Shown: in pieces, positions 1 to 64,000 of the stretch
Layout of the letters: every line of letters starts with the position of its first letter
How positions within the stretch are numbered: position 1 is the stretch's first letter
Assembly: GCA_038210455.1 (NCBI GenBank)
Contig: JBBQWP010000019.1
Location: 40,622 to 104,621, forward strand
Length of the DNA stretch: 64,000 nucleotides
Direction of reading: 5' to 3'
Source of the DNA: Pyrinomonadales bacterium
Lineage (GTDB): Bacteria > Acidobacteriota > Blastocatellia > Pyrinomonadales > Pyrinomonadaceae
Position numbers and translations under genes: made by a program
The notes under the pieces: model-generated
Database searches by the model: none
The model's input: the letters and a program-made list of their open reading frames with translations, nothing else
Told to the model about the DNA's origin: nothing

Positions 1-372
1 CAGGTGACTGTGCCGCTGCCGATCTTCAATCGCGGTCGCGGTGACATTAACAAGAGCAGCGCGATGTTGGCACAGCTCCAGGCAGAGCGCGATGCGTCGC
101 GCCAGAGAATCGGCTCAGAAATTGCGCGCGCGTCGCTTAATGTCGAATCGGCGCGCAAGCAGGTTGAGTTTTACGAAACGAAACTCTTGCCGGACGCTGA
201 GCGCGTGCGCGCGATGGCGAATGAAGCTTACCGCATCGGACAGACCAGCCTGCTTTCGGTCATCGATGCGACGCGGAATGCACGCGAGGTGCGGCAGGCG
301 TACTTGCAGGCGCTGTTTGATTACCAGACCGCGGTCGCTGATCTGGAGCAGGCTGCCGGAGTCAAGATGTGA
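1..372 (+). CDS. Outer-membrane efflux factor (TolC/OMF family), C-terminal part; 5' end lies upstream of the window
   Basis: Frame is open from base 1. The translation ...PLPIFNRGRGD...LQALFDYQTAVADLEQAAG looks like an OMF C-terminus. It sits directly upstream of an MFP and an RND pump. Confidence 0.7.
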   Translation, partial: QVTVPLPIFNRGRGDINKSSAMLAQLQAERDASRQRIGSEIARASLNVESARKQVEFYETKLLPDAERVRAMANEAYRIGQTSLLSVIDATRNAREVRQAYLQALFDYQTAVADLEQAAGVKM

Positions 373-506
373 TGTGGCAAGCACCGACCGTGTCAGAGTC
401 CGACCGTCAGGGAGGGCCTGTTAGGTTGAGAGCTTACGCGCGGGCTTCTGACGCGGCGCGCATGATTCACGGGCGGGACGCCCGTCACTAGAGAGCCGAT
501 GACAAA

Positions 507-1874
507 ATGAGCGACGACCAACCAATAGATTCAGTCGAATACCACGAACCCGCGGCGAGCGGTCCGCGTTTGCCTCTCCTAATCGCCGTCGGCGTCATCC
601 TGCTGCTCGGGTTGCTGGTTGTCGTATGGCTAATTGCACGACGTGGTTCCGCAGCGCCCGAAGTTGAACCCATAGTGGAGGTAGAAGTCGCGCCGAGTGA
701 ACGCGCAGAGGTGCGCGAATACGTCGAGGGCGGCGGCACGCTCAACGCTCTGCCTGGCCGCGAAGCGAGTTTCAGCGGGGCCATCGCCGGCAAAGTAACG
801 CACGTGCTGGTGCAAGTAGGCCAGCATGTGGCAACGGGCCAGACGCTCGCTGAGTTGGATCGCAGCGTGCTGGCGGCGCAGGTTCGGCAAGCACAGGCTG
901 CGTTGGTCCAGGCGAGCGCGACCGCTGTTCAGGCGCGCACAGTTTCGGGGGCGCCCAGCCAGGCGATCGCCGCCGATCAAATCAGACAAGCAGAATCAGC
1001 ATTGGGCACAGCTCAGGCCAACGAGACGCTGGCGCAGAGCAACCTCGCCCGGCAGCGAAGACTTTTCGAACGAGGAATCGCTCCCCGAAAGGATGTCGAC
1101 GATGCCGAGACACAAGCGAAAGTAACTCAGGCTGCGGTGCGTCAAGCGGAATCCGCGTTGGCCGCGGCGCGAGTCAACGCTACCAAGGGGCTCGGCGAAG
1201 CCCGCACGCAATCATCGGTCGCCGCCGGCGGAGTCGAAGCTGCGCAGGCGGCGTTGGATGTGGCTCGAGCTGAGCTGGCGCGATCAGCGATCCGTTCGCC
1301 GATCACGGGCACAGTGACCAAGCGCGCGGTTAACGACGGCGAGGCGGTCGATCCGGCGACGCCGGCATTTGAAGTGATCGATTCTTCGTCGCTCGATGTC
1401 GTGGCGAATCTTCCCGCCGGCTATCTGGGTCGCGTTAAGACCGGCGACCTCGCCACAGTACACGTTGAGCCTTTGCCGGAAAAGGAATTCTCTGGAGGTG
1501 TCGTGCAGGTTGCTCCTTCGGTTGACCCGCAAACGAATACCGTCGCAGTGCGCGTGCGCTTGGCAAATCCCGATGGCGAATTGAAAGCCGGCATCTTCGC
1601 CACCGCCCGGATTGCCGTCGAGATTCATCAGAACGCTTTGGTCGTGCCACAGGCAGCGCTGGTGGTCGAAGGCGACGAAACATTTGTGTTCGTGCCCGTC
1701 GGCGAAAAGGTGGAGAAACGCAAAGTCACCGTCGGCATCCGGGATGGCGATCGAGTCGAGATTACCGTTGGTTTGAAAGATAACGAGCGGGTAGTGACCA
1801 CGGGCGCCTACGGCCTTGGCGACGGCACCAAGATCAAGATCGTTCCGGGCGAAGAGAAGAAGGACGCTGGATGA
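507..1874 (+). CDS. Efflux RND transporter periplasmic adaptor subunit (MFP/HlyD family)
   Basis: 455-aa ORF with an N-terminal TM anchor, Ala/Gln-rich coiled-coil hairpin segments and the lipoyl/beta-barrel motif IRSPITGTVTKRAVNDGEAV. Positioned between OMF and RND genes. Confidence 0.85.
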   Translation: MSDDQPIDSVEYHEPAASGPRLPLLIAVGVILLLGLLVVVWLIARRGSAAPEVEPIVEVEVAPSERAEVREYVEGGGTLNALPGREASFSGAIAGKVTHVLVQVGQHVATGQTLAELDRSVLAAQVRQAQAALVQASATAVQARTVSGAPSQAIAADQIRQAESALGTAQANETLAQSNLARQRRLFERGIAPRKDVDDAETQAKVTQAAVRQAESALAAARVNATKGLGEARTQSSVAAGGVEAAQAALDVARAELARSAIRSPITGTVTKRAVNDGEAVDPATPAFEVIDSSSLDVVANLPAGYLGRVKTGDLATVHVEPLPEKEFSGGVVQVAPSVDPQTNTVAVRVRLANPDGELKAGIFATARIAVEIHQNALVVPQAALVVEGDETFVFVPVGEKVEKRKVTVGIRDGDRVEITVGLKDNERVVTTGAYGLGDGTKIKIVPGEEKKDAG

Positions 1875-1937
1875 AAAGAGCGGAGAGAAGGCGGATCAGA
1901 AGGGTGAGAAGTAAACAACAACTCGTTTAGGTTTTGT

Positions 1938-2098
1938 GCTCCGTCAGGAGCGAAGTGTTTATAGAACCTGGCCTTCAATAGGTTTGAATGAGTCTCCTTT
2001 AGGAGCGACACATAGAATCAGCAAACGTTTCGCTCCTAAAGGAGCTTCAACTCGATGCTTGATGATGTGAACTATAAACATTTGGCTCCTGACGGAGC
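1938..2098. repeat. Nested palindromic MITE/REP-like element, family A copy 1 (GCTCC-N4-GGAGC hairpins plus TATAAACA motif)
   Basis: Left end is gctccgtcaggagcgaagtgtttatag and right end is ctataaacatttggctcctgacggagc, near-exact reverse complements. An internal pair ctcctttaggagcg / cgctcctaaaggag lies between them. The same architecture recurs at 27644-27788. Confidence 0.7.
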
Positions 2099-2143
2099 CA
2101 GGAAGTCCCGACTCCATACTTCGCTCGCTTTGCTTTTTAGATT

Positions 2144-5100
2144 ATGAACGTTGCGCGTTTCGTTGATCGGCACCACAAAGCCACCTATCTGGTGGTCGCG
2201 CTCTTGTGCGTCGCTGGTCTCTACAGCGTCTCCCAACTTCCTTCAAGTATTTATCCGGAAGTCGAATTCCCGCGCATCATCGTCGTTGCCGAAGGCGTTC
2301 AACTTGAGCCGCGAAATATGGTGACGGCGATCGCGCGGCCGCTCGAGGATGCGGTCAGCGCGCTGCAGAACGTTGAAGTGGTGCGCGTAACTTCCCGAGC
2401 GGTGCGGGGCTCGTGCCAGGTCTCAATTCAGTTTGCGCCCAGCACTGATATGGAATTGGCGCTACAACTGGTGCAGGCCAAACTCAACCAGGTACAGGCC
2501 GACTTGCCTCCAGGAATTACGCTCGATGTGCAGCGTCTCACTCCTTCCGTCTTTCCGATCATCAGCTATAACGTGACCGGCGCGCCGCCGGTCGTCCTGC
2601 GCGATCTGGCCACTTATACAATTCGGCCGCGCCTGGCGAGGCTGCCCGGCGTGGCCCAGGCCCGCGTCGAGGGTGGCGATCGGCGCGAGATCGAAGTTAT
2701 CGTGACACCTGCCAGACTGGCCGCCAATCACCTCGCCGTCGGTCAAATAGAGGACGCCATCGCGCAGACCAGCGCGGTCACCTCTGTAGGCCGGGTCAGC
2801 CGTGACTATCAGCAATACAACGTTTTGGCCACAGGTGAAGCGCTCTCGCTCGACGACGTGCGGCGCATCGTCGTGTCCACGCCGAGCTCGACGAAAACAA
2901 AATCGCAAGACAATGGCGCCGACCGCGCGCCAATCCACGTGGGCGACGTGGCCGAGGTCAAGTATGGCTCGGAAGATCGAATCAGCATGTTCACCGGCGA
3001 TGGCGTGCCGGCGGCGCTGGTCAGCGTCACGCGGCAAATCGGCGGCAACACCGTCGACATCGCCGACGAAGTTGATCAAGCCATCGCCGATCTGCAACCC
3101 CAACTACCGCGCGGAGTAAAAGTCGAACGCGTCTACAACCAGGCGGCGTTTGTGCGCGCGTCAATTGCGAACGTGCGCGACGCAATTTTGATCGGCGGCT
3201 TTCTGGCCGTGGTTGTTCTGCTCGCCTTTCTGGGCCACCTGCGGATCACAATCATTGCCGCCACTACGATTCCGCTCACCGTAGTCATCACTTTCTTTTT
3301 CATGCGGGTGTTCGGCCAGACTTTTAACCTGATGAGCCTGGGCGGCATCGCTGTGGCCATCGGTTTGGTGATCGACGACGCGGTGGTAGTCGTTGAGAAC
3401 ATCGAGCGGCACCTGCGTCGCCGCACCGTCGAGGGCCGCCGCGATGCGATTTATGGCAGTGTCGGCGAGCTGATGGCCGCCGTGATCGGATCAACGATCA
3501 CCACGGTTGTGGTGTTCCTGCCGCTCGTCCTGCTCGAAGGCGTCACGGGCCAATTCTTCAGCGCGCTTTCCGTCGCGTTGACGGTCTCGGTGCTGGTTTC
3601 GCTAGTGCTGGCGTTGACGTTGATTCCGTTACTGGCTGATCGTTTTCTGCCGAAGGACGTCGCGGCAGGGCTGGTCCCTGCGCCGCTGGTCGAAACCGGC
3701 GTGTCCCTGGGAGATAGAGACGACTACCGCATTGAACCTGAAGACGAAGCCGGCGCGCTGGTCGAAGTCGATCCACGGCACGGGTTCATGTATCGCATTC
3801 AAAAATTCCTGGGCGGAATTGAACAACTGTACACGCAGGCACTCGATCTGGTGTTCGCGCATCGCCGCCTGGCTTTGCTGGCGACGCTAATCATGGTTGT
3901 GATCGGCGCCTTCATCTACACGCGTGTCGAAACGGGCTTTCTACCTGAGATGGACGAAGGCGGTTTCGTGGTTGACTATCGCTTGCCGCCGGGAACCTCG
4001 CTGGCTGAAACAAATAAGGTCATCTCGCAAATCGAACAAATACTGAAAGAGACGCCTGAGGTGGCTGCTTACTCACGCCGGACTGGATCGCAGCTCGGAT
4101 TTTTTGCCACGGAACAAAATGAAGGGGATATCCTGGTCCGGCTCAAAGACACTCGCAGCCGCGACTCGGATGAAATCGTGGACGACCTGCGCTCGGAGAT
4201 CGAAAAACGTTTTCCGCAGGCCCACGCCGAATTTGTAAAACTCCTTGAAGACGTCATCAACGATCTGGCGGGCGAACCACGCCCGGTCGAAGTAAAATTG
4301 TTCGGCGATGATCTCAAGGTCCTGCAACGAACGGCCGCCGAATTGGGCTCTCAGATCGAGAAGATTCCCGGCATCGTTGAACTCTACAACGGCGTCAGTG
4401 CAGGTTCGCCGGAGTTGGTCGCGCGCATCGACCCGGTGCGCGCCGGGCGCGCGGGCCTGACAGTCCAGGCGATTTCGACGCAGCTCAACGATGCTTTGCT
4501 GGGCAAGCGCGTTACCCAGATACGCCAGGGTGATCGTTTGGTCGGCGTGCGCGTGCGCCTGCCCGACGAAACGCGTTTCGACTTTGAGAAGATCAACAAC
4601 GTTCCAATCACGACGCCCAGTGGTCTCACTCAACCGCTCTCAGCTTTCGCTGAGATTCAGCGCGAAGCCGGACAGAGTGAGCTCGTCCGTCAGGATCAGC
4701 GACAAATGGTAGCAATTACCGCCGGCCTGAGCGGCCGCGGCCTGGGGTCGGTCACCAGCGATGTCCGTGCGATCCTGAACAAAGCGAACCTGCCACTGGG
4801 GGTTACTTATCAACTCGGTGGTCAGTATGAAAGTCAGCAGACGGCCTTTCGCGGATTGCTGACGGTGTTTGGGTTGGCGCTGGCGTTGGTCTTCATCGTG
4901 CTCGTGATTCAGTTTCGATCTTATCTCAAGCCGCTGATCATTCTTTTCGCCGCGCCGGTATCGCTGGTGGGCGCGCTGGCTGCGCTATGGGTCACGCGCA
5001 CCCCGCTCAACATTTCCTCGTTCATGGGCTTGATCATGCTGCTTGGCCTGGTGGTTAAAAACGGCATCATCCTGCTGGACTATACCGACCGGCTGCGCGC

Positions 5101-5395
5101 AGAGCGTGACATGCCGCTGGCCGGCGCGTTGCGCGAGGCGGGCCGCGTGCGTCTGCGTCCGATTCTGATGACGACGCTGTGTACGATCTTCGGGCTGGCG
5201 CCGCTGGCGATCGGCCTGGGCGCCGGCGCCGAACTGCAACGCCCGCTGGCCATCGCGGTCATCGGCGGACTTACGCTTTCAACTTTCATTACGCTGCTGG
5301 TGATGCCCACGCTCGCGTTGGAACTTGAAAGACTTGGGTCTCGCAAACTTTTTTCGCGTTGGGCTTATTACAAAAAGCGTGGAGTAGAAACATGA
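2144..5395 (+). CDS. Efflux RND transporter permease subunit (AcrB/CzcA superfamily)
   Basis: 1083-aa ORF with the typical N-terminus (FVDRHHKATYLVVALL...PSSIYPEVEFPRIIV), two large periplasmic loops and 12-TM architecture, and the conserved GLVIDDAVVVVENIERH segment. Confidence 0.93.
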   Translation: MNVARFVDRHHKATYLVVALLCVAGLYSVSQLPSSIYPEVEFPRIIVVAEGVQLEPRNMVTAIARPLEDAVSALQNVEVVRVTSRAVRGSCQVSIQFAPSTDMELALQLVQAKLNQVQADLPPGITLDVQRLTPSVFPIISYNVTGAPPVVLRDLATYTIRPRLARLPGVAQARVEGGDRREIEVIVTPARLAANHLAVGQIEDAIAQTSAVTSVGRVSRDYQQYNVLATGEALSLDDVRRIVVSTPSSTKTKSQDNGADRAPIHVGDVAEVKYGSEDRISMFTGDGVPAALVSVTRQIGGNTVDIADEVDQAIADLQPQLPRGVKVERVYNQAAFVRASIANVRDAILIGGFLAVVVLLAFLGHLRITIIAATTIPLTVVITFFFMRVFGQTFNLMSLGGIAVAIGLVIDDAVVVVENIERHLRRRTVEGRRDAIYGSVGELMAAVIGSTITTVVVFLPLVLLEGVTGQFFSALSVALTVSVLVSLVLALTLIPLLADRFLPKDVAAGLVPAPLVETGVSLGDRDDYRIEPEDEAGALVEVDPRHGFMYRIQKFLGGIEQLYTQALDLVFAHRRLALLATLIMVVIGAFIYTRVETGFLPEMDEGGFVVDYRLPPGTSLAETNKVISQIEQILKETPEVAAYSRRTGSQLGFFATEQNEGDILVRLKDTRSRDSDEIVDDLRSEIEKRFPQAHAEFVKLLEDVINDLAGEPRPVEVKLFGDDLKVLQRTAAELGSQIEKIPGIVELYNGVSAGSPELVARIDPVRAGRAGLTVQAISTQLNDALLGKRVTQIRQGDRLVGVRVRLPDETRFDFEKINNVPITTPSGLTQPLSAFAEIQREAGQSELVRQDQRQMVAITAGLSGRGLGSVTSDVRAILNKANLPLGVTYQLGGQYESQQTAFRGLLTVFGLALALVFIVLVIQFRSYLKPLIILFAAPVSLVGALAALWVTRTPLNISSFMGLIMLLGLVVKNGIILLDYTDRLRAERDMPLAGALREAGRVRLRPILMTTLCTIFGLAPLAIGLGAGAELQRPLAIAVIGGLTLSTFITLLVMPTLALELERLGSRKLFSRWAYYKKRGVET

Positions 5396-5495
5396 GAAGT
5401 AACAGAACATCGCCTTGCCTCTTCGCCATGGTCCTTTTTGCCATTCTTTTTATTTCGGCCTCCTTCAGCGTTCAGGGTTGTCACCGAAATGGTTT

Positions 5496-5691
5496 AGGCC
5501 CGAAGGGCCGGCATTCAATAGCCATGCCCGTCAGGGCGTGGGTGAGTAACCTCAATCCACCTGAGGCCCGAAGGGCCGGCACTCCATTCCTCAACCACTT
5601 TGTTTCGCACCTGCGGCGCTGATTCGCGTTTCAAGGTTCTTGATCCACGCCCTGACGGGCGTGGCTATTGAATTCCGGCCCTTCGGGCCTC
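5496..5691. repeat. MITE-like element with 46-bp terminal inverted repeats (AGGCCCGAAGGGCCGGC...GCCCGTCAGGGCGTGG)
   Basis: Bases 5496-5541 and 5646-5691 are near-perfect reverse complements. A third partial arm (aggcccgaagggccggcactcc) lies at about 5564-5585. Confidence 0.7.
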
Positions 5692-5696
5692 TGATC

Positions 5697-7091
5697 ATGT
5701 TCGATTCAGTTCGCACGCGATTAACTTTCTGGTACGCCGGCGTGCTGGCGCTGTCGCTGATCGTGTTTGCGGTGCTCGTTTACTACGCGGCCGCCAGTAT
5801 CTTCTATGCGCGCCAGGACGAGTTGCTGCGTTCGACCGCCGAAACGGTCGCCAGCGCGTACGTGCAGGAGTTGGACGAAGAGCAATCCGTGGAGAAGGCG
5901 AACGATGTGGTGTTGGCCCAGATGATCTTTCCGAATCGCTTCGTCGAAGTTGTCGACACCGATGGCCACGTCGTCGCGTGGTCGAGCAATCTTGCCAGTC
6001 GTCAGTTCACGGTGCCCGCGCCGGCGCTCAGCGAAGCACGTCAACGCGGCAGTAGCCTGTTCGGCTTGAATAATCTGCGGGTCGCGGTCGTGCCTTTGTC
6101 ACCGAATCGCAGCACCCAACTCGGGTTCGCGATCGTCGCTGAGCCTCTCAGCGTGATCGAAGAAGGCCTCAGACGTTTGCGGCGCTATTTCCTGGCCGGC
6201 GTTCCTGTGGTCATGCTGCTCGCTTCGTTGGGAGGTTACTTTCTCGCGCGCAAGAGTCTTTCACCAATCGCGCTGATGAATCAGCAGACCCAGCGGATTA
6301 CGGCGGAAAATCTTTCCGCTCAGCTTGATGTGGCAAACCCGCGCGATGAAGTAGGCCGTCTGGCGCTGACTATCAACGCGCTCCTGGCGCGACTGGATGC
6401 GGCTTTCCAGGAGCAGCAACGATTCATCGCGGATGCTTCCCATGAGCTGCGGACGCCGTTGGCGGTCCTGCGTGGTGAAACGGAAGTTGCGCTGCAACAG
6501 GAGCGCGCCACGCCTGAATACAAAGAGTCCCTGGCTATGATCAAGGACGAAGCTGAGCGCCTGTCGCGGATAGTCGAGAATCTTTTCCTGCTCGCGCGTC
6601 AACCTGTCGATGCCGCGTCGATGGTTAGAGACACAGTGCGGCTGGATGCCCTCGTCGCTGACTGTGCCCGCGCGGCACAAGTGCTGGCTGCGCAGAAAGG
6701 ATTGCAGCTGAACATCGGCGGCGAGCTCCTGGCGATAACCGTGAACGGCGATGACGAGATGCTTAAGCGAATGCTGCTGAACCTGCTCGACAACGCCGTG
6801 AAGTACACGCCCGCCGGCGGCGAGATCAGCATCGCGCTGCGATCGCAAAACGGAGATGCGCGCATCGTCGTGACGGACAACGGCACCGGTATCCCGGCTG
6901 AGGACCAGCCGCGCATCTTTGATCGTTTTTATCGGGTCGACAAGACGCGTTCACGCGCTTTGGGTGGCGCCGGTCTGGGTCTGTCGATCGCGCGGTGGAT
7001 CGCCGAAGGCCACGGCGGATCGCTTTCGGTCGAGAGCGCTCCGGGTGAGGGAAGCGCGTTTACAGTAGAGTTGCCTCTAAAGGATTCCTAG
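5697..7091 (+). CDS. Two-component sensor histidine kinase (TM-sensor-TM-HAMP-HisKA-HATPase)
   Basis: H-box ADASHELRTPLAVLRG, N-box LLDNAVKYTP and G-boxes DNGTGIP / GGAGLGLSIARWI. I moved the start from 5640 to ATG 5697 because 5640-5691 is the right arm of the palindromic element. No response regulator is adjacent. Confidence 0.9.
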   Translation: MFDSVRTRLTFWYAGVLALSLIVFAVLVYYAAASIFYARQDELLRSTAETVASAYVQELDEEQSVEKANDVVLAQMIFPNRFVEVVDTDGHVVAWSSNLASRQFTVPAPALSEARQRGSSLFGLNNLRVAVVPLSPNRSTQLGFAIVAEPLSVIEEGLRRLRRYFLAGVPVVMLLASLGGYFLARKSLSPIALMNQQTQRITAENLSAQLDVANPRDEVGRLALTINALLARLDAAFQEQQRFIADASHELRTPLAVLRGETEVALQQERATPEYKESLAMIKDEAERLSRIVENLFLLARQPVDAASMVRDTVRLDALVADCARAAQVLAAQKGLQLNIGGELLAITVNGDDEMLKRMLLNLLDNAVKYTPAGGEISIALRSQNGDARIVVTDNGTGIPAEDQPRIFDRFYRVDKTRSRALGGAGLGLSIARWIAEGHGGSLSVESAPGEGSAFTVELPLKDS

Positions 7092-7179
7092 AGTTGCCAC
7101 ATCAAGGTCAACGCAGTTATGAAACCCCAACAACCCGGATCGTATTCTGCCCACTGCCCACCTGCCCCACTGCCTACTG

Positions 7180-7578
7180 TCATCCCTGAATCTTCCGCAG
7201 GCGATCAATAAACTTACCGTCGCTGAATTGTGCGGCGCCGGCTTTGGTTAGGCGGGCGAGCTCATTGAATAACTTCTCGTCCACCTCTTTAAAGTTAAAG
7301 CATGACTTGCCCTGCATACGCTTCTTCAATTTGGGCGACATGCTCTGCAACAAATCGGGACAAGCGTAAATCGACATCAGATAGAAGCTGACATACGCTT
7401 TGCCCAACCGCACGCCGCCAAAGCAAAGCGGCTGTTTATTCTTCATGATGTGCCGTGTGTTCAGCAGATAGTAAGTCTGGCTGTCATGGGTGACATCCAT
7501 CTTCTTTACGTAGGGTTGTAAAATTGCTTTCAGCCTGGCAAAGACAATATCGAAATCATTGTTGTCCGCCATGTGCAT
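7180..7578 (-). CDS. Small cytoplasmic protein, DUF1801/YdhG-like (tentative)
   Basis: 132-aa ORF in a locally AT-richer stretch. The pattern FARLKAIL...YVSFYL...CFNFKEVDE resembles the DUF1801 family from memory. It lies 18 nt downstream of the gpV-like gene on the same strand. Confidence 0.55.
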   Translation of the reverse strand: MHMADNNDFDIVFARLKAILQPYVKKMDVTHDSQTYYLLNTRHIMKNKQPLCFGGVRLGKAYVSFYLMSIYACPDLLQSMSPKLKKRMQGKSCFNFKEVDEKLFNELARLTKAGAAQFSDGKFIDRLRKIQG

Positions 7579-7596
7579 CTCCCAGACTAATATTTA

Positions 7597-7956
7597 TTAC
7601 TTAGGTTTCAGAGCGGCGGGTGTTTCTGATTGGTTGCTGTAAAAGCAGCCTGACCAGATCGGATGATCAGGATCGCCAGCCTCGAATTCGATCCAGACAT
7701 TTGCTCCGACCTTTGGTAACGAACTGGCTCGAGTTTTTCCCAGGTTGACCGGAGCGCAAGGCATCGCCAGGGTGCTCCCAGTCAGGCCGGAAACTGCCGG
7801 AACTTGCACACGGATGCGTCCCATCTCCAGCGGGTCGCGATTGTCTGTTACCGTGCCGCGGTATTTGCCGAAATATTTTTGGCTGATTCTTCCACCGCCT
7901 TTCTCAGACTCAACGCGAGCAGTCATGGTACCAGTCAATCCGCGCCCAACCAACAT
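7597..7956 (-). CDS. Phage baseplate assembly protein V / gp5-VgrG OB-fold spike-like protein (orphan)
   Basis: GKYRGTVTDNRDPLEMGRIRVQVPAV...LAMPCAP...PKVGANVWIEFEAGDPDHPIWSGCFY matches the gpV/gp5 OB-fold signature (G.V....DP...GR..V..P......WA.P..P......P.VG..V.V.FE.GD...PI..G). ATG at 7926 is an alternative start. Confidence 0.7.
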   Translation of the reverse strand: MLVGRGLTGTMTARVESEKGGGRISQKYFGKYRGTVTDNRDPLEMGRIRVQVPAVSGLTGSTLAMPCAPVNLGKTRASSLPKVGANVWIEFEAGDPDHPIWSGCFYSNQSETPAALKPK

Positions 7957-8102
7957 CTAGCGAACCTAGGTACTGGTTCAGTTTGAGAATAGACACTGCA
8001 CGAAATGAAAACACTAGGCTGATCCTACACGCGAACTGTGGTATCGACGCTGGCAGATTGTTGCGTGACAAACCAACCGCTCCGGTACTATGGTTGGACG
8101 GC

Positions 8103-8255
8103 ATGGCGTGGACACTACCTCTGTTTGAACGGCCCGAAGTTAATGCGGCGGCTCGAACACTGATTGACGATACCTCCACGATTGCAGAGCTAGACTACGC
8201 CTATGCGGTTCTGAACAATTGGCGAGCGATCCACAGCTTTCCGCTTAATATGACT
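8103..8255 (+). pseudogene. Remnant of the N-terminus of a RelA/SpoT-domain (small alarmone synthetase-type) gene
   Basis: MAWTLPLFERPEVNAAARTLIDD...AYAVLNNWRAIHSFPLN resembles the conserved N-terminal stretch (FSKS.VN.AG..L....A..VL.NWR..H.YP.N) of stand-alone RelA/SpoT-domain proteins. Similarity stops abruptly after PLN, and no synthetase core appears in any frame before the next gene. Confidence 0.3.
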
Positions 8256-8433
8256 GCAATCTGCGTCATCTGTCCCGTGCCGAACTCGTTGGGAATTTCT
8301 GGCAGCGCATTGCCAAGTTCTGGCGAGCTTCGCTATGCTGGCGGCGCTCTTGCGTTTACCCGACGGCGACTACAGCCGAAACGTCACGTGGCATTGGCCG
8401 ACTACGACCGGCCCAACGAATTGATCAGCCGTC

Positions 8434-9048
8434 ATGTCATCGCCCCTCAATCTCCAACAATGGTTCGGCGGCATAGACATTTATTTGTTCGATCAGCTCT
8501 TGAAGGGTCGAATTGTTCCGGGCATGCGGGTGCTCGATGCCGGTTGCGGCCCGGGCCGAAATCTCGTCTATCTGCTCCAGAGCGGCTATGAAGTCTTTGG
8601 CGTCGACGAATCAGACGGCGCGATAGCTCAGACCAGGCGGCTGGCAAGCGAGTTAGCTCCGCATCTGCCATCAGATAACTTTCGGAGCGAGCAGGTCGAG
8701 CGGATGTCGTTTCCCGACGCCGGCTTTGATGTTGTGATGAGCAGCGCCGTCCTCCACTTTGCGCGCGACGAAGAACAGTGGCAAGCGATGGTCTCGGATA
8801 TGTGGCGTGTGCTGAAACCCGGCGGAATATTCTTTGCTCGTTTGGCCTCGAGCATCGGGATGGAAGAGAAGATCGCACTGATTGGCGGACGGCGGTATCA
8901 TCTTCCCGACGGCAGCGAGCGCTTTCTGGTTGACGAGGGGATGTTGCTCAGGGTGGCCGCGACTCTGGGGGCTGAGTTTATTGAGCCGATCAAGACAACG
9001 GTAGTGCAAAACCTGCGGGCGATGACCACCTGGTGCTTGAGGAAATAA
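8434..9048 (+). CDS. Class I SAM-dependent methyltransferase
   Basis: Motif I VLDAGCGPGRNLVYLLQSGYEVFGVDES, post-I acidic residue, motif FDVVMSSAVLHF and LKPGGIFF. Confidence 0.85.
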   Translation: MSSPLNLQQWFGGIDIYLFDQLLKGRIVPGMRVLDAGCGPGRNLVYLLQSGYEVFGVDESDGAIAQTRRLASELAPHLPSDNFRSEQVERMSFPDAGFDVVMSSAVLHFARDEEQWQAMVSDMWRVLKPGGIFFARLASSIGMEEKIALIGGRRYHLPDGSERFLVDEGMLLRVAATLGAEFIEPIKTTVVQNLRAMTTWCLRK

Positions 9049-9091
9049 TAAGCCGAAAGTCTGGAGGTGGAAAATTACGAAAGCTATCAAG

Positions 9092-9286
9092 ATGATTGTT
9101 GGAATTGTCCTGGCGCTGCTGAGCGTGTTCTTAGTTTTCTACACCGCGCGGCTCCTTTATGTGACACATGGGCTGACAACGATTCGCGCGGGTGGTCAGG
9201 GTGCGTACGTAGGCGCAGTAGTTTTCCCGTTGCTCGCGATTTTGTTTGGCTGGGGCGCGTGGAGGCTCTTGCGTGTGAAGAGGTGA
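9092..9286 (+). CDS. Small two-TM membrane protein (hypothetical)
   Basis: 64-aa ORF with two clear hydrophobic helices (IVGIVLALLSVFLVFY and VGAVVFPLLAILFGWGAW). It lies directly upstream of the lipoprotein gene. Confidence 0.5.
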   Translation: MIVGIVLALLSVFLVFYTARLLYVTHGLTTIRAGGQGAYVGAVVFPLLAILFGWGAWRLLRVKR

Positions 9287-9315
9287 GCCGAACCATCAAC
9301 TGAGGGAGAAGAAAG

Positions 9316-9885
9316 ATGCGAGCAAGCCGCCGAAGGATTCTAGTCAAGTCACTGTTAGTGTTGGCCTCGTTATTCATGGTCGTCATAACGGCGTGTTCGG
9401 GCAAACTGTCGTCGACAAACAGTCAGCCGAGCCCCGCTGCGGCGCCAAAATCAACGCCCCAGAACGGAGCTGGCCAGCAAACTCAAAATGCATCGGCCGC
9501 GGGCGAGGCGACTGGAAGCTACACCGCCAATGGTGAGACGGTGGTATTGAAGTATGCGTACGCCGGTCGCGGACTTCGTTTCGGAGAGGACAGCATCATC
9601 GTCCTGGTCACCGACCAACCAATTCCGCCTGAGGCAGTGGCTGAAGAGATCAAGTCGCAGACGATGTTGCTCGATAAGAAGATCCGCGGCCTGGAGTACG
9701 TGTTCTCAAAGGATGGTTACTGGGTCAGGTTTCATCCCAGTCAATATCAGGAAAGCAAATCCACGCAGTTGAAGGATTACTCGATCACAAACGACGTGGT
9801 GAAGGGCACTGACGAAGGTGGCGGAGAGTTAACGAACGGAAAATATGAGCGCTCGGTGAAGTTCGTGGCCAAAATAAATAATTGA
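9316..9885 (+). CDS. Putative lipoprotein (hypothetical)
   Basis: Signal peptide ending in the lipobox-like VVITAC, followed by a Ser/Pro/Gln-rich linker and a folded domain. Followed by a strong terminator. Confidence 0.65.
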   Translation: MRASRRRILVKSLLVLASLFMVVITACSGKLSSTNSQPSPAAAPKSTPQNGAGQQTQNASAAGEATGSYTANGETVVLKYAYAGRGLRFGEDSIIVLVTDQPIPPEAVAEEIKSQTMLLDKKIRGLEYVFSKDGYWVRFHPSQYQESKSTQLKDYSITNDVVKGTDEGGGELTNGKYERSVKFVAKINN

Positions 9886-9912
9886 GGCAGCTGCTGTTTG
9901 CCATGAGATCGG

Positions 9913-9943
9913 AAAACCCCGCCGGGTGGCGGGGTTTTCGTTT
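9913..9943. terminator. Bidirectional rho-independent terminator between convergent genes
   Basis: aaaa-CCCCGCC-gggt-GGCGGGG-ttttcgttt: a 7-bp GC stem with an A-run upstream and a T-run downstream, so it is usable on both strands. Confidence 0.8.
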
Positions 9944-9958
9944 AGACCGGGTGATGTT

Positions 9959-10165
9959 TTAGCGGCGAGCGGCGCGGCGACGGTGGCGACGCGCGTGACG
10001 GCGGCCATGTCTGCGACCGCGGCGACTCGACATGCCCGATTTGTTCATCGGGGCCATGGTCGTGCTGCTGTTTGAGTTTTGGCCGGCGGAAGCTCTGTCG
10101 AACACAATTCCACCCAGACCCATTATTGCCATTAACGCTAAGCCAAGAAGAACTTTCTTTCTCAT
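9959..10165 (-). CDS. Small secreted or membrane-anchored protein with poly-arginine C-terminal tail (hypothetical)
   Basis: 68-aa ORF with an AAGGAG Shine-Dalgarno 7 nt upstream. N-terminal signal/anchor is MRKKVLLGLALMAIMGLGG. The C-terminus is SSRRGRRHGRRHARRHRRRAARR. It ends at the terminator. Confidence 0.6.
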   Translation of the reverse strand: MRKKVLLGLALMAIMGLGGIVFDRASAGQNSNSSTTMAPMNKSGMSSRRGRRHGRRHARRHRRRAARR

Positions 10166-10288
10166 GCGGGTAGCTCCTTTGAAAAGTTAGTCGATTTTAC
10201 GAACAAGGCGATAGCCAATCTATGCCCAGATGTGCTTCGAGTCAATATCTTTTTGGGCATCGGCACGGGCCGTCGATACCAAGCTTTC

Positions 10289-11578
10289 TCAAGCTGGTTC
10301 GATCGTTTCCAATCCACCCATGTAAGGCCGCAGCGCCGCGGGGACAATCACCGAGCCGTCGGCCTGCTGAAAATTCTCCAGAATGGCGACCCAGGTGCGA
10401 CCGACCGCCAGGGCAGAGCCGTTCAGCGTATGCACAAATTCCGGTTTGGAGCCGCCGGCGCGGCGAAAGCGAATGTTGGCACGACGCGCCTGAAACGCTT
10501 CGTAGTTCGAGCACGAAGAAATTTCGCGGAAGGCGTTCTGCGAAGGCAGCCACACCTCGATGTCATAAGTCTTTGCGTTGCTGAAACCCAGATCGCCGGT
10601 GGAGAGCGTGACCACCCGATAATGAATCTCGAGCCGCTGCAAAATCGTTTCCGCGTTGCGGGTCAGCGCTTCCAGTTCGTCGTAGGAATTTTCCGGCAGC
10701 GCGTATTTCACCAGCTCGACTTTTTCGAACTGGTGCTGGCGAATGACGCCGCGTGTGTCCTTGCCGTAACTGCCGGCCTCAGAACGAAAACAGGGCGTGT
10801 AGGCGACCCACTTCATCGGCAACTGTGACGCGTCGAGAATCTCTTCGCGATAATAGTTGGTCACCGGCACCTCGGCCGTGGGGATTAGATAAAACCCGCG
10901 CTCGTCTTCAATTTTGAAGAGGTCCTCCTCGAACTTGGGAAGCTGGCCGGTGCCGAACAACGAGTCGCGATTGACGATGAATGGCGGCAGAGTCTCCCGG
11001 TAACCATGTTCGCGCGAGTGCGTGTCGAGCATGAAATCGATCAAGGCGCGGCTGAGACGCGCGCCGGCGCCATTGAGTATCGCAAAGCGAGCGCCCGCAA
11101 TTTTGGTCGCGCGCTCGAGATCGAGAATGCCCAGCGCATTTCCCAGATCGACGTGATCTTTGGGTTCAAAATCAAACTCAGGTTTCGTTCCCCAGCGGCG
11201 GACTTCGACGTTCGCGGATTCATCTTTGCCGACCGGGACACTTTCATGCGGGATATTCGGCAAAGTCGAAAGCAGTTCGCGCATGCGCGTTTCCGACAGT
11301 TCGCGCTTCTGATCAAGTTCGGCGATTCGTTCTTTCAGTTCATTAACTGCTTTGCGGCGCGCGTCGGCTTTCTCGCGCTTGTCCGCTTTCATCAGCGCGC
11401 CGATCTCTTTGCTGGCCGTGTTGCGTTCGGCATTGAGCTGATCGGATTCGGCAATCACCTGCCGGCGTTCCGCGTCCGCGTTGGCGAAGTCATCCAGGGC
11501 CGTAGACGCCATACCACGTTTCGCCAGCGCCGCCCGCACCGCTTCGAGATTGTCCCGGACATAGTTGAGATCTAGCAT
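10289..11578 (-). CDS. serS: Serine--tRNA ligase
   Basis: 429 aa. N-terminal coiled-coil arm ([18 protein letters not shown]), class II motifs ([25 protein letters not shown] and GSALAVGRT). Confidence 0.95.
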
Positions 11579-11667
11579 TTGTTAAGTGGTTGTGATCTGA
11601 TTTGTTTAGTACAGAAATCACAAAACCGTGGTTCGGGATTGTACCCGAGTGTCCGTTGTGATGCCCA

Positions 11668-11778
11668 GTGCTGGCGTCGCAAACTCTCGAAGACGAGGCC
11701 GCGAAACTGCTCGACCTGCACCCCAATTACCTGCATCGAATCGTGAGAAACTTGTGTTTGAGGGAGCAACCTAAATAG
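11668..11778 (+). pseudogene. Relic of the C-terminal Fis-type HTH of a sigma-54-dependent (NtrC-family) regulator
   Basis: A short frame bounded by an upstream TGA reads ...QTLEDEAAKLLDLHPNYLHRIVRNLCLREQPK*. This matches the extreme C-terminal HTH_8 pattern (AA..LG.....L.R.....L). No AAA+ domain lies upstream. Confidence 0.3.
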
Positions 11779-11817
11779 CTTAGTGCGAGCAAGCACTTTG
11801 AATAAAGAGCAAAGCGA

Positions 11818-12378
11818 CTAACGTATCGCTGCCAAAACTTCTTCCTCTTTGTCGTGCGGCAACTGACCTACCCAGGAGTTGGTAACCGTGCCTGCGCTGT
11901 TTACGAGAATCAAAGTAGGGGTTGCTCTTATTCCAAGCGGCGGTAGCGAGACCTGTTGAATATCCTCAATGACCAACTTCAAAACCGTGAGATACTGCTG
12001 AGATTCTTCTCGCGGTTGAGGCAGGACAGCTACAAGCTTCGTGTTTGGCGACGCAGTGCTAACGAGGCGTTGATAGAATGCGGCGCTGGCTGAACAGTAC
12101 TTGCAGTTCGTTGACAGCGCCAATAACAGTGTCTGGCGATTTCTTGCCCAATCTTCATTAGGCAGACTGATTTTGTTACCAGCCGCAATGGGAGGTGTGG
12201 AAGGCTGCGAAGTAGATGCTTTTGTTCGAAAGTATTTTACAGCCGCGATGCAAACGACTATCGCAACTACGATAATGCCGACATTAGCGACGGTTTCAAT
12301 TTTTCTTCCCAGCGGACCCATTCTTTGCGCTCCGAAGTTTTTCCTCGGCGGCAAACTTATCCGCCTTCCACTGCTCAA
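11818..12378 (-). CDS. Membrane-anchored thioredoxin-fold thiol:disulfide oxidoreductase (TlpA/ResA-like)
   Basis: One N-terminal TM (VANVGIIVVAIVVCIAAV), then a thioredoxin-like domain with CxxC (NCKYCS). The annotated start overlaps the upstream gene; ATG at 12321 is an alternative. Confidence 0.75.
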   Translation of the reverse strand: MSSGRRISLPPRKNFGAQRMGPLGRKIETVANVGIIVVAIVVCIAAVKYFRTKASTSQPSTPPIAAGNKISLPNEDWARNRQTLLLALSTNCKYCSASAAFYQRLVSTASPNTKLVAVLPQPREESQQYLTVLKLVIEDIQQVSLPPLGIRATPTLILVNSAGTVTNSWVGQLPHDKEEEVLAAIR

Positions 12379-14068
12379 TGCCGGCTAAAGCGACAATTTG
12401 ACGCAAGGGATCCTGAAGCTGAAGCGCGACGGCTGTCGTCCGCTCCTCATTCTTGGCGGCCAGCTTCTTGAAGAGAGATGTTTCGAAACCAATACGTGCC
12501 TGGCTCGTGTCTAACTCGCTGTGATTCGCGGCGCTCACCAACTCATCGAGAACATCCAGCGCCAATTCATCTTTCACTGAAAGCACTGAGGAAACCAGAC
12601 TCCCTAAGCTTGAAAGTACAGGATCGCGGTCGCGCTTCGTTCCAAAGAAGGATGCGGGAACTCCAGGCGGAGGAGTAAACGGGGTGACGTCAGCTTTCCT
12701 AAGTTGTCTAACGGCCTGATTGACGGCGTCTCGCGCGCATGCATCATCGTCTTTCGCAGCACACTTTCCAGCAATGACTGGAAATACCTTCAAAATCGAA
12801 GCCGCCTTAGCCAACGATTCGGCCAATGTTAGCGCGGCCGGAATATCACCCTTGTTTGCGAAACTGATAGCCTGCAGGGCGTTGAGCATTTCGGTGAGTT
12901 CGGTTTTCTGCGGTCCGTCAGCGAGCTTGTCGATCAGCTTGCGCGCTTTGGAAAAATCTCCCTGGGTGATCACTCTTTGGATAACGATCCCGTCAGGCTG
13001 ATCGCTCTCTAGTTCCCTTTCCGCCCGCTTTTCGAACTTCGCCTTATACTCTTGTTCTATGCTCTTGGAGGTCGGAAGCTCGAGACTGTCTCCGGGTGCT
13101 CGGCTGCGCTGCTCAAGATCGTAGAATTGCTGTTTCAGTTCCGGTGCATACCGCTGAAGCAAGGGCCAACTAGCAAAAAGAAATCCTCGCGACCCGCGAC
13201 CGCGAAGTACAGCTGGCTCCTCTTGATTCAGCAGCTCGAGCATGTATGCGAGCCCGGACCTAACCGCGGCAGGTCCCGGCGGCGCGATCTTTGAGCCCGA
13301 GATCCCGGGATTGCCTTGGGGAGTGATGATAAGAATGGCGAGCGAAAAGAAGACCCTCATTCCGCTACCGTTAAGAGGCGACAGAGTTACAGATCTCCAG
13401 CGGTCAATATAGTGGATAATCGCCTCATCGGCCGCCGCGCGATCTTTAAGAGCCAGGAGACCGATTTCCATTGCCGCGTTGCACTGAGTTGGATCAGCAT
13501 CTATAGCCTCACGAATGTATTTGCTGCCAATATCAATGTCACCATCCTCAATGGCTTCATGCGCTAGAGCCGCAAAAGTCTGTTGCGATTCGTAGGGTCC
13601 TAATTTTTCGGTTAATGACTGAGTTAATTCGTCAGCAAACAGCTTATCTCGGCGAGCAACAGCCATTATGCGTCGTTGCACATTCCACCGGGCGGTATCA
13701 ATCGCCCTGGTGGATCGCGGTGGCGAACCGGCCGGCTGCTTTCGCATTTTCGCTTGTTCATCTTCGCCAGGACTCGACAAATCATAAGCCTCGCGCAAGA
13801 GTTGTTTCGCGAGGTCCCGATCAACAAACCACGCGGCATCGGCGACTTCCGCCTCCGCCAACGCGCGAGCTAAAGGATGGTCGAGTAGTTTTGCTCTCGC
13901 TCCCAAACTCTGAAGCTCTGAAAGTAAGGCGAATCTCTGGTTGGCCAATGCATCGTCCGCAGATCCAGATGGGTTTGACTGTCCGAAGACCGATGACGCA
14001 AAGACCGCCATTGGAGCAAACAACCAGATCACTTGTTTGCAAGTTGTCCTTAACCAGGCATTAGACAC
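12296..14068 (-). CDS. Large secreted all-helical protein (hypothetical, repeat/TPR-like)
   Basis: 590-aa ORF with a signal peptide (VIWLFAPMAVFASSVFGQ). Helix-rich, charged composition. No family recognised. Confidence 0.7.
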   Translation of the reverse strand: MSNAWLRTTCKQVIWLFAPMAVFASSVFGQSNPSGSADDALANQRFALLSELQSLGARAKLLDHPLARALAEAEVADAAWFVDRDLAKQLLREAYDLSSPGEDEQAKMRKQPAGSPPRSTRAIDTARWNVQRRIMAVARRDKLFADELTQSLTEKLGPYESQQTFAALAHEAIEDGDIDIGSKYIREAIDADPTQCNAAMEIGLLALKDRAAADEAIIHYIDRWRSVTLSPLNGSGMRVFFSLAILIITPQGNPGISGSKIAPPGPAAVRSGLAYMLELLNQEEPAVLRGRGSRGFLFASWPLLQRYAPELKQQFYDLEQRSRAPGDSLELPTSKSIEQEYKAKFEKRAERELESDQPDGIVIQRVITQGDFSKARKLIDKLADGPQKTELTEMLNALQAISFANKGDIPAALTLAESLAKAASILKVFPVIAGKCAAKDDDACARDAVNQAVRQLRKADVTPFTPPPGVPASFFGTKRDRDPVLSSLGSLVSSVLSVKDELALDVLDELVSAANHSELDTSQARIGFETSLFKKLAAKNEERTTAVALQLQDPLRQIVALAGIEQWKADKFAAEEKLRSAKNGSAGKKN

Positions 14069-14216
14069 AAACTATCTCCTGTAGTGACCCGCTTCCGACC
14101 ACCACGTGTTAATAAACCAGCACAGAGGCGACGCTCTTCCGGAGTGCCGCTGCGTTGCGCCATCAAAGTTCAGCGATCGCAAGTCGTCACCTCTGGCCAG
14201 TAAACGACGCGGCGAA

Positions 14217-14519
14217 CTAGTTAGCATAATAGACATCCGGGCAGCCATTGGCCCTTGCCTTATCACACTCTTGGCCGGCGGCATAGTCCATTTGCGGGTC
14301 CGAAGTGCAAGAACTACCGCCGCCCGCACAATTCCAGAGAGTGTCTCCGGCCGAGCTACCGCAGCTGATGTAGACCATGCCGCCGGTGTTATTATTCGCT
14401 GAAAGAACACAAGTGAAACCGTCCGCGTGGACGGGAGCATTTAACCACAGCGCTGCTGAGGTCAGGACTGCCAGACACGCAATCCGATAAGCAAGTTTGC
14501 GCCACGAGGTCGTTAGCAT
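14217..14519 (-). CDS. Small secreted cysteine-rich protein (6 Cys in a roughly 68-aa mature part)
   Basis: GGAGGA SD upstream of the ATG. Signal peptide ends ...NAPVHA. The mature part DGFTCVLS...ISCG...WNCAGGGSSCTS...QECD...NGCPDVYYAN is Gly/Ser/Asn-rich. Confidence 0.65.
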   Translation of the reverse strand: MLTTSWRKLAYRIACLAVLTSAALWLNAPVHADGFTCVLSANNNTGGMVYISCGSSAGDTLWNCAGGGSSCTSDPQMDYAAGQECDKARANGCPDVYYAN

Positions 14520-14677
14520 TTTGTATCCTCCTAGTTAGGAAACTGGAGTTGCGGTCGTGAGAGGCTCCGAGTGGAAGCGTACAGCGGCCGCCGGATACCC
14601 TTGGATTTGCTGCGCAGTCTAGCTCTCGACAAAAAGAAATGCAAGAAGTTTTCTATTGCTAAAATTATTCGGGCTTC

Positions 14678-15460
14678 TTAGGCAAACCCCCGCTGCCCTT
14701 TTAAGTCAGTCAGAGCGGGACCGCTGAAGATTCTGTTCGCCTCCTCCAGCGTTTCTTTTGAACCCACGTCAAACCAAATGCCCGGTACCCTCCAGACAAA
14801 GAACGTAGTGCGCGGATAGATCCATTGCACCAGCAGTCCTGGCTGGTCGGCGTGGTTGCCTTCGGCCAGATATTGCCGAATCAGCGACAGCGCGGTCCTT
14901 GGATAGTAGTAGAGCGCGATCCCGGTGAGCGTGCTCCTGGGGTGCGCCGGTTTCTCTTCAAAAAAGGTAATCCGGTCCGCTTCGTCTATCTCAATCGCGT
15001 TATACTTTTTGATCTCCTCGAGATTTCCCACATCGTAAACACCCAGGACAGGTGCGGCACACGCGCGGCAGAATTCACCAAACTGCTCGAGGCTGTTGCT
15101 GAAAAGATTGTCCCCGGCAACAACGATGATGTCATCATCGATCTGCGCCACAGTCAGCACCAGGTTCAGATCGCCAATCGCGCCCAGCTTGTTCGAATCG
15201 TCTGTGGAATGATCGTTGATGATCGTAATTGGAGCACCTGCATGCGTCGCCGCGTAATCATCCGCCCAGCGCTGAAAGTGTGGTGCGAACTTTTCGTTTG
15301 TGACGATGTACATGTGATCGATGTCCGTGATGGGCATAGCGTTATCGAGCACGTGTTCAATCATCGGTTTTCCCGCGACCCGCAGCAGAGGCTTTGGCTG
15401 GTTGAGCGTTAGCGGGTAAAGCCGGGTTGCGTAGCCGGCGCCGAGGACAATTAGCTTCAC
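14678..15460 (-). CDS. Sugar-phosphate nucleotidyltransferase (NDP-sugar pyrophosphorylase family)
   Basis: N-terminal signature MKLIVLGAGYATRLYPLTLNQPKPLL, typical of the RmlA/GalU-type NTP_transferase fold. Confidence 0.85.
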   Translation of the reverse strand: MKLIVLGAGYATRLYPLTLNQPKPLLRVAGKPMIEHVLDNAMPITDIDHMYIVTNEKFAPHFQRWADDYAATHAGAPITIINDHSTDDSNKLGAIGDLNLVLTVAQIDDDIIVVAGDNLFSNSLEQFGEFCRACAAPVLGVYDVGNLEEIKKYNAIEIDEADRITFFEEKPAHPRSTLTGIALYYYPRTALSLIRQYLAEGNHADQPGLLVQWIYPRTTFFVWRVPGIWFDVGSKETLEEANRIFSGPALTDLKGQRGFA

Positions 15461-15671
15461 AGGTTCTCCATAATCATACTGTTCATTAAAGTAAACAAAG
15501 CGTCTGTTTCACACCGGGTGGAAACCGAAGCCATGTGCCCTGAATCTTTATAATAAAAGAGCGCAGTGTGCAAACCGACGCGCGCAGCCTACTTCCGCCG
15601 CAGATCGAAGCTCTGATATAGTGCGTTCGATTCAACGCTGAATTCAATCAGTTGACCAGAGGTGAACTCTC

Positions 15672-16433
15672 TTGAGTGTCGCAGAAAAAGTTTTTGCCGG
15701 CCGTACCGCCATCGTCACCGGCGCCACCCGCGGCATCGGGCGCGCGATTGCACTGGAGTTGGCGCGGCGCGGCGCCGACGTCGCGTTCAATTATGCCAGG
15801 AGCGCCGACGCGGCCGACTCTTTGAAAGCTGAGATCGAGGCACTGGGCGTGCGGGCATTCGCATCGCAAGGCGATGTCGCCAACACCGAAGCCGCCGCGG
15901 AAATGGTGAAGCAGGTCAAAGATGATTTCGGCCGCATCGATTTTCTGGTGAACAACGCCGGCATCGTGCGGGACACCTTGATCCTGCGAATGAAGGAAGA
16001 TGACTGGGACGCGGTCGTGAATACGAACTTGAAAGGGGCCTGGAACTTTGCCAAAGCGGCTTTGCGGGTGATGCTGCGACAGGACGAGGGGGCCTCGATT
16101 CTTAACATTACTTCGATCAGCGGCGTCATTGGGATGGCGGGGCAGTCGAACTATTCAGCTTCGAAAGCCGGCATGATCGGTTTGACCAAAGCCCTGGCGC
16201 GCGAAGTTGCCAGCCGCAATATCACCGTCAATGCGCTGGCGCTGGGCATGGTCGCCACCGACATGGCGAGCGCGCTCAACGAGAGTTATCAAGCGAAAGT
16301 CTTAGAGCAAATCCCGCTCGGCCGATTTGCCGAACCCGACGAAGTAGCGCGCATCGCTTGTTTTCTTTTGTCCGAGGATGCTCGCTATATCACAGGACAG
16401 GTGATTCAGGTTGATGGTGGATTGGCGATGTAA
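15672..16433 (+). CDS. fabG: 3-oxoacyl-[acyl-carrier-protein] reductase
   Basis: SDR motifs TGATRGIGRAIA, NNAG and YSASKAG, plus the C-terminus ITGQVIQVDGGLAM. TTG start as given in the ORF track. Confidence 0.88.
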   Translation: MSVAEKVFAGRTAIVTGATRGIGRAIALELARRGADVAFNYARSADAADSLKAEIEALGVRAFASQGDVANTEAAAEMVKQVKDDFGRIDFLVNNAGIVRDTLILRMKEDDWDAVVNTNLKGAWNFAKAALRVMLRQDEGASILNITSISGVIGMAGQSNYSASKAGMIGLTKALAREVASRNITVNALALGMVATDMASALNESYQAKVLEQIPLGRFAEPDEVARIACFLLSEDARYITGQVIQVDGGLAM

Positions 16434-16439
16434 AAGTAA

Positions 16440-16510
16440 GTTTCAAGTCTAAGGTTTCAAGTTTCAAGTTCGCGGCAACAGCTTGAAACCTGAAACTTGG
16501 AACTTGAAAC
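16440..16510. repeat. Long imperfect hairpin whose arms are tandem GTTTCAAG units (possible fabG terminator)
   Basis: gtttcaagtctaaggtttcaagtttcaagtt - cgcggcaaca - gcttgaaacctgaaacttggaacttgaaac, starting 7 nt after the fabG stop. Confidence 0.5.
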
Positions 16511-16526
16511 TGACCCGAAAGAGAAG

Positions 16527-16556
16527 CGCCCCGCCATCCTTACGAACGGCGGGGCG
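16527..16556. terminator. GC-rich stem-loop (candidate terminator, orientation ambiguous)
   Basis: CGCCCCGCC-atccttacgaac-GGCGGGGCG. It is followed by AAAA on the + strand, and a moderately T-rich tract follows on the - strand. Confidence 0.35.
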
Positions 16557-16888
16557 AAAACATCAGGGTAGGTTCGGGTCAATCAGGGGTGGCTAGCACA
16601 GACTTGAGAATCGTCGCATATGGCCGATCCGGTACTTCAACGGTGGTGCTTTTGACGGCGGTATAAAGTCTGCGGCCAGGAAATATGATGAGCTGCCGCG
16701 CGCATTTCCAAGAACTCCGGCTCCTTTGAACGTTTCGGCTTTGCCAAAACCCTCACAGTCAAACAACTAAGTTGCTTGCAAGCCAGAAATATACCTCTCC
16801 GGCAAACTCGTCAAGCTAAATTTTTGAGAAAATCTCAACAGGTTTGTGACAGACGCGGCTCGCCGACAGGAAATTCTGCCGCGTAAGA

Positions 16889-18094
16889 CTAGGGTGCTCT
16901 CATCTCAGCGAGTCGATAAGCCTGGCGCCTTACTGCTTCGGACACATTTCGGTTTAAAGTGATTGCTTTCAGATCCCTGGTCCGAATTCTGGGCAGGATA
17001 TGAATCGCCGTGGCCATGGGTGTGCGCGGGTTCCGGACCAGGTTGTGAACGATCGGATACGAACGCGCCCACTGTCGATTCATTCCGATCAGGCGCAGGA
17101 CTTCCTCGGCGACTTGGCGCATGGACGAGATGGTTTCAACTTCGTGATCACTGAGGCGCGGGTTGTGCATTACTGCGGTGGCGACCATCTTGTTGGCATC
17201 CCGGATGAGGATTCCGCGCGCCTCGCGGTCTCCCTTAACCCCCAGCTTGACGCGGTCCTTGACCGACATAAACATGATGCGCCGGATCAGCGAAATGCGT
17301 TCGGGTGAAGCATCGCCTTCCAGCCTCTCGGCGTTAATCACGGCCTGAGCATTAGCGGCAATCTGCTCGGGCGTCTCGGTCATCATCTCTTCGATGAATT
17401 CCCGCGCCAGCCACGAGTCGTCGATGTCGGCGTCCGATACCTCGATGTGCTGAGCAATCACCCAGGCATCGTCGACCGACAAAGTTCCGGCGACGCTGGC
17501 CAACTCGGCGGTTTCAAAGAACTCCGCGGCCGCGCTGTTGCCACGGGCGCGCAACTCCTGCGCGATTTGGCGGGCGCCCCTTTCTTTCTCAAAAAACTCT
17601 TCACGGGTTTCTTTCGCGCGGCGTTCGGCCTCAGCCGAGCGGGCCGGATTCATCAGGACGGCGTCGATAATTTCCGGCGTGCGAATCAGACGCTGCTGAT
17701 TCAGAATTATGAACTCGAGCAGGGAAGGATCCTTGGTGATGCGTGCGAGCAAGGCAATCGCTTCGTCCGGCGTGTTGTGGTTGCCGGCCACCGCTTCGTG
17801 CAAGCTTTTGTCACCATTGGACATGGAAGCAAAATAGCCAAGCACTGCCGGCGCGGCCTCATCTGACTTTGCCACGCTCAACAGATCCTGTGGCGGCTGT
17901 GTCCCTAGAGTCGATTGCGCAGCGCGGGCCACTTCCGGATCGTTGTCGGCGCTGAGATGGACCAGCGCTTCCAGCAGATCTGCCTGCGGCAACGGCAGTA
18001 ACCCGCGCGCCGCGGCCAGACGAGCAGCCGCCGGCGCGTTGCCGGCGATGATCGATTTAACGACGGGATTGCTTGATGTGACTTCGGTGCTCAA
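16889..18094 (-). CDS. Conserved hypothetical protein with HEAT/ARM-like helical repeats
   Basis: 401-aa ORF with good coding texture. Has repeated leucine-rich helical units (PLPQADLLEALVHLSADNDPEVARAA). Confidence 0.7.
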   Translation of the reverse strand: MSTEVTSSNPVVKSIIAGNAPAAARLAAARGLLPLPQADLLEALVHLSADNDPEVARAAQSTLGTQPPQDLLSVAKSDEAAPAVLGYFASMSNGDKSLHEAVAGNHNTPDEAIALLARITKDPSLLEFIILNQQRLIRTPEIIDAVLMNPARSAEAERRAKETREEFFEKERGARQIAQELRARGNSAAAEFFETAELASVAGTLSVDDAWVIAQHIEVSDADIDDSWLAREFIEEMMTETPEQIAANAQAVINAERLEGDASPERISLIRRIMFMSVKDRVKLGVKGDREARGILIRDANKMVATAVMHNPRLSDHEVETISSMRQVAEEVLRLIGMNRQWARSYPIVHNLVRNPRTPMATAIHILPRIRTRDLKAITLNRNVSEAVRRQAYRLAEMRAP

Positions 18095-18142
18095 CGAAGA
18101 CAGTGTAGCGCAAATGTAAACCGCGGGAGAATTCGCAGCGGG

Positions 18143-19171
18143 TTAATACAGGTTGAAGTTGTATTGAAGTTCCATGAACATCGAAACCGGCCGCCCATTA
18201 ATCGTGGCCGGAATAAACTTTATTTTTCTCGCCGCATTGATGGCGTTTTCAGTCAGGCCGTACGATAGGCCACTGACCACGAGGACGTGCCGAACGGTTC
18301 CATCTGCTGAAAAAACAGCCCGCAGAATGACCGTGCCGACAATTTGGTTCTGCCGCGCTGCTTCGGTGTAGGTAGGTTCGGGCTTACTCACAACGCGTGC
18401 CTTGGTCGTTACTTCGGCACCGGCAAAGGCGACCTCAGCATGGCCTTTCTCATACATCGATAGATAGAAACGAAGACCTTCAAGCTGTTCAGTCCATGTT
18501 TGCCGGCTTTCTCCCGCCGGCGTGAGTTCGAGATATTTTTCCAGGGCGGTGGCTGCTTCGTCATAGCGTGCTCTGCGCGATTCGGCTGATTCATCGTGCT
18601 TGCCAACGATCGCGTCTCCCAAAAAGCTCACGAGCGCCTGGCTCTTAAGAAGATACGCCGGCGCAAACTGGGGTCTAAGCCTGATCACGGTCTCAGCCTG
18701 TTCGAGGGCCTCTTGCTTTACGCCAGTCCTTAAGCGGGCTACGCCAATGATGTAATGAGCATCAGGAATTCCCGGATCGAGATTCAGAGCGGCTTCGCCT
18801 TCGCGAATCGCAGCGGGATTCTCGTTACGCAGCAACAGCGCATAGGCCAACCCCAGATGGGCGTTCGCCAGGTCGGGCTTAAGCTTTATAGTCGTCTCGA
18901 AGCTCCTTATAGCGGCCTTGAGGTCCTTCTTCTGGACTAGTGCCAATCCCAGGAAATACCACGCTTCATAGTCGTCCTTGTGTTCCCTAACAGCTTTTCT
19001 TAAAGCTTCGACGGCCTCGTTGATGTGGCCTTGATGGTAGAGCTGAACGCCGCGATCACGATCTTGATTGACGCCAGTCGCTGGCTGCTGCGCTTTAGCG
19101 TAAGGAGTTGTGAGATTAGAGATCGCTAACAACAGCAACACGACAATGGGCTTGATGGGATTGATGTGCAT
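18143..19171 (-). CDS. Secreted TPR-repeat protein with TonB C-terminal domain
   Basis: Signal peptide, several TPR units (YEAWYFLGLAL...AIRSFETTIKLKP) and a C-terminal TonB_C-like block (PEPTYTEAARQNQIVGTVILRAVFSADGTV...ENAINAARKIKFIPA). Confidence 0.8.
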   Translation of the reverse strand: MHINPIKPIVVLLLLAISNLTTPYAKAQQPATGVNQDRDRGVQLYHQGHINEAVEALRKAVREHKDDYEAWYFLGLALVQKKDLKAAIRSFETTIKLKPDLANAHLGLAYALLLRNENPAAIREGEAALNLDPGIPDAHYIIGVARLRTGVKQEALEQAETVIRLRPQFAPAYLLKSQALVSFLGDAIVGKHDESAESRRARYDEAATALEKYLELTPAGESRQTWTEQLEGLRFYLSMYEKGHAEVAFAGAEVTTKARVVSKPEPTYTEAARQNQIVGTVILRAVFSADGTVRHVLVVSGLSYGLTENAINAARKIKFIPATINGRPVSMFMELQYNFNLY

Positions 19172-19206
19172 GGCAAAAAATAATCGGTGCCTGGCCAGAC
19201 AGACAA

Positions 19207-19944
19207 CTAAAATATGGTTCTGGGAACGTAAGGCTCACGCGATTGGCCCTTCTCAAACCCATAGACAAAGGTGGCGAACTGTGAAGCGGGCTTGCCTTTT
19301 CGGACGGCCGGTTCGAATTTAATGTGCCGGGCGGCTTCCATCGCCGACTCGGTCAGTCCGTGGCTTAAGGATTTTATCGGAAAGACATCTTTCACAGTTC
19401 CGTCGGCGGCCAATACCAATCGCAGCCTCACGTCGCCATGTGTCTTTGCCGCGAGTGCTTCAGCAGTGTATTCCGCAATTGGGGTTTTCAGAATCACCGC
19501 CGATTTATCGACCTCTCCTGCGCCATAAACACTACGCTCCTCAGGGCTGCTGACCGGCTGCGAATACAAATGCAGAGTCTCCAGGCGTTCTTGCCACATC
19601 TCGCGATTTGGAGGATTCAGCGCCAGAATCTGTTCAACGGTCGCAGCCGCTCGCACAAAACTCTGGGCCAAATCGTCCTGCCATTCGCGTAGCAGACGAT
19701 GATAAGCGGTAGTAGAAACCCCGCGAGGATTCGGTGGCGAGGCGAATAGCTTTTCCGTTTTCGCGTATTGAGATTTAAGTTTGGCTTCGAGCTCCTGAAT
19801 CGAACTCTGATTACTGCCCGCAAAGAGCTGTCGGCTCAAGAGCGGAGTAACTCCTGGTCCTAAGGCGACCATGAGGACTAAAACCATGAGGACTGGCTGG
19901 ACGTGCGTTTGGTACATAAGACTCACAACGCAGCACCGTGACAC
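19207..19944 (-). CDS. TonB C-terminal domain protein
   Basis: C-terminal [33 protein letters not shown]...[21 protein letters not shown]. The start at 19944 overlaps the secA stop; ATG at 19917 is an alternative. Confidence 0.75.
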
Positions 19945-22691
19945 TTCTTATATTTCTTGCCCGAACCGCAGGGGCAGGGATCGTTGCGGCCGACTTTGGG
20001 TTCGCTGCGGATGACGGTCTTTACTTTACCGGCTTCTTCGCCGGCGGGCGCGGCGCCTTGATTAGGGCCGGTGAAGTTCATCGAGCGGGGGCGGGCGGCG
20101 CGGCGACGTTGCAGCTCGTCAGGCTGTTGTTCGGCGACAACTTGCAGGTTGAAGAGTGATCGGATCGTGAAGGTGTCGATGCGGTCCAGCATCGCCTGGA
20201 ACATATCAAAGCTTTCTTTCTTGTACTCAACCAGCGGATCCTTCTGGCCGTAACCGACCAGGCCAATGCCCTGCTTCAAGTGATCGAGGGCCAGGAGATG
20301 GTCCTTCCACTGCGCGTCGATGATGTTGAGCATGATGATGCGCTCGTAAGTGCGCATCGCTTCGTCGCCAATCTGTTTTTCTTTATCGGCGTACTTTGCT
20401 TTCAGCTTCTGCCAGATTTGTTGTTCTATCTCTTCCGAGTTCGCATGACTGAAATCAACGCCTTCCGCATCAGCGTGAATTCCATAGATCGAGTGAATCT
20501 GGACTTTGTAGTTCTCGATGTCCCAGTCGTCCTCAGAAAGATTGGGATTCAGGTATTGCTTGGTCGTGTCGGCGAGCAGGTCGCGCGCGACCCCCGTTTC
20601 GCCCACCAGGTACTCGCGCTGGTCCGGCTCTTCCATCAACTGGCGGCGCAGACCGTAGATGGTCTCGCGCTGTTTGTTCATGACGTCGTCGTATTCCAGC
20701 AGGTGCTTGCGCGTTTCAAAGTTGCGGCCTTCGACCGACTTTTGCGCGGCGGCGATGCGCTTGGAAACCATCTTGGATTCGATCGCCACGCCTTTCTCCA
20801 TGCCCAGTCGCTGCATCAGCGCCTTGACCTTGTCACCGGCAAAGATGCGCATCAGATCGTCTTCGAGGGAAAGGACAAAACGCGACGATCCTGGATCGCC
20901 CTGGCGGCCAGAGCGCCCGCGAAGCTGATTGTCGATGCGGCGAGATTCGTGGCGTTCGGTGCCCAGGATGTGCAAACCGCCGCGCGCTACGACTTCCTTG
21001 TGTTCTGATTCGACGATGCGCTTGGCCTTAGCGAACGCTTCTTTCCATTGTTCGTCGGTGGCCTCTTCCGGATCGAGCTCTTCCTCTTTCAGAAACTCGC
21101 GCGCCATGAAATCAGGATTCCCGCCGAGCAGGATGTCAGTGCCGCGGCCCGCCATGTTCGTGGCGATCGTGATGGCGCCTTTGCGTCCCGCTTGCGCGAC
21201 GATTTCGGCTTCGCGTTCGTGATACTTCGCATTCAAAACATTGTGCGGGACGCCCACCTTTACCAATCGCCGTGCGATCAGTTCCGAGTTCTCGACTGAA
21301 ACCGTGCCGACCAAGACCGGCTGGCCGTTCTCGTATCGCTCCTGGATCTCTTCAACCACCGCGTCCCACTTTTCGGGCAGCGTACGATAGATCATGTCGG
21401 GATTGTCCTTGCGCACCATCGGCATGTGCGTCGGGATAACGATCACTTCGAGCTTGTAAGTCGAGTGGAATTCGCCGGCTTCGGTTTCAGCCGTACCAGT
21501 CATGCCTGACAGTTTTTCATAAAGCCGGAAATAATTTTGCAGAGTGATCGTCGCCAGGGTCTGGTTCTCGCGTTCGATCTTTACTTCTTCCTTTGCTTCG
21601 ACGGCCTGATGCAAACCATCGGACCAGCGGCGTCCTTTCATTAAGCGGCCGGTGAAGTCATCAACGATGATCACTTCGCCGTCCTGCACGACGTACTGGT
21701 GATCGAGCCGGTAGAGCGTGTGCGCCTTCAGGGCCTGCTCGACGCAGTGCAGCAATTCCATATTCGCTGGATCGTAAAGATTCCCGACACCCAGCAGTCG
21801 CTCAGCCTTGTCCACACCGTCTTCGGTCAACACCGCCGAGTGGTTCTTTTCATCGACGACGTACTCGCCGGTCTTCTTGTTGTCTTCGAGTTCTTCGCCG
21901 CGCACAAGCTGCGGGATGATTGCGTTTGCCTGATAGTACTTGTCGGTGGATTCTTCTGAAGGTCCGGAGATGATCAGAGGCGTGCGCGCTTCGTCGATCA
22001 GGATCGAGTCGACTTCGTCGACGATCGCGTGATAGTGACCGTGCTGCACGCAAGTCCCGAGATCGAACTTCATGTTGTCGCGCAGATAGTCAAAGCCGAA
22101 CTCGTTGTTGGTGCCGTAAGTTATGTCGGCGTTGTAAGCGGCCTGCCGCTCAAAGTCGTCCATGTCATTCTGGATACAGCCAACCGTCAAACCCAGGAAG
22201 CGATAGATCTGGCCCATCCATTCAGCATCGCGGGCCGCCAGATAATCGTTCACCGTAATTACGTGAACACCACGGCCAGTCAGCGCGTTGAGATAAGCGG
22301 GCAGCGTTGCGACCAGCGTCTTACCTTCGCCGGTGCGCATCTCTGAAATCTTGCCCTGATGCAAAACGATGCCGCCGATCATCTGCACGTCAAAGTGGCG
22401 CATGCCGGTGGTGCGCTTGCTGCCTTCGCGAACTATGGCAAAGGCCTCCGGGAGAATTTCATTCAGCGCGTCCTGCTCGCGACGTTTGCGATCGTCTTTG
22501 TCGCGCGCGTCTTTGACCGCGTCGGCAATCTGTTCCCTGAAGGCGACTGTGCGCGCCCGCAGCTCATCATCAGAAAGCGCCTGAATTTCCGCCTCAAAAT
22601 CGTTGATTTGGGCAATAGTCGGCCTAATAGCTTTTAGAAAGCGCTCGTTACTGCTGCCAAAAACTTTGGTTAGTACTTTATCGATACTCAT
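19923..22691 (-). CDS. secA: Preprotein translocase ATPase SecA
   Basis: 922 aa. Walker [40 protein letters not shown], and the C-terminal zinc finger [14 protein letters not shown]. Confidence 0.97.
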
Positions 22692-23015
22692 ATCGGTTCT
22701 TACTCAACGTGCTGATAGTCGTCTCTGTTCCAAATTACCGTGCGAATGCAATTTGAGATTGTACGAGAGCGTGGAGTTGCCAATCAAGCCGCGTTTCCCG
22801 AAAAGCCGCGCCACGCCTTCAAGTGCGCCGGAAAAAGCCGGTGATAAAGCTACCAGCCATTGGGGGGCGTTCATAGAAAGTCCTCAGTTCGGTTGCGGGA
22901 ACCGCACAGACTCGCCAGTTTTTATGTTTGCTAACTCCTCGAAACAAGTGATATATGTCCCTCCGTCTTTGAACATCGGACCAGCGGGCGCGATACAATC
23001 TCTCTTAGGAGGACT

Positions 23016-23603
23016 ATGAAGAAACCATACCTGTTTATTATTCTGGCGTTACTGATGGGTGTTGTTGTGCTCACACCTGGAGTGAGCCGTAACGAACACG
23101 TTCTGGCCGCGCCTGCGGCGACCGTTTCAGCGGCAGTTGCTGGCGGCACGGACGCGCTCTTGCTCAGTTGTATGGACTATCGCCTGACCGGCCATACGGC
23201 GGACTATATGCAACACGAGCTGCACATGGCTGAGAAGTACGATTACGTGATTTTAGCGGGAGCCTCTCTGGGTGTGAACAACGCAAAGTATCCGAACTGG
23301 GGCCAAACATTCTGGCAGCATCTCGATACCGCTATTGCACTCCACGCTATCCACGAGGTGATGATTATTGATCACCGCAATTGCGGCGCATACAAGTTGC
23401 TACTCGGAAAGGACTTCCCGGCGGATGCTAACCCCGCTCAGCTGAAGGAAGAAACAGCAGTCCACAAACAGCAACTGGATGCGCTGGCCAAAGCCATTCA
23501 TGAAAAATATCCAAAGCTGGAAGTTGAAACTCTTTTGATGTCGCTGGATGGAAGTGTCGAAGAGATCGGGTCGATCAAAGGCGGAGACACACAAAAACAC
23601 TAG
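23016..23603 (+). CDS. Secreted protein with beta-carbonic-anhydrase-like zinc-ligand motifs (tentative)
   Basis: AGGAGG SD, then a signal peptide. Has CMDYR (CxDxR) and HRNCG (HxxC) spaced as in beta-class carbonic anhydrases. Confidence 0.55.
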   Translation: MKKPYLFIILALLMGVVVLTPGVSRNEHVLAAPAATVSAAVAGGTDALLLSCMDYRLTGHTADYMQHELHMAEKYDYVILAGASLGVNNAKYPNWGQTFWQHLDTAIALHAIHEVMIIDHRNCGAYKLLLGKDFPADANPAQLKEETAVHKQQLDALAKAIHEKYPKLEVETLLMSLDGSVEEIGSIKGGDTQKH

Positions 23604-23627
23604 CCTCTTCAGCGAATTGAGATCGGG

Positions 23628-23740
23628 TACAGAACCGCTCGCGGTAGCGAGCGGGTTAAGGACCCAACTTCGCTCAAGGGAGCGCAAAGCGAGTTTCGGT
23701 TGATGCTTTCTAATCCCGCTCCCCACCGGTCGCGGTTCTC
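23628..23740. repeat. Nested palindromic element, family C (core GCGGTAGCGAGCGGGT)
   Basis: cagaaccgctcgcggtagcgagcgggtta ... aatcccgctccccaccggtcgcggttctc form imperfect inverted ends. Related cores occur at 36777-36954 and 56101-56222. Confidence 0.6.
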
Positions 23741-23959
23741 TAGCTTGACAAAGATTACGGCGCCAGCTAGCTTCGTTTTTCGCGTTAATGTTCTTTGCAA
23801 TTCTTAAAGTAGAGGCGCGGCCTTCAAGACTAGCCGAGTCAGAGAACCCGAAGAGTTCTGTGACGACTCGGTCGAAAGGGAAGGTCGCCGAAGCTCGAGC
23901 GGGCGTCTTCAGGCACGACGAGTTGGTTGCTGTGGCTAAATCCGCAGGACTGTCATCTA

Positions 23960-24019
23960 GTGGCACAGACTTCAGTCTGTGATTTCATGGAAGCTATCAC
24001 AGACTGAAGTCTGTGCCAC
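23960..24019. repeat. Double palindrome, family D (GTGGCACAGACTNNAGTCTGTGA)
   Basis: gtggcacagacttcagtctgtga-tttcatggaagcta-tcacagactgaagtctgtgccac. Each half is itself an 18-bp palindrome (CACAGACT-NN-AGTCTGTG). A second full copy is at 58705-58767. Confidence 0.75.
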
Positions 24020-24121
24020 GGGTGGAGAGCTACGACACGGGCGCCGGATGTTTTACGGCGCAAAAGTTTCTCGAGATTGAGGGGCCAGTCGTATGCTTTG
24101 CGATTGGCCCTTTTTGTTTAT

Positions 24122-24214
24122 GGAGTGCGGCGGCAAGCGCAGCGCGACGCCGCTTTGGATCAGCCGGCAAGAAATCCAAAGCGCCGTCGCCGCTTCGCTC
24201 TGTCGGCGCACTCC
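24122..24214. repeat. Imperfect inverted repeat abutting the lysC start codon
   Basis: ggagtgcggcggcaagcgcagcgcgacgccgctttgga ... tccaaagcgccgtcgccgcttcgctctgtcggcgcactcc. The right arm ends 4 nt before ATG 24219. Confidence 0.6.
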
Positions 24215-24218
24215 AAAT

Positions 24219-25631
24219 ATGACTATGAATCCGACCATTATGAAATTCGGCGGCACGTCCGTCGAAGACGCGAATGCTTTTCGCAACGTCACGGCGATCG
24301 TGAGAACGGTCGTTGCTTCGCGGCCAGTGGTGGTTGTTTCGGCGATTGGCGGATTCACTAACGCTTTGCTGGCCAGTGTTCAGAAGGCCATTAGGGGCGA
24401 TGCGCGCGCAGCCACCAGATCGCTGGACCACGATCTGAAACGTCACGTTGCCATCGCCCGTGAATTGCTCAACGCGGAATCCTGCGCTGCTTTTGAATTA
24501 ACGGTTGCCGTTACGCGGAGAGAGATGCGCCAACTGCACAAGATCATTGCCCTCCATCCGGTCACGCACCCGCCGCTGCAGGATGAAATAGTCGCTTATG
24601 GCGAGCAGCTCTCGGCGCAACTGCTCGCAGCCGTCTTGCGCGAAAGCAGTCTGGCGGCGCGTTACATCGACGCGCGTCGTTGTCTCAGGACCGACGACAA
24701 TTATGGGAACGCAGCGCCGCTGCCTGAGTCGGCGGCCGCGACCCGGGCCGAACTGCTGCCTGTGCTTGAGTCGTCAAAGATTCCTGTGCTTGGCGGTTTC
24801 ATCGGCAGCACCGACAAAGGAGTAACCACCACGCTCGGTCGCGGCGGTTCGGATTACTCGGCAGCGATCATTGGCGCCGCGCTTGAGGCGCGCGAGATTC
24901 AGATTTGGACCGACGTCAGCGGCGTGCTGACAGCCGATCCGCGCATCGTTAATAAAGCCAGGACGATTCCGCTGCTGTCTTATCAGGAAGCCGCGGAGCT
25001 CGCTTACTTTGGCGCCAAAGTTCTGCACCCAAAGACAATTCAACCAGCCATCGATTGCCGGATTCCGGTGCGGGTCTGTAACTCGCGGGCGGCCGGAGAT
25101 TCGGGCACGCTAATCGTCGCTGAGTCCGCGGCCACGCCGCAAACGGTGAAAGCCATCGCGCATAAGAGCGGGATTACCACGGTGCAGGTGACTTCGGCAC
25201 GCATGCTCGGTGCTTACGGTTTTCTGCGCGCGCTGTTTGAAGTGTTCGATCGCCATCGCACCGCGGTCGATGTGGTAACAACCTCAGAGGTCAGTGTGTC
25301 GCTTTCCATTGACAACGCCGGCGCGCTGCCCGAATTGATTCCTGACCTGGAAGAGTTGGGCGCGGTTGAAGTCGAAGAGCATCGCACGATCATTTCGATC
25401 ATTGGCGAAGGATTGCGTAACACCCCAGGCATTGCCGCGCGCATATTTTCCGAGATTAGCGACATCAATGTAGCAATGATTTCGGTGGGCGCTTCGAGTG
25501 TGAATCTTACTTTCATGGTGGACGAGTCCCGCGCGGCTGAGACAATCAAGCGCTTGCACTATGTTTGCTTTGAAGCTCCGGAAAATACTGGTCGGCACGC
25601 TGAACTGGCGGCCGAGGAGGTTACGGCTTGA
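24219..25631 (+). CDS. lysC: Aspartate kinase
   Basis: MTMNPTIMKFGGTSVEDANAF is the canonical N-terminus, with GRGGSDYSAA and C-terminal ACT domains. The start is trimmed from 24093 because the upstream extension is encoded by repeats. Confidence 0.93.
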   Translation: MTMNPTIMKFGGTSVEDANAFRNVTAIVRTVVASRPVVVVSAIGGFTNALLASVQKAIRGDARAATRSLDHDLKRHVAIARELLNAESCAAFELTVAVTRREMRQLHKIIALHPVTHPPLQDEIVAYGEQLSAQLLAAVLRESSLAARYIDARRCLRTDDNYGNAAPLPESAAATRAELLPVLESSKIPVLGGFIGSTDKGVTTTLGRGGSDYSAAIIGAALEAREIQIWTDVSGVLTADPRIVNKARTIPLLSYQEAAELAYFGAKVLHPKTIQPAIDCRIPVRVCNSRAAGDSGTLIVAESAATPQTVKAIAHKSGITTVQVTSARMLGAYGFLRALFEVFDRHRTAVDVVTTSEVSVSLSIDNAGALPELIPDLEELGAVEVEEHRTIISIIGEGLRNTPGIAARIFSEISDINVAMISVGASSVNLTFMVDESRAAETIKRLHYVCFEAPENTGRHAELAAEEVTA

Positions 25632-26641
25632 GTCAGCCAGTAGATGTTTTCAAACTCACTCGCGAGCTGATCGATATTCCATCGGTTACTGGCGAGGAGT
25701 TTCACGTCGGCACTTCTCTGGGGGAATTGCTTATCCGGCTTGGCTATCGAGTTGAGCTGCAGGAGATTGATAGCGAACGAGCCAACGTGATTGCGACCAC
25801 GGCCGATCAGCCGAAAGTCGTGCTCTCGACGCACATGGACACCGTGCCGCCGTTCATCGCCGCGAGCGAGGACGACGAGTTTATCTATGGTCGCGGAGCC
25901 TGCGATGCGAAAGGAATAATCGCAGCTCAGATAGCCGCCGCAGAAAGACTGCGCGCGGACGGCGTGAATGAAATCGGTCTGCTCTTTACGGTCGATGAGG
26001 AAGTGACCAGCGCGGGCGCAAAAGCCTTGAACGAACTTCCGCTCGCTGCTTCGTGTAGATATCTGATCAATGGCGAGCCGACGGACAACCGGCTGGCCAT
26101 CGGAACCAAGGGTTCGCTGCAGGTAACGATCAGAGCTGGCGGGGTCGCCGCGCACTCGGCTTATCCTGAGCAGGGTGTTTCGGCGATCGAGAAACTGCTT
26201 GACGTGCTCGCTGACGTGCGCCAGATCGAGTGGCCCACTGAGGAAACATTTGGCGAAACGACCTGCAACATCGGAGTGATTTCGGGAGGTACGCGCGCGA
26301 ATGTGGTTCCTGATGAAGCACAGACCGTTTTGCAGATTCGTTTGGCAACCAGCGGCCAGGCGGCAAAGGATTTACTGGAGCGCGCCGTAGCCGGCAGGGC
26401 GTTGCTGGATTACAAGTCCGTTCACGATCCGGTGAGACTGCTGGCGCTCGATGATTTTGAGCAAACGATTGTGCGTTTCACGACGGACATTCCGTACCTG
26501 ACGAACTGGGGCACGCCCCTGCTGATCGGGCCGGGCTCGATTCTGGATGCGCATACCGAACATGAACGGGTGGCGAAGAGCGAGCTCGTGCGCGCGGTAG
26601 ATATCTACGCAGATCTCGTTCGGCAACTTTTGACGGATTGA
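25628..26641 (+). CDS. M20-family metallohydrolase (succinyl-diaminopimelate desuccinylase / ArgE-like)
   Basis: LIDIPSVTGEE, STHMDTVPP, GRGACDAKG and FTVDEEV are the M20 metal-ligand blocks. ATGA-type 4-nt overlap with the lysC stop. The DAP-operon context suggests a DapE role. Confidence 0.8.
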   Translation: MSQPVDVFKLTRELIDIPSVTGEEFHVGTSLGELLIRLGYRVELQEIDSERANVIATTADQPKVVLSTHMDTVPPFIAASEDDEFIYGRGACDAKGIIAAQIAAAERLRADGVNEIGLLFTVDEEVTSAGAKALNELPLAASCRYLINGEPTDNRLAIGTKGSLQVTIRAGGVAAHSAYPEQGVSAIEKLLDVLADVRQIEWPTEETFGETTCNIGVISGGTRANVVPDEAQTVLQIRLATSGQAAKDLLERAVAGRALLDYKSVHDPVRLLALDDFEQTIVRFTTDIPYLTNWGTPLLIGPGSILDAHTEHERVAKSELVRAVDIYADLVRQLLTD

Positions 26642-26690
26642 ACGTGATCGCTCGCTGGGACAACTTTGGGAAGGACATTCCGATGAGTCA

Positions 26691-26894
26691 GCGAAGCGGA
26701 CGGAAGAAAATAGCCCAGGTTGAAGTGAGCGTAGCGAACGAAACCCTGGGTTGCGATGCCAACAATTGTTAGAGCCCGCTTTAGCGGGCGATAGAATCTG
26801 TCGCCCGCTAAAGCGGAAATCTTCTTGGGGGGGTGATCCCAGGGTCCCGCGCTTCGCGCTCCCCCTGGGCTATTATCTGTCATCCGCTTTGCGG
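26691..26894. repeat. Nested palindromic MITE-like element in the dapE-like/dapB spacer
   Basis: Outer ends gcgaagcggacggaagaaaatagcccagg / cctgggctattatctgtcatccgctttgcgg are imperfect reverse complements. Inner hairpins gcccgctttagcgggc and tcgcccgctaaagcgg. Confidence 0.6.
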
Positions 26895-26903
26895 ATTCAT
26901 TGA

Positions 26904-27653
26904 ATGGTTCAAATCAGGTTGTGGCCAAGAGAAGGAAACTCAATTTTGAAAATAGGCCTAATCGGATACGGCGCCATGGGTCAACTCGTCGGCAAGCTGG
27001 CGAGCGAGCAGGGCCATGAGGTCGTGCTCAAACTCGACCTTGAAGATGCTGCTCGCAATGTCGACGATCTTGCCGAGACGTTGCGCGCCTGCGAAGTGGC
27101 CATCGACTTTTCCGTTGCTGACATGATCCCGAAGAATGCCGAAGCCTGCGCTCGCGCCGGAGTGCCGCTGGTGGTGGGCACAACCGGCTGGCAGTCTCGC
27201 GTCGCTGACGTGCAACGCATCGTGACTGAACACGACGGCGCGCTGATCTATGGTGCGAACTTTTCGGTGGGCGTGCAGGTCTTCTATCGGATCGCCGCGC
27301 GCGCCGCCGAGTTGTTTCGGGGACTTGAATCCTACGACGCTTTCATTGAAGAGGCCCACCATAAGCGAAAGCGTGATGCGCCATCCGGGACAGCCGTGCA
27401 ATTGCGGGACGTCGTCGCCTCGGATCTCGGTCGCGAAGTTCCGGTGACCTCAACGCGCGCTGGATACATTCCGGGCACGCATCGTCTTGGGTTTGATTCG
27501 GTGGCGGATCAAATCACGCTGACGCACACGGCCCGGTCCCGCGAAGGATTTGCCGCCGGAGCTCTGGTCGCCGCCCGTTGGATCGTTGGCCGCAAAGGCG
27601 TCTATGAATTCTCGGAAGTGTTTGATGAGATTATCGGAAGTTCGCTCCGTTAG
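26904..27653 (+). CDS. dapB: 4-hydroxy-tetrahydrodipicolinate reductase
   Basis: KIGLIGYGAMGQ dinucleotide fold and the EAHHKRKRDAPSGTA signature. The true start may be the TTG at 26946. The last codons and stop lie inside repeat element 27644-27788. Confidence 0.9.
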   Translation: MVQIRLWPREGNSILKIGLIGYGAMGQLVGKLASEQGHEVVLKLDLEDAARNVDDLAETLRACEVAIDFSVADMIPKNAEACARAGVPLVVGTTGWQSRVADVQRIVTEHDGALIYGANFSVGVQVFYRIAARAAELFRGLESYDAFIEEAHHKRKRDAPSGTAVQLRDVVASDLGREVPVTSTRAGYIPGTHRLGFDSVADQITLTHTARSREGFAAGALVAARWIVGRKGVYEFSEVFDEIIGSSLR

Positions 27654-27788
27654 GAGCGAAATGTTTATAGCACCGTGGTTTCTTTTCTATTCGTCAGCTC
27701 CTTTAGGAGCGGCATATATGTTTCGCTCCTCCGGAGCTAAGAATCAAACTGGTCGATGGGGCTATAAATATTGCGCTCCTAACGGAGC
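27644..27788. repeat. Nested palindromic MITE/REP-like element, family A copy 2
   Basis: gctccgttaggagcgaaatgtttatag ... ctataaatattgcgctcctaacggagc, with an internal gctcctttaggagc / gctcctccggagc. Same architecture as 1938-2098. Confidence 0.7.
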
Positions 27789-27834
27789 TTAAGAAATCGT
27801 GCAGGTCGATTCGAGAAGGAAGGGACTCAGTACT

Positions 27835-28755
27835 ATGACGATGAAGATTGACTGGATGCGCGGTTGTGCAACAGCGCTGGTGACTCCGTTCAAAGCCGAC
27901 GGGGCGATTGACGAAGATCAGTTGCGGGCGTTGGTCGACAGGCAAATCACCGGCGGCGTGCGTTTGCTTGTGCCCTGCGGCACGACCGGCGAGAGCGCCA
28001 CGATGACTGAAGCCGAAGACCAGCGCGTCATCGCGATCACGATCGAAGTCGCGCGCGGCCGCGCCCGGGTGATTGCCGGCACCGGAAGCAACTCGACCGC
28101 GTCCGCGATTGAGTATTCACAACGCGCGCGCAATCTGGGCGCCGACGCCATGCTGCAAGTTGCTCCCTGGTACAACAAGCCGACGCAGGAAGGCCTGTAC
28201 GCGCATTTCCGCGCCATCGCCGAAGCGATACCCGAAACGCCAATCATGCTTTACAACGTTCCGGGTCGGACTTCGTCGAACATTGCCGCGTCAACCGTGC
28301 TGCGTTTGGCGAGAGATTGCGAGAACATCGTGGCGATCAAGGAAGCGTCAGGAAACCTGACGCAGATTATGGAGATTTTGCGCGAGCGTCCGGCGAACTT
28401 TTGCCTTCTGTCGGGTGACGATGCGGTGACGCTGCCGCTGATCGCTCTCGGCGCAGAAGGAATCGTCTCCGTGGCGTCGAACGAAATTCCTGATTTGATG
28501 TCGCGGATGACGGAACTCGCCCTCGACGGAAACTGGACTGAAGCGCGAGCACTGCATTACCGCATCCTGCCATTGATGGAAATTAACTTTATCGAATCAA
28601 GCCCTGGACCGGTAAAGGCCGCCATGGCGATGATGGGATTGTTGGAAGAGAACTTCCGTCTGCCGTTGGTGCCGATTCAGGAAAAAAGTCGCGAGCGTAT
28701 TCGCGAAGTGATCACCGAACTCGGTCTGCTGGAGAGTGTGCATGCCACTGCGTGA
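27835..28755 (+). CDS. dapA: 4-hydroxy-tetrahydrodipicolinate synthase
   Basis: ALVTPF, VPCGTTGESATMT, YNVPGRT and the active-site Lys context AIKEASG. The start is trimmed to ATG 27835. Confidence 0.93.
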   Translation: MTMKIDWMRGCATALVTPFKADGAIDEDQLRALVDRQITGGVRLLVPCGTTGESATMTEAEDQRVIAITIEVARGRARVIAGTGSNSTASAIEYSQRARNLGADAMLQVAPWYNKPTQEGLYAHFRAIAEAIPETPIMLYNVPGRTSSNIAASTVLRLARDCENIVAIKEASGNLTQIMEILRERPANFCLLSGDDAVTLPLIALGAEGIVSVASNEIPDLMSRMTELALDGNWTEARALHYRILPLMEINFIESSPGPVKAAMAMMGLLEENFRLPLVPIQEKSRERIREVITELGLLESVHATA

Positions 28756-28756
28756 T

Positions 28757-28840
28757 GTCAGTACCACCTGCGGTAGCGGGTGGGCCATAGCTCAATCCAC
28801 ATACTCAAAGGCCCACCCGCTACCGCGGATGGTACTGACC
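28757..28840. repeat. Hairpin element, family B copy 1 (GTCAGTACCACCTGCGGTAGCGGGTGGGCC)
   Basis: gtcagtaccacctgcggtagcgggtgggcc-(loop)-ggcccacccgctaccgcggatggtactgac. It fills the dapA-dapD spacer, from 2 nt after the dapA stop to 2 nt before the dapD ATG. Confidence 0.8.
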
Positions 28841-28841
28841 T

Positions 28842-29675
28842 ATGTTACGTGAACAAATCGAAAAACTAGCGGCGCGCGAAGGCGGCGAATACCGTGAAGA
28901 AGACTTCGCGTTATTCGCTGACTTCAAAGCAGCGCTCAATCGCGGTCAAATCCGCGCGGCAGAGCGAAACGCGGTCGGTGAGTGGCAAACGAATGCCTGG
29001 GTCAAGCGGGGCATTCTGCTGGGCTTTCGCATGGGCGGGATTGTAGATATGTCGCCGGCAGATGGCAGCCTGCATTTCCTCGACAAGGACACTTATCCAA
29101 TCAGAAAGTTCTCGACTGGCGATCGCGTGCGCATCGTGCCGGGCGGATCGAGCATTCGCGATGGCTCGTACATAGCGCCGGGCGTGGTTTGCATGCCGCC
29201 GATGTTCGTCAACGCCGGGGCTTACGTGGACGAAGGGGCCATGATAGACAGCCACGCGCTGGTTGGCTCCTGCGCCCAGATTGGTAAGCGCGTGCATCTT
29301 TCGGCCGCAGCTCAGATTGGTGGCGTGCTCGAACCCGCCGGTGCGATGCCGGTGATTATCGAAGACGACGTGATCGTGGGCGGCAACTGTGGCGTCTATG
29401 AAGGCACGATTGTGCGCGAGCGGGCGGTGCTGGCTTCGGGCGTGATTATTACCGGCTCGACGCCAGTGTTCGATTTGGTGCGCGAAGAAATGTATCGCCG
29501 CAACGGCGATGCGCCGCTCGAGATTCCCGCGGGCGCCGTCGTGGTGCCGGGGGCACGCGCCGTTAAAACGGAAAAGGGACGTGAGTGGGGCCTGTCGCTC
29601 TATGCTCCGGTGATCGTGAAGTATCGTGATGAGAAGACGGATGCGGCGACGCAACTGGAGGATTGGCTGAGATAA
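28842..29675 (+). CDS. dapD: 2,3,4,5-tetrahydropyridine-2,6-dicarboxylate N-succinyltransferase
   Basis: 277 aa with the DapD-like N-terminal domain ([12 protein letters not shown]) and left-handed beta-helix hexapeptide repeats. Confidence 0.88.
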
Positions 29676-29692
29676 TTTAATATCGCGTCAGC

Positions 29693-29920
29693 TTGGCGCT
29701 TGAAAAAACTGACGTCGAAAGGCACACTGCTGACATGGACAACAGACAAATTGTTCAAGACCTGCTTCAACGTATTCCAGAGGGGGCCTCGCTGCACGAC
29801 ATCGCTCAGGAAATAGAGTTTATCGCGGCTGTGCGACAGGGCTTGGTAGAACTCGATCGTGGTGAGCGAATCTCGATTGATGAAGTCGAGCGGGAACTTC
29901 CCTCATGGATTATCAGGTAG
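29693..29920 (+). CDS. Putative type II antitoxin partnered with the ParE-like toxin
   Basis: Small acidic ORF directly upstream of the RelE/ParE gene, overlapping it by 16 nt. The tail is ...AAVRQGLVELDRGERISIDEVERELPSW. ATG at 29735 is an alternative start. Confidence 0.6.
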   Translation: MALEKTDVERHTADMDNRQIVQDLLQRIPEGASLHDIAQEIEFIAAVRQGLVELDRGERISIDEVERELPSWIIR

Positions 29921-30207
29921 TCCTTTCGCCCTCTGCCGGGGTTGATCTTCGTGACATCGTCCGCTATATCTCCTTCGATGCGCCGGACCGCGCGCTTGAA
30001 TTTGGTCGGTTTCTAATTTCAAGGACCAGGCTGCTCGCGCGATCTCCCGAGCTAGGTAGGATCGTGCCGGAATTTCAGGACGCGTTCATCCGCGAGATCA
30101 TTATCGGTTCGTATCGCGTCGTTTACCGCCTCAACGATTCGCAACACATGGTTGAGGTTATTCGCTTCTGGCACGCAGCCCGAGGCACGCCAGAAATCAA
30201 GGAATGA
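29905..30207 (+). CDS. parE: Type II toxin, RelE/ParE family
   Basis: 100 aa. The pattern ...A..DL.DI..YI......A..F...L......L...P..GR.VPE......REI.....YRVVYR.......V.V..F.HAAR is typical of ParE toxins. Confidence 0.85.
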   Translation: MDYQVVLSPSAGVDLRDIVRYISFDAPDRALEFGRFLISRTRLLARSPELGRIVPEFQDAFIREIIIGSYRVVYRLNDSQHMVEVIRFWHAARGTPEIKE

Positions 30208-31361
30208 CGAAACAATTCCAACCACTCGCCTTCCTGCGCGGTATCGAAAAAAGCATGATCCGAAAGATCTCGGATCGCGCGAAGCCCGGCAGCATCAGTC
30301 TCGGCCTTGGCGAACCGGATCTGCCTACACCGGAGGTGATTCGGCGCGAGGCGGTGCGTGTCATTCAGGAGGAACAGAGCGGATACACTCTGCAGGCAGG
30401 CATCATCCCGCTACGTGAACGGATCGCCGCCGACTATCCGCACATGAACCTCTCAACCGAGCAGGTTGTAGTCACCGCGGGATCGCAGGAAGCGCTCTAT
30501 CTCATCCTGATGACATTGATCGAGCCGGGCGATGAAGTGCTAATGCCCAACCCAGGCTTCATTGCTTATCCGATGATTACGCGGATGGCTGGCGGGACCG
30601 CCATGACGTATGGACTGCCGGCAAAGAATGATTTCGCTTTTGATATTGATGACTTCAAGCGCCAGCTGTCTCCGCGCACTAAAGTTGTGATTTGTATCAG
30701 CCCGTCGAATCCGACGGGCCGAGCACTGACTAAGGAAGACCTGCGCGCGATGGCTGACGCGGTTACGGCAAGCGGCTCGGATGCCTTTATCATCAGCGAT
30801 GAGATTTATCGTGAGCTTTACTACACGCCGGAGCGTCCGGCTTCGATCTCCGAGTTCTATCCGCGGACGATCATCGTGAGCGGACTCTCAAAGTCGATGC
30901 GCATGACCGGCTGGCGAATTGGTTGGCTGGCCGGAGAGGAAGCGGTGATGCGCGCGGCGCTGGTGTTGCACGGATATGTGGTTACGTGTGCGTCAAGCAT
31001 TTCGCAGAAAGCGGCGCTGGCGGCGTGGACTGATGAAGCCGCCCTGGCGCGTGAAGAGATGCGCGAGATATTCCATCGACGCCGCGATCATCTGTTATCG
31101 CTGCTGCGTAACGAACTCGGTTTGCGATGCGTGACGCCTGAGGGCGCCTTCTATGTAATGGTTGATGTCAGTCGTTATGGTGATGCGCTGCGCGTGGCCG
31201 AGGCGGGTCTCGAGCAGGGCGTCGTGACGATTCCGGCCTCTGCGTTTGGCAACGAAGGCGATGGTTTTCTGCGAATTTCGTATTGTGCGGATGAGGGGAA
31301 GCTGTCGGAGGGCGTGCGGCGTTTGGGCGCGGCCTTGAAGGCTTGCAGTAAGGACATTTAA
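30204..31361 (+). CDS. PLP-dependent aminotransferase, class I/II (candidate N-succinyl-DAP / aspartate aminotransferase)
   Basis: LGEPDLPTP, NPSNPTG and the PLP-lysine context SGLSKSMRMTGWRIGW. The ATG overlaps the toxin stop (ATGA). Confidence 0.85.
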   Translation: MTKQFQPLAFLRGIEKSMIRKISDRAKPGSISLGLGEPDLPTPEVIRREAVRVIQEEQSGYTLQAGIIPLRERIAADYPHMNLSTEQVVVTAGSQEALYLILMTLIEPGDEVLMPNPGFIAYPMITRMAGGTAMTYGLPAKNDFAFDIDDFKRQLSPRTKVVICISPSNPTGRALTKEDLRAMADAVTASGSDAFIISDEIYRELYYTPERPASISEFYPRTIIVSGLSKSMRMTGWRIGWLAGEEAVMRAALVLHGYVVTCASSISQKAALAAWTDEAALAREEMREIFHRRRDHLLSLLRNELGLRCVTPEGAFYVMVDVSRYGDALRVAEAGLEQGVVTIPASAFGNEGDGFLRISYCADEGKLSEGVRRLGAALKACSKDI

Positions 31362-31477
31362 ACGCAGAGGACGCAGAGGTTTTCGCAAAGGTACGAGAGG
31401 AAAAACCTTTGTGTCCCATTGCGAAATCCTCCGCGTTCCTTTGCGTTAGATCTGAACTGGGCAAGACGCAACTAAAC

Positions 31478-32551
31478 ATGACCGACTCAACGAACAGAAA
31501 GCTTCGCGCAGGTATTTTGGGTGCGACCGGTGTGGTAGGCCAGCGTTTTATTCAACTGCTGGCGGATCATCCGCAGTTTGAAATCAGCGCGCTGGCCGCG
31601 TCCGATCGTTCACAAGGCAAAACATATGCGGCCGCCTGCACCTGGCGTCTGCCGGGTGAAATGCCCGAGCGCGTGAAAGAGATCGTCGTGCAGTCGCCGG
31701 CGCCTCCCCTGGATTGTGATTTCGTGTTTTCGAGTCTTCCCGGCGAAGTTGCCGGCGACGCGGAAGAGAGTTTTGCGCGCGCCGGGTACCCGGTCATTAC
31801 CAATTCCTCGTCGCATCGCATGGGCGCGGACGTGCCGCTGTTGATTCCCGAAGTAAACCCGGAACATCTCGATCTAATAGCCGCGCAGCGCGCCACACGC
31901 GGATACGGACGCGGCTACATCGTCACTAATCCGAATTGCTCGACGATTGTAATTGCGATGGCCCTGGCGCCGCTGCACCGGAAATTCGGCGTGGAGTCGT
32001 GCATCGCAACTACCATGCAGGCGATCTCGGGAGCAGGTTATCCTGGCGTGCCTTCGCTGGACATTACCGACAATGTCTTGCCATTCATCGGCGGTGAAGA
32101 GGAAAAGATCGAGAGCGAGACCGTGAAGATTCTCGGTCAGGTCGAAGGATCGACGATCAAAGGAGCGGCGATGAAGGTCAGCGCACAATGCAACCGGGTG
32201 AATGTGATCGACGGTCACCTCGCCGCGATGCGGGTGAAGCTTTCCCACGCCGCGCCGCTTGATCGAGTTCGCGCAGCGCTCGCTTCATTCAGTTCATTGC
32301 CACAGGAGCTGAAACTGCATTCAGCGCCGGCGCGGCCGATCATTGTGCGGGACGAAGTCGATCGCCCACAGCCGCGCCTGGATCGCGATGCGGGGAATGG
32401 CATGAGCGTAACTGTCGGACGAATCGCGGCCGACGCGGTGCTCGACTATCGTTTTGTGGCGCTGGGTCATAACACGATTCGGGGCGCAGCGGGCGCGGCA
32501 ATTTTGAACGCTGAGCTGTTGGTAGCGCGTGGGTATATCAAGGGGCAGTAG
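31478..32551 (+). CDS. asd: Aspartate-semialdehyde dehydrogenase
   Basis: KLRAGILGATGVVGQRF, active-site NPNCSTI, and AISGAGY. The start is trimmed from 31409 to ATG 31478 because the upstream extension is repeat-encoded. Confidence 0.92.
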   Translation: MTDSTNRKLRAGILGATGVVGQRFIQLLADHPQFEISALAASDRSQGKTYAAACTWRLPGEMPERVKEIVVQSPAPPLDCDFVFSSLPGEVAGDAEESFARAGYPVITNSSSHRMGADVPLLIPEVNPEHLDLIAAQRATRGYGRGYIVTNPNCSTIVIAMALAPLHRKFGVESCIATTMQAISGAGYPGVPSLDITDNVLPFIGGEEEKIESETVKILGQVEGSTIKGAAMKVSAQCNRVNVIDGHLAAMRVKLSHAAPLDRVRAALASFSSLPQELKLHSAPARPIIVRDEVDRPQPRLDRDAGNGMSVTVGRIAADAVLDYRFVALGHNTIRGAAGAAILNAELLVARGYIKGQ

Positions 32552-32575
32552 CCCGACATCCCAGGTGAGGCTATC

Positions 32576-32745
32576 TACCGCGAAGCGGTTCCGACCTCCG
32601 GCCCAGGGTTGCCGCCGCGGCTACCCTGGGTATCTGAATTAATCCGTCTCAACCCCGATGGGGTTGCGTCCTCTTTCATGCGCCGATACCCAACGTAGCC
32701 GCCAAGCGGCAACGTTGGGCTGGAGGTCCCAACCGCTTCGCGGTA
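32576..32745. repeat. Nested palindromic MITE-like element (outer TIR TACCGCGAAGCGGTTCCGACCTCC)
   Basis: taccgcgaagcggttccgacctcc ... ggaggtcccaaccgcttcgcggta form the outer TIRs. The inner pair is gcccagggttgccgccgcggctaccctgggtatc / gatacccaacgtagccgccaagcggcaacgttgggc. Confidence 0.7.
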
Positions 32746-33222
32746 TTGAATCGAGCTGCACGAATGCCTTCAATCGCTTTTATCTGCACTGCAAACCGGT
32801 GCCGCAGCGTGATGGCCCACGCGATCTGTGTGGCCGAGGTCAAGAAACGATCGCTGTCGATTGAAGTCCATTCTGCCGGGGTGCTTGATTTTTCAGACGA
32901 GCCGCCGCTGATCGAAACTTCGATCACCTGCTTGAATCACAACACTCCGCCTGTCAAGGAAACTCCTACGTGGGTAGGTCAGCTGCCACTCGACTCAATC
33001 AGTCGTTTCCTGGTGATGGAGCACGATCACGCCCACGCTTTGACGAGAGAATTCGGTGTCTCACCCAAGCGCATCAGCCTGCTCGGCACTTTCGATCCCC
33101 AGCAGCGCGGCGCGGAGATTGCCGATCCATTTGGCCATGACAGTCTGGTTTATGAACGCTCCTACAAGCTGATTCGTGATTGCATCGTTGGTTATCTCGA
33201 CACTACCGAAGAACTGAAGTGA
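32746..33222 (+). CDS. Low-molecular-weight protein-tyrosine phosphatase / arsenate-reductase fold
   Basis: P-loop SIAFICTANRCRSVMA (CX5R-S). The likely true start is ATG 32764. Confidence 0.85.
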   Translation: MNRAARMPSIAFICTANRCRSVMAHAICVAEVKKRSLSIEVHSAGVLDFSDEPPLIETSITCLNHNTPPVKETPTWVGQLPLDSISRFLVMEHDHAHALTREFGVSPKRISLLGTFDPQQRGAEIADPFGHDSLVYERSYKLIRDCIVGYLDTTEELK

Positions 33223-33248
33223 CCCGTCGATGATGCGGCACGGGAAGC

Positions 33249-33329
33249 GGGGCAGTAGCCCGACCGTCAGGGAGGGCTCCATTGACATAGGATCACTTTG
33301 AGCCCTCCCTTACGGTCGGGCTACTGCCC
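33249..33329. repeat. Hairpin element, family E (GCCCGACCGTCAGGGAGGGC)
   Basis: ggggcagtagcccgaccgtcagggagggctc-(loop)-gagccctcccttacggtcgggctactgccc. It overlaps the 3' end of the hydrolase gene. A half copy is at 397-418 and a related copy at 33966-34046. Confidence 0.75.
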
Positions 33330-33955
33330 GTCTGACTCAAGATCCACTCAGTAATCGCCGCCTTCAACTCATCCAATTGATGATCAAAAAAATGTCCGGC
33401 GCCCTTGATGACTTTCAATTCCACCGGGGCTCTGAGCCGCGCCACCAATTCACGTAATCGCTCAACCCCGCCGAACTCATCCACGTCGCCCTGGACGAAC
33501 AGAATTGGCTTGCGGCATTGCTCCAGAAAATCAAAATCGTACTTGTCGACCGGAGTACCGATGCTGATTAGTCGCGACACGCGTTCGTCGTCGCTGCCAA
33601 CTTCCAGGCCCACGCGTGCGCCGAAGGAAAAGCCGCACAGCGTAATCTGATGTCCGCGATAATTTTCCGCCAGATAGTCGAGCCCGGCACGCACATCTTC
33701 GCGCTCGCCGCGGCCTTCGTCATGCTCGCCCGTGCTCTGACCGACGCCGCGAAAGTTTATCCGCAAGGCCGCCAATCCGGATTCGTTTAGCGCCGCCGCT
33801 GCACGAAAGACGACTTTGTTGTGCATCGTGCCGCCAAAGAGCGGATGCGGATGCAGCACCAGAGCGACGCCGCGGATCGGACCGCGCGGCGCCTTCAGAA
33901 TCGCGTCGAGTTGACCATGCGGCGCCGGAATGAAAAGATTTCCTGCTGGATACAT
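33293..33955 (-). CDS. Alpha/beta hydrolase (COG2945-like)
   Basis: 220 aa. HPHPLFGGTMHNKV, nucleophile elbow GFSFGA, and C-terminal GAGHFF. Confidence 0.8.
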   Translation of the reverse strand: MYPAGNLFIPAPHGQLDAILKAPRGPIRGVALVLHPHPLFGGTMHNKVVFRAAAALNESGLAALRINFRGVGQSTGEHDEGRGEREDVRAGLDYLAENYRGHQITLCGFSFGARVGLEVGSDDERVSRLISIGTPVDKYDFDFLEQCRKPILFVQGDVDEFGGVERLRELVARLRAPVELKVIKGAGHFFDHQLDELKAAITEWILSQTGSSPTVREGSK

Positions 33956-33965
33956 AGGAGATGCC

Positions 33966-34046
33966 GGGGTACTAGCCCGGCCGTCAGGAAGATCTCAGTC
34001 TTCCTCGCCTCTAACTGATGAGCCCTCCCTCATGGTGGGCTAGTGC
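33966..34046. repeat. Hairpin element related to family E
   Basis: ggggtactagcccggccgtcagg ... gagccctccctcatggtgggctagtgcc. Confidence 0.55.
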
Positions 34047-34178
34047 CGCGCCTCTCTTCGATTTGTCGAAAGGGTTTGTCGAAAGTCGAGATATTATTCT
34101 ATTTGTAAGATGACGGCCACTTTCAAGCAAATGACATTGACTGGACCTTCGAAAAAAGATTAGCTTTCGAGCATCACG

Positions 34179-36743
34179 ATGAATGAACCCGCAGCGGAAA
34201 ACCTGGGCGCTCCACTTAGTGACTTGCACCAGATTACCCGTGCCATTGCCGATACGACCTCAGACGCAATCATCACGATTGACGAAGCAGGCAGGATGCT
34301 TTTCGTCAATCGCGCCGCCGAAAAAATGTTCGGCCATGCCCGCGAGAAACTCCTGGGACAAGCTTTGACCATGCTGCTACCTGATTATCCGGCGGTTGAG
34401 CCAGGCGAGCAGATTGTTTCGTCAGAGCCTGTTGAGTTGCTCGGGGTACACCAGAGCGGCCGTGAGATTCCTCTCGAATTGTCCTTCGCCGAGTTTGCCG
34501 AAAACGGCCGGCGCCTGTTTACCGGTGTGGCGCGAGACATTACTGAGCGGCACAATCTTGAGCGGCGTCTCGACGCGCAGTTTCAGGTGGCGCACATCCT
34601 GGCGTCTGCCGACTCAGTGGCCGCGTCTGCTCCTGAGCTATTGCAGGCGATTGGAGAAAGCGTGGGATGGGAGTTGGGCCAGCTGTGGCGCGTGGACCGC
34701 GAGGCGGATGTATTGCGCTGGGGGGGCGTGTGGCGCAAGGCGTCAGTGGACTCCACCGATTTTGAAGAGGCCAGCCGTAACCGCACATTTTCTCGCGGCT
34801 TTGGTCTGCCGGGACGCATTTGGGCTGCGGCCACATCTGAATGGATTAGTGATCTCGCGACCGAGTCGAATTTTTTGCGATGGCCGGCCGCGGCCCGCGC
34901 CGGCTTACGCTCGGCTTTTGGTTTTCCCATTATGGGGCAACACCAGGTCGCTGGAGTCATGGAATTCTTCTGTCGTGCCACTCAGGTTCCTGATGACTCG
35001 CTGCTCGCAGTAATGAATGTCATCGGGCATCAGATTGGGAACTTCGTCGAGCGGAGGCGCGCGGAAGAAGAGCGCATCCGGATGTACGACCGCGAGCAAC
35101 AAGCCCGGCTTGAGCTCGAGATCGCGATCGATCGGATGAAGCAGGTCCAGACAGTCACCGACGTCGCGCTCTCTCATTTGTCGATGGATGAATTGCTGGC
35201 TGAGTTATTGACACGGGTGCGCGAGGCAATGAAAGTCGATACGGTCGCAATTCTGTTGCTGGAGTCTGACGGTGAACATCTGGTGGCCTGGGCGGCCAGA
35301 GGACTGGAAGATGAAGTCGACCTGGGTGTGCGCATCCCGGTCGGGGCCGGGTTCGCCGGAAAAGTCGCGGCCACCAAGACTCCGGTGCGGATCGATGACA
35401 TCGAAACGGCGGATATTTTTAATCCGTTGTTGCGACAGAAGGGAATTCAAGCTCTGCTGGGAGTGCCTCTGCTCGTTGAAGGGAGAGTCATCGGCGTAAT
35501 TCATACCGGCAGGCTCACGCACGAGGTATTCACTGAGGACGACACGCGTTTTTTGCAACTGGTAGCCGATCGCATCGCGCTGGCGATAGACAACGCCCGC
35601 CTGTACGAAGAAGAGCGGACCGCACGCCGCGACGCCGAAGCGGCCAGCCGCGCCAAGGACGAGTTTCTTACCACGATCTCTCATGAGTTGCGTACGCCTC
35701 TGACTCCCATCATCGGTTGGATTCATATGATTCGCAACGGAATTCTGCCGGAGGAAGAAACGGGTCACGGCCTCTCGGTCATTGAGAGGAACTCGCACTC
35801 ACTGAAGCGCCTGATTAACGACCTGCTCGATATGTCGGCAATTCTTAGCGGTAAAATGCGGATGGAAGAATTGCCCGTGTCACTCGAGGATGTGGTGCGC
35901 GAAGCTGTCGAGACAGTCCGACCGGTGGCGGCCGAGCGCAATATTGCGATCGTGGTGAACTTTCGTGATTGGCATCACGAACTGGTGACCGGCGACCGCG
36001 CGCGCCTGTTACAGGTCTTCTGGAACCTCGCGCATAACGCGGTCAAGTTTTCATCTCCCGGAGGAAGAGTTGAAGTCGACGCGGAAGCCGGCGTGTCTGA
36101 GATAATTGTGCGGGTCCAGGACGCGGGACAGGGAATTGCGCCCGAGTTTCTGCCTTTTGTCTTCGAACGGTTTCGGCAGGCGGACGGCTCCAGGACCCGT
36201 TTACATGGCGGGCTAGGTTTGGGGCTGGCGCTGGCCAAGAGTTTTGTCGAAGCCCACAAGGGAACGGTGGAAGCCGAGAGTCCTGGCGCCGACCAGGGGA
36301 GCCGTTTCACGGTGAGGCTGCCTCTTCGAGAAACGGAAATTGAAAGTATTGAGCGTAAGCCTGCCCATCTGATGATAGTGGAAGATGATCCGGACACGCT
36401 CGAAATGTTGCGGGCCAATTTGGAAGCCCGAGGTTTTCGCGTGACCGCTCACGGGTCTGCCACAGAGACGCTGGCCGTTGCTCCCGAGACGCCGGTGGAC
36501 TTAATCATTTCGGATCTGGGAATGCCTGAGATGGATGGGTTGCACATGATAAAGAGACTGCGGGAGACGCCTGCTTATCAAAATGTGCCGGCGATTGCCT
36601 TGTCGGGTTACGCCTCGCGGAAGGATGCGAAGGCGGCAATCGCCGCAGGCTTTGACGCTCATGTGTCCAAGCCGGTGGACCCGGCGGAATTGGTGATCAT
36701 GGTGAACGGGTTGCTGGAAAAGACTTCCGGCGCGAAGAAGTGA
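34179..36743 (+). CDS. Hybrid sensor histidine kinase (PAS-GAF-GAF-HisKA-HATPase-REC)
   Basis: PAS (DAIITIDEAGRMLFVNRAAEKMFG), two GAF-like blocks, H-box TISHELRTPLTPIIGW, HATPase G-boxes, and a receiver with DLIISDLGMPEMDG and a conserved K. Confidence 0.9.
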   Translation: MNEPAAENLGAPLSDLHQITRAIADTTSDAIITIDEAGRMLFVNRAAEKMFGHAREKLLGQALTMLLPDYPAVEPGEQIVSSEPVELLGVHQSGREIPLELSFAEFAENGRRLFTGVARDITERHNLERRLDAQFQVAHILASADSVAASAPELLQAIGESVGWELGQLWRVDREADVLRWGGVWRKASVDSTDFEEASRNRTFSRGFGLPGRIWAAATSEWISDLATESNFLRWPAAARAGLRSAFGFPIMGQHQVAGVMEFFCRATQVPDDSLLAVMNVIGHQIGNFVERRRAEEERIRMYDREQQARLELEIAIDRMKQVQTVTDVALSHLSMDELLAELLTRVREAMKVDTVAILLLESDGEHLVAWAARGLEDEVDLGVRIPVGAGFAGKVAATKTPVRIDDIETADIFNPLLRQKGIQALLGVPLLVEGRVIGVIHTGRLTHEVFTEDDTRFLQLVADRIALAIDNARLYEEERTARRDAEAASRAKDEFLTTISHELRTPLTPIIGWIHMIRNGILPEEETGHGLSVIERNSHSLKRLINDLLDMSAILSGKMRMEELPVSLEDVVREAVETVRPVAAERNIAIVVNFRDWHHELVTGDRARLLQVFWNLAHNAVKFSSPGGRVEVDAEAGVSEIIVRVQDAGQGIAPEFLPFVFERFRQADGSRTRLHGGLGLGLALAKSFVEAHKGTVEAESPGADQGSRFTVRLPLRETEIESIERKPAHLMIVEDDPDTLEMLRANLEARGFRVTAHGSATETLAVAPETPVDLIISDLGMPEMDGLHMIKRLRETPAYQNVPAIALSGYASRKDAKAAIAAGFDAHVSKPVDPAELVIMVNGLLEKTSGAKK

Positions 36744-36776
36744 TCTTGATCGGAGCTAGCTCTTCCCAACCTCCAC

Positions 36777-36954
36777 GTCAGTACCGAGAGCGTAGCGACC
36801 GGGTCGCCTTGCTGTCCGCATTAGATAGCAGCCACAGATTCACACGGATCAGCACAGATCAGAAACCACTTAACCGCGTAATGTCCTTATCCGTGTGAAT
36901 CTGTGGCGCCGATCTAGTGCGGACAGCGTAAGAGAAGACCCGGTCGCTACTGAC
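36777..36954. repeat. Triple-nested palindromic element (family C-related outer arms)
   Basis: Outer pair gtcagtaccgagagcgtagcgaccgggtc / gacccggtcgctactgac. Middle pair gctgtccgcattagat / atctagtgcggacagc. Inner pair ccacagattcacacggat / atccgtgtgaatctgtgg. Confidence 0.7.
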
Positions 36955-36955
36955 T

Positions 36956-38860
36956 TCATACCACCGTAATGCGTGCGCGAAACGTTGGCGATCCCTTCAG
37001 AGCAAACCACGATACTCCTTCCTGAAGCAGATCGATTTCGAGGAAGTACTCGCCGGGCTGGGCAGGAGCGTTGACGACGAAAGAGAGTGTGGTCTCTTGA
37101 CCGGGAGAAAGATCGGCGGCCAGAGGAGTGCGGCCTTCTTCTTTCGACGCGACTTGTCCGCTCGCGTTCAGCCAATGGCTGCCCATATTAATCTGAAACT
37201 TTCCGGCGCTCCGCTCACATCCGGGCCACACGGTGTCGCCGCGGTTCTTGATCAGCACGCTCAACTTTAGCGTCGCGCCTTTCGGCACGGTTGCGGGAAT
37301 TTCGGGGACTCTGATTTCAGCCCGGAACGCGCTGTCGGGTATTGGCGCGCGAGATCTGGGATGAGCGTCCGCGATGTACAGCGTGTATGGATCGGTTTGC
37401 GCCAGAACTTGCCGGTGAGCACAACTCTCTTCGGTCGAGATGACCAGCGCGTTTGCCGGCGGCGACTCTTCCGGGGCTAGACGGACAAAGTCGCTTAGCG
37501 GAATGCCTTTCAGGGTTGCGTACCAGTAAGCCTGAATGTAAGGCGTAGTCATCGCATCGGCGAGATAGATTGGCCGGGCGCCGTTCGCAACAGCGTTATC
37601 AAAAATCTTCTGCGGATAATCAGCGTCGAAAAGATGTCTCCTCCAGGGCGAGCCTGCCGCTTTGTGATACTGCCACTGAAAGAACGCGCCCTGGGCCAAG
37701 GTCAGAAATACCAGGAGCATTAGCGCTAAACGAATTTCACGCCGGCGGTCGCCTGCTTCGCACAGCCACGCGAACGCGGGTACGGCCAGCACCAGCAGAA
37801 AGACAGGTAACGCGGCCAGACGCAGCATGTGAAAATAGTCGGCAGTGAGAGAGGCCGGCACAATCGCAGCCACCAGCCCGTAGAGAATGAAACGCCACCA
37901 GGCGCTGTCTCGATGATGGCGCAGGACGAGGAACGCGCCCGTCAAAACCAGCAGCATCGTAACTGCGAGCAAGGCGGGTGTGCCGGGAACATGCGCGACC
38001 TGGTAGATGTTAGGATCGCCGCTTATCAGTAGTTTTACAGGATTAAGGTTGGCGGAATAGTGTTTGATAAAGTCCCCGGCGATCTCGGCAACGGAGCTCT
38101 CGGGCGTGATGTAACTGATCAGCTTGAATCGACCGGTGAGCGCGTCGGCGTGCCGGCGTTGAAAAAAAATCATTGGCAGCAGCGTCAGAGTGTATATTGC
38201 CCAGGTTCGCAGGATCGCGGACCAGCGGGCGCGGGTCGCGAAAACCAGGAGACCCAGGGTCAGCAACGGCGCCAGCAAACGACCGATCGAATAGGTGTAG
38301 GTCAACAGCGCCAAGGTCGACGTCAGGCAACCGACATCGAGCCAGCCCCACCTCGCTTTCGTCGAGGCACGCTGTACGGCCAGGAGAAACAGTGTCACCG
38401 CCAACGGATAGAGAGCGACTTCGAAAGCGACACGGCTCAGCTCAAACAACCAGGGCGTTAATAACGCCGACACGGCGACGAGCAAGCCCACATCACGCCG
38501 ATGCGAGATGCGCGAAGCCAGCAGACCCAGCAGTAATGCGCTGCCGATGCAGGCGATCGCGCCCAACATCCGCGCGGTTAAAATACTGGGTCCGGTTAGC
38601 TTGAACAGCGCCGCCAGCAGGTAGACATGAACCGGATTTTTATAATCGCCAAACGCACGGAAAAAGAGCGGCCATGAATTGCCGAACTCATCCTGACCAT
38701 TCTGTGAGATGGTATAGGCGTTGTACGCGACCGATGATTCGTCGATGAAGAAGCCGGCCGGGTTGCGCGTCACACGATAGCTGTAAAGCGTCGCGCCAAG
38801 AACCAGCACGATGGCGAACAACAACGGAAAGCGATAGCGCGCTCTCTCTTGTCTCGTCAT
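36956..38860 (-). CDS. GT-C fold membrane glycosyltransferase (ArnT/PMT family 39-like) with C-terminal beta-sandwich module
   Basis: 634 aa and polytopic. An acidic motif in the first extracytoplasmic loop (FFIDESSVAYNAY) is followed by many TM helices. The last 115 aa (36959-37303) are module copy 1. Confidence 0.7.
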   Translation of the reverse strand: MTRQERARYRFPLLFAIVLVLGATLYSYRVTRNPAGFFIDESSVAYNAYTISQNGQDEFGNSWPLFFRAFGDYKNPVHVYLLAALFKLTGPSILTARMLGAIACIGSALLLGLLASRISHRRDVGLLVAVSALLTPWLFELSRVAFEVALYPLAVTLFLLAVQRASTKARWGWLDVGCLTSTLALLTYTYSIGRLLAPLLTLGLLVFATRARWSAILRTWAIYTLTLLPMIFFQRRHADALTGRFKLISYITPESSVAEIAGDFIKHYSANLNPVKLLISGDPNIYQVAHVPGTPALLAVTMLLVLTGAFLVLRHHRDSAWWRFILYGLVAAIVPASLTADYFHMLRLAALPVFLLVLAVPAFAWLCEAGDRRREIRLALMLLVFLTLAQGAFFQWQYHKAAGSPWRRHLFDADYPQKIFDNAVANGARPIYLADAMTTPYIQAYWYATLKGIPLSDFVRLAPEESPPANALVISTEESCAHRQVLAQTDPYTLYIADAHPRSRAPIPDSAFRAEIRVPEIPATVPKGATLKLSVLIKNRGDTVWPGCERSAGKFQINMGSHWLNASGQVASKEEGRTPLAADLSPGQETTLSFVVNAPAQPGEYFLEIDLLQEGVSWFALKGSPTFRARITVV

Positions 38861-38968
38861 CTTGGAATCTGGTGCCTCCGGCGTTTTATCTTTCGTCAGT
38901 CCAACTCGGAACCGATACTAACAGCGCGGCGCGTAGTAGCATAGACTTCAGTCTGTGAATTTCACCGA

Positions 38969-40417
38969 ATGATGCGAGCAGATAAAGAAAAGGCCGGAGG
39001 TGGATCTTCAGATAGTGTCGCGGGCGTCCCGCCTGTGAATCACGCGCAAGATGCGCGTGCCACCTCCATCACTCGCGTTGAAGTCGTGCTCTTCCTTTTC
39101 CTATGGCTCGGTTACGGAGCGGCGATCAACTCCGACAACCTGGTCAACTTCAACTTGCAGCAGATCGGCGTCGAAGCGATCGTCGAACGCCATCAGTTCT
39201 ATCTGGAAGGCTCATCTGCTCCCGAATTGTTTCCTCAAGGCGATGTGTTCTTGTATCAGGGTCATAAGTACGCGGCCAAGCAGCCCGGTCAGTCAATGGT
39301 GGGCGCGGTAGTGTATTGGGTTCTGCGCGCCCTCGGTTTGCGATACGCGGACAATTACCTGCTGACTTCCGCGCTGGTCACTTTCTTTACTACTTCGCTC
39401 GTTCTGGCGGCGTCCGCGGTTGCGGTCTTCGGGATTTCTCGAAAACTTACAGCAGACGCGCAGGCGCTCTGCTGGCCAATACTGACGACGTTCGCCTACG
39501 CCCTCGCGACAACTGTCTTTGCCTACTCAGGGATCGCACACCACGATGCGCTCGCGACCGGCTATCTCGCGATCGCGTTCTATCTGATTTTCGATCTACC
39601 CCGCGCCGGTTGGGACGGGCGTGCGGAGATTTTCAAGTCAGCAGCCGCCGGGTTGCTGCTCGGTCTCGCTATGACGACATCGATGCTCGTCTTCTTTATG
39701 GTGATTGTCTGCGCGCTTTACTTCCTTTGGCTGTGGCGCTGGAGGTTAATCCCATTCTTTCTGGTAGCAATCCTACTTGGCTTGCTGCCTCTCTTTATCT
39801 ACAACGCGCAAAGTTTTGGCAGCCCATTCCTGCTGCCGAATGTAGTCGGCGCACAGATGTTCTCTGACACTTTCTTTCACTTCAGCGCGAGGAATTTCGG
39901 CAATAAGCTGGTCTGGTACTCGACTATGTTGGTCGTTTATGTGCCGATCGTTCTGGCCGGATTATTTGGCTTGTCGTATTACCCGCTGGCAGTGAAGCGC
40001 ACGCCGTTTTTTCTCGCACTGGTGGCGATGTTGGTCGTGCTGGCGGCCTACATCCTGAACATCAAAACCGGAGGAGATTGTCAATTCGGGCCGCGCTACC
40101 TGCTGCCGGCAATGCCTTTTGCCTGTCTGGGGATCGCCGGTTACAGCTATCTCTCGACTAACGTCGAGCGGCGGGTGGCGGGTGTGATCGTTTTGGTGTC
40201 AGGTGTGGTTTCGTTTGCGATAAACCTGGTGGGTGCCCTGTCTGGTGCGATGTGTTGTCCCGACGGAAGTAATGCATTGCGCAATCAGTTGACGCGACTC
40301 GCGGGAGGCGACGTGCCTCACTTTCCACTGGCGCCGTGGCTGATCGCCCCGCTCTTAATCTGTGCAGCGTTGTTTGTCTGGACCGGCGGCAAAATGAGGT
40401 CAGTACCACCCGCGTGA
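38969..40417 (+). CDS. Polytopic membrane protein, GT-C-like (tentative)
   Basis: 482 aa with at least 10 predicted TM helices. The early loop YQGHKYAAKQPGQSMVGAVVY resembles the PMT_2-type loop. The last codons lie inside repeat 40398-40489. Confidence 0.55.
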   Translation: MMRADKEKAGGGSSDSVAGVPPVNHAQDARATSITRVEVVLFLFLWLGYGAAINSDNLVNFNLQQIGVEAIVERHQFYLEGSSAPELFPQGDVFLYQGHKYAAKQPGQSMVGAVVYWVLRALGLRYADNYLLTSALVTFFTTSLVLAASAVAVFGISRKLTADAQALCWPILTTFAYALATTVFAYSGIAHHDALATGYLAIAFYLIFDLPRAGWDGRAEIFKSAAAGLLLGLAMTTSMLVFFMVIVCALYFLWLWRWRLIPFFLVAILLGLLPLFIYNAQSFGSPFLLPNVVGAQMFSDTFFHFSARNFGNKLVWYSTMLVVYVPIVLAGLFGLSYYPLAVKRTPFFLALVAMLVVLAAYILNIKTGGDCQFGPRYLLPAMPFACLGIAGYSYLSTNVERRVAGVIVLVSGVVSFAINLVGALSGAMCCPDGSNALRNQLTRLAGGDVPHFPLAPWLIAPLLICAALFVWTGGKMRSVPPA

Positions 40418-40489
40418 GCGGGTGGGTCTTGCACTCAACAATCGCTGATCGAGTGCTGGATCCACCCGCTCACGCGGGTGGTACTGACC
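40398..40489. repeat. Hairpin element, family B variant (GGTCAGTACCACCCGCGTGAGCGGGTGG)
   Basis: ggtcagtaccacccgcgtgagcgggtgggtc-(loop)-gatccacccgctcacgcgggtggtactgacc. Confidence 0.75.
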
Positions 40490-40534
40490 GCACTCCTTAG
40501 CCGCAGTGCTTCGGCAGACGAACAACGCGCGCCT

Positions 40535-42328
40535 TCATTTAACGCGATAGAGATAGATCGAATTACCGAAGACGGCTTCGGGCTGAAGTGTGCGGTACGC
40601 CGCGAGAAAATTCACGCGTTGCTCCTCTGACAGTTGGTGTCCATTCTCATCCGCAGAAACAGCGATGACCGAGCCGTTAAGAAAACTCGCGCCGATGGCG
40701 ACGTAATGTGTCTCGGGTATCGTGACGCCGGGCTTTGGAAACATCTCATGATAAGCGATGCCGTATTGGGCCAGCGTGCCCCAGCCACCAGCTACCGCTC
40801 CGACCACGTCGTTCTCTCCGCGCGCGTGAAGGTAAACGGCGAGGTCGCGGGCGTCGTCACCCCATTCCACGTTGGAATCAGATAGGTACCACCAATGCGG
40901 GTGCGCCGAGGCGAGTTGATTCATGTAGGGAATGTAATCCGGATAGGCTCGCAAAGCTTCGGCTGACATCCAACCGAAGGTGACCACGATGAGCGCTATG
41001 GCCAGGTGACGCGGATATTGAACGCGACCCAGGCGCTCGAGCAGCGCGCCCCCGGCGATAAAGAGAAACGGGTAGACCGGCAGAAAATGCCTGATGCCGA
41101 TATTAATGTGGCTGGTCATTGAGATGGCTGCATAGATGACCATCGGAATCACCAACCAGAGAATACGTTTGTCCTTTTTCCGAGTTAATCTCCAGAGGAT
41201 CCAGGCCAGCGCTGCCAGCGTGATGATCAGAAATGGCAGTGATGTCTTCAGGACAAACGCAACGGGGAAGTAATACCACCATCCCAGGAAACTGTATTGG
41301 CCGAGCAGAGACGCTGAGTGTCCGTCACGGTTGTGCAGCCAGACATTGTACTGGCCAAAGAGATAGTAGGTCGGCACAACCTTTGAGCCCGCCTGAAAGA
41401 AAAGCATCCACTGATCAAACGCCTCGGGCGATCTGGTCTGCACCCACTGCACATCCCCCGGTACCAGCGGCGGGCTCTGAAAACGATAAGCCGCATTGAC
41501 CATCAACCACACGAGACACAGAACGAGGCCCGAGTGCAGCAGGACCCGCCGGCGGCTTTCATTAAAGCGCGACGCGAATCCGAATCCCATCAGCGCCACG
41601 CACGCCAGCACTGGCAGAAGCACAACCATCGAGAACTTTGTCAGCAGAGCCAGTCCGCTCACCAGGCCGAGCACGAGCGCGTTCGAGGTCGTTCGGCTTT
41701 GCAAATACTTTCGCAGCGCGAAGAAGAAAAGCAGAAAGGCGAGGGCGGCGGGAAGATCCGTATGCACAATGTGCGCGTGTGCGAGCACTGTTGGTTCCAG
41801 AGTGTAAAGCGCAACCGCAAATAGGGCCGTGCGAACCCCGAAGAGGCTGCGTGCGTAAGCGAAGATCAGAACACCCAGACCGCAAGCCAGCATGATCATC
41901 ATTGCCCGCGTCCAGAATTGAATAGTTTCGGCCCGAGCCCTGTTGTTGGCCCAGAAACGCTGGTCATAGCTCCACCCCAACTCGAGAAAATTTCCCTGCT
42001 GCTCAGCGGCCGTCGGCGGCGCCTCGTTCGGCTGAATCAAAAGGAGTGGCAGCGCGGCCCACATTTTTACCAGCGGGGGATGTTCGTTGTTGAGTTGGAA
42101 TTCGCCGTTGACGAGGTGATAGTATCCAGCGGGAATGTGGACTATTTCGTCGTTGGTGATGTTCTTGCGCGCGATGATGGCGAACATCTGAAGACTCATG
42201 CCCAGCAGCAACGCCGCGCACAGCACTTCAGCCCGACGCGCCCACGCCCACCGCAGCGCTTGCGCCAGTGTTCGTCGCGGCTCGAAGACAAAACTAGTCG
42301 CGAACTCCTGATTCAATGATTCGTCCAT
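40535..42328 (-). CDS. GT-C fold glycosyltransferase, family 39 / PMT_2-like (phospholipid-carrier-dependent)
   Basis: ITNDEIVHIPAGYYHLVNGEFQLNNEHPPLVKMWAALPLL is the characteristic first-loop signature (DE..H...G.........HPPL.K). 597 aa, polytopic. Confidence 0.78.
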   Translation of the reverse strand: MDESLNQEFATSFVFEPRRTLAQALRWAWARRAEVLCAALLLGMSLQMFAIIARKNITNDEIVHIPAGYYHLVNGEFQLNNEHPPLVKMWAALPLLLIQPNEAPPTAAEQQGNFLELGWSYDQRFWANNRARAETIQFWTRAMMIMLACGLGVLIFAYARSLFGVRTALFAVALYTLEPTVLAHAHIVHTDLPAALAFLLFFFALRKYLQSRTTSNALVLGLVSGLALLTKFSMVVLLPVLACVALMGFGFASRFNESRRRVLLHSGLVLCLVWLMVNAAYRFQSPPLVPGDVQWVQTRSPEAFDQWMLFFQAGSKVVPTYYLFGQYNVWLHNRDGHSASLLGQYSFLGWWYYFPVAFVLKTSLPFLIITLAALAWILWRLTRKKDKRILWLVIPMVIYAAISMTSHINIGIRHFLPVYPFLFIAGGALLERLGRVQYPRHLAIALIVVTFGWMSAEALRAYPDYIPYMNQLASAHPHWWYLSDSNVEWGDDARDLAVYLHARGENDVVGAVAGGWGTLAQYGIAYHEMFPKPGVTIPETHYVAIGASFLNGSVIAVSADENGHQLSEEQRVNFLAAYRTLQPEAVFGNSIYLYRVK

Positions 42329-45294
42329 TCAACGCTCGCCGGAGGATAAAAACTGATCACGTCGCCGCGTTCGCGGTTACGGTCGCGCCGATCTTCTATT
42401 TCTTGCCGGCGCTGCTAAATCACCTGGTCCTGGGTCCCGATGACGGGATGCTTTTCAACGTTCCGTTGCGCGTCGCTGCGGCCCAGATCGTTCGGTCGGG
42501 ACATCTGCCGCTCTGGAACCCTTACATTTTCGGCGGCATGCCGATGCTGGCCGCGGCCCAGGGCGGATTGCTGTTTCCGCTGAACTGGTTCTACCTCGGG
42601 TTCTCTCCGGCCGTGGCCACAGACCTGATGGTCATATCGGCGTACATGTTGGCGGCGTCCGGCGCTTACCTCTACGCGCGCCGCACGGGCACATCGATAG
42701 CCGGCGCGATCGCGACGAGCCTGATCTGGCAGGCGGGCGGCTTTCTTATCGGCCAGATTAGCCACATCAACATAGTTCACACAGCCGCGTTGTTGCCATG
42801 GGTGCTTTGGGCCGTGGAGAGATATGTCAGCAACGGCAGGCGCGCGCGCGGTGCTTTGTTGGCCGCGCTCGTAGCTCTCCAGGCTTTTGCCGGTCATCAA
42901 CAGACGCTCTTCTATTCGCTCATGCTGGTGGCGTCGTATGCGATCGTAATGGCGCTCGCTGATTTGAAAAAGCGCAAACGCTATCTGTCGTCGCTCGCGT
43001 TTACCGCGGCCGGTGTGCTGCTGGCCGCGGTGCAGATCGTACCGACGTTCGAGTTGCTGCGCAACAGCCCGCGGGCCGTGGCCACTTATGACTTCTTCTC
43101 ATCGTTCTCGATGCCGGGGAGTTTTGTGGCCACTTTCATTGCGCCGTATGTAATGGGCGGAGGCGATGGACGCCTGTTCCGCGCTCCTTACATTGGTCAG
43201 TTGTACTACACCGAGTACGTCGCCTATGCCGGCGTGTTGGCGATCATGCTGGCGCTCCTGGCGTTGCTGCTCAAGCCCGACACGCGCACAAAATTCTGGG
43301 CGGTGGCGGGACTCTGTTGTCTGGTGCTGGCGTTCGGCCGCGGCGCGCCGCTGTATCTCTACCGGCTGATTTACTACGTGCCGATTCTCAACCTCTTTCG
43401 CGTTCCCGCGCGCCACTTGATGGAGGTCACGTTTGCCATCGCGGTACTCGCTGGTCGCGGGCTGACCTCGCTCACGGCGATGCGGGAAAGCAAGACGGCA
43501 AGGCGACGAGTGTTAATCGTGGCAGCTTCGGTCTTTCTGCTGACGCTGCTGATCGTGACCTGTTGGCGGCCGGCGAGTTTTCATCTGGGTCGAGAAGCGC
43601 CGGTCAGCTTATTGCGCGCTCCTGAATTATTCATGCCCATCCTGTTTGCCGCGTTGAGTGCATGGGCTCTCTGGGTATTCACGCGACAAAGGCGCGGCAG
43701 CACCGCCTTGCTACTCGCAATTCTGGCAATCGACCTGATGATGTGGGGACAGTCGACCGGCTGGTATACATCGAGCGGCAGAATCCCAAAAGAATTCTGG
43801 GGCGTGCCTGAGACCGTCGCACTTCTGCGCGAGAAGGCGCCAGGTGATGCGGCGAGCTATCGAATTCTCACTGCGAGAGCAACATTTGATCCGGCACAGA
43901 CTGTTACAGGTTCACCGGACTGGGTGCTTTGGATCGAGCCCGATGTTTACATGATGTATGGCATTCAAAACGCCGCCGGTTACGATGGCTTTGGACTTGA
44001 TCGCTACAGCCAACTGGCCGGGCAAATGAAATTATGGGGCGAGTTAACTGATCCCAATGCCACGTTGCGCAGCAACAGCCGGGAAATCGATTTATTGAAT
44101 GCGCGGTATCTGCTCTCGATCCGAAAACGAGCTGATGCTGTGCAAGCAGATTCGACGGCTGATGAGCTCAACTCCGCGCCGGCCTTTCCGCAGGCAACTC
44201 AGAATTTTGGTGGCTTCATGTTTGGTCCGAGCGATCTGAACCTGCCGAATCTTGGGTCGAACAAGCGGCTGACGTTCGCGATTCCACCGGTGCCGGCTGA
44301 TCGTATTGCGCTCGTAACCAACCTGTCCTGGGCCGAGGATGTTCCCAACCACACGACGATTGGTCGTCTGCGTCTGAAGGCAAGAGATGGGCGGGTCATC
44401 GAATTCCCGTTGATCGCCGGCGCGGACACCGCCGACTGGGCCTATGATCGACCGGACATTCGCGCTCGCATTAAACATCAGCGGGCTACGGTCGCGGCGA
44501 GCTATGACGTCAGCGACGCTCAACACAAATATCAGGGCCACACCTACGTTGCTGCCTTCGGCCTGCCTGAAAAGACGGTGATAGAGAGTGGTGAGATCGA
44601 GCTTGAGCCACAGACTCGCTCGCCGAACTTACTCCTGACTGTCTTTCGCGTATCATTCATTGATGCTAGCCAGGGAAAGTCATACCCGCTCAGTCGCGAT
44701 TTAATTAGAGTGGAAAGTACGACGTCAGAGACGGAACCGTTGCGCGAAGGGAAGGATGATCGCTGGACGCTCCTGGGCCAGACGCGCTATACGAATGTTT
44801 ATCAGAATGCGCGGGCCTTGCCGCGTGCGTGGCTGGCGCCTGAGACCCGCGTGCTCGACGACGGCGCGATGCTTCAGGTGATTCGAACGGGGCTTCTGCC
44901 CGACGGATCAAAGTGGGATCCGCTGCACACCGCTTTGATCGAAGCTGCGCCGGAGAATCCTTTGTCGACGGCCGCGCCGGATGGGCACGCGGAAATCACC
45001 GCGTACGAACCCAACCGAGTAAGCTTGGTGACGCACTCGAGTGGCAATTCAATTCTGGTGCTGAGCGAGAATGATTATCCCGGCTGGCGTGCATACATCG
45101 ATGGCCAATCTGCCGAAGTGTTGCGCGTCAACTTTGCTTTGCGCGGAGTTCAAATCCCAGGCGGCGATCATCAAGTTAGTTTTGTTTACCGTCCGTGGTC
45201 GGTGATGAGTGGGCTGTTGCTGTCGCTGCTGACGGGAGCGGGTTTGATAGTCTTGAGCCGGCGGAAGGTTAGGTCAACGACGGTAATTTCATAG
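42316..45294 (+). CDS. YfhO-family membrane glycosyltransferase-like protein
   Basis: GHLPLWNPYIFGGMPMLAAAQGGLLFPLNWFY near the N-terminus and ENDYPGWRAYIDGQSAEVLRVNFALRGVQIPGGDHQVSFVYRP near the C-terminus are both YfhO hallmarks. 992 aa. Confidence 0.8.
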   Translation: MIRPFNARRRIKTDHVAAFAVTVAPIFYFLPALLNHLVLGPDDGMLFNVPLRVAAAQIVRSGHLPLWNPYIFGGMPMLAAAQGGLLFPLNWFYLGFSPAVATDLMVISAYMLAASGAYLYARRTGTSIAGAIATSLIWQAGGFLIGQISHINIVHTAALLPWVLWAVERYVSNGRRARGALLAALVALQAFAGHQQTLFYSLMLVASYAIVMALADLKKRKRYLSSLAFTAAGVLLAAVQIVPTFELLRNSPRAVATYDFFSSFSMPGSFVATFIAPYVMGGGDGRLFRAPYIGQLYYTEYVAYAGVLAIMLALLALLLKPDTRTKFWAVAGLCCLVLAFGRGAPLYLYRLIYYVPILNLFRVPARHLMEVTFAIAVLAGRGLTSLTAMRESKTARRRVLIVAASVFLLTLLIVTCWRPASFHLGREAPVSLLRAPELFMPILFAALSAWALWVFTRQRRGSTALLLAILAIDLMMWGQSTGWYTSSGRIPKEFWGVPETVALLREKAPGDAASYRILTARATFDPAQTVTGSPDWVLWIEPDVYMMYGIQNAAGYDGFGLDRYSQLAGQMKLWGELTDPNATLRSNSREIDLLNARYLLSIRKRADAVQADSTADELNSAPAFPQATQNFGGFMFGPSDLNLPNLGSNKRLTFAIPPVPADRIALVTNLSWAEDVPNHTTIGRLRLKARDGRVIEFPLIAGADTADWAYDRPDIRARIKHQRATVAASYDVSDAQHKYQGHTYVAAFGLPEKTVIESGEIELEPQTRSPNLLLTVFRVSFIDASQGKSYPLSRDLIRVESTTSETEPLREGKDDRWTLLGQTRYTNVYQNARALPRAWLAPETRVLDDGAMLQVIRTGLLPDGSKWDPLHTALIEAAPENPLSTAAPDGHAEITAYEPNRVSLVTHSSGNSILVLSENDYPGWRAYIDGQSAEVLRVNFALRGVQIPGGDHQVSFVYRPWSVMSGLLLSLLTGAGLIVLSRRKVRSTTVIS

Positions 45295-45349
45295 TGGCGC
45301 CGATTCAGAGGCGCTGAACAGCAAGGGTGCCGCGTAGCGGCATCGTGAA

Positions 45350-45495
45350 TTTAGCCCGGCGTTTCAACGCCGGGAAATAGTCGGGTGACGTTCGTTCGTC
45401 GCATAGCGACGTTTGAACTCACATCTTTCAGACGTCGCTACGCGACGTGCACGTTCTTGCTGAACTCATCCCCGGCGTTGAAACGCCGGGCTAAA
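45350..45495. repeat. Nested palindromic MITE-like element (TIR TTTAGCCCGGCGTTTCAACGCCGGG)
   Basis: tttagcccggcgtttcaacgccggg ... ccccggcgttgaaacgccgggctaaa form the outer TIRs. The inner pair is cgtcgcatagcgacgtttgaa / ttcagacgtcgctacgcgacg. Confidence 0.7.
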
Positions 45496-45525
45496 CTCAG
45501 GTCGGCGCTACGCGCCGAAAAATCT

Positions 45526-46308
45526 ATGGGCCCGGCCGAAGAAACCCACTCAATCGCGATGGCTAAACCCCGTCACGTCGAAAGCCCGGCGGACTGCTTT
45601 TTCTATCACACGATGGATCTGCCCGGCCTGGGTGAGGTGAAAGGTCATTGGGACCTGCGCGGCAGGTTCAATGAATACATTGGCGGCGTAAGTCTCGCCG
45701 GTAAGTCAGTGATCGACATCGGGGCCGCGACCGGCTTCCTCAGTTTCGAAGCTGAGAAGAGCGGCGCGACGCGAGTGCTCTCTTTTGATATAGACGACCC
45801 GCGGCAACAAGCGTTTCTTCCATTCAAAGACAAACTCTACTCCTGCGATCCCGCGCGCTGGGCGGAAGAGTACGGCGCGGAAATCGAACAATGGAAGAAT
45901 GCTTACTGGCTCTGTCACCGGCTGCTTGATTCACAGGCGGAGGTTTACTATGGCGACATCTATGAACTGCCTCGGGAACTGGGCCAGTTCGATGTCGCGA
46001 TCGTGGGTTCGGTGCTGGAGCACTTGAGCGATCAAATCTCGGCGCTGGCTTCGATCGCGCGGTTGACGAAAGAAACGATCATCATTGTCTCGCCCATGCT
46101 CGACACAGCCGAAAGAATCGCGAAGTTCGGAGCCCTCGCCGATCATCCCGAGAACGATTTCACGTGGTGGATTTATTCGGAAGGTGTTTACCGCGAGGTT
46201 TTGAAAATGCTTGGCTTCAGCATCACCAGCATCACCCAGGCTGAGTACTACTATCATCACGGTGAGCGCTTCGAGACGCGACATACGATCGTCGGCGTGC
46301 GGGGTTGA
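45526..46308 (+). CDS. Class I SAM-dependent methyltransferase
   Basis: Motif I KSVIDIGAATGFLSFEAEKSGA and FDVAIVGSVLEHL. The start is trimmed from 45385 because that extension is encoded by the repeat element. Confidence 0.8.
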   Translation: MGPAEETHSIAMAKPRHVESPADCFFYHTMDLPGLGEVKGHWDLRGRFNEYIGGVSLAGKSVIDIGAATGFLSFEAEKSGATRVLSFDIDDPRQQAFLPFKDKLYSCDPARWAEEYGAEIEQWKNAYWLCHRLLDSQAEVYYGDIYELPRELGQFDVAIVGSVLEHLSDQISALASIARLTKETIIIVSPMLDTAERIAKFGALADHPENDFTWWIYSEGVYREVLKMLGFSITSITQAEYYYHHGERFETRHTIVGVRG

Positions 46309-46334
46309 TGATTCGGGCGCGACCGTGAATAAGA

Positions 46335-46421
46335 GGTCAGTACCACCTGCGGTAGCGGGTGGGCCAAAGCCTTAACACACATTGACCAATGGCCCACCCG
46401 CTACCGCAGGTTGTACTGACC
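46335..46421. repeat. Hairpin element, family B copy 2
   Basis: ggtcagtaccacctgcggtagcgggtgggcc-(loop)-ggcccacccgctaccgcaggttgtactgacc. The arms are almost identical to 28757-28840. Confidence 0.8.
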
Positions 46422-46445
46422 TCGTTACGCGCGTCACTCGGCCTC

Positions 46446-49070
46446 TCACACACCCAGCTTCTCAACCACTTCAAACACGATCGCCAACGGTTCCGATCCC
46501 ACTTCTTCGAACCAACAGACATGCTGGTCAACCAGATCGAATTTCAGGGTGTAGCGTCCAGGCCGTCGCGGCGCAGCATGTTCGATCTTCAACGAGACAG
46601 TTTCGCCGGGGGCGACCGCGCGGGGCAGCGGAGGCTCGCCGTGAAACTCGCTGATCAGCGTGCCCGCTTCATCGATGATGCGCACCCCGGGCATCACTGT
46701 GCCCGGGCGGGTTTCACTACCGGCAAGCCAAAGCGTATCGCCCGTGTTTTCGATTTCGAGCTCAATGTCCAATGCCTCTCCGGGTGCTAGCCGTTCCACT
46801 CCGCGCTCAATCAATGCGATCCGGGCACGCAACAATCCGGGGTGCCGGCTATCTGGCACCGTCGAGGCGGCCGCGCCATCGACGACCTTCTTGCAAGCCA
46901 GATAATGATAATTCCGCGGCACGTTCTTTAGCGGCAGCAGATCATCCGCGATAGTTTCCCGGTCAAACAATCCGTTCACGCTGGCGTAATCTCCGATCAC
47001 GGCGAGGCCGTGCTCATCGAGGAGTTGCCGCAGATGCCCATAATCGAACGGTGATTCAAGCGTGCCGTATTCCGTCATCACGCCGAACAGTTCCGCTTCG
47101 GTGGCGGAGCCGGCGGGCGGGCGCTCGCCTTCAAGGATAAACAGCACGCCGCCGACCGGAAGCATAGCGGCGAGGTGACGCATCACCGCAGTTTCGTCCT
47201 CGAAGTGATGGAGCGAGTCATAGCAGAGAACTGCATCAAACTTTTCTGCCAGCGGCGAGCCCTCGATGTCGTGTACCTCGAAAGAGCAGCGCAGCTCGGT
47301 CTCGTGATCGACATCAAAAGGGACGCGGGCCACGCGATCGCGCGACATCTCGATCAGATCCGGGCTGATGTCGATCCCCTTCACGACGTAACCGAGACGC
47401 GCGAAATACTCGCTCATCCATCCCGACCCGCAACCCACATCCAAAATCCGGCTGCCCGCCGGCAAACCGAGCGTGACCGCGATGTTGGCAAAGTCGCAAA
47501 AGTGTCGGTGCGTTTCGGCGTCCATGCCGTCGCCCTGATGCTTGTCCGGCTTGTTCGCGAGATTGTAGAACGGCTTGGTCCTTAAGTAATGACTGCGCTC
47601 TGCATCGAGCCGCCCCGGGTATTCAACTGCCGCCCGCTTGTAATCAACGCCCTCAGGTTTCGCCATCCGCCCGACGCTGAACTGAGGCTGTCGAGATGCC
47701 TTGCCGTTAGTCGACGTGCTCTCGGATTTTCCGTTGCCGCTGAATGAAGAGTCACCTTCGCGGCGAGTGAGGTCCGCGGGGATCAGATTCGCAACCTCTT
47801 CCGCCACGCCGCGCATGACCAACTCGTCGGCAGACTTAATCCCGAGCACCGAAAGCTCCTGCGAAACGCCGGCGATGAGCTTACGCCGCGGCCGCTGATC
47901 GATCACTGTGCCGATGAAGTTCAGATAGTCGGCGGCCCGACCGGCTACGTCATATTCGTCAAGCGCATAACGCCGAGCGTTCGCGCCGATAGTGGCCCGC
48001 AGCGGTTCATCTTCAATCAGTCGCTCGAGGTAAGCGAGCAGCAACTTATCAGCCTGAGCGTCGAGCGGAATTTTGACGACCGCATCATTCGGCAGTTCGG
48101 CATACCAACCCGCCTCAGCAACGACGCTGCATACTCCCGCGGCCATCAGCCGGCAGAGACTCGCGCTGGTCTCTCCGACAGTTCGTTCGCGTATGTTCAG
48201 AGCAATGTCGGTTTCATCAATCCGCCGCTTGAACTCTGGCAGAGTTACATGGCCGGTGATCTCGACCCAGTCCTCCATGCCGTAGCGACGAATAAGATTG
48301 CGCACATCGAAGTAATGGTTTGTTTCACCAACCAGTGAGTAGCGAAAGCGACCGGTCTGTTTGAGCGCGGCCAGCGCGCGCATGCTCTGCTCGATCCCTT
48401 TGCCGGGGGTGATTAGACCGAAGCTGGCGATCTTCACTACTTCAGAGGAGCGGGCAGGTCGCGGTCCACTATCGGAGAACTCTACCGGCATGGCGATGCG
48501 CGCCACCGGAACGGTCGGAGCAATCACGCCAAAACGCGCGCGGCTCCACTCTGAATGAACGATGATGCCTTCCGCCGAGTTCGCGATTCGGCAGTTCAAG
48601 GGAAAATCAATCGGCCGGGCCAGCATCGATGGCAGCGCGCCTCTCGTCAAAGTTTCCTCCGCCTCTGCTCGGGCGGCCCGGCCGTGGCAGAGCTCAATTT
48701 CCTCGAGATAGAGCCGCAGGTCGTCGCGTTCGCGCGCGAGCCCGAGGAAAAATTCCTGAAGCGCAAAGTCATGGAAGACGACAATACCTGGGCGATGTTG
48801 CATGGCTTCCAGGATGCCGGCGTGGTAACGGTGGTCGTTTCCGATGTGGTAAACGACCGCATCGAACCGTTCGAGCTGGCGCAGGGTTGAGCGTTGCCGG
48901 CGATAATCGCAGACCTCGAAACGCGAGGTCAGGTCGCGGTTCAAAGGGTGAAAGCCGTCAACGAAGAGCGTGATCTCTGCCGCCTCACCCAGATGTGGCA
49001 GCAGTTCTTCGCTGTAATCGCTGATCCCTGAACGCTGCGGACCGAGCGGGCTGAAGTAAGCGAGTTTCAT
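46446..49070 (-). CDS. Tri-domain fusion: GT4 glycosyltransferase + class I SAM methyltransferase + C-terminal beta-sandwich module
   Basis: The N-terminal ~400 aa are GT4-like (MKLAYFSPLGPQRSGISDYSEELL...). The middle domain has ILDVGCGSGWMSEYFARLGYVVKGIDIS. The last 116 aa (46449-46796) are module copy 2. Confidence 0.8.
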   Translation of the reverse strand: MKLAYFSPLGPQRSGISDYSEELLPHLGEAAEITLFVDGFHPLNRDLTSRFEVCDYRRQRSTLRQLERFDAVVYHIGNDHRYHAGILEAMQHRPGIVVFHDFALQEFFLGLARERDDLRLYLEEIELCHGRAARAEAEETLTRGALPSMLARPIDFPLNCRIANSAEGIIVHSEWSRARFGVIAPTVPVARIAMPVEFSDSGPRPARSSEVVKIASFGLITPGKGIEQSMRALAALKQTGRFRYSLVGETNHYFDVRNLIRRYGMEDWVEITGHVTLPEFKRRIDETDIALNIRERTVGETSASLCRLMAAGVCSVVAEAGWYAELPNDAVVKIPLDAQADKLLLAYLERLIEDEPLRATIGANARRYALDEYDVAGRAADYLNFIGTVIDQRPRRKLIAGVSQELSVLGIKSADELVMRGVAEEVANLIPADLTRREGDSSFSGNGKSESTSTNGKASRQPQFSVGRMAKPEGVDYKRAAVEYPGRLDAERSHYLRTKPFYNLANKPDKHQGDGMDAETHRHFCDFANIAVTLGLPAGSRILDVGCGSGWMSEYFARLGYVVKGIDISPDLIEMSRDRVARVPFDVDHETELRCSFEVHDIEGSPLAEKFDAVLCYDSLHHFEDETAVMRHLAAMLPVGGVLFILEGERPPAGSATEAELFGVMTEYGTLESPFDYGHLRQLLDEHGLAVIGDYASVNGLFDRETIADDLLPLKNVPRNYHYLACKKVVDGAAASTVPDSRHPGLLRARIALIERGVERLAPGEALDIELEIENTGDTLWLAGSETRPGTVMPGVRIIDEAGTLISEFHGEPPLPRAVAPGETVSLKIEHAAPRRPGRYTLKFDLVDQHVCWFEEVGSEPLAIVFEVVEKLGV

Positions 49071-49175
49071 ATCAAAAGGTGGCAGTCAGAGACCTGTCGC
49101 AAAAGCAAATCATCGGTGCCAGAACAGACTAATCTCTGACTGCTGAGGCCCGGCTTCTGATCTCTGATCTCGCTC

Positions 49176-49718
49176 TTATTTCACTACCGTGATCTTTGCC
49201 TTCGTGGTGGGCGAACCTTTTTCGCCGAACCACGCAACGCCTTCCTGCACCATATCCAAACTGAGAATGTATTCGCCGGGTTTCTTTGGGGCAGTGATTT
49301 GAAGAGTCGTTTCAGTTTCTTCGCCCGGGTTGAGGTCTTTGGTCATGCCGTTGTGCCCTTCCGCTTCTGACGTAGGCTTTCCGTCTTTATCGAGCCAGCG
49401 ACTGCCGACGGCTATGTAGAACTTGTTATCCGGCCGATTGTTTGTCTCGCCACCGAGCCGCCGCCAAATAACGTCGCTCGTGTTTTTGACTTTTAGGGTT
49501 ATGACCTCTTTCTGTCCGGCGCGCAGCTTTGAGGGTGGATCGGGCACAGTGATCTGCGCCTTGAAACCGCGTTCGACCAGCGGGCCCGCTGCGTTTGAAA
49601 TCGCGGTGGCCCTCTCAGCCGGCGAGGCGGTGTTGGCCGTCTGCTTCGGACTGCAACCCATTGCTAATGTCACAAATCCGATAACACTCGCAAGCAAAAC
49701 AAATCTCAACTTCATCAT
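49176..49718 (-). CDS. Lipoprotein consisting essentially of one copy of the beta-sandwich module
   Basis: Signal peptide with lipobox LAMGC and a short linker. Bases 49179-49538 encode module copy 3 (KNTSDVIW...GSRWL...DLNPGEE...APKKPGEYILSLDMVQEGVAWFGEKGS). Confidence 0.75.
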   Translation of the reverse strand: MMKLRFVLLASVIGFVTLAMGCSPKQTANTASPAERATAISNAAGPLVERGFKAQITVPDPPSKLRAGQKEVITLKVKNTSDVIWRRLGGETNNRPDNKFYIAVGSRWLDKDGKPTSEAEGHNGMTKDLNPGEETETTLQITAPKKPGEYILSLDMVQEGVAWFGEKGSPTTKAKITVVK

Positions 49719-49817
49719 CAGTGATTCCTCCCTATTCTTCTATCGGTAGCCAGACCTTAGTCTGTGATTAATTTTCAGAGCGAGCTCGCATCTCAAATTG
49801 AAGTCCCGGCCCCATAA

Positions 49818-52088
49818 TCACGGCTGCACGAGCACGCGAAGTTGCAATGGGTGGGCGCCTCTTTCCTTAAACCAGGTCACTCCCTCGTGCACCATGTCAA
49901 TCTCGAGAAGGTACTCGCCAGGTATTCGCGGCGCGTTTACGGTTAACGTTATCTCGACCTCGCCAGCCGGCGGTAAATCTGCTTTCATAGCGGCGCGATT
50001 ATCCTCTGCAGTCACGCCGCCGAGAAACCAGCGATTACCCAGGTTAACCTGGTACCTGAAGTCCTTGGTGCCGACAGCCGGCCAGGTTTCATCACCGAGA
50101 TTCTTGACCTTGAATCGAAGATCCGCCTTTTCGCCGGGATGCATCACCGACGGCGGATCAAGCGCTACGATTTGTTCGCGATAGACTGTAGCCGCGAAAG
50201 CTCCCTTCATCCAGGCCGACTCAAACTGGCTGCGGGCCTCTGCTGCCTGCGGGATCCGAATCTCAATGAGCATCATACCGATCCGGTCGCGTGGTGAAAA
50301 GAAGGGAAGATCCACGGGCGTTATGGTCCCGACTTCCAGCCCTCTTAGCGCGATCGCCTGCTTTGCGGCAGTTAGGTCATTCTTGAGGCAAAGCGAAAAC
50401 ATCTGACTTCCGGGCGAACTTTCGACGGCGCTAATAAACTTTCGCAATGCGTCGCGGGTGGAAAAATATTCCGGCTGGCGCACGGCGATGATCGGCGCGC
50501 GAGGGTTTAGCAACACCTCAAAACCCGTGGACTTGGGACCAGTCTCACACCACACCTGGACGCCGTCAAAAAGCGGGCGCTCTTCGTCACTCAGAAAGTT
50601 TCTAAGGGATCGGTCGCGTAATATGAGGCGCGCCTCTTGCATGTAAATGTCGGGCGCATCGATCACGGAACTGCGCGCACCCCACTCTTTCTGCCGCACA
50701 TAAAAGCAGGCAAAAAGCGCTTGCATCACCAGCGCGAGGCAGAGGATCAAGGCTGTTCCAGTCCGCCACGAAATCGTCGACCATGACCCGCTCCCGATCA
50801 CCGCCACGACGGCGAAAACCGTTACGCCCGCCAGCAGATCCTGATAAAGGCCATAGCGGCTGTAGCCCAGCGCAGTCACGCTCCAAAGCAGCGAACTCGA
50901 GATCAGAATGAGGCATAAAGTGCGCGCGCGCGGGTTGCGCCAAACGAGCACCAGCCCGGCTATCGCGACCACGAAGCCGAGCGACAGGCGGCCTGAATAA
51001 ACACCTAACTCTGAGAGGCGCTCCGGCTTAAACCAGATCAGCACGGGCCAAACCATCGTCTCCCAAAAACCGTGCGGTCCCCAGCGATTGTCCCAGCCAC
51101 CGTTCGTCGGCCAGTACGGCGACTTGAAGAGAACATTCGCGACCGGAAAGGTCGGATTGCCTGTCAGGCGGAAGATGTAGATCGTGAACGGCAGAAGTGG
51201 CGCCAGAAAGCCGGCGAGCATCAGCGATCCGGTCGTCATCATTTGCTTTGGCGTGAACCGGCATGAACCCACAGCCACCCTGTACGCGCAGACCGCAAGA
51301 ATGGGCAGCGCAACCGCGAGGTTTGTGAACTTGAACGCCGCTGCGGCTCCGAGCAGCAACGCTACGTGTACAAAATTTGCATGCCGGTTCTCGGCTTCGT
51401 CAGCGCGCAACGTAAGCAGTGTGGCCTGGAGCAAGAGCGGCAGCGTAAGCAGATCAACCATGTAGGTGCTGATCTCGAAGAGTAGATTCTCGGACAGTAC
51501 GATCAGAAGCAAGCACGCTGAACGCACCCAGGCGCGATCGAGGAATGGTCGCAGGAGCTTGTCGGTGATTTGCCCCGCCCAGACCAACGCCAGGAGGTTG
51601 ATGACAGTGCCGAGCCTGTATCCCAGAAGCAACCTGCTAATGCCGGTCAGCGTGTCAGCAGCCGGATTGAACGGTGTCGACGTAGGAAAGAAGTCGCCAG
51701 GTTCAAAGAGAGTGCCGCGCAGGGTACGCTCGGCGTGGAGCAAGTGATAGCTGAGCACGTCGAACGATCGATCCGGAAACGCGGCGCGCAGCAGATAAGC
51801 CAAAAGCAAAGGCAGCCCAACCAGCAGCCAGAAACTACGGCCAAACTTTTCCGCGCGAAATTGTTTTGTCCAAATGTAGAGGTACCAGAAAGCGATGGCG
51901 GGCGGCACGCCGAGGGCCCAGGCGAGAACATTATTGTTGACAACCCAGAGGTACTGGCGGACGAAGACGAGGGCGTAGAGAAAGAGGAGCACGTCGCCGA
52001 ATTCGACGGACGTGCGTAACCCTGCGGAGGGCTTCGTATTTTCCAAGCCTTGCTGTTCCGCCGGCGCTGTCATCGCGGTATTCAGCAC
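49818..52088 (-). CDS. Polytopic membrane protein (GT-C-like or polymerase-like, unassigned) with C-terminal beta-sandwich module
   Basis: 756 aa. About 14 hydrophobic helices, then a soluble region. The last 112 aa (49821-50156) are module copy 4. The start overlaps the stop of the upstream GT2 gene by 7 nt. Confidence 0.7.
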   Translation of the reverse strand: MLNTAMTAPAEQQGLENTKPSAGLRTSVEFGDVLLFLYALVFVRQYLWVVNNNVLAWALGVPPAIAFWYLYIWTKQFRAEKFGRSFWLLVGLPLLLAYLLRAAFPDRSFDVLSYHLLHAERTLRGTLFEPGDFFPTSTPFNPAADTLTGISRLLLGYRLGTVINLLALVWAGQITDKLLRPFLDRAWVRSACLLLIVLSENLLFEISTYMVDLLTLPLLLQATLLTLRADEAENRHANFVHVALLLGAAAAFKFTNLAVALPILAVCAYRVAVGSCRFTPKQMMTTGSLMLAGFLAPLLPFTIYIFRLTGNPTFPVANVLFKSPYWPTNGGWDNRWGPHGFWETMVWPVLIWFKPERLSELGVYSGRLSLGFVVAIAGLVLVWRNPRARTLCLILISSSLLWSVTALGYSRYGLYQDLLAGVTVFAVVAVIGSGSWSTISWRTGTALILCLALVMQALFACFYVRQKEWGARSSVIDAPDIYMQEARLILRDRSLRNFLSDEERPLFDGVQVWCETGPKSTGFEVLLNPRAPIIAVRQPEYFSTRDALRKFISAVESSPGSQMFSLCLKNDLTAAKQAIALRGLEVGTITPVDLPFFSPRDRIGMMLIEIRIPQAAEARSQFESAWMKGAFAATVYREQIVALDPPSVMHPGEKADLRFKVKNLGDETWPAVGTKDFRYQVNLGNRWFLGGVTAEDNRAAMKADLPPAGEVEITLTVNAPRIPGEYLLEIDMVHEGVTWFKERGAHPLQLRVLVQP

Positions 52089-53101
52089 CGATCCTCGTGC
52101 GGCGCCGCGGCGGTCTGTTCATGATTCGCGGCCTCATCGCCAACGCGCACACCCAGGCCGGTGCGCATTTCGTCAGTTAGCACCTGCAACTGATATTCAA
52201 ACTCTTGTGAGCGGCGCGCAATTGAATGCAGTACGAGCCCGACGGTGAGCGAGAGCAGCCCGCACAACATCAGGCCCACCGCCAGCACGGCCAGCGGCAG
52301 ACGAGCAGCGATGCCTCGATGAATCGAGTCGATGATCGAAAAGAGACCGGGAACCAGCGCCATTACAAGCAGCGCGATCCCGACGCTGCCAAAGAAGGTC
52401 AAAGGCTTATAATCACGAAAGAGGGCCAGAATCGTGTTGAGAATAAGCGCGCCGTCACGAACAAACTTGATCTTCGAATGGCTGCCCGCGGGCCTGGACG
52501 TCAACGTCGTGGGAACTTCCACAATGCGCATGCCGCGCGCAACAGCCTTGATCGTAAGTTCAGTTTCAATCTCGAATCCGCCGCCGAATAAGGGCAGTCC
52601 CTTAACAAACCTCCGGTTGAAGGCTCGATAGCCCGAAAGAATATCAGTCAGCCTGACTTTGAAGATCGAGTTTAGTAGCGCGAGTACGAGACGGTTGGCC
52701 CAGCGGTTCAGTTGGCGAAATTCACTTTGGGTGGCCACGTGCAGGCGCGAACCAACTACCATGTCGGCCTCGTCCGCAATGACCGGCGCTAACAGGCGAT
52801 GAACCTCAGCGGCCGGATAAGTGCCGTCGCCATCAACCATGATGTAGACGTCGGCTTCCACGCGGCGGAACATCGACTGCACCACGTAGCCTTTCCCCTG
52901 TCGCGGTTCGCGCAGGACGGTTGCGCCCGCTGCCAGCGCGCCGGCCACTGTGCCATCCGTCGAGTTGTTGTCGAAAACGTAAATGTGCGCCGCGGGCAAC
53001 TCGGCGCGAAAGGCCTGGACCACTTCACCAACTGTCGGCGCCTCGTTGTAGCAGGGGATTAAGACAGCGACCCTCGGCGATGTGTCTGCGGTTGATTCCA
53101 T
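52082..53101 (-). CDS. GT2 polyprenyl-phosphate glycosyltransferase (GtrB/ArnC/DPM1-like)
   Basis: VAVLIPCYNEAPTVGEVV, a DGDGTYP-type motif (VDGDGTY), and two C-terminal TM helices as in GtrB/ArnC. Confidence 0.85.
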   Translation of the reverse strand: MESTADTSPRVAVLIPCYNEAPTVGEVVQAFRAELPAAHIYVFDNNSTDGTVAGALAAGATVLREPRQGKGYVVQSMFRRVEADVYIMVDGDGTYPAAEVHRLLAPVIADEADMVVGSRLHVATQSEFRQLNRWANRLVLALLNSIFKVRLTDILSGYRAFNRRFVKGLPLFGGGFEIETELTIKAVARGMRIVEVPTTLTSRPAGSHSKIKFVRDGALILNTILALFRDYKPLTFFGSVGIALLVMALVPGLFSIIDSIHRGIAARLPLAVLAVGLMLCGLLSLTVGLVLHSIARRSQEFEYQLQVLTDEMRTGLGVRVGDEAANHEQTAAAPHEDRC

Positions 53102-53423
53102 CTGAGTGATCGGCAGCGGCTTAGTTTAAATTTCTGTGCGCCCCGCGTGCTCGGCGTTTCTGCGGTGAATGCTCTTACGGCATTCTATTCACCGGAGAGA
53201 CGCCGCGGCATCACGCAGGGAAAAGCTTAATTTAAGGCACCGCCGATAAGTTAAGTTCTTGACATCCGCTTGTTCAGACCAACACAATGCCCGACTCAAA
53301 GTAGTGGGGGCAGCGACGCGCTATGTCGAGCTGTTTTCGGTCCGTTGTGCGATTAGCACCGCCGATCCGTAGCGAAACCGGGCTCCTGAAAAAGAGCCTA
53401 ACGCTAACACTGCGCGCACCAAA

Positions 53424-56093
53424 ATGACAACTTCGGTCACAAACTCACCCAACACTTCGATAGGCCGCGAAACTCGAGGCGGCGGTGAAACCAGTGCGAT
53501 CCCGGCCCTGGTTAGACGACTTGGCCGGTTGAGTCTGGTGCGCGAGCTTTCGGTCATCTTTGTCTTCACTCTGTTTACGACTTTGCTGACCTGGCCCTAC
53601 GTAACCCGCATAAAGGACGTGGTCGTCGACACGGGCGATCCATATCTTATGACGTGGATTCTTTGGTGGGACTATCACCAGACATTCACCGACCCGCTGC
53701 ACCTCTTCAATGCAAACGTCTTTTATCCACTGAAATATACGCTGGCCCTCAGCGAGCACAGCTATGGATTGGCTTTGCTTCTCTTTCCGCTCTATGCGCT
53801 TGGCCTGAAGCCGCTCACGGTTCACGCCGTGGCTTTGCTGTTCGCTTTTCCGCTCACTGGCTACGCTGCTTTTCGCCTGGGCCGAACGCTCACCGGCTCG
53901 ACGGCGGTCGGATGGGTGACTGGGATTATCTTCGCGTTTGTTCCGGCCCGCTTTAATCTCATGTCCCAGGTGATCTATGTGTTCTCGCCATGGATACCGT
54001 TGTTGTTTGAAGCGCTGGTGCTATTTGTGCGCGAGCGGAGCCGGAGGCACGCGGTGTGGCTGGGCTGCGCTTTCTTTATGAGCGGTCTGACGACGATCTC
54101 CTGGTTCAGCTTTTCGCTGTTACCGTTTGTGCTGGTGGCGGCCATTTTGTTAACGCGCTACGGCCTTTGGCGCGAGCGCGCGTTCTGGCGGCGCGGCGCC
54201 GTTGCGCTCGGCGCGGCGACGCTGTTGTTACTTCCATTTTTTCTGCCGTACTTTGCCGTGGCGCGTCTGTATGGATTTAAGCGGAGCATCGAGGAGATCA
54301 AAGCCAATTCCGCCTGGCCAATACACTGGTTGTCAGTTGAGCCGCGCAACAAACTCTGGAGCCGGATGGGCGAACCCATTACCGATGGCTGGAGATTCAA
54401 ACTCTTCCCGGGTCTGCTGCCGATTGGCTTTTCGTTGACGGCGATGTTGATGCCGCGCGCTGCCCGAAAGCTGACGCTGATTCCCGATGCACAGGCGTCT
54501 CAGAAGCGATGGCTTCGTCTGCTCGACGCTTTGATCCTTTTTTCGTTTGCGCTTTCAATCCCGGCCATTGGTTTGGATCGGTCGGACGCGCTTTGGGGAG
54601 TGTTCAGTTACGCCACGTCAGAGCTGGTGCTCGGCCTGCTGATGTTGGTGGTTGTCGCGCGGCTGTGTGTCGCGTATCCGCAGTTCATGCTTACGGCCCA
54701 CGCGAACCTGATCGAGACTCTTCGTTCCCAGCGGCGCAGCGACGCCTTTTGGCTCGGACTACTTTTGACCGTCATCGGGTTCTGTTATTCGCTGGGTTGG
54801 AACTTTTTCTTCTATCGCCTCTGTTACGACTTGCTCCCAATGTTCAAGAGTATGCGCGTTGCCACTCGAGGGGCGATGATGGCCTATCTGGGTTTGGCGC
54901 TCTTGTCAGGTCTGGGGGTGAAGCGCCTGGCCGAAGTGCTGCCGCTGCGATTTCCGCGGCTGCGAGCGAGTATGGTTACTGGAGTCGCCTGCGTCTTGTT
55001 GCTGGCTGAGTTGAACGCCGCGCCTCTGAGCATCGTGCGCGGCGAGTCGCGGCCGGACGCAGTAACGCTGAGACTGAAACAGACGCCGATGCGCGGAGGG
55101 ATCGTCGAGCTTCCTGCGGGTGGGAATCTCAACTATCGCTATATGCTGCGGGCTGCCGATCATCAGAAGCCACTGATCGTCGGCACGTCGGGATTCAACT
55201 CGCCGATCGAAGATCAGATCGAGGCATTGACACGGACTGGAGCCATTCCGGCCGAGCTGATGACCATGCTCGAAGCAATTCCAACTTCGTACCTGGTGAT
55301 TTGCAACCAATCGATCATGCCTGAGCGAACGGCCGACTATGAAGCCTTCCTGGCGCGGGCAGTTGCCGGCGGTCGCTTGCGTTTCATTAATCGTTTCGAT
55401 GGACGCGACGATCTGTACGCAGTCGTGAAGAACGAACCTGAAGCGAAGAGTGAGGCGGCGCTGCCGTTCGGTCTGACGAACCAGGACTGGGCGACGAAGA
55501 TTCACGACGATCCCGTCAGTCTTTTGAGCCAACCGCTCAACTGGAGTCAAAGACTCTACCGAATCCATCTGGCAAGTTCTGGCGCCATGCCGCGTCAGAA
55601 AGAGTTCATGAGCGACCTGGAAAAGATCGGACAGGGAATCATCGTTGGATCTGAAGGAGAGGAGCAACAGGTCGCCGCAAATTTCCGTGAGTTTGTGGAA
55701 GGCTGGACAAAGCGCGAACAGTTCATCAAGTCTTTCAGTCAACTCGACGATACGCAATATGTAAATCGTCTGATCGAGAATGCCGGAATCAGCGTGGACG
55801 CGGCCAGCCGCGAGACGTTGGTAAGCGGATTATCGAGCGGCAGCGACACTCGCGCGAGTGTGTTGCTGAAGATTGTGGACGATCCGCGCTTAATCGAGAA
55901 AGAGAAGTATCGCTCACTGCTGTTGCTGCATTATTTTGGCTATTTACGCCGAAACCCCGACGATCCGCCCGACGGCGATCTGCGAGGATTCAATTTTTGG
56001 CTTCAGGATTTGGAGCGCCATCACGATGCGAGGGATCTCTCGAACGCGTTTAGAGTCACGGGTGAGTATGGTCAGTACGAAAAGAAACCGTGA
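53424..56093 (+). CDS. Polytopic membrane protein (GT-C-like N-terminal half) with large soluble C-terminal region ending in a DUF4214-like module
   Basis: 889 aa. The first loop is GDPYLMTWILWWDYHQ...NANVFYPLKYTLALSEH. Multiple TM helices. The C-terminus is LLLLHYFGYLRRNPDDPPDGDLRGFNFWLQDL. Confidence 0.7.
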   Translation: MTTSVTNSPNTSIGRETRGGGETSAIPALVRRLGRLSLVRELSVIFVFTLFTTLLTWPYVTRIKDVVVDTGDPYLMTWILWWDYHQTFTDPLHLFNANVFYPLKYTLALSEHSYGLALLLFPLYALGLKPLTVHAVALLFAFPLTGYAAFRLGRTLTGSTAVGWVTGIIFAFVPARFNLMSQVIYVFSPWIPLLFEALVLFVRERSRRHAVWLGCAFFMSGLTTISWFSFSLLPFVLVAAILLTRYGLWRERAFWRRGAVALGAATLLLLPFFLPYFAVARLYGFKRSIEEIKANSAWPIHWLSVEPRNKLWSRMGEPITDGWRFKLFPGLLPIGFSLTAMLMPRAARKLTLIPDAQASQKRWLRLLDALILFSFALSIPAIGLDRSDALWGVFSYATSELVLGLLMLVVVARLCVAYPQFMLTAHANLIETLRSQRRSDAFWLGLLLTVIGFCYSLGWNFFFYRLCYDLLPMFKSMRVATRGAMMAYLGLALLSGLGVKRLAEVLPLRFPRLRASMVTGVACVLLLAELNAAPLSIVRGESRPDAVTLRLKQTPMRGGIVELPAGGNLNYRYMLRAADHQKPLIVGTSGFNSPIEDQIEALTRTGAIPAELMTMLEAIPTSYLVICNQSIMPERTADYEAFLARAVAGGRLRFINRFDGRDDLYAVVKNEPEAKSEAALPFGLTNQDWATKIHDDPVSLLSQPLNWSQRLYRIHLASSGAMPRQKEFMSDLEKIGQGIIVGSEGEEQQVAANFREFVEGWTKREQFIKSFSQLDDTQYVNRLIENAGISVDAASRETLVSGLSSGSDTRASVLLKIVDDPRLIEKEKYRSLLLLHYFGYLRRNPDDPPDGDLRGFNFWLQDLERHHDARDLSNAFRVTGEYGQYEKKP

Positions 56094-56100
56094 TGGTTGT

Positions 56101-56222
56101 TACAGAACCGGGAGCGGTAGCGACCGGGTGCTACATTCAATTTACGATTTTCAGTTTTGTCAGAAAGAAACCTAGAACAAAGTTGACTCTAGCACCCGGT
56201 TTCTACCGCTCCCGGTTCTGTA
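56101..56222. repeat. Nested palindromic element, family C
   Basis: tacagaaccgggagcggtagcgaccgggtgcta ... tagcacccggtttctaccgctcccggttctgta. Confidence 0.75.
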
Positions 56223-56246
56223 TCCAACGCATCTTTCGCTAACCCA

Positions 56247-57299
56247 TCATCCCGCCGCGGTGATTAGCTTTTCAACTACAGACTCCCACGAGAGGTTCAT
56301 CGACTTAAGCTTTTCCAGTCCTCGCTCACCCATTGTGCGCGCTCGCGCGCGATCGGAATAAAGCGAATCCAGAGAGTCAGCGATCGCTTGCGGGTCAGGC
56401 TCGGAGATTAGCCCAGTGCGTTCGTGCTCAACCAATTCCGCGGCGCCGCCGCCATCGCTGGGGACCACCACCGGCTTACCGGACAGCATCGCTTCCAACG
56501 TCACATAGCCGTAGTCTTCGTCAAACGGGAGATAGCCGACTCCCAGCGAGTTCGCATACAAATCAATCAGTTCATCGTCAGTGACAAAGCCTCGCATCGT
56601 GACGCGGTCGCCCACGCCGTGAGTCTTGATCAAGCTTTCGTAGTGCTTCACGTCAGCAGTGTTACCCGCCAGGATCAATTTGACCGGTGTGCGCGCCAGG
56701 TGCATCGCTTCGATCAGGAGCTCCTGACGCTTCTGTGGTTCCAGACGGCTGGGATAAAAAATGTAATCACCCTGCTCGCCCGTTTTCAGTCGGCCGGCCA
56801 GTGGCGGCGGATGATACAGCGGTTCGCTGGCGATGTTGTTGTAGCGCTTTAGTCTTTCGGCGACGGCTATTGAATTGGCAAAGACTTTACGGGCCTCTGG
56901 TATGAAGCGTTCGTCGCAGTGCTTAACCCATTCACGAACGCGAACGCCTTCGGGGTAAGTCGAGAGATCGTCGAACGGCGTGCCCCAAAGATTATAAGCC
57001 GCACGATGCTGGTGCAGGATCCACAGCACCTTTCTTTCGTGCGCGACCAGATACGCGGGAAATTTCATGCCGATTACGAGGTCGATCGGCTGTCCGTTGG
57101 CAGAGCTTAGATCCAGCATGCGCCACGCCATCGCACTGCGCATGATCTCAGTCGGCGGATACCATTTGAATGGGAGAGCGACGATCTCTGCTTTGTAACC
57201 GGCGGCAGACAGCGCGCGACGCAAGCCTTCGACGTGCGACTCAGCGCCACCCGTGGTGAAGGGGACTTGCGTGGTGCAGATGAGAATGTTTCGGATCAT
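56247..57299 (-). CDS. GT4-family glycosyltransferase (GT-B fold)
   Basis: 350 aa. EPQKRQELLIEAM and the E..YGYVTLEAMLSGKPVV motif of the Glycos_transf_1 domain. Confidence 0.85.
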   Translation of the reverse strand: MIRNILICTTQVPFTTGGAESHVEGLRRALSAAGYKAEIVALPFKWYPPTEIMRSAMAWRMLDLSSANGQPIDLVIGMKFPAYLVAHERKVLWILHQHRAAYNLWGTPFDDLSTYPEGVRVREWVKHCDERFIPEARKVFANSIAVAERLKRYNNIASEPLYHPPPLAGRLKTGEQGDYIFYPSRLEPQKRQELLIEAMHLARTPVKLILAGNTADVKHYESLIKTHGVGDRVTMRGFVTDDELIDLYANSLGVGYLPFDEDYGYVTLEAMLSGKPVVVPSDGGGAAELVEHERTGLISEPDPQAIADSLDSLYSDRARARTMGERGLEKLKSMNLSWESVVEKLITAAG

Positions 57300-57318
57300 A
57301 GGAAACAGAGATCAGAGG

Positions 57319-58692
57319 TCAGAGGTCAGAGGTTAGAGGGTTTTTCTGACCTCCGATCCCTGACTTCTGACCTCTGATTTCTATATTGCACACAGCTATA
57401 GACAATTCCCGATCATCACGCGTCGCGTCGTTTGTCGGACGTGCTTGCCAGGTGCGATCGGCGCGAATCTCCAGCTCGAACTCTCCTTCAGCAGCTAAAG
57501 AGTTGGGAACCGCCACGCGCAGGTTTAGCCACGAGTGACTGAAGAGCGAGAAGTGCGAAAGCCGGACGCCGTTCAGCACCATCTCAAGCGTGACCGGACG
57601 TGCCCGCAGATCGGGTAGGTGCGTAGTCAGATCGAGGGCGATCTCTGAAACCTCGGCAACCTGAAACTTTACCCGGCCGCGCTCACCCATCCACCGGGCT
57701 ACCGGCGGCAGCAGGTTTGGTTCGTACCAGCCATCGTCAAAGACAACCTGGCTATTTCGATCGAGACACGGCAGCAAGTCTGCGGTCTCACGGCCTGCCG
57801 AGAGACCACTGCGATCGCGATGCTCGTTATAAAAAGGTCCGAGTAACGCGTCCGACGCCTTCAGAAAAACGTACAGACCCGCCTTGGGCAGTGGAATGCC
57901 GAGATCCGACACTCTGCTGAATACATAACCCATCGCCATATCGAACGCGCGACGTTCTTTGAAAGACAGGCCCCGAAGATATTCAAGAAAGTCTGCTTCA
58001 AACTTCAGGCCATACCCATCTGCCTGCTTCAGAAATTCTTCGCTACTCAGGCAGAGGGTGTAGCGCGGTTCAAAGGCGACGTGCTGAAAAACTTTGAGAA
58101 AGCGCGTGGCGTGCTCCTGCTCCTCTTCCAGCCCGACGTGCCCATCGACTTCGATAAAGCGCCGCAGTTCTTCGGGACTCATCTCTGGGTAATCTTTTCG
58201 CGAGCTGCGGTCCGTGCACTCGATGCCATGCATGGTTACGCCGCCGGGACGAAGGACGCGCTTTACTTCGGCCAGCACGGCGTCCTTGTCTCCAAACTCT
58301 ACGTGACCCAGAACGTCAAGACTCACGACGTAGTCGAAACTGCCATCGTCGAAGGGCAGACGCGAAAGGTTTGCCGTCAGAGCCAGATCGTAACCATTGC
58401 GCTTCGCCGCCAGCACGCATTCGGGAGACACATCAACGCCGGTGAGAACTACATGCTTACGCTTCAAGAGCGCGAGCATCCCAGCGCCGCAACCCAGATC
58501 GAGCACCGACGATCCGGCGCGCACATTGTCATAGACCCACATGGTGCGAGCAAATCGCATATCAAAGCGATCCAGCGGCTTGAAGTAACGCGCGTCCAAC
58601 ACCTCGTCGGAAACGAACTTGGTGCGATAAAACTCAGCCAGGTCGTTGATCCCGGCGCGCGTGTAGAGATCGTTTTTCTGCGAGTCTGACAT
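57319..58692 (-). CDS. Class I SAM-dependent methyltransferase with extra C-terminal beta-rich domain
   Basis: Motif I SVLDLGCGAGMLALL, then FDYVVSLDVLGHV and LRPGGV. The last ~20 codons lie in the hairpin 57309-57381. Confidence 0.8.
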   Translation of the reverse strand: MSDSQKNDLYTRAGINDLAEFYRTKFVSDEVLDARYFKPLDRFDMRFARTMWVYDNVRAGSSVLDLGCGAGMLALLKRKHVVLTGVDVSPECVLAAKRNGYDLALTANLSRLPFDDGSFDYVVSLDVLGHVEFGDKDAVLAEVKRVLRPGGVTMHGIECTDRSSRKDYPEMSPEELRRFIEVDGHVGLEEEQEHATRFLKVFQHVAFEPRYTLCLSSEEFLKQADGYGLKFEADFLEYLRGLSFKERRAFDMAMGYVFSRVSDLGIPLPKAGLYVFLKASDALLGPFYNEHRDRSGLSAGRETADLLPCLDRNSQVVFDDGWYEPNLLPPVARWMGERGRVKFQVAEVSEIALDLTTHLPDLRARPVTLEMVLNGVRLSHFSLFSHSWLNLRVAVPNSLAAEGEFELEIRADRTWQARPTNDATRDDRELSIAVCNIEIRGQKSGIGGQKNPLTSDL

Positions 58693-58704
58693 GGGACGAG
58701 ATAA

Positions 58705-58767
58705 GTGGCACAGACTTTAGTCTGTGATTACCTGGCAGGACCAATCACAGACTAAAGTCTGTGCCAC
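58705..58767. repeat. Double palindrome, family D copy 2
   Basis: gtggcacagactttagtctgtga-ttacctggcaggaccaa-tcacagactaaagtctgtgccac. It fills the spacer between the coiled-coil gene and the methyltransferase. Confidence 0.75.
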
Positions 58768-58773
58768 TGACTT

Positions 58774-59724
58774 TCACTTTTCGCCGTTAGATAGTGACTT
58801 TTCCAGATTATCCAGCCGCGACTCAATGACGCGCCGGCCGCGGTCTGCAGCCACTGACGCTTCGCTCGCTTCGAGCGAGAGCTGCTTGAAACAGACACGT
58901 TGCTCTTCACGCAGTTGCTGATCGCTCTCGCGCAGCTCGCCGGCAAGCCCCGCAAGTTGCGAGGTCATTGCCATGCGTGCCGCATCAATTTCTTCCCTGA
59001 TCGCCGCAGCGGACTCAGTCGCCCGCGTTTCCATGGCTGCGCTGCGCGCTTGCGAGTCGGCATCGCTCTTTCTGATCTCAGTGGTCAGGACTTCGATGCT
59101 CGCTCGCAAGGCAATCAACTCTCGATCACGGAGGTCGAGCTCTTCGCGCCAGCTTTCACTTTCTTTCCGTAGCTCAGCCCCAAGCTCAGCCCCAAGCTCG
59201 CGAAGCTCGCTAAGCTCAGCCCGAAGCTCGCGAAGCTCAGCCCGAAGCTCAGCGCGAAGCTCGCGAAGCTCAGCGCGAAGCTCAGCGCGAAGCTCAGCGC
59301 GAAGCTCAGGAAGCTCAGCGCGAAGCTCAGCCCGAATGCCGGCAATTTCCTGCCCGTATGCCGAAAGCGCGTGCAGAGTCTCGGCCAGCGCATGATGGAC
59401 GGCCGAGTTGAAGTTGACTTGCTCCCACGTAAACCAATGGCTCATGGATTTGAGCCGGGCTTTGATCCATAGCTCGAGGCGCGCCGTGCCGCCCTTTCGA
59501 TTACTGTACATTGGCGGCAGCCGGTCCCAGGCGCGCGAGGTGGTAGTTAAGTGAGCAGACATCCGGATGAGCGATTCACCATTTCCGTTTTCCGCATTAG
59601 CGTGCGCTAGAGAAGTTTTGGCCGTCTCACTCTGAACGGGCGTTACCGGCACGCCACCCGGATCGTGATCGGCGCGGATGCGCTCGCGAATTTCGTTGAG
59701 GATGCTTTCTACGTCATTAATCAT
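58774..59724 (-). CDS. Coiled-coil protein with in-frame AELR/ELR tandem repeats
   Basis: 316 aa. The N-terminus is MINDVESILNEIRERIRADH. The central run is AELRAELPELRAELRAELRAELRELRAELRAELRELRAELSELRELGAELGAELR. The rest is heptad-like and charged. Confidence 0.75.
   Translation of the reverse strand: MINDVESILNEIRERIRADHDPGGVPVTPVQSETAKTSLAHANAENGNGESLIRMSAHLTTTSRAWDRLPPMYSNRKGGTARLELWIKARLKSMSHWFTWEQVNFNSAVHHALAETLHALSAYGQEIAGIRAELRAELPELRAELRAELRAELRELRAELRAELRELRAELSELRELGAELGAELRKESESWREELDLRDRELIALRASIEVLTTEIRKSDADSQARSAAMETRATESAAAIREEIDAARMAMTSQLAGLAGELRESDQQLREEQRVCFKQLSLEASEASVAADRGRRVIESRLDNLEKSLSNGEK
59171..59333. repeat. Imperfect tandem DNA repeat (12-nt AGCTCAGCGCGA units mixed with 9-nt units) inside the coiled-coil CDS
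   Basis: Read directly: agctcagcccca agctcagcccca agctcgcga agctcgcta agctcagcccga agctcgcga agctcagcccga agctcagcgcga agctcgcga agctcagcgcga agctcagcgcga agctcagcgcga agctcagga agctcagcgcga agctcagcccga. Confidence 0.85.
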
Positions 59725-59726
59725 AG

Positions 59727-61025
59727 CTAGACTGTTTGGGGTAACTCTTCCTGGACATTCAACGCCGCTGCGCTGGGTATATGCCGGGCGCTTACAGTTG
59801 CGTTGAGATTGGCGATGCCTTCGGTCACCACTTCGCTGGCGACCCGGAAAAAACGCGCGCCGTCAATCCAGTCGAAGGCTTCACCATTACGGTTATGGAC
59901 CGCGCAGGTGATCGAGTAATCGTCCACGCCCAACCAGCAGTTGAAAGAAAAAATAACTTCGAGCAGATCGCCACGGCCCACTGCGCCAAACTCGATCTGC
60001 TGCTCTTTGGTGTTGGTGCCGTAGGCGCTGATGCCGTGGCGATTGCGAATTAGAAAACCGACTATCGGATCGTCAAGATCAGTATTGACCCGGGCTAGTA
60101 TCCGCATCGTCAAAGGCTCTCCGGTCTCGACCGTCTCCACCCGGCGCTGCGCCGCATCAGCCAAATCGGCCGCCAGGATTTCGGCGCTGCCATCGCCATG
60201 ACGATAAGTGTAGCTCAGCGGCTCTAAACTTTCGTCGTCGGGAATCGCAGGTTCGCCGGCAGCGGCGGCGGAGTCAGCCAGGAAGGCGCGTTCGCGCGCC
60301 ATGATGATCTTCTGATAGTGATTGAGCACGTCAACCGGGCGGCCATCCGCCGCGATTCTGCCGTCGTTCAACAGGATCGCCCGCGAGCAGAGGGCCCGCA
60401 CCGCCCCCAGGTCATGCGACACAAACAGCACGGTGGTGCCGGACTCCTGCAGATCTTTGATGCGGCGCAGGCAACGATGCTGGAAGACTGCATCGCCAAC
60501 GGCGAGCGCCTCATCGATGACCAGGATGTCAGGTTCGACGCTCGACGCGATCGCGAAGGCTAAACGCACGTACATGCCGCTGGAATAAGTCTTAACCGGC
60601 TGATAAATGAACTGGCCAATTTCGGCGAACCGTTCGATCTGTGGGAGCAGCGCGTCGGTGGCTCGCCGCGTCAGTCCCAGCAGAGAGGCGTTCATGTAAG
60701 TGTTTTCGACCCCGGTAAACTCCGGATCGAAACCGGCTCCCAGCTCCAGCAGCGCGGCTATCCGGCCATGATGCCAAACGCTTCCATGGGTGGGTTCCAG
60801 AGTGCCCGAAATTATCTGTAAGAGGGTCGACTTGCCGCAACCGTTGGGGCCGACGATGCCGACCGTCACGCCCTGTTCGATCTCAAAGCTTACTTCCTGG
60901 AGGGCCCAGAATTCTTTGTGCCGCCGCATGCGGCCGCGGGTCAGCGACTCTTTCAAGCGATCGCCGGGCCGCGCGTAGGTCCGGTATTGTTTCGCCACGT
61001 TTTCTGCGCGGAGGACCGTAGTCAT
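59727..61025 (-). CDS. Polysaccharide ABC-transporter ATP-binding protein (Wzt/TagH-like) with C-terminal beta-sandwich extension
   Basis: Walker A GPNGCGKST, signature YSSGMYVRLAFA, Walker B ILVIDEAL. A C-terminal extension of about 190 aa is arranged like the Wzt carbohydrate-binding domain. The start is trimmed to ATG 61025. Confidence 0.85.
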   Translation of the reverse strand: MTTVLRAENVAKQYRTYARPGDRLKESLTRGRMRRHKEFWALQEVSFEIEQGVTVGIVGPNGCGKSTLLQIISGTLEPTHGSVWHHGRIAALLELGAGFDPEFTGVENTYMNASLLGLTRRATDALLPQIERFAEIGQFIYQPVKTYSSGMYVRLAFAIASSVEPDILVIDEALAVGDAVFQHRCLRRIKDLQESGTTVLFVSHDLGAVRALCSRAILLNDGRIAADGRPVDVLNHYQKIIMARERAFLADSAAAAGEPAIPDDESLEPLSYTYRHGDGSAEILAADLADAAQRRVETVETGEPLTMRILARVNTDLDDPIVGFLIRNRHGISAYGTNTKEQQIEFGAVGRGDLLEVIFSFNCWLGVDDYSITCAVHNRNGEAFDWIDGARFFRVASEVVTEGIANLNATVSARHIPSAAALNVQEELPQTV

Positions 61026-61203
61026 GCGGTGAAATGTAGCAGATGTCGGGAGAGGGAAGCCACTCTTGTTCGTAGATGCGGAGCCGGAAAGAACACAGTG
61101 GGCAGTGAGCGGTGGGCCGCAAGACAAAGGTGTGAGAGGTTTTGACCCTCTCACACCTTTTAACCTTGACCTTTTTTATTTTGACCTGGGCCTTCCACTA
61201 ACT

Positions 61204-64000
61204 TTACGATCCGAACCTTTGCCGGTACTCGCTTGAGCTAATGAACGCCTTCGTCATATCGGAATTGGCAAAGTTGCCTTGGAAAGTGTTGAGTTTGGCC
61301 AACCAAAAGTCAAAGCCTGCCTGGTCCGGATCGCGGCGCAGGTAGCCGAAGTACTCCATCAGCACAAACGCGCGATTGAACTCAGTGTCAGAAAACTGCT
61401 GCGACTCAGCAATCTTGCGAAGCACCGTGGCACGCGTTTCCGTGGCGGCGTTCAGACCGTTAACGAGCGAGTCGCGGAAGGCTTGCGTGTTCGCCGGGAA
61501 ATTACCCCGCACCTCGCCGCCGCCGAACTGGGTGGTGTGGAAATTGATGTAAGCCCGGCCAGCCAGGATGTTGCTTAATTGTGCGGCCAGAGTCGTGGCA
61601 TTCCCCTCGGGTGCGTCCCACTTGCCGCTGATCGTGCCGCCGACGCCGGCCGCAAAGGGAGTATTCACGACGTCATTCGGATTGTTATCGTTTAAGGGCG
61701 CGCCAAAGAATCCCCAGACGACGGGGCCGTTGACGCCCGGTGCAACCGTTGGGCCCGCGTGGATATGCGCCGCGGCGAGGTTGTCGCTGGTCGTAGCCGA
61801 TTGTGCGCCAGTGAAGTCAATATTGTTGACTGTGGCGGTAAACGTCATCGCGTCCTGGGCGGCGTTGAGCGAGAACGTCGCCGTTCCATACGAGCCTGGC
61901 CGGCCGGTTGGATTCGTCGGCGCGGTTTCCTGCGTGTTGGTAAGATTCACGACGAAGCGGCCGGGCGATATTCCGGCGTTACCCAGCAACGCGTCGACGT
62001 ATTGCGGATTGGTCAGGGCGCTCGGATAGGCGGACACGAACTCAGGCCGGTTAATGAAGTCGCTAAAGTAAGCCTGTTTGTTAGCTTCCAGTTGCGCGTC
62101 GAAAGCCGGCGTGCCGAAGACAAGATCCTTCTGCAGCGCCTGGGTATCTTTCTCGAACACGCCATAGAGCGGGACTGCGTTGAAGGCTGCCTTGTTCGCC
62201 AGGTATGAAAGCATCCCTGTCTTCTGGAACTCGATGGCCAAGAAGAATGCGGCACTGACGTTAACGCGTTTTGCTGCGATGCAATTCGCGTCCACGCCGC
62301 ACGAGGTAATCTCATTCACCCAAAAGTTAAACCCTGACGGATCAGGCTCTCGATTGAGAAAATCAAGGTACTGCTGGCGGACGTAGAACTGGGCGCTGTC
62401 AATCGGATTAGTCGCTGGCGGCGCGGCAGGAATCGCCACCGGCTCAGAGTAAATGAAGTCGTCCATCACGACTACGTCTGTGAATGGAGGGTTGTCATTA
62501 GGGCCGAGAACCGAATTCCCGCTAATAATTCTGACGCGAGCGATCGGCCGATTATTGATTGAGACTCCGAAGAATGAGAGGCTCCCGCTGCCGGACTGAG
62601 ATGGCACAACCTGTTCTGTGATGAACGCGCCACTAGCGTCAAAAAACTGCATCCGGGTGTCATTGGAATTGTCGACATCCGTAAAGATGGCGCCGAAACT
62701 GGCAACTGTAGCGGGCGTAGTGGTCCCGGGAACAAAAAAGTTTAGGTCTATGACATTGCTGTCAGACGCGGTGAAGAGCCGCTGGGGGCTGAACTGTTGG
62801 AAAGTTGCCGAGTAGGTCGGGTTGATGTTCCCGAAATTCTGCGCGGCCGGTTGACCTGCGCCGCCGTCGGTGGTCGCACCGCTGACTTGAAACAGGTTGG
62901 TGGGAGTCGCAAAAACTACGCCTCGAGGACTGTTAGCGTTAAAGAAATTTGCCGGCAGATTATTAGGCGCGGAAAAAATAGGGGGGACTCCGTCCCAGTT
63001 AATTTCGCGGCGCACACCTCCGAACGAGCCATTGGCTCCGGGAACGGTTCCGCCACCGATATCGGTCCGAAATTGATCTCGCGCGGGCATGATCGCCGCG
63101 GGATTGGCTCCGACACCCGACCGCGCCACGATTATCGGCGCTACCACATCGTCATCCACGATTTTTACTTTCGCCGTGTTCGGAGATCCCAATCCCACTC
63201 CCGCGCCGGTTGGATTCGACAGAGCGAGATTGAGCGTTTCATCTCCCTCGGGGAAATTGTCGTTAACGATCAGAATCCGCATCGTCTTGCTGGTTTCGCC
63301 CGGATTAAACGTAACCTTGCTGAGGGCAATCTCATAATCGCTTTTCTGCGTTGCATGGCCGCCCACCGAGAGGTTGTTGTCGTAAGTTGAAACATTTACC
63401 GTAGCTGTACCGGACGCGTCGCCGCCGCGTACGACCGTGATGTCGATGTGACCGCTGCCCTCGCCAATCGTGAAATCATCGGTGGCGAACTGCAACAGCG
63501 AAGTGGCGGTGGCTGTGGTCGGCCTAAGCCTACCGAAGAGTCCATGTTCCTCGGCGGCGAGGCCGGCAGAGAAATAAAGCGTGTTCGGGTCGCCGCCGGC
63601 GCCGCCATTGCCGAAGGTAAGCGCCCACAGCCCATCATTGACCACATTGTTATTGGACTCGTCCTTGAGTGTGCCGAGGAAGGCGCCCGTCGTCGCGCTG
63701 AAGGCGTTGATTGTTCCGTTGGGAGAAAAATTACCGACGAGGAGCGCCTGAGGGAAAATGCCGAAAGAGGCAGGCGCAATCGCCAGGCCCCACGGAGCGT
63801 CGAGCGCACCATTGTTAATCCCGAAAGTTAGATCGCGAATGCCGTCCCGGTCGAACCTGCGCACGAACCCCAATCCCACCCCGTTCAGGGGAACTCCCGT
63901 CATTGGATTAGTCTTCGCGTAGGTCACGTAGAGCAATCCGCCGAGGTTCTGGATGTTGTGGACGCTGAAGCCCGCCGGAATTGTTGGATCAGCGAAAGCT
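61204..64000 (-). CDS. Giant multidomain exoprotein (TIGR03118-like propeller region, Calx-beta, CHRD-like, two DUF4214-like modules); N-terminus beyond window
   Basis: The frame stays open to base 64000. Propeller-type: LYVTYAK...LDAPWGLAIAP..FG...LLVGNF..G.INAF...GLWALTFGNG...LYFSAG...HGLFGRL. Calx-beta-like: FTIGEGSGHIDITVVRGGDASG...FNPGETSKTMRILIVNDNFPEGDE. CHRD-like: AAHIHAGP. DUF4214-like: YLDFLNREPDPSGFNFW and YFGYLRRDPDQAGFDFW. Confidence 0.75.
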   Translation of the reverse strand, partial: AFADPTIPAGFSVHNIQNLGGLLYVTYAKTNPMTGVPLNGVGLGFVRRFDRDGIRDLTFGINNGALDAPWGLAIAPASFGIFPQALLVGNFSPNGTINAFSATTGAFLGTLKDESNNNVVNDGLWALTFGNGGAGGDPNTLYFSAGLAAEEHGLFGRLRPTTATATSLLQFATDDFTIGEGSGHIDITVVRGGDASGTATVNVSTYDNNLSVGGHATQKSDYEIALSKVTFNPGETSKTMRILIVNDNFPEGDETLNLALSNPTGAGVGLGSPNTAKVKIVDDDVVAPIIVARSGVGANPAAIMPARDQFRTDIGGGTVPGANGSFGGVRREINWDGVPPIFSAPNNLPANFFNANSPRGVVFATPTNLFQVSGATTDGGAGQPAAQNFGNINPTYSATFQQFSPQRLFTASDSNVIDLNFFVPGTTTPATVASFGAIFTDVDNSNDTRMQFFDASGAFITEQVVPSQSGSGSLSFFGVSINNRPIARVRIISGNSVLGPNDNPPFTDVVVMDDFIYSEPVAIPAAPPATNPIDSAQFYVRQQYLDFLNREPDPSGFNFWVNEITSCGVDANCIAAKRVNVSAAFFLAIEFQKTGMLSYLANKAAFNAVPLYGVFEKDTQALQKDLVFGTPAFDAQLEANKQAYFSDFINRPEFVSAYPSALTNPQYVDALLGNAGISPGRFVVNLTNTQETAPTNPTGRPGSYGTATFSLNAAQDAMTFTATVNNIDFTGAQSATTSDNLAAAHIHAGPTVAPGVNGPVVWGFFGAPLNDNNPNDVVNTPFAAGVGGTISGKWDAPEGNATTLAAQLSNILAGRAYINFHTTQFGGGEVRGNFPANTQAFRDSLVNGLNAATETRATVLRKIAESQQFSDTEFNRAFVLMEYFGYLRRDPDQAGFDFWLAKLNTFQGNFANSDMTKAFISSSEYRQRFGS

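Follow-up and report, generated by a model that had tools for sequence, protein, structure and literature searches.

The palindromic elements that lie between the genes in a 64,000-nucleotide window of the genome of an uncultured soil acidobacterium (Pyrinomonadaceae, Acidobacteriota) are, with a probability that we put at roughly 85%, inverted doublets of REP units (REPINs or BIMEs) that have their Y1/HUH partner genes (RAYT/TnpA-REP-like) elsewhere in the chromosome. Elements of this kind are well known; the number of systems that coexist in this one genome is unusually large. The preliminary description of the window had taken the elements for a diverse population of MITEs or REP/BIME-like repeats that is mobilised in trans. 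The second of these terms and the diversity have stood up, as the repeats recur throughout the genome and as the orthologous spacers of related species are empty or otherwise filled, and mobilisation in trans is still presumed.

Palindromic elements in the window and in the genome

Palindromes are present at all 16 places where the preliminary description had seen them (Table 1), with minimum free energies of -34 to -128 kcal/mol (RNA parameters). When 11 of them were folded as DNA and compared with 200 dinucleotide shuffles each, nine gave z scores of -7.0 to -14.0, the weaker values belonging to the decayed copies at 33966-34046 and 23628-23740. The places in the original list were thus right, but its ends often fall 3-4 nt short of those of the palindrome, as in the element with ATGA before GGTCAGTACC and TCAT after GGTACTGACC, and it missed one F3 element, at 58704-58767, as well as REP singlets, at about 400-485, 32542-32560 and 38935-38958. 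The units are paired in inverted orientation, and the doublets fold as long hairpins. Copies in the window are located in spacers or at gene ends. On a crude gene map, elements are present in 15-17 of the 27 spacers that measure 80 bp or more (about 60%) and in not one of the eight such spacers from 7 to 23 kb, so that "nearly every spacer over 80 bp", the density given at first, was too high.

Table 1. Repeat elements and lysine riboswitch of the window (z, DNA fold relative to dinucleotide shuffles; families A, B and E are those of the preliminary description)
Position	Strand	Feature	Fold	Observations
1938..2098	.	REPIN, F7 (family A)	-83 kcal/mol	arms made of GCTCCGTYAGGAGC hairpin and ATGTTTATAG; second, inner hairpin pair
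5496..5691	.	REPIN		both outer arms are Acido-Lenti-1 units, (-,+), 103 nt apart
23628..23740	.	decayed REPIN, F11	z -3.7	about 7 near-full-length relatives; resembles F11 representative; arm (TACAGAACCG..GCGGTAGCG) of class-3 type
23802..24040	+	lysine riboswitch aptamer upstream of aspartokinase		RF00168, 75 bits
23960..24019	.	REPIN, F3	z -13.1	GTGGCACAGACTTCAGTCTGTGA arms
24122..24214	.	REPIN, F6	z -7.0	GGAGTGCGGCGGCA...CGCACTCC between TTT and AAA; has a terminator-like hairpin of the riboswitch (24079-24113) on one side and the coding region of aspartokinase on the other
26691..26894	.	composite element	-118 kcal/mol	about 4 near-full-length loci; outer arms related to F13/Acido-Lenti-1 type; inner perfect hairpin 26776-26816 is F34; 89% match of first 27-28 nt to either flank of Y1 gene C2:99095-99562
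27644..27788	.	REPIN, F7	z -9.8	spacer downstream of dapB; left arm provides final codons and stop of upstream gene
28757..28840	.	REPIN, F4 (family B)	z -11.0	fills the gap exactly from stop codon to next ATG
32576..32745	.	REPIN, small family F36	-117 kcal/mol	about 5 near-full-length loci; F1 REP singlet (32542-32560) just upstream
33249..33329	.	REPIN, F1 (family E)	z -10.8	GGGGCAGTAGCCCGACCGT.AGGGAGGGC arms
33966..34046	.	decayed F1 copy	z -2.3	82% match to F1 members
36777..36954	.	REPIN, F5-type arms	-102 kcal/mol	arms GTCAGTACCG.GAGCG.AGCGACCGGGT; long inner palindrome
40398..40489	.	REPIN, F4	z -14.0	78 full-length relatives without target-site duplication
45350..45495	.	REPIN, F24	z -11.1	13 members; arms Acido-Lenti-1-like, sub-threshold (RF01687 match 45328-45374 (-), 31.8 bits)
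46335..46421	.	REPIN, F4	z -11.5	clusters with F4
56101..56222	.	REPIN, F18	z -10.5	23 members; arm (TACAGAACCGGGAGCGGTAGCGACCGGGTG) of class-3 type
58704..58767	.	perfect F3 REPIN	-48.8 kcal/mol	from k-mer scan

That the elements are repeated genome-wide was confirmed in the 5.3-Mb draft assembly (79 contigs, 93.6% complete), in which every one of the 16 has further copies. A de novo search of the whole genome (14-mer scan and clustering, intervals of 40-400 bp) yielded 1,256 repeat intervals that make up 127 kb or 2.4% of the genome and form 44 clusters, of which 25 have 10 or more members. The number of near-full-length loci per element ranges from about 2-7 (36777, 26691, 32576, 5496) to more than 100 (23960, 33249). 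Arms are conserved and loops drift; nearest full-length neighbours within a family are only 79-89% identical. A search for near-identical copies found almost none outside F2, and there is therefore no sign of recent bursts. Concerted evolution of the two arms was considered and rejected: in F4 the arms of the same element differ by 4.6 mismatches per 30 nt versus 5.2 between elements, and the nearest other arm by 1.8; the corresponding figures for F1 and F6 cannot be relied on, as indels put the arms out of register.

The F3 REPIN at 23960-24019 sits in the P5 terminal loop of the lysine riboswitch. In the aptamer, model positions 1-182 take up 239 nt, and this loop has an insert of 61 nt. The same P5 insert is found in eight congeners, and one congener has an aptamer of 199 nt.

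Y1/HUH genes and their repeat families

The statement that the window contains no RAYT gene holds, in that it has no match to PF01797; the genome has 18, most of them intact open reading frames with HUH motif and Tyr, which NCBIfam assigns to IS200 or REP-associated tyrosine transposases. They belong to three sequence classes, namely IS200-like subclass 1.2 (signature Y---Q--HH; 10 genes), classical RAYTs (Y---NP; five genes of the 18) and a putative class 3 (TNHVH ... Y..GQG; three paralogues), the last assigned by its motifs and not by the profile of Quentin et al. One gene (C22_266) has Cys at the position expected for the catalytic Tyr, and another (C6_168854, at C6:168809-169186) is a pseudogene with an in-frame TAA that is flanked by the arms of the F36 element 32576-32745. 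The small size of F36 beside this pseudogene suggests that a family may decay once its partner is lost.

Fifteen of the 18 genes are bracketed by inverted repeats, and 12 repeat families, the five largest among them, have such a gene as their partner at another place in the genome. The class-3 gene C2:143584-144150 is matched on both sides by 117 of the 123 members of F1, the class-2 RAYT gene C8:154204-154896 by 101-102 of the 105 members of F3, and the class-3 gene C6:12030-12557 by 69-70 of the 81 members of F5; the partner of F4 (96 members) is the class-3 gene C15:28711-29343. In F13 26-30 of the 32 members match both flanks of a partner gene. The unit of F7 (52 members) flanks two genes of subclass-1.2 type (C31:59325-59804 and C21:881-1345). 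Most families have one partner, F7 and F2 two each and F13 three, which share about 60% amino-acid identity. An IS-like jump of the F7 partner gene was also considered: the two F7 genes are 85.6% identical at the nucleotide level, and since the similarity runs past the cassette into the neighbouring segment, we take it for an old segmental duplication. For F6, F8, F10, F11, F12, F14, F17, F18 and F24 the assembly of 79 contigs and 93.6% completeness yielded no partner gene.

A PDB sequence search with a class-3 protein gave spurious matches only. The predicted structure of the protein (pLDDT 86, pTM 0.80) shows the HUH fold, its top 30 fold matches in the PDB all being TnpA of IS200/IS608/ISDra2 or TnpA-REP (4er8). 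In other assemblies of Pyrinomonadaceae and Acidobacteriota 61 of 64 loci with class-3 homologues are bracketed by the same REP core, GTCAG[TA]ACC-stem-GCGNNAGC-stem, which is the unit common to the families B and C that the preliminary description had correctly seen to be related. Arms near-identical to those of F18 flank class-3 genes in other Pyrinomonadaceae MAGs.

Acido-Lenti-1 (RF01687) was described by Weinberg et al. (2010; PMC2864571) and entered in Rfam as an sRNA gene with no function assigned. Both arms of the element 5496-5691 (5496-5541, minus strand, 45.6 bits; 5645-5690, plus strand, 51.7 bits) exceed the gathering threshold of this Rfam family (37 bits), as do 50 of its 119 matches in the genome. 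What differs from the Rfam entry is that the sites behave as DNA repeats, in inverted doublets and at the flanks of Y1 genes: adjacent matches are on opposite strands in the orientation (-,+) in 32 of 32 pairs, there are 30 doublets, all (-,+), with a spacing of 17-145 nt (5496-5691 is one of them), and a Y1 gene is enclosed by two of the 32 pairs and, in other genomes, by 10 of 20 homologous loci. Judged from these sequence patterns, the strict pairing and the flanking of Y1 genes argue against an RNA gene, and both here and throughout the phylum Acido-Lenti-1 appears to be the REP unit that goes with genes of the IS200-like subclass 1.2.

Since nearly all of the genes are bracketed by inverted copies of one family, a REPIN is in effect such a cassette minus the gene. 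By analogy with TnpA-REP of E. coli and with IS608/ISDra2, each enzyme would recognise its own hairpin on single-stranded DNA and cleave a short motif at the foot of the hairpin, the strand being rejoined elsewhere without target duplication. In REPtrons a conserved tetranucleotide in this place, GTAG or another, guides cleavage; possible foot motifs here are CAGTAG in F1, CTGA on the other strand in F4 and F5, and TAGCC, which the subclass-1.2 units share between their hairpins. Copies would persist where they do little harm, as in spacers within or between operons, in last codons or in a tolerant riboswitch loop. That the Y1 enzymes are the movers of the repeats we infer only, and likewise any benefit to the host. 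Points against the interpretation as REPINs with Y1 partners are the nine families without a partner in the assembly, the Cys in C22_266, the pseudogene C6_168854, the missing sign of recent bursts, and the two to three partner genes, instead of one, of F7, F13 and F2.

Occupancy in related species and other interpretations

Spacers orthologous across 13 congeners are empty or contain an element of the same or of a different family. In the g3-dapD spacer, the site of 28757-28840, the congeners have F4, F2 plus F33, F9, F7 or nothing, the empty site being an 8-bp spacer (TGACCATG) in the congener L033; in the dapB-g3 spacer, the site of 27644-27788, they have F7, F10 or nothing. Copies of F6 with 80-89% identity are present in all congeners searched, and each congener has 5-28 Y1 matches. 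The preliminary description had proposed a comparison of empty sites, with conserved ancestral terminators as the alternative to inserted elements; these are ruled out by the empty or otherwise filled spacers. Because unrelated families or nothing occupy the same spacer in sister species, no particular element is required at a site, and because occupancy differs between congeners, insertions and losses went on during the radiation of the genus.

This turnover also bears on the possibility that we are looking at relics, the Y1 genes being domesticated or inactive and the repeats decaying and no longer actively copied. The lack of near-identical copies in most families, the decayed copies at 23628 and 33966 and the two partner genes of which one is a pseudogene and the other without Tyr would agree with it; we nevertheless regard it as unlikely, as most Y1 genes are intact with HUH and Tyr, as occupancy differs among congeners that are about 75-85% identical, and as REPIN populations are typically conserved at their ends only (bioRxiv 10.1101/2022.05.22.493013).

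Still less probable in our opinion is that the elements are functional RNA or DNA structures (sRNAs, terminators, mRNA stabilisers or protein-binding sites) that are kept by the host and were spread by duplication or recombination instead of by Y1 enzymes. The REPs of E. coli do affect mRNA stability and bind IHF and gyrase; the conservation of arms with drifting loops indicates a constraint on the arms, the copy in the riboswitch loop persists across at least nine species, and RF01687 matches are above the gathering score. Against these points, sister species have unrelated families or nothing in the same spacer, and the exclusively (-,+) Acido-Lenti-1 pairs, some of which enclose a Y1 gene, would be odd for an RNA gene. 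Nor are terminator-like sites enriched: intrinsic terminators were rejected as an explanation, with 29 sites, none of them a whole REPIN, versus 20.9 +/- 4.9 in shuffles, and the large hairpins have no T-tails, their flanks being ATGA/TCAT, TTT/AAA and similar.

Classical MITEs, which are internally deleted derivatives of DDE-type IS elements whose terminal inverted repeats are acted upon by a DDE transposase, likewise end in long inverted repeats and encode no protein, and transposases of other kinds are present in the genome, among them that of a multi-copy IS110-family element, but this part of the preliminary description is largely refuted and its correctness now highly improbable, since five families, searched at 23-112 full-length copies, showed no target-site duplications (direct duplications are 0-1 nt long at the great majority of copies), since the genes between the same arms are of Y1/HUH and not of DDE type, and since the IS110 element has one family (F6) as its target and not as its ends.

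Relation to known systems

The literature on REPs and Y1 transposases (PMC3733652, PMC6006769, PMC8266576, bioRxiv 10.1101/2022.05.22.493013) allows a comparison with the REPIN-RAYT systems or REPtrons of E. coli, Pseudomonas fluorescens and Stenotrophomonas maltophilia. Common to both are short hairpin units in inverted doublets, of which tens to hundreds lie outside genes, a Y1/HUH gene that sits between copies of its own unit (for most families a single gene), the absence of target-site duplications, conserved arms with a variable centre, and persistence across related species. The differences are that here one genome has at least 12 gene-family pairings, whereas nine systems were found across the species S. 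maltophilia (bioRxiv 10.1101/2022.05.22.493013), that classical Y---NP RAYTs are only five of the 18 genes, that the host is an acidobacterium instead of a proteobacterium, and that the REP units are longer, those of subclass 1.2 being two-hairpin modules of about 46-90 nt.

With the class 3 TnpA-Y1 of Quentin et al. (2018; PMC6006769), the atypical hairpins of which number about 600 in Solibacter, the class-3 genes share the Y..Q signature, the occurrence in Acidobacteria, the high hairpin copy number and flanking hairpins with a CnGA foot (here ...GGTACTGAC). They differ in that there are three paralogues, each with its own family (F1, F4 and F5 with 123, 96 and 81 members), in that F1 has CTGC in place of CnGA, and in that a structural model now confirms the fold. 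Subclass 1.2 has been reported to be low in copy number, to lack terminal hairpins as a rule and to come mostly from cyanobacteria or Bacteroidetes (PMC6006769). The genes found here agree with it and with the acidobacterial TIRYT/TIRtron (Di Nocera et al., 2013; PMC3733652) in the Y---Q--HH signature, the length of about 150 amino acids, the likeness to IS200 and the flanking inverted repeats with self-complementary tracts; unlike those of subclass 1.2, they occur in 10 copies in one acidobacterial genome and each have flanks of two hairpins, which also occur as dispersed doublets.

A multi-copy IS110-family element, which has a 3' non-coding end of 182 nt, inserts at one fixed point of F6 REPINs (58 members), in the sequence TTTGGAG|TGCGG. 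Elements of this family that target REPs are IS621, ISPpu9, ISPpu10 and ISPa11, with which it shares the DEDD/IS110-type transposase, the single fixed position in a REP repeat and the lack of inverted ends; it differs in its target, an acidobacterial REPIN family. An Rfam scan for a bridge RNA in the element gave no match, and when its non-coding ends were compared with the target by words, a single 6-mer was all that they shared.

To our knowledge, the study of REPINs and RAYTs has so far dealt almost only with Proteobacteria and classical RAYTs. We consider it probable that the genus is the richest REPIN-RAYT host described, with at least 12 paired systems from three Y1/HUH classes, that the enzymes of subclass 1.2 and class 3, which are outside the REPIN-linked RAYT groups of the literature, own its largest families, and that Acido-Lenti-1 is, throughout the Acidobacteriota, the single-strand-DNA REP unit that belongs to enzymes of subclass 1.2. 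The known mechanism is left unchanged by these findings. For annotation they mean that an Rfam "sRNA" family would become a DNA repeat, and that such repeats inflate counts of non-coding RNAs, break MAG assemblies and can provide genes with stop codons. The enzymes of class 3 and subclass 1.2 with their defined hairpins are candidate sequence-specific tools for single-stranded DNA, and the dozen parallel systems with three enzyme classes are a natural test of the specificity of enzymes for hairpins and of the coexistence of repeat populations.

Repeat families in the window and in the genome

All 16 palindromic intervals listed in the preliminary description of the window (G+C 53-61%) contain a long hairpin when folded. 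For eleven elements the single-stranded DNA fold was set against the folds of 200 shuffles that preserve dinucleotide composition; nine gave z-scores of -7.0 to -14.0, with no shuffle folding equally well. The two weak folders, 33966-34046 (z -2.3) and 23628-23740 (z -3.7), both show visible decay. The palindromes usually extend 3-4 nt past the ends first assigned to them, and a perfect copy at 58704-58767 as well as several half-units had been overlooked. That the elements occupy nearly every spacer over 80 bp was too strong a statement: on a crude gene map elements fill 15-17 of the 27 spacers of at least 80 bp, and the eight such spacers between 7 and 23 kb of the window all lack one.

Self-search and clustering of the genome, a 5.3-Mb draft in 79 contigs (93.6% complete), revealed relatives elsewhere for every one of the listed elements. 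The window spans C19:40622-104621 of this draft; a protein of the genome has its nearest public relatives in Pyrinomonadaceae MAGs (Acidobacteriota, Blastocatellia), so the bacterium would be an uncultured Pyrinomonadaceae. An unbiased scan, in which 14-mers with at least 6 occurrences were merged into intervals and these clustered by BLAST, yielded 1,256 intervals of 40-400 bp. These add up to 127 kb (2.4% of the genome) and form 44 clusters (families, F#), 25 of them with at least 10 members; nearly all cluster representatives are long palindromes when folded.

Repeat families, their elements in the window (first base) and the Y1 transposase genes paired with them (C#, contigs of the studied genome)
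Family	Members	Window elements	Partner gene	Class
F1	123	33249, 33966	C2_143722 (C2:143584-144150)	class 3
F2	113		C22_266 (C22:125-883), C35_3512 (C35:3224-3823)	class 2
F3	105	23960, 58704	C8_154567 (C8:154204-154896)	class 2
F4	96	28757, 40398, 46335	C15_29044 (C15:28711-29343)	class 3
F5	81	36777	C6_12246 (C6:12030-12557)	class 3
F6		24122		
F7	52	1938, 27644	C31_59430, C21_986	subclass 1.2
F9	36		C9_9037	class 2
F11		23628		
F13	32	5496 (Acido-Lenti-1/F13 type)	three subclass-1.2 genes	subclass 1.2
F15	28		C44_13237	subclass 1.2
F18		56101		
F21	16		C26_66745	class 2
F24		45350		
F30			C20_83323	subclass 1.2
F34		26691 (F34 hairpin flanked by F13-like arms)		
F36		32576	pseudogene C6_168854	subclass 1.2

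At 27644-27653, 33293-33329 and 40398-40417 genes end within a repeat arm, from which their stop and last codons derive. A short-hairpin cluster at 38925-39070, which includes an F3 half-unit and overlaps the predicted start of gene 38969-40417, belongs to k-mer family F8 (37 members), either a REP family or a repeated coding/leader segment.

Y1 transposase genes and their repeats

The window was described as devoid of RAYT (REP-associated tyrosine transposase) genes, and PF01797, the Y1 transposase family, indeed has no match there; the genome has 18. The proteins split by sequence into three groups. The ten of about 150 aa (one of the ten genes is a pseudogene) share DHVH ... WQEGYGAF ... 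YIxNQxxHH, score above the cut-off of the NCBIfam IS200 model and, judged by their sequences, carry the signature Y---Q--HH that Quentin et al. (PMC6006769) give for 'subclass 1.2'. A further five, 170-250 aa long, show PNHxHLL ... Y..NNPVKAGL, the classical RAYT signature, and scored 62.5-93.4 bits with NF047646, two of the four tested being above the cut-off of 80 bits. The remaining three, of about 170 aa, show TNHVH ... AIEYV..GQG, match the IS200 and NF047646 models weakly and by their motifs fit the 'class 3' TnpA-Y1 described from Acidobacteria and Planctomycetes (PMC6006769). Since class 3 is strongly divergent, the structure of a class-3 protein was modelled from 43 homologues (pLDDT 86, pTM 0.80); because the best 30 PDB matches of the model are all TnpA of IS200, IS608 or ISDra2, or E. 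coli TnpA-REP (4er8), the protein has a genuine HUH/Y1 fold.

Inverted repeat copies bracket 15 of the 18 Y1 genes, at distances of up to about 100 nt from the open frame. For each family the dispersed members matching both flanks of a Y1 gene were counted, and a partner was found for all five of the largest families (F1-F5); by such both-flank matching F6, F8, F10, F11, F12, F14, F17, F18 and F24 have no partner gene in this draft assembly. The 'nested' architecture first noted for the elements mirrors the multi-hairpin flanks of the Y1 genes, and a doublet (REPIN, two REP units in inverted orientation) is in effect a Y1 cassette minus the gene. In the class-2 RAYT-like C22_266, next to F2 repeats, Cys stands at the expected catalytic Tyr of Y..NP (AIVCVENNPVKAG), and the enzyme may be inactive; the second F2-associated gene, C35_3512, retains the Tyr.

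Class 3 has at least 568 relatives in the species-representative genome collection. Among 64 class-3 loci with full flanks, 61 lie between inverted repeats that share the core GTCAG[TA]ACC-stem-GCGNNAGC-stem, whose stem co-varies between taxa (CCACCTGC/GCGGGTGG, CCGCCTGC/GCGGGCGG, CCATCCGC/GCGGATGG). The two element families (B and C) noted before as sharing the GCGGTAGCG core are paralogous versions of this class-3 flanking unit.

Turnover of the repeats

The lysine/DAP operon (about 26-34 kb of the window) is syntenic in many congeners, 13 of which were compared with the window in the g3-dapD and dapB-g3 spacers (g1 and g3, genes adjacent to dapB). In the g3-dapD spacer the window and six further species have an F4 doublet, two species have F2+F33, one has F9 and another F7; at congener locus L033 the spacer is empty, stop and start being 8 bp apart (TGACCATG), and at L026 and L028 the genes follow without any spacer. 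F7 occupies the dapB-g3 spacer of two genomes and F10 that of at least three; the other genomes have nothing or very little there. Occupancy is unreadable at L026 (G001:C49), where runs of N (masked or withheld sequence) cover most of the g1-dapB and dapB-g3 spacers. The empty-site comparison suggested earlier thus yielded empty sites and, in addition, sites filled by other families. Since one site can carry unrelated families and some sites are truly empty, conserved ancestral terminators are excluded; the same observations show that repeats were gained and lost more than once while the genus radiated. Terminator-like sites were not enriched.

Target-site duplications were found at none of 23-112 full-length copies of five families, which fits an HUH/Y1 mechanism and not DDE transposition. 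The MITE/REP-BIME-like reading of the preliminary description is supported in part and can be narrowed to REPIN-RAYT systems; DDE-type MITEs do not fit. Because a full-length copy shares only 79-89% identity with its nearest neighbour in the family and exact duplicates are almost absent, we see in these sequences signs of long-term turnover rather than of a recent burst. The arms are conserved and the centres drift, a pattern found in the REPIN literature (bioRxiv 10.1101/2022.05.22.493013). Concerted evolution of the arms was not detected, the two arms of one element being no closer than arms of different elements.

In the lysine riboswitch upstream of aspartokinase (23802-24040) a 60-nt F3 doublet (23960-24019) lies in the terminal loop of P5, which it extends; the insert has the same position in eight congeners, and congener locus L152 has a 199-nt lysine aptamer without recognisable REPIN. 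The terminator-like hairpin with T-run at 24079-24113, directly after the aptamer and just before an F6 REPIN, is probably the expression platform.

The genome has at least 14 copies of a 1.4-kb IS110-family element (Pfam DEDD_Tnp_IS110 and Transposase_20), the majority at contig ends (L160:205-1611, equal to C59:2904-4310; others at at least 13 contig ends). Its insertion point is always identical, in the left arm of F6 doublets (TTTGGAG/IS...CATAGCAG/TGCGGYGGCA; slashes, element ends). IS621 and ISPpu9 are REP-targeting elements, both of which it recalls. The 182-nt 3' non-coding end is a candidate location for a guide (bridge/seek) RNA; an Rfam scan of the element found none, and a word search of the non-coding ends against the target gave only a single 6-mer.

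Acido-Lenti-1 and the place of the genome among REPIN-RAYT systems

In 2010 Acido-Lenti-1 (Rfam RF01687) was proposed as a non-coding RNA (PMC2864571), and Di Nocera et al. (PMC3733652) had earlier described 'TIRYT' genes from acidobacteria, flanked by inverted sequences, one of them repeated. RF01687 matches both arms of 5496-5691 and has 119 matches in the genome, 50 of them above the gathering score. All 32 adjacent pairs are in (-,+) and none in (+,-) polarity; 30 pairs are 17-145 nt apart and hence doublets, and the other two, about 550 nt apart, enclose the subclass-1.2 genes C15_58025 and C2_99188. C22_14359 is likewise flanked by matches. As an outside test, 20 loci with C15_58025 homologues from other acidobacterial genera and families were inspected; at 10 of them RF01687 matches lie no more than about 120 nt from the ends of the gene, with the polarity of the studied genome. 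Because of the uniform (-,+) doublets and the flanking of subclass-1.2 genes, here and in other acidobacterial loci, Acido-Lenti-1 is, on this evidence, the REP unit of subclass-1.2 enzymes.

Genomes with multiple RAYTs are known. For S. maltophilia nine REPIN-RAYT systems were reported across the species, and only RAYT groups 2 and 3 have been linked to REPINs (bioRxiv 10.1101/2022.05.22.493013), whereas the single genome studied here has at least 12 gene-family pairings from three classes. With 5-28 Y1 matches in each congener, we therefore regard it as a rich, taxonomically new instance of REPIN-RAYT systems, the kind itself being known. It is of interest because these systems are numerous and diverse in class, and because Acido-Lenti-1 is reassigned.

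Follow-up and report, generated by a model that had tools for sequence, protein, structure and literature searches.

A conserved Pyrinomonadaceae gene cluster most likely encoding a methylated surface glycan elaborated by six GT-C enzymes

Here we describe an uncharacterised 27-kb gene cluster of a soil acidobacterium of the family Pyrinomonadaceae, conserved among its relatives, which most likely directs the synthesis of a methylated surface glycan that is built in the cell, exported, and remodelled outside the membrane by six GT-C enzymes. The cluster lies in a window of 64,000 nucleotides, the whole stretch of DNA that was analysed. Since six proteins of the GT-C type are encoded together with a polyprenyl-phosphate GT2 and a Wzt that bears a Wzt_C domain, the combination of an ABC-exported polymer with extracytoplasmic glycosylation, which the first-pass annotation had proposed, is the most economical reading, and the locus is best read as specifying an ABC-exported methylated glycan, on which GT-C enzymes then work in the periplasm. 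An exported polymer, a GtrB-type synthase and GT-C decoration are likewise combined in streptococcal rhamnopolysaccharides, teichoic acids and the Klebsiella O2 antigens. As the pairing of a cytoplasmic polymer and its ABC exporter with GT-C decoration from a GtrB-type synthase is an established paradigm for O-antigens with pentofuranose side chains (PMC11127046), the further suggestion of an undescribed system is overstated if taken in the strong sense.

The GT-C proteins and their donor supply

Six large polytopic membrane proteins had been annotated, and the six ORFs were found with exactly those coordinates, each with at least eight hydrophobic segments. Together with the GT2, they are as follows.

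A, 36956..38860, minus strand: GT-C enzyme resembling PMT_2/GT39 and ending in an FW (NBR1-like) Ig domain
B, 38969..40417, plus strand: membrane protein resembling GT-C enzymes, peculiar to the locus of this genome
C, 40535..42328, minus strand: PMT_2 family GT-C enzyme (Pfam PMT_2)
D, 42316..45294, plus strand: GT-C enzyme of the YfhO family; its extracytoplasmic domain is large and it ends in a TM helix
E, 49818..52088, minus strand: orphan enzyme of GT-C fold, FW domain at the C-terminus (AF2 model)
F, 53424..56093, plus strand: GT-C-fold enzyme with a C-terminal DUF4214 region (AF2 model)
GT2, 52082..53101, minus strand: polyprenyl-phosphate sugar synthase of the AglJ/DPM1/ArnC/GtrB type with two C-terminal TM helices

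All six polytopic proteins are of the GT-C glycosyltransferase type, as first supposed, and each has conserved acidic residues following TM1; the kind of evidence differs per protein, being Pfam for C and D, orthologues for A, hhalign for B and AF2 with Foldseek for E and F. The match of C to PMT_2 (2.2e-10) exceeds the gathering score, and D60 and E61 are invariant. D matches YfhO at 1.5e-14, over just the last ~80 model positions in its C-terminal part; the match recurs in 11 of 11 D orthologues, D42 and D43 are invariant, and the earlier assignment of one protein to YfhO is borne out. A has no direct Pfam match; its orthologues, 55-85% identical, contain PF13231 and go by the names GT39 or ArnT-like, and D40, E41, D57 and E58, after TM1, are invariant. 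B matches no Pfam family and has no homologue among the fetched relatives. The B family, with 584 cluster representatives, aligns with the C family at 95-96% probability (hhalign), 10 of its 61 members weakly match PMT, GT87, PMT_2 or TMEM260, and B itself weakly matches LA_3751/3752 in NCBIfam.

For E and F, sequence-family searches gave no match to any family. The membrane parts of their AlphaFold models (pLDDT 81 for E and 72 for F) match GT-C structures only, among them ArnT, AftA, PglB/STT3, DPY19 and AftD, with modest Foldseek TM-scores of 0.37-0.53 on the target. The top matches of the membrane part of E are ArnT, AftA, Pmt4, STT3, PglB, ALG3, AftB and PimE, whereas its C-terminal part matches the FW domain of NBR1/ILRUN; its TM part aligns with the B family at 90% (hhalign), and D110 is invariant. 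The top 21 matches of F are all GT-C (STT3/OST, DPY19, AftD, PglB, AftA and PMTs), and F aligns with the D family at 31-76% (hhalign). The description of the six as paralogues did not stand: by BLAST they could not be recognised as such, B has no counterpart in the fetched relatives, and the proteins fall into at least three or four GT-C lineages that look unrelated.

The GT2 was correctly described as GtrB/ArnC/DPM1-like. It matches TIGR04182 (AglJ-like) at 7.5e-71, as well as PpgS and dolichyl-P-hexose transferase models, has TM segments at 239-257 and 272-290, and has DPMS (5mlz) and ArnC as its nearest solved relatives. Its gene is directly upstream of E, abutting it on the same strand. 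That a single GT2 serves the locus is true of this genome only and is not a defining oddity, as relatives have two or three, their GT2 slots being occupied by other AglJ/PpgS/ArnC-like GT2s, one of which weakly matches PgfS. Some relatives also encode, next to duplicated F genes, a DprE1-like oxidase and a UbiA resembling decaprenyl-phosphate phosphoribosyltransferase, the known route by which GT-C enzymes are supplied with polyprenyl-phospho-pentofuranose donors (PMC11127046). No GtrA-type flippase was found among the window's substantial ORFs, and no SMR or MATE flippase gene in the locus.

Assembly, export and the accessory domains

The remaining genes of the cluster are listed below; the cluster continues past position 61025 with a gene that runs off the end of the window.

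MT1, 45385..46308, plus strand: SAM-dependent methyltransferase (Methyltransf_31, _23 and _11 matches)
GT4-methyltransferase-FW fusion, 46446..49070, minus strand: N-terminal GT4, SAM methyltransferase and FW domain; cytoplasmic
Small exported FW-domain protein, 49176..49718, minus strand: probable lipoprotein
GT4, 56247..57299, minus strand: cytoplasmic glycosyltransferase (Glycos_transf_1 at 1.5e-28), in the invariant core
MT3, 57319..58692, minus strand: SAM methyltransferase with a C-terminal extension of ~290 aa (Methyltransf_11 at 6e-19)
Coiled-coil protein, 58774..59724, minus strand: (A/R)ELR tandem repeat; Pfam matches only of coiled-coil type
Wzt, 59727..61025, minus strand: ABC-transporter ATPase ending in a carbohydrate-binding Wzt_C domain; no adjacent Wzm
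Secreted TIGR03118/Calx-beta/CHRD/DUF4214 protein, 61204..64000, minus strand: N-terminus off the window (Pfam and NCBIfam matches)

Domain matches agree with the annotated two GT4s, three methyltransferase domains and Wzt-type ATPase. The fusion protein matches Glycos_transf_1 (1e-8), Methyltransf_23 (1.8e-21) and N_BRCA1_IG (6e-6) and is 54-85% identical across all relatives. Given that it has no signal peptide and no convincing TM segment, and that it needs SAM and nucleotide sugars, it is assigned to the cytoplasm. MT1 adjoins D in the relatives too. The coiled-coil gene, which contains a 12-nt repeat in 15 copies (59167-59336) and differs in length among relatives, always lies between Wzt and MT3. 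The targets of the methyltransferases could also be lipids or proteins.

Wzt matches ABC_tran at 4.6e-21 and Wzt_C at 4.2e-32, its orthologues start at MTT(V/A)L, and it matches Aquifex Wzt (8dku) at 2e-81. It is a genuine O-antigen-type ATPase, closely related to a structurally characterised O-antigen Wzt. Profile searches of the ORFs, which matched PMT_2, YfhO, GT4 and Wzt_C, gave no ABC2_membrane (Wzm) match, and neither Wzx, Wzy, Wzz nor a WecA/WbaP-type transferase was present among the window's substantial ORFs, in keeping with the first-pass annotation. Nor is a Wzm, an initiating transferase or a lipid-sugar flippase encoded within 10 kb in the closest relatives, and thus export and donor flipping would rest on unlinked genes; Wzm does occur in the lineage, however, where one relative (L089) encodes it at a distance of 8.5 kb from Wzt.

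E. coli O8/O9a (Wzm-Wzt-WbdD-WbdABC) has an ABC-dependent O-antigen pathway with chain-terminating methylation. The present locus resembles that pathway, and Aquifex Wzm-Wzt, in its Wzt with Wzt_C, neighbouring GT4s, SAM methyltransferases and coiled-coil protein. It differs in that Wzm is not adjacent, that there is no kinase domain and the coiled coil is a separate protein, and that a large set of GT-C enzymes is coupled to it.

Two accessory domains recur in the cluster, which the first-pass annotation had missed. The FW (NBR1-like) domain is common to A, E, the small lipoprotein and the GT4-methyltransferase fusion, with an identity of 34-38% between the domain of A and that of either E or the lipoprotein, and of 38% between the domain of the lipoprotein and that of either A or E. 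The lipoprotein gene always adjoins E in the relatives, and its product begins with a signal-like helix ending LAMGC. The FW domains of A and E are placed on the periplasmic side from GT-C precedent, a crude topology count of A being inconsistent. Since FW here occurs on a cytoplasmic fusion, an exported protein and two GT-C enzymes, its distribution would suit the glycan as ligand, which moves from cytoplasm to periplasm. In eukaryotes, by contrast, FW binds proteins. The second domain, DUF4214, forms the C-terminus of F, which shares 39% identity with the DUF4214-bearing end of the CHRD protein; 13 of 55 F orthologues match DUF4214.

Also overlooked in that annotation was the linkage to secreted CHRD/Calx-beta/DUF4214 proteins. 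Of 24 long related loci, 23 have 1-5 copies of such a gene immediately upstream of Wzt, and one (L025) has a second copy within the cluster. The ORF in our window has no in-frame stop as far as the window end, and its orthologues have signal peptides. A DUF4214 protein has been reported to bind LPS O-antigen, namely Psh of Pseudomonas putida, an RTX-DUF4214 protein (preprint 10.64898/2026.09.02.748959). Psh is secreted, ends in DUF4214 and is encoded near O-antigen genes, much as secreted Calx-beta/CHRD/DUF4214 proteins flank the glycan locus here. However, its N-terminal domains are RTX and not TIGR03118/Calx-beta/CHRD, our window contains no type I secretion system, and DUF4214 is here fused also to a GT-C enzyme, F. 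The secreted CHRD/Calx-beta/DUF4214 proteins probably attach to the polymer.

Competing explanations and conservation of the locus

The same gene content might serve protein O-glycosylation, with the PMT_2-like A, B and C and the YfhO-like D and F glycosylating the secreted CHRD/Calx-beta/DUF4214 or other envelope proteins from a donor made by the GT2, or with one GT-C enzyme acting as an oligosaccharyltransferase for an ABC-exported, methyl-capped glycan, as in S-layer glycoproteins. Geobacillus S-layer glycans follow such an ABC-dependent route, with a methyl cap from a methyltransferase-GT fusion. Proteins can also be substrates of PMT-like and YfhO-like enzymes, CHRD-type genes are consistently placed beside Wzt, the best NCBIfam model of the GT2 is an enzyme of the archaeal S-layer glycoprotein pathway, and the nearest structures to F are DPY19, a C-mannosyltransferase, and the oligosaccharyltransferases STT3/PglB. 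A and C are members of a family that takes its name from protein O-mannosyltransferases, but PMT_2 membership does not entail a protein substrate, since ArnT and many bacterial members use lipids or glycans. In the streptococcal Pgf system (PMC12041528), protein O-glycosylation likewise pairs a GtrB-like GT2 (PgfS) with YfhO-type GT-C enzymes (PgfM1/PgfM2), which D weakly matches; however, the match (39 bits) is far under the NCBIfam cut-off of 1500, and no Ser/Thr-rich target was identified at this locus. In addition, if the common ligand were an exported folded protein, it would be difficult to account for the FW domain that the cytoplasmic GT4-methyltransferase carries, direct protein mannosylation needs fewer than six enzymes, and a Wzy_C/PglL-type O-oligosaccharyltransferase was looked for in the window and not found. 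We regard protein O-glycosylation as rather doubtful.

Alternatively, the glycan may be polymerised mainly in the periplasm, in the style of mycobacterial lipomannan/lipoarabinomannan: a short lipid-anchored primer would be made by GT4s in the cytoplasm, the bulk polymerised and branched outside by GT-C enzymes from polyprenyl-phosphate sugars, and Wzt would export only the primer or a separate polymer. A diverse GT-C array with a polyprenyl-phosphate synthase and cytoplasmic GT4s, joined in relatives by UbiA and a DprE1-like oxidase in a DPA-like donor pathway, mirrors the mycobacterial gene inventory (Ppm1, PimA/B, PimE, MptA-C, EmbA-C, AftA-D, UbiA/DprE1; PMC3485146, PMC11127046); AftA, AftB and PimE are among the structural neighbours of E, and AftD and AftA among those of F. 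Six enzymes also suit polymerisation and branching better than single side-chain additions, although processivity cannot be inferred from sequence. The locus differs from the mycobacterial system in being carried by a Gram-negative acidobacterium, in having its genes clustered in one place, in the prominence of methyltransferases and a Wzt_C exporter, and in that its enzymes are not orthologous at sequence level to those of mycobacteria. Against the explanation itself, the methyltransferases, the Wzt_C-bearing Wzt and the coiled-coil protein suit a finished, capped cytoplasmic polymer better than a short primer. We consider this explanation unlikely; it overlaps with the favoured reading of an exported, periplasmically elaborated glycan, the main difference being the share of the glycan that is made outside.

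The gene-neighbourhood comparison found the same genes syntenic in more than 40 related contigs, and in dozens of Pyrinomonadaceae assemblies, and so the arrangement is not due to chance. The core of secreted CHRD/Calx-beta/DUF4214 protein(s), Wzt, coiled-coil protein, MT3 (always following the coiled-coil gene) and GT4 is constant. Incidental clustering, in which independent envelope-glycan genes are mere neighbours with no common product, would accord with the variable gene order of the GT-C part, the genome-specific B and the sometimes different arrangement of the Wzt and GT-C modules, but is highly improbable, because the modules remain linked in loci whose Wzt is 70-95% and whose E is 40-77% identical, FW and DUF4214 domains occur across both, GT2 and E abut, and the overlap of the divergent starts of C and D is conserved.

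A model for glycan assembly

Based on what was observed, namely the protein families and folds, the synteny, the domains held in common, and the lack of Wzm and of a flippase in the window, we propose the following model, in which we infer the substrates and the order of steps. First, the GT4 enzymes, one of them fused to a methyltransferase and FW, would make a lipid-linked glycan in the cytoplasm, begun by an initiating transferase encoded elsewhere. The glycan would then be O-methylated or capped by the three SAM methyltransferases, and the coiled-coil protein may work with MT3 as a terminator or ruler. Through its Wzt_C domain, Wzt would recognise the finished or capped chain and, with a Wzm encoded outside the window, export it. 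In parallel, the GT2 would load polyprenyl phosphate with sugar, and the lipid-sugar, once flipped, would be the donor with which A-F extend the exported glycan, or furnish it with side chains, at the periplasmic face. The FW domains of A, E, the lipoprotein and the GT4-methyltransferase, and the DUF4214 of F, are candidate binding modules for the acceptor glycan; GT-C enzymes with acceptor-binding carbohydrate-binding modules have been documented (PMC11127046). Finally, the CHRD/Calx-beta/DUF4214 proteins encoded beside Wzt may dock on the finished glycan via DUF4214.

The locus shares with the multi-component systems GtrA-GtrB-GtrC, CsbB-GtcA-YfhO, GacI-GacL and the Citrobacter O-antigen GT136 pentofuranose system (PMC11127046) a GtrB/DPM1-type GT2 donor synthase, modification of an exported polymer outside the membrane by GT-C enzymes that may bear C-terminal acceptor-binding modules and, in related loci, the UbiA/DprE1-type pentose donor route. 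In contrast to the single GT-C enzyme of those systems, it has six of several lineages, two of which (E and F) match no sequence family; it has no GtrA, SMR or MATE flippase gene, and its accessory domains are FW and DUF4214, not known carbohydrate-binding modules. Nevertheless, it is best read as a large variant of these systems and not as different in kind; relatives have extra GT2s or a polyprenyl-phospho-pentose pathway. Taken whole, and advanced tentatively as plausible if somewhat short of probable, the mechanism would be that of a single conserved system making a cell-surface glycan layer in Pyrinomonadaceae.

Organisation and conservation of the locus

In the window, which is from a member of Pyrinomonadaceae (Acidobacteriota, Blastocatellia), a single gene cluster spans position 36,956 to the right end, with the following genes.

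36956-38860, minus strand: A, polytopic membrane protein with an FW domain
38969-40417, plus strand: B, polytopic membrane protein
40535-42328, minus strand: C, polytopic membrane protein
42316-45294, plus strand: D, polytopic membrane protein
45385-46308, plus strand: MT1, methyltransferase
46446-49070, minus strand: GT4-methyltransferase fusion with an FW domain
49176-49718, minus strand: FW lipoprotein
49818-52088, minus strand: E, polytopic membrane protein with an FW domain
52082-53101, minus strand: GT2 glycosyltransferase
53424-56093, plus strand: F, polytopic membrane protein with a DUF4214 region
56247-57299, minus strand: GT4 glycosyltransferase
57319-58692, minus strand: MT3, methyltransferase
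58774-59724, minus strand: coiled-coil protein
59727-61025, minus strand: Wzt
61204-64000, minus strand: Calx-beta/CHRD/DUF4214 protein (CHRD protein), open to the window edge

The gaps between the cluster genes are all 323 nt or shorter. Over the first 36.7 kb of the window the genes are of housekeeping and regulatory kinds, among them those for an RND efflux pump, SerRS, SecA, TonB-like proteins, lysine biosynthesis and a hybrid histidine kinase. The GC content (0.53-0.61) is flat over the whole window and so gives no hint of a mobile island; given this, the housekeeping flanks and the family-wide synteny, we rejected a mobile-element origin. Just left of the cluster lie genes for a low-molecular-weight phosphotyrosine phosphatase (32746-33222) and a PAS-GAF hybrid histidine kinase/response regulator (34179-36743). 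Polysaccharide loci are often accompanied by Wzb-like phosphatases; no Wzc or Wza is present here. A scan of the sequence for promoter and terminator consensus motifs yielded nothing usable, with promoter-like counts close to the shuffled expectation. The divergent C and D genes have 13 nt in common at the 5' end (42316-42328), so each promoter would have to sit within the opposite gene; the identical overlap occurs in four relatives (L002, L004, L008 and L009), and in both proteins sequence conservation begins at the initiator Met.

The gene-neighbourhood comparison called for by the first-pass annotation showed that the cluster order recurs, both in many loci around E (Wzt, coiled-coil, MT3, GT4, F, GT2, E, FW lipoprotein, GT4-methyltransferase, MT1, D, C, sometimes a GT2, and A) and in a Wzt-centred set of 24 long metagenome loci. 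In all 24 of the latter the coiled-coil gene and MT3 come next after Wzt, and in 23 Wzt is immediately preceded by one to five CHRD-type genes; where the contig reaches, MT3 is followed by a GT4, GT4-methyltransferase or MT1 gene and then by membrane glycosyltransferase genes in variable order. In L009, two small opposite-strand genes (676-1493) sit in the ~1.4-kb gap between a DUF4214-ending upstream gene and Wzt. Relatives of E at 40-77% identity were found only in MAGs labelled Pyrinomonadaceae, Blastocatellia or Acidobacteriota/Acidobacteria, and in one labelled just 'bacterium'.

The six polytopic membrane proteins

The six membrane proteins had been described as paralogues of the GT-C class, a fold class of membrane glycosyltransferases. 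Their ORFs lie exactly where the first-pass annotation placed them and all are polytopic, with 8-15 hydrophobic segments per protein; a positive-inside topology count proved too noisy for assigning the C-terminal domains to a side of the membrane. In family alignments, acidic residues predicted to lie in the first extracytoplasmic loop after TM1, a criterion for GT-C proteins, are invariant or nearly so in all six families: D40, E41, D57 and E58 in A; D92 in B; D60 and E61 in C; D42 and D43 in D; D106 and D110 in E; and D69, D72 and D83 in F.

The GT-C assignment stood for all six, on evidence that is uneven among them: PMT_2 for C, YfhO for D, orthologues for A, profile comparison for B, and structural models for E and F. 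C matches Pfam PMT_2 at 2.2e-10 and D matches Pfam YfhO at 1.5e-14, both above the gathering score; the YfhO match covers only the last ~80 model positions and recurs in 11 of 11 D orthologues. Pfam at E-values up to 10 gave no GT-C match for A, B, E or F. A itself gave no direct match; among its listed orthologues, at 55-85% identity, a majority have PF13231, a GT39 or ArnT-like name, or both. The PMT_2 domain is found in C and in A orthologues; the MIR domain of eukaryotic PMTs, sought as a test for strict PMT/GT39 membership, was not found. The only match for B was a weak one to the LA_3751/3752 putative glycosyltransferase family. The B family comprises 584 cluster representatives, the nearest 51% identical, and aligns with the C family at 95-96% probability over ~240 columns (hhalign); weak PMT, GT87, PMT_2 or TMEM260 matches occur in 10 of 61 members. 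No counterpart of B occurs in the genome loci compared around E.

E and F gave no Pfam, NCBIfam or PDB sequence match, even with family profiles, and nothing meaningful came from PDB sequences with A, E or F directly or with the family profiles of B, D, E or F. AlphaFold models built from orthologue alignments, and a Foldseek comparison that covered these two proteins only, predict that both adopt the GT-C fold. The models of E (pLDDT 81.3, pTM 0.76) and F (pLDDT 72.2, pTM 0.59) each have at least 12 long helices in their AF2 secondary structure. The membrane part of E retrieved GT-C proteins throughout, ArnT first (2.8e-5), then AftA, Pmt4, STT3, PglB, ALG3, AftB and PimE, and its C-terminal part retrieved the FW domains of NBR1 and ILRUN. 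For F, the best 21 matches were all GT-C, with E-values from 3.6e-5 (STT3/OST, DPY19, AftD, PglB, AftA and PMTs). The TM-scores for E and F are modest (0.37-0.53 on target) and the lists of matches homogeneous. In profile comparison the membrane part of E matches the B family at 90% probability, and F shows a weak link to the YfhO-like D family (31-76%). In the first extracytoplasmic loop of F, W81, W82 and D83 are invariant and Y84 is nearly so (WWDY; window 53664-53675). The motif is reminiscent of the WWDYG signature of STT3, PglB and AglB, although that one sits in the C-terminal domain, and the likeness may be a coincidence.

The description as paralogues did not survive, since BLAST sees no similarity between the membrane domains of the six. 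A profile match of 99.9% between E and A was owed solely to their common FW domain and fell below 1% once that domain was removed. Precomputed PF19830 (DUF6311) tags on F orthologues were not reproduced by hmmscan of 55 family members and are not relied on here, and a Wzy polymerase or ligase among the six was rejected, the sole hint being a match of A at an E-value of 0.3. A to F are therefore of GT-C type, yet are not paralogues in any close sense.

Donor synthesis, capping and export

The GT2 was expected to be GtrB/ArnC/DPM1-like, and it is: it matches TIGR04182 (AglJ-like) at 7.5e-71, with 239 bits, under the equivalog cut-off of 325, its nearest solved relatives are DPMS (5mlz) and ArnC, and it ends in two TM helices. 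No GtrA, SMR or MATE flippase was found anywhere in the window, either as a small multi-TM ORF or as a Pfam match. Across related loci donor synthesis is modular. Relatives have two or three AglJ/PpgS/ArnC-like GT2s each, and in L010, L011 and L013 a UbiA-type gene and then a DprE1-type gene stand beside F, present in duplicate in L011 and L013. Those of L011 resemble decaprenyl-phosphate phosphoribosyltransferase (1.7e-121) and the DprE1 oxidase (4e-106), a pairing by which GT-C enzymes are known to be supplied with polyprenyl-phospho-pentofuranose donors (PMC11127046). A putative use of polyprenyl-phosphate(-diphosphate) sugars by A to F is hinted at by the association with GT2 or UbiA/DprE1 donor-synthesis genes in the genomes. 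In L016 (8494-9807) and L083 (18178-19395) a further GT-C type, a PIG-V-like Mannosyl_trans2, is inserted in the cluster; the GT-C complement thus varies from genome to genome.

Several other components proposed from the sequence were confirmed. The Wzt-type ATPase combines ABC_tran with Wzt_C (4.2e-32) and resembles Aquifex Wzt (2e-81), both GT4 domains and all three SAM methyltransferase domains are present, and Wzm, Wzx, Wzy, Wzz and WecA/WbaP, reported as missing, were not found among the window's substantial ORFs, nor was anything GtrA-like. No Wzm (ABC2_membrane) adjoins Wzt in the 24 long related loci either. L089 has an ABC2_membrane gene (1.1e-21) 8.5 kb from Wzt on the opposite strand, so the lineage has a Wzm partner, which in this genome must lie outside the window. 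In some relatives an operon situated upstream of the CHRD-Wzt module is transcribed away from it. In L089 (387-6610, minus strand) its products are a PD40 beta-propeller protein (891 aa), a Peptidase_M10/CarboxypepD_reg protein, a methyltransferase that has a Trm112p-like zinc ribbon, and Wzm, as assigned by Pfam on the L089 ORFs only; ORFs of similar size follow the same order in L065, L096 and L104.

MT3 and the separate coiled-coil protein are adjacent, and the pairing is invariant. No WbdD entry is among the 60 matches listed for MT3, and there is no kinase domain. The coiled-coil gene contains a 12-nt tandem repeat of ~15 copies (59167-59336) encoding (A/R)ELR units. The protein varies in length (252 aa in L025 versus 316 aa in the window), recalling the coiled coil of WbdD, which is a length-variable molecular ruler.

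Accessory domains and a model for the pathway

A, E, the FW lipoprotein and the GT4-methyltransferase fusion have in common an NBR1-type Ig-like domain (FW; Pfam N_BRCA1_IG) of ~100 residues, 28-38% identical. Given that the fusion has neither a signal peptide nor a convincing TM segment, and that it needs SAM and nucleotide sugars, its FW domain is cytoplasmic; that of the small probable lipoprotein beside E is exported. We believe that the occurrence of FW on both sides of the membrane is best explained by binding of the one molecule that travels this route, the glycan. DUF4214 is the second recurring domain. The C-terminal DUF4214 region of F and the C-terminus of the CHRD protein next to it share 39% identity, and DUF4214 was matched in 13 of 55 F-family members scanned. 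The CHRD gene is truncated by the window, since its frame stays open to the edge and its TIGR03118 (NCBIfam) match begins at model position 201; a TTG at 63936, called as its start, was accordingly rejected. A close relative has another CHRD-type gene between the lipoprotein gene and E, and both of its copies have signal peptides. According to a preprint, an RTX-DUF4214 protein binds LPS O-antigen (10.64898/2026.09.02.748959), which makes it plausible that F holds its acceptor via DUF4214 and that the completed glycan is a docking site for the secreted CHRD-type proteins linked to the locus. GT-C enzymes that bear modules for binding the acceptor are already known (PMC11127046).

The explanation that we favour, if tentatively and at somewhat less than even confidence, is a capped or methylated glycan that undergoes ABC export and is then decorated or extended by periplasmic GT-C enzymes. 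In this scheme, for which we infer the substrates, the step order and the binding roles, the GT4 enzymes would build a cytoplasmic glycan on a lipid carrier. It would be O-methylated or capped by the methyltransferases, with MT3 possibly acting together with the neighbouring coiled-coil protein of variable length, and Wzt would recognise it via Wzt_C and export it with an unlinked Wzm. Finally, the GT2 would make a polyprenyl-phosphate sugar for the GT-C enzymes to use on the periplasmic face.

A system that O-glycosylates the CHRD-type proteins, which we consider rather doubtful, would account for the invariant linkage to CHRD-type genes and would suit the AglJ-like GT2 and the affinities with PMT, YfhO, Pgf and STT3; a cytoplasmic FW domain and the absence of a Wzy_C-type oligosaccharyltransferase speak against it. 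Periplasmic polymerisation in the style of LM/LAM seems unlikely to us; it agrees with how many and how diverse the GT-C enzymes are and with the DPA-like pathway of relatives. Its difference from the capped-glycan export model is mostly one of degree. Incidental clustering is highly improbable in the face of the conserved linkage and shared domains.

The locus shares its logic with multi-component transmembrane glycosylation, ABC-dependent capped O-polysaccharides and mycobacterial GT-C arrays, and hence overturns no principle. It has a GtrB/DPM1/ArnC-type GT2 but, unlike the GtrABC three-component systems, no linked flippase, and a Wzt with a C-terminal carbohydrate-binding domain but, unlike Wzm-Wzt export systems, no linked Wzm. 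What is unusual is the presence in one locus of six GT-C enzymes of several lineages, two without family assignment, together with an orphan Wzt, the lack of a linked flippase, the recurrence of FW and DUF4214 as accessory domains, and linkage to tandem secreted Calx-beta/CHRD/DUF4214 proteins (23 of the 24 long loci). We found no description of the locus in the literature searched, and two sets of listed orthologues, that of F being one, bear no functional name.

Acidobacteria are among the most abundant soil bacteria and, to our knowledge, their envelope glycans are almost unstudied. This Pyrinomonadaceae-wide locus has an unusually large and diverse GT-C set, including two enzymes without sequence-family assignment, and joins three things that rarely co-occur, namely capped-polymer ABC export, heavy extracytoplasmic glycosylation and secreted DUF4214 families. 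Taken together, the components may form a self-contained system of glycan coat and docking proteins, a reading that is improbable as a whole. In the periplasm, as many as six GT-C enzymes may remodel a methyl-capped, ABC-exported glycan; of these enzymes E, and F with its relatives, may found new GT-C families. FW may be a previously unrecognised bacterial glycan-binding module that tracks the same polymer on both membrane sides, and DUF4214 may anchor F and the tandem secreted Calx-beta/CHRD families to the glycan, resulting in an S-layer-like surface in Acidobacteria. Should the favoured model of capped-glycan export be right, it would give concrete, testable roles to two widespread orphan domains, bacterial FW/N_BRCA1_IG and DUF4214, and would add new GT-C families to CAZy-type classification.

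Follow-up and report, generated by a model that had tools for sequence, protein, structure and literature searches.

An FW-like Ig-like module recurs on unrelated enzymes and on a lipoprotein in a glycan-assembly supercluster of Pyrinomonadaceae

The window analysed here is a stretch of 64,000 nt from a Pyrinomonadales bacterium (assembly GCA_038210455.1, contig JBBQWP010000019.1, positions 40,622-104,621, forward strand). The host is a soil acidobacterium (Acidobacteriota, Blastocatellia, Pyrinomonadales, Pyrinomonadaceae). Four minus-strand genes in the window end in a module of ~120-130 residues, termed FW-like below, and these genes sit in a glycan-assembly supercluster that is conserved in Pyrinomonadaceae. 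Besides six GT-C-like membrane glycosyltransferases, this supercluster encodes GT4 enzymes and a polyprenyl-phosphate-hexose synthase, together with several methyltransferases, a coiled-coil protein and a Wzt ABC ATPase that carries a carbohydrate-binding domain. The features are listed in window coordinates, and module boundaries are HMM envelopes.

36956..38860, minus strand: 634-aa polytopic membrane protein, probable PMT/GT39-GT83-like GT-C (GT-C634)
36959..37327, minus strand: FW-like module of GT-C634, residues 512-634
38969..40417, plus strand: 482-aa polytopic putative glycosyltransferase, LA_3751/LA_3752-like
40535..42328, minus strand: 597-aa PMT_2-type GT-C
42316..45294, plus strand: 992-aa YfhO/PgfM2-like GT-C
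45385..46308, plus strand: 307-aa SAM methyltransferase
46446..49070, minus strand: 874-aa fusion of GT4, SAM methyltransferase and FW (GT4-MT)
46461..46832, minus strand: FW-like module of GT4-MT, residues 747-870, with a 4-aa tail that reaches 46449
49176..49718, minus strand: 180-aa lipoprotein, signal peptide with a ...LAMGC lipobox, linker and FW module
49179..49565, minus strand: FW-like module of the lipoprotein, residues 52-180
49818..52088, minus strand: 756-aa GT-C-fold membrane glycosyltransferase (GT-C756), in the order GT-C, periplasmic alpha/beta domain, FW
49821..50183, minus strand: FW-like module of GT-C756, residues 636-756
52082..53101, minus strand: GT2 polyprenyl-phosphate hexose synthase, AglJ / Dol-P-hexose / PpgS-like
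53424..56093, plus strand: 889-aa polytopic protein, kept in the conserved block
56247..57299, minus strand: 350-aa GT4 glycosyltransferase
57319..58692, minus strand: 457-aa SAM methyltransferase
58774..59724, minus strand: 316-aa coiled-coil protein
59727..61154, minus strand: Wzt-type ABC ATPase with a Wzt_C carbohydrate-binding domain

That the four C-terminal segments are homologous, as an earlier note on this DNA had claimed, is borne out. In a MAFFT alignment, the copies are 32-43% identical to the first sequence, and 20 columns are invariant. In phmmer searches of the entire window, translated in six frames, every module retrieved the other three and nothing else, at E 1e-10 to 1e-30 (1e-12 to 1e-30 for the module of GT-C634). 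The alignment and these all-versus-all matches therefore indicate homology and not a likeness of composition. No fifth copy was found in the 64-kb window with a profile of the four modules. The segments lie where the note had placed them, although the HMM envelopes extend slightly further towards the N-terminus. The shared motif it had proposed is only partly kept: GT4-MT has no tryptophan at 'G..W[LF]' and reads AVAPGE in place of DL.PGEE, and the GT-C756 copy carries the variant DLPPAGE. The GT4-MT module is the most divergent copy; its second tryptophan and some shared motifs are missing, and its identity to the periplasmic copies is no more than 25-32%. We conclude that all four derive from a bacterial FW-like Ig-like beta-sandwich and are paralogues that diverged long ago.

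The suggestion of a portable Ig-like sandwich of the NBR1 type is supported by Pfam, by a family profile and by fold comparison. PF16158 is the top Pfam match of all four copies, each of which scores just below the cut-off of 28 bits (19.8 for GT-C634, 27.1 for GT4-MT and 25.1 for GT-C756). A broad family profile matches solved FW domains by sequence (4OLE, E 2.4e-7; 6VHI, E 4.5e-6). The AlphaFold model of the lipoprotein module has a pLDDT of ~97 over the domain, and its top fold match in the PDB is the FW domain of human NBR1 (4OLE). Further fold matches include a porphyran-binding CBM, CARDB, accessory sandwiches of glycoside hydrolases and Wzt carbohydrate-binding domains; the likeness to CBMs and Wzt domains is at the level of a generic beta-sandwich (TM-score ~0.5-0.6), and a Pfam search matched the module to none of the curated CBM families. 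The closest known domain is N_BRCA1_IG (PF16158) of human NBR1 (4OLE), ILRUN (6VHI) and Chaetomium Nbr1 (7VQO). The window copies differ from it in falling below the Pfam gathering cut-off and in retaining two of the four signature tryptophans; an invariant Asp occupies the position of the fourth, and the family has an invariant motif of its own, 'WF...GS'. The module thus represents a diverged bacterial offshoot of the NBR1/ILRUN FW domain. Across all seven architecture classes, the invariant residues include N79, W85 and, on a single hairpin, the acidic D155 with the aromatic pair W163 and F164; Gly, Pro and core aromatics make up many of the conserved positions.

The FW domain itself is already known, as are bacterial FW domains near the C-terminus of highly diverse proteins (Marchbank 2012, PMC3357945). 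In the literature searched we found no description of FW on a GT-C, a GT4-methyltransferase or a lipoprotein of a glycan locus. The family is very large (12,401 clusters at 50% identity, E<=1e-3), its tandem arrays reach 14 copies, and its partner domains include peptidase S8, Amidase_2, F5/8 type C, PKD, CARDB and sulfatase. Its occurrence on peptidases, amidases, sulfatases and PKD/CARDB arrays therefore marks the fold as a generic accessory domain. The earlier note had weighed the possibility of a ubiquitous domain that is not enriched here; the first half is true of the family, but the enrichment is real, with four copies within 13.2 kb, none in the remaining ~51 kb, and an arrangement that recurs in many genomes.

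The module is carried by very different scaffolds. The label 'GT39-like' for GT-C634 is supported through its orthologues (7 of 13 match PMT_2 and 4 of 13 match PMT), although the window protein matches neither. Its hhalign link to the PMT_2 neighbour is weak; the 482-aa protein is linked to the same neighbour at an hhalign probability of 91.6%. From the positive-inside rule and hydropathy, GT-C634 is read as having ~11 TM segments with the N-terminus in and the C-terminus out, and an invariant D40-E41 lies in the first predicted periplasmic loop. For GT-C756, the AlphaFold model (pLDDT 80) points to a GT-C fold, with Foldseek matches to AglB, ArnT, Pmt4, PimE, PglB, ALG3 and AftA. The likely start of its ORF is the ATG at 52073, giving 751 aa, and its orthologues in Pyrinomonadaceae are 57-76% identical. 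Three TM helices are predicted to follow a cytoplasmic RNPRAR loop, and the soluble tail comes after the last of them. Directly upstream lies the GT2 hexose synthase, with two C-terminal TM segments, which is likely the donor-making partner of GT-C756. The cores of GT-C634 and GT-C756 share nothing detectable outside the module, in agreement with the claim of unrelated scaffolds, and judged by sequence the two enzymes appear only remotely related; despite this, their modules align at E 3e-23. The 889-aa protein, which a Pfam search assigned to no family, has a remote YfhO/PMT_2 link.

In GT4-MT, Pfam confirms a GT4 domain (residues ~1-390) and a class I SAM methyltransferase (~530-690), with further support from NCBIfam and from methyltransferase matches in the PDB. 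The lipoprotein assignment is confirmed by a lipobox-like motif in 104 of 114 full-length homologues, among which the +2 residue is never Asp. The family alignment shows 58-80% identity, the linker of ~30 aa is rich in A/P/T/S, and the gene holds a fixed position between two enzyme genes.

The predicted topology places the modules on two sides of the inner membrane. Sequence and hydropathy reveal no real TM segment and no signal peptide in GT4-MT; since its enzymes, moreover, use NDP-sugar and SAM, its module must be cytoplasmic. The GT-C and lipoprotein copies are predicted to be periplasmic. As the modules lie in two compartments, all four cannot meet, so that the physically coupled machine proposed earlier, a single complex held together by the modules, appears unlikely.

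Comparison with other genomes shows that these architectures are maintained. Both the triad of GT-C756+FW, lipoprotein+FW and GT4-MT+FW and the block of YfhO, PMT_2 and GT-C634+FW recur in dozens of genomes, and the gene block is kept across Pyrinomonadaceae and partly in Verrucomicrobiota. Modules group by architecture: members of one class share 50-60% identity, those of different classes 25-42%, and the fusions are therefore old and maintained. In other genomes, methyltransferases related to the 307-aa protein bear an FW module of their own (MT307+FW), and Chthoniobacterales have MT+FW without GT4. Methyltransferases with the module recur in Wzm/Wzt-type clusters of other phyla; a cyanobacterial cluster in Chlorogloeopsis, for example, has the order Wzm, Wzt (with Wzt_C), coiled-coil+MT, double GT4, MT+FW and FWx2. 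The cytoplasmic MT+FW modules of other phyla are 39-42% identical to the periplasmic GT-C and lipoprotein modules, as close as the periplasmic modules are to one another, which fits a ligand present on both sides of the membrane.

What could be the role of the module? Our best reading, which we hold tentatively, is recognition of a shared glycan acceptor. The module would be non-catalytic, would serve acceptor recognition or targeting, and would bind some feature of either the polymer or the lipid-linked precursor. In the cytoplasm, it would keep the GT4-methyltransferase on the growing chain, and likewise the plain methyltransferases of related genomes. After export, the periplasmic C-terminal modules would recruit the two unrelated GT-C enzymes to the same polymer, which these would tailor with polyprenyl-phosphate-linked sugars. 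The free lipoprotein could be a membrane-anchored polymer-binding protein for hand-over, envelope retention or regulation. Both the glycan nature of the ligand and the role of the lipoprotein are what we infer, and ligand specificity may differ between copies. Acceptor recognition by extra soluble domains is known for the GT-C enzymes EmbC, AftD, PglB and AglB. For bacterial FW domains, the literature searched yielded no binding results. The invariant D155, W163, F164, N79 and W85 and the recurrent fusion to glycan methyltransferases speak for this reading; the divergence of the GT4-MT copy, the range of partners in the wider family, the absence of a match among curated CBM families and the generic level of the fold likeness to CBMs and Wzt domains speak against it.

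It is also conceivable, though unlikely, that the module binds proteins as in eukaryotic NBR1. The two GT-Cs and the lipoprotein would then join mutually or through a common protein into a periplasmic tailoring complex, for which the lipoprotein may provide an outer-membrane anchor, and GT4-MT and the MT+FW of relatives would dock separately in the cytoplasm, for example on the coiled-coil protein or Wzt. All characterised FW domains are eukaryotic and have protein or peptide ligands (the Ams1 N-terminus, MAP1B, TAX1BP1), and bacterial XRE-FW regulators, whose C-terminal domain would typically mediate oligomerisation, suggest oligomerisation or small-ligand sensing; both points speak against a glycan ligand. 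The triad genes are tightly linked and co-directional, and the Pyrinomonadaceae modules split into a periplasmic group (lipoprotein, GT-C634 and GT-C756, 39-41% identity) and cytoplasmic groups (GT4-MT and MT307+FW, 27-31% identity to the periplasmic group); both observations favour a protein partner. However, two partner sets would be needed, one per compartment, and in other phyla the MT+FW modules, though cytoplasmic, cluster with the periplasmic class. Two unrelated GT-Cs and methyltransferases of at least three lineages carry the module, in phyla that share the pathway type and not the partners, and the Ams1-pocket residues of fungal Nbr1 are not conserved here, in addition to the loss of two signature tryptophans.

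The size of the family, its tandem arrays and many partner types, and the prevalence of Gly, Pro and core aromatics among conserved residues would suit a passive Ig-like appendage (spacer, folding or stability) with no shared ligand, spread by domain shuffling among envelope-related proteins. We consider this quite improbable: the conserved module-only lipoprotein has nothing to space, the enzymes carry a single copy at the extreme C-terminus with no stalk, and the charged D155 and the WF pair are invariant over all architecture classes. Least probable, and in our judgement very doubtful, is a protein O-glycosylation locus in which the FW lipoprotein is the glycoprotein substrate and the enzyme modules recognise or mimic it. 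PMT_2/PMT-like GT-Cs, a PgfM2-like protein and an AglJ-like GT2 would fit such a locus, as would the lipoprotein linker, since O-mannosylated actinobacterial lipoproteins have linkers that are likewise A/P/T/S-rich; but such tethers are widespread among lipoproteins, the presence of GT4s, of several methyltransferases and of a Wzt bearing a carbohydrate-binding domain suggests that a polymer is synthesised in the cytoplasm, and FW on cytoplasmic methyltransferases and in the cyanobacterial Wzm/Wzt cluster would be left unexplained.

Recognition of a shared glycan acceptor has analogues in known systems. In mycobacterial EmbC and AftD, whose modules have been demonstrated to bind glycan, a periplasmic beta-sandwich follows the last GT-C TM helix as in the GT-Cs of the window; they are a functional analogue of the proposed mechanism with no sequence relationship to the window modules, and we know of no such module on cytoplasmic enzymes of the same pathway. 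Shared CBMs or dockerins in polysaccharide-degrading loci and the cellulosome follow the same logic, in which a single non-catalytic module is reused on catalytic scaffolds that are unrelated but have a polymer in common. Those systems are degradative and extracellular, whereas the one described here serves biosynthesis and has members on either side of the inner membrane. Mycobacterial LpqW, a non-catalytic periplasmic lipoprotein that regulates GT-C-dependent PIM/LM/LAM synthesis, acts with GT-C mannosyltransferases and is a possible analogue of the free FW lipoprotein, although its substrate-binding-protein-like fold is unrelated. The C-terminal domain of Wzt (PF14524; 5HNO, 6O14, 8DKY), likewise a beta-sandwich, acts in the cytoplasm, where it recognises the (methyl-)capped terminus of a glycan that an ABC transporter exports. 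It is present in the same locus on Wzt and is a weak fold match to the FW module; it is nonetheless a different family, which the FW profile did not match in the window, and belongs to the exporter, whereas FW sits on tailoring enzymes. In contrast to the known function of FW, protein-cargo binding in eukaryotic autophagy, the window copies lie in a glycan locus. If the preferred reading is true, one small domain would direct enzymes on both sides of the membrane, together with a lipoprotein, to one polymer.

Four minus-strand genes of the window encode proteins that end in one and the same domain of ~120-130 aa (hereafter the FW module):

36956-38860, minus strand: 634-aa ORF (GT-C634), ending in the module (HMM envelope 36959-37327)
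46446-49070, minus strand: 874-aa ORF (GT4-MT, a GT4-methyltransferase fusion), ending in the module (HMM envelope 46461-46832)
49176-49718, minus strand: 180-aa ORF (putative lipoprotein), ending in the module (HMM envelope 49179-49565)
49818-52088, minus strand: 756-aa ORF (GT-C756), ending in the module (HMM envelope 49821-50183)

An identical 751-aa database protein indicates that the last of these ORFs probably starts at the ATG at 52073. Aligned to one another, the modules share 32-43% identity with the first sequence and have 20 invariant columns. When each module alone was compared by phmmer with the six-frame translation of the whole window, the only matches were the other three (E 1e-10 to 1e-30), and a profile built from the four found no fifth copy in the 64 kb. 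That the similarity reflects homology follows from these searches, and phmmer between single modules rules out a similarity of composition; alignment, phmmer and profile thus confirm that the four C-terminal segments are homologous, as the earlier note had claimed. All four segments are present where it had placed them, but the HMM envelopes begin slightly further upstream in each protein. Its consensus motif is only partly general: the 'G..W' tryptophan is missing from the GT4-MT copy, and two copies deviate from 'DL.PGEE'.

Judged by sequence, the module is a divergent branch of the FW (four-tryptophan) or N_BRCA1_IG family, PF16158. In all four proteins it is the sole Pfam family over the module, and in three it ranks first; in the GT4-MT fusion no other family spans the module region. 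The scores (19.8, 27.1, 26.2 and 25.1 bits; E 1e-3 to 6e-6) lie just below the Pfam gathering cut-off of 28 bits. The four-sequence profile found no solved relative in the PDB, only noise (designed Ig proteins, PI-PLC). It took a broader profile, built from 41 diverse members of the family, to match human NBR1 (4OLE, E 2.4e-7) and ILRUN (6VHI, 4.5e-6) by sequence, with Chaetomium Nbr1 (7VQO) at 5.5e-3. The AlphaFold model of the lipoprotein shows an eight-strand beta-sandwich (pLDDT ~97 over the domain) behind a disordered tether of ~45 residues. In a Foldseek search of the PDB with this model, ranks 1-3 were the three chains of 4OLE (E 3.6e-7, TM-score ~0.55 on the target), and further matches were the porphyran-binding CBM 8WAE, Spo0M, 6VHI (rank 7), CARDB, beta-sandwich accessory domains of glycoside hydrolases and several Wzt carbohydrate-binding domains. 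The module in the GT-C756 model superimposes on 6VHI with a TM-score of 0.67. The Ig fold suggested from sequence is thus borne out as a confident beta-sandwich nearest to FW structures. The guess of an 'NBR1-type or CARDB-like' domain was also a good one, as PF16158 is the best match by sequence, 4OLE is the best by fold and CARDB is among the fold matches. For CARDB itself (PF07705), Pfam gave no match at E<=1 in the four window proteins, and the CARDB-related fold match is 3IDU (E 8e-5). Pfam at E<=1 gave, as regards CBMs, only weak sub-threshold matches of the lipoprotein to NPCBM_assoc and LacZ_4, and NCBIfam models exist neither for the module nor for the lipoprotein nor for the two GT-Cs that carry FW.

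Alignment to 4OLE shows where the branch has diverged. The tryptophan after 'NxG' is present in all four copies and the 'GxxW' tryptophan in three of them, while the first signature tryptophan is replaced by an aliphatic residue and the fourth by an invariant aspartate (D155), so that two of the four name-giving tryptophans are retained. The module family has an invariant signature of its own, N...W...PG...AP..PG.Y.L..D.V.E.V.WF...GS, in which D155, W163 and F164 form an invariant acidic and aromatic cluster in one hairpin.

The proteins that carry the module are of different kinds. The 874-aa protein consists of a GT4 domain, a class I SAM methyltransferase and the FW module; it has neither a signal peptide nor a true TM segment, which argues that it must act in the cytoplasm. 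The AlphaFold model of the 756-aa protein (pLDDT 80) matches AglB, ArnT, Pmt4, PimE, PglB, ALG3 and AftA in Foldseek, and on these matches the protein is modelled as a GT-C fold with a periplasmic soluble domain. Its first long periplasmic loop contains invariant Asp residues, and the three TM helices that follow a cytoplasmic RNPRAR loop would place its alpha/beta domain and FW module in the periplasm; to our knowledge, the soluble domains of all characterised GT-Cs are periplasmic, as predicted here. The 634-aa protein itself has no PMT match and no Pfam family of its own, and among 13 orthologues PMT_2 is found in seven (best E 6.4e-7) and PMT in four. It has an invariant D40-E41 pair in the first predicted periplasmic loop, and we read it, following the positive-inside rule, as having ~11 TM segments with the N-terminus in and the C-terminus out. 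PDB searches with this protein and with the profile of its orthologues returned nothing or spurious TM matches to sodium channels. The 180-aa protein has a signal peptide ending in a lipobox cysteine (...TLAMGC|S), an A/P/T/S-rich tether and then the module, and is therefore predicted to be a bacterial lipoprotein; a lipobox-like motif is found in 104 of 114 full-length homologues, none of which has Asp at +2. Outside the module, nothing relates GT-C634 detectably to GT-C756 (BLASTP aligned the FW region only, E 3e-23; hhalign probability 0.6%). The idea of a portable module is supported.

The surrounding genes are those of a glycan locus. A GT2 resembling AglJ and Dol-P-hexose synthases adjoins GT-C756 directly upstream, and other neighbours are a GT4, two further methyltransferases and a coiled-coil protein. 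In the PDB, the methyltransferase part of the GT4-MT fusion and the 457-aa methyltransferase of the locus matched generic class I methyltransferases, which allows no WbdD-type assignment. A Wzt ABC ATPase with a Wzt_C carbohydrate-binding domain lies at 59727-61154. Neither the scanned ORFs of at least 150 aa nor phmmer with a cyanobacterial Wzm revealed a Wzm/ABC2_membrane permease in the window, and the fetched loci yielded none apart from a cyanobacterial one (L081). Directly upstream of Wzt, in the expected place of the Wzm gene, is a 910-aa protein (61204-63936, minus strand) with Calx-beta, CHRD and DUF4214 domains. Besides the two FW carriers there are four more polytopic GT-C-like proteins: PMT_2, YfhO/PgfM2-like, LA_3751-like and an 889-aa protein of no family. 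The ~19 kb at 36956-56093 thus hold six such proteins (634, 482, 597, 992, 756 and 889 aa) and are unusually rich in GT-Cs, which are only remotely related to one another (hhalign: PMT_2 and the 482-aa protein 91.6%, 889-aa protein and YfhO 78%, PMT_2 and 889-aa protein 61%). The 889-aa protein (53424-56093, plus strand), with ~9 TM segments and no Pfam or NCBIfam family, is encoded on the opposite strand and conserved in every locus that has block A (below), and may be a further enzyme of the GT-C-like kind, whose C-terminal ~350 aa would form a soluble domain. Bordering the locus, and convergent with the GT-C634 gene, is a PAS-GAF-HisKA-HATPase-REC hybrid histidine kinase (34179-36743, plus strand). 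A lysine/diaminopimelate set at 24093-32551 comprises aspartate kinase, a DapE-like M20 peptidase, DapB, DapA, a DapD-like succinyltransferase, an aminotransferase and aspartate-semialdehyde dehydrogenase. A promoter and terminator scan of 46.0-53.6 kb gave counts close to those of shuffled sequence and was uninformative on operon structure.

The lipoprotein and GT-C756 are well-conserved families of Blastocatellia/Pyrinomonadaceae. Four contigs reached through lipoprotein homologues share one gene order with the window: a coiled coil, a methyltransferase, a GT4 and a ~890-aa TM protein on the opposite strand, followed by GT2, GT-C+FW, lipoprotein+FW and GT4-MT+FW. Scanning species-representative genomes gave 573 relatives, of which we mapped the best 80 loci with our own profiles. 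Two blocks, usually adjacent, recur among these 80: block A (the 889-aa protein, GT2, GT-C756+FW, lipoprotein+FW, GT4-MT+FW) and block B (YfhO, PMT_2, in some cases GT2, GT-C634+FW, the 482-aa polytopic protein). Block A often includes an extra methyltransferase+FW that is absent from the window; in seven loci (L041, L047, L061, L066, L071, L082, L084) this is a ~380-aa protein whose catalytic part is closest to the window's 307-aa methyltransferase. The latter (45385-46308, plus strand) has no FW module, and the fusion in relatives is a fifth architecture of the module. On the contig of L003/L004 a CRISPR-Cas module (17091-20543; Cas1, Cas2, Cas6, RAMP) sits between blocks A and B, ~4 kb downstream of the GT4-MT-FW gene.

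More distant loci bear on the history of the fusions. Four loci of Chthoniobacterales (Verrucomicrobiota; L043, L053, L068, L074) have the order counterpart of the 457-aa methyltransferase, MT+FW, counterpart of the 307-aa methyltransferase, YfhO, GT-C634+FW. Their MT+FW protein (~430 aa) is the counterpart of residues 465-745 in the fusion of the window and has no GT4 domain, suggesting that GT4 was probably joined to an older MT+FW unit in Pyrinomonadaceae. The cyanobacterium Chlorogloeopsis fritschii PCC 6912 has Wzm, Wzt(Wzt_C), an acetyltransferase, coiled-coil+MT, a double GT4, MT+FW and a protein with two FW modules. This locus of a cultured strain (L081; NZ_CP170746.1, 3798479-3814844) is an O8/O9a-like ABC-dependent cluster, in which the acyltransferase is of the hexapeptide type, the coiled-coil+MT protein has a WbdD-like layout, the double-GT4 protein has 779 aa, and the FW proteins have 384 aa (MT+FW) and 393 aa (two modules). 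Module identity is 50-60% within an architecture class and 25-42% across classes, and a module's closest match almost always belongs to its own class. As the modules group by architecture across genomes, recent duplication or gene conversion within the locus is ruled out, and the fusions are old and maintained.

The wider family is large. The four-module profile reached 12,401 clusters (50% identity) at E<=1e-3 and 4,877 at E<=1e-10, and the best-scoring proteins have 2-14 tandem copies. Among the partner domains in a sample of 48 proteins were CARDB, Amidase_2, F5/8 type C, methyltransferases, PD40, peptidase S8, PKD, sulfatase and GSDH; CARDB accompanies the module in some relatives with tandem arrays. 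In a recurrent architecture of ~1,160 aa (family proteins P0223, P0227, P0228, P0230, P0236, P0251, P0254-P0256 and P0259), a signal peptide and four FW-like modules make up the N-terminal part, and behind them come a block of 4-6 TM segments and a large C-terminal region. Bacterial FW domains have been described in 'strikingly diverse' proteins, usually near the C-terminus and including XRE-FW regulators, with function unknown (PMC3357945, PMC9233695, PMC9582228). Our literature searches turned up no publication that deals with FW domains in glycan pathways of bacteria, and no functional work on bacterial FW domains. Many orthologues and family proteins are already annotated automatically with PF16158, and the domain family itself is known; the new elements are the divergent subfamily, the way in which a locus for glycan biosynthesis uses it systematically and in two compartments, and the stand-alone lipoprotein.

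What could one module do on such different proteins? From their domain content, we envisage a polymer whose synthesis and methylation would take place in the cytoplasm; an ABC transporter would then export it, and polyprenyl-phosphate sugars would serve to tailor it in the periplasm. In GT-C enzymes, acceptor recognition is the task of soluble appendages (the CBMs of EmbC and AftD, the periplasmic domains of PglB and AglB), and cytoplasmic beta-sandwiches such as Wzt_C recognise glycan termini. Since carriers that share a pathway would share a polymer, we tentatively favour the module as a CBM-like domain for acceptor targeting, a reading that we consider quite possible, short of probable, and in which the lipoprotein, too, would bind that polymer from its membrane tether; glycan binding as such is suggested by resemblance at the level of the fold (CBM 8WAE, Wzt carbohydrate-binding domains). 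Besides the glycan binding of GT-C appendages and Wzt_C, we favour it because of three observations: in Wzt-type clusters of three phyla, the module has been fused repeatedly and independently to glycan methyltransferases; the modules of cytoplasmic MT+FW proteins are as near to the periplasmic copies as these are to one another; and D155, W163 and F164 are invariant in one hairpin.

The main rival, that the module is instead a protein-protein domain, agrees with what every characterised FW domain does. As modules are predicted on both sides of the inner membrane, one complex held together by them is unlikely, and the 'physically coupled machine' of the earlier note is not supported as it was put; a protein-binding module would have to serve separate periplasmic and cytoplasmic assemblies, which we regard as unlikely. 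Less likely than this are a passive structural part, which seems improbable, and a lipoprotein that is itself a glycoprotein substrate, which seems very improbable. The acceptor-targeting role could be taken further: bacterial FW-like domains might form a so far unrecognised family of glycan-binding 'address' modules. Every enzyme that tailors a given exported polymer, in the cytoplasm or in the periplasm, would be marked by one, as would a lipoprotein receptor dedicated to that polymer, and the FW domain of eukaryotic autophagy receptors might descend from a bacterial module that binds envelope glycans. This wider proposal is doubtful.

The FW domain has thousands of members in bacteria and no established function, and the locus is a compact and conserved test case, with a small soluble lipoprotein that is close to the module alone and three enzymes in two compartments. 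If the module binds proteins, the NBR1-type mode of cargo recognition would extend to bacteria. If it binds the polymer, it would define a new CBM-like family and show how tailoring enzymes of a biosynthetic pathway are guided to a substrate across the membrane in Acidobacteria, a group in which envelope polymers have hardly been studied, and perhaps likewise in Verrucomicrobiota and Cyanobacteria.
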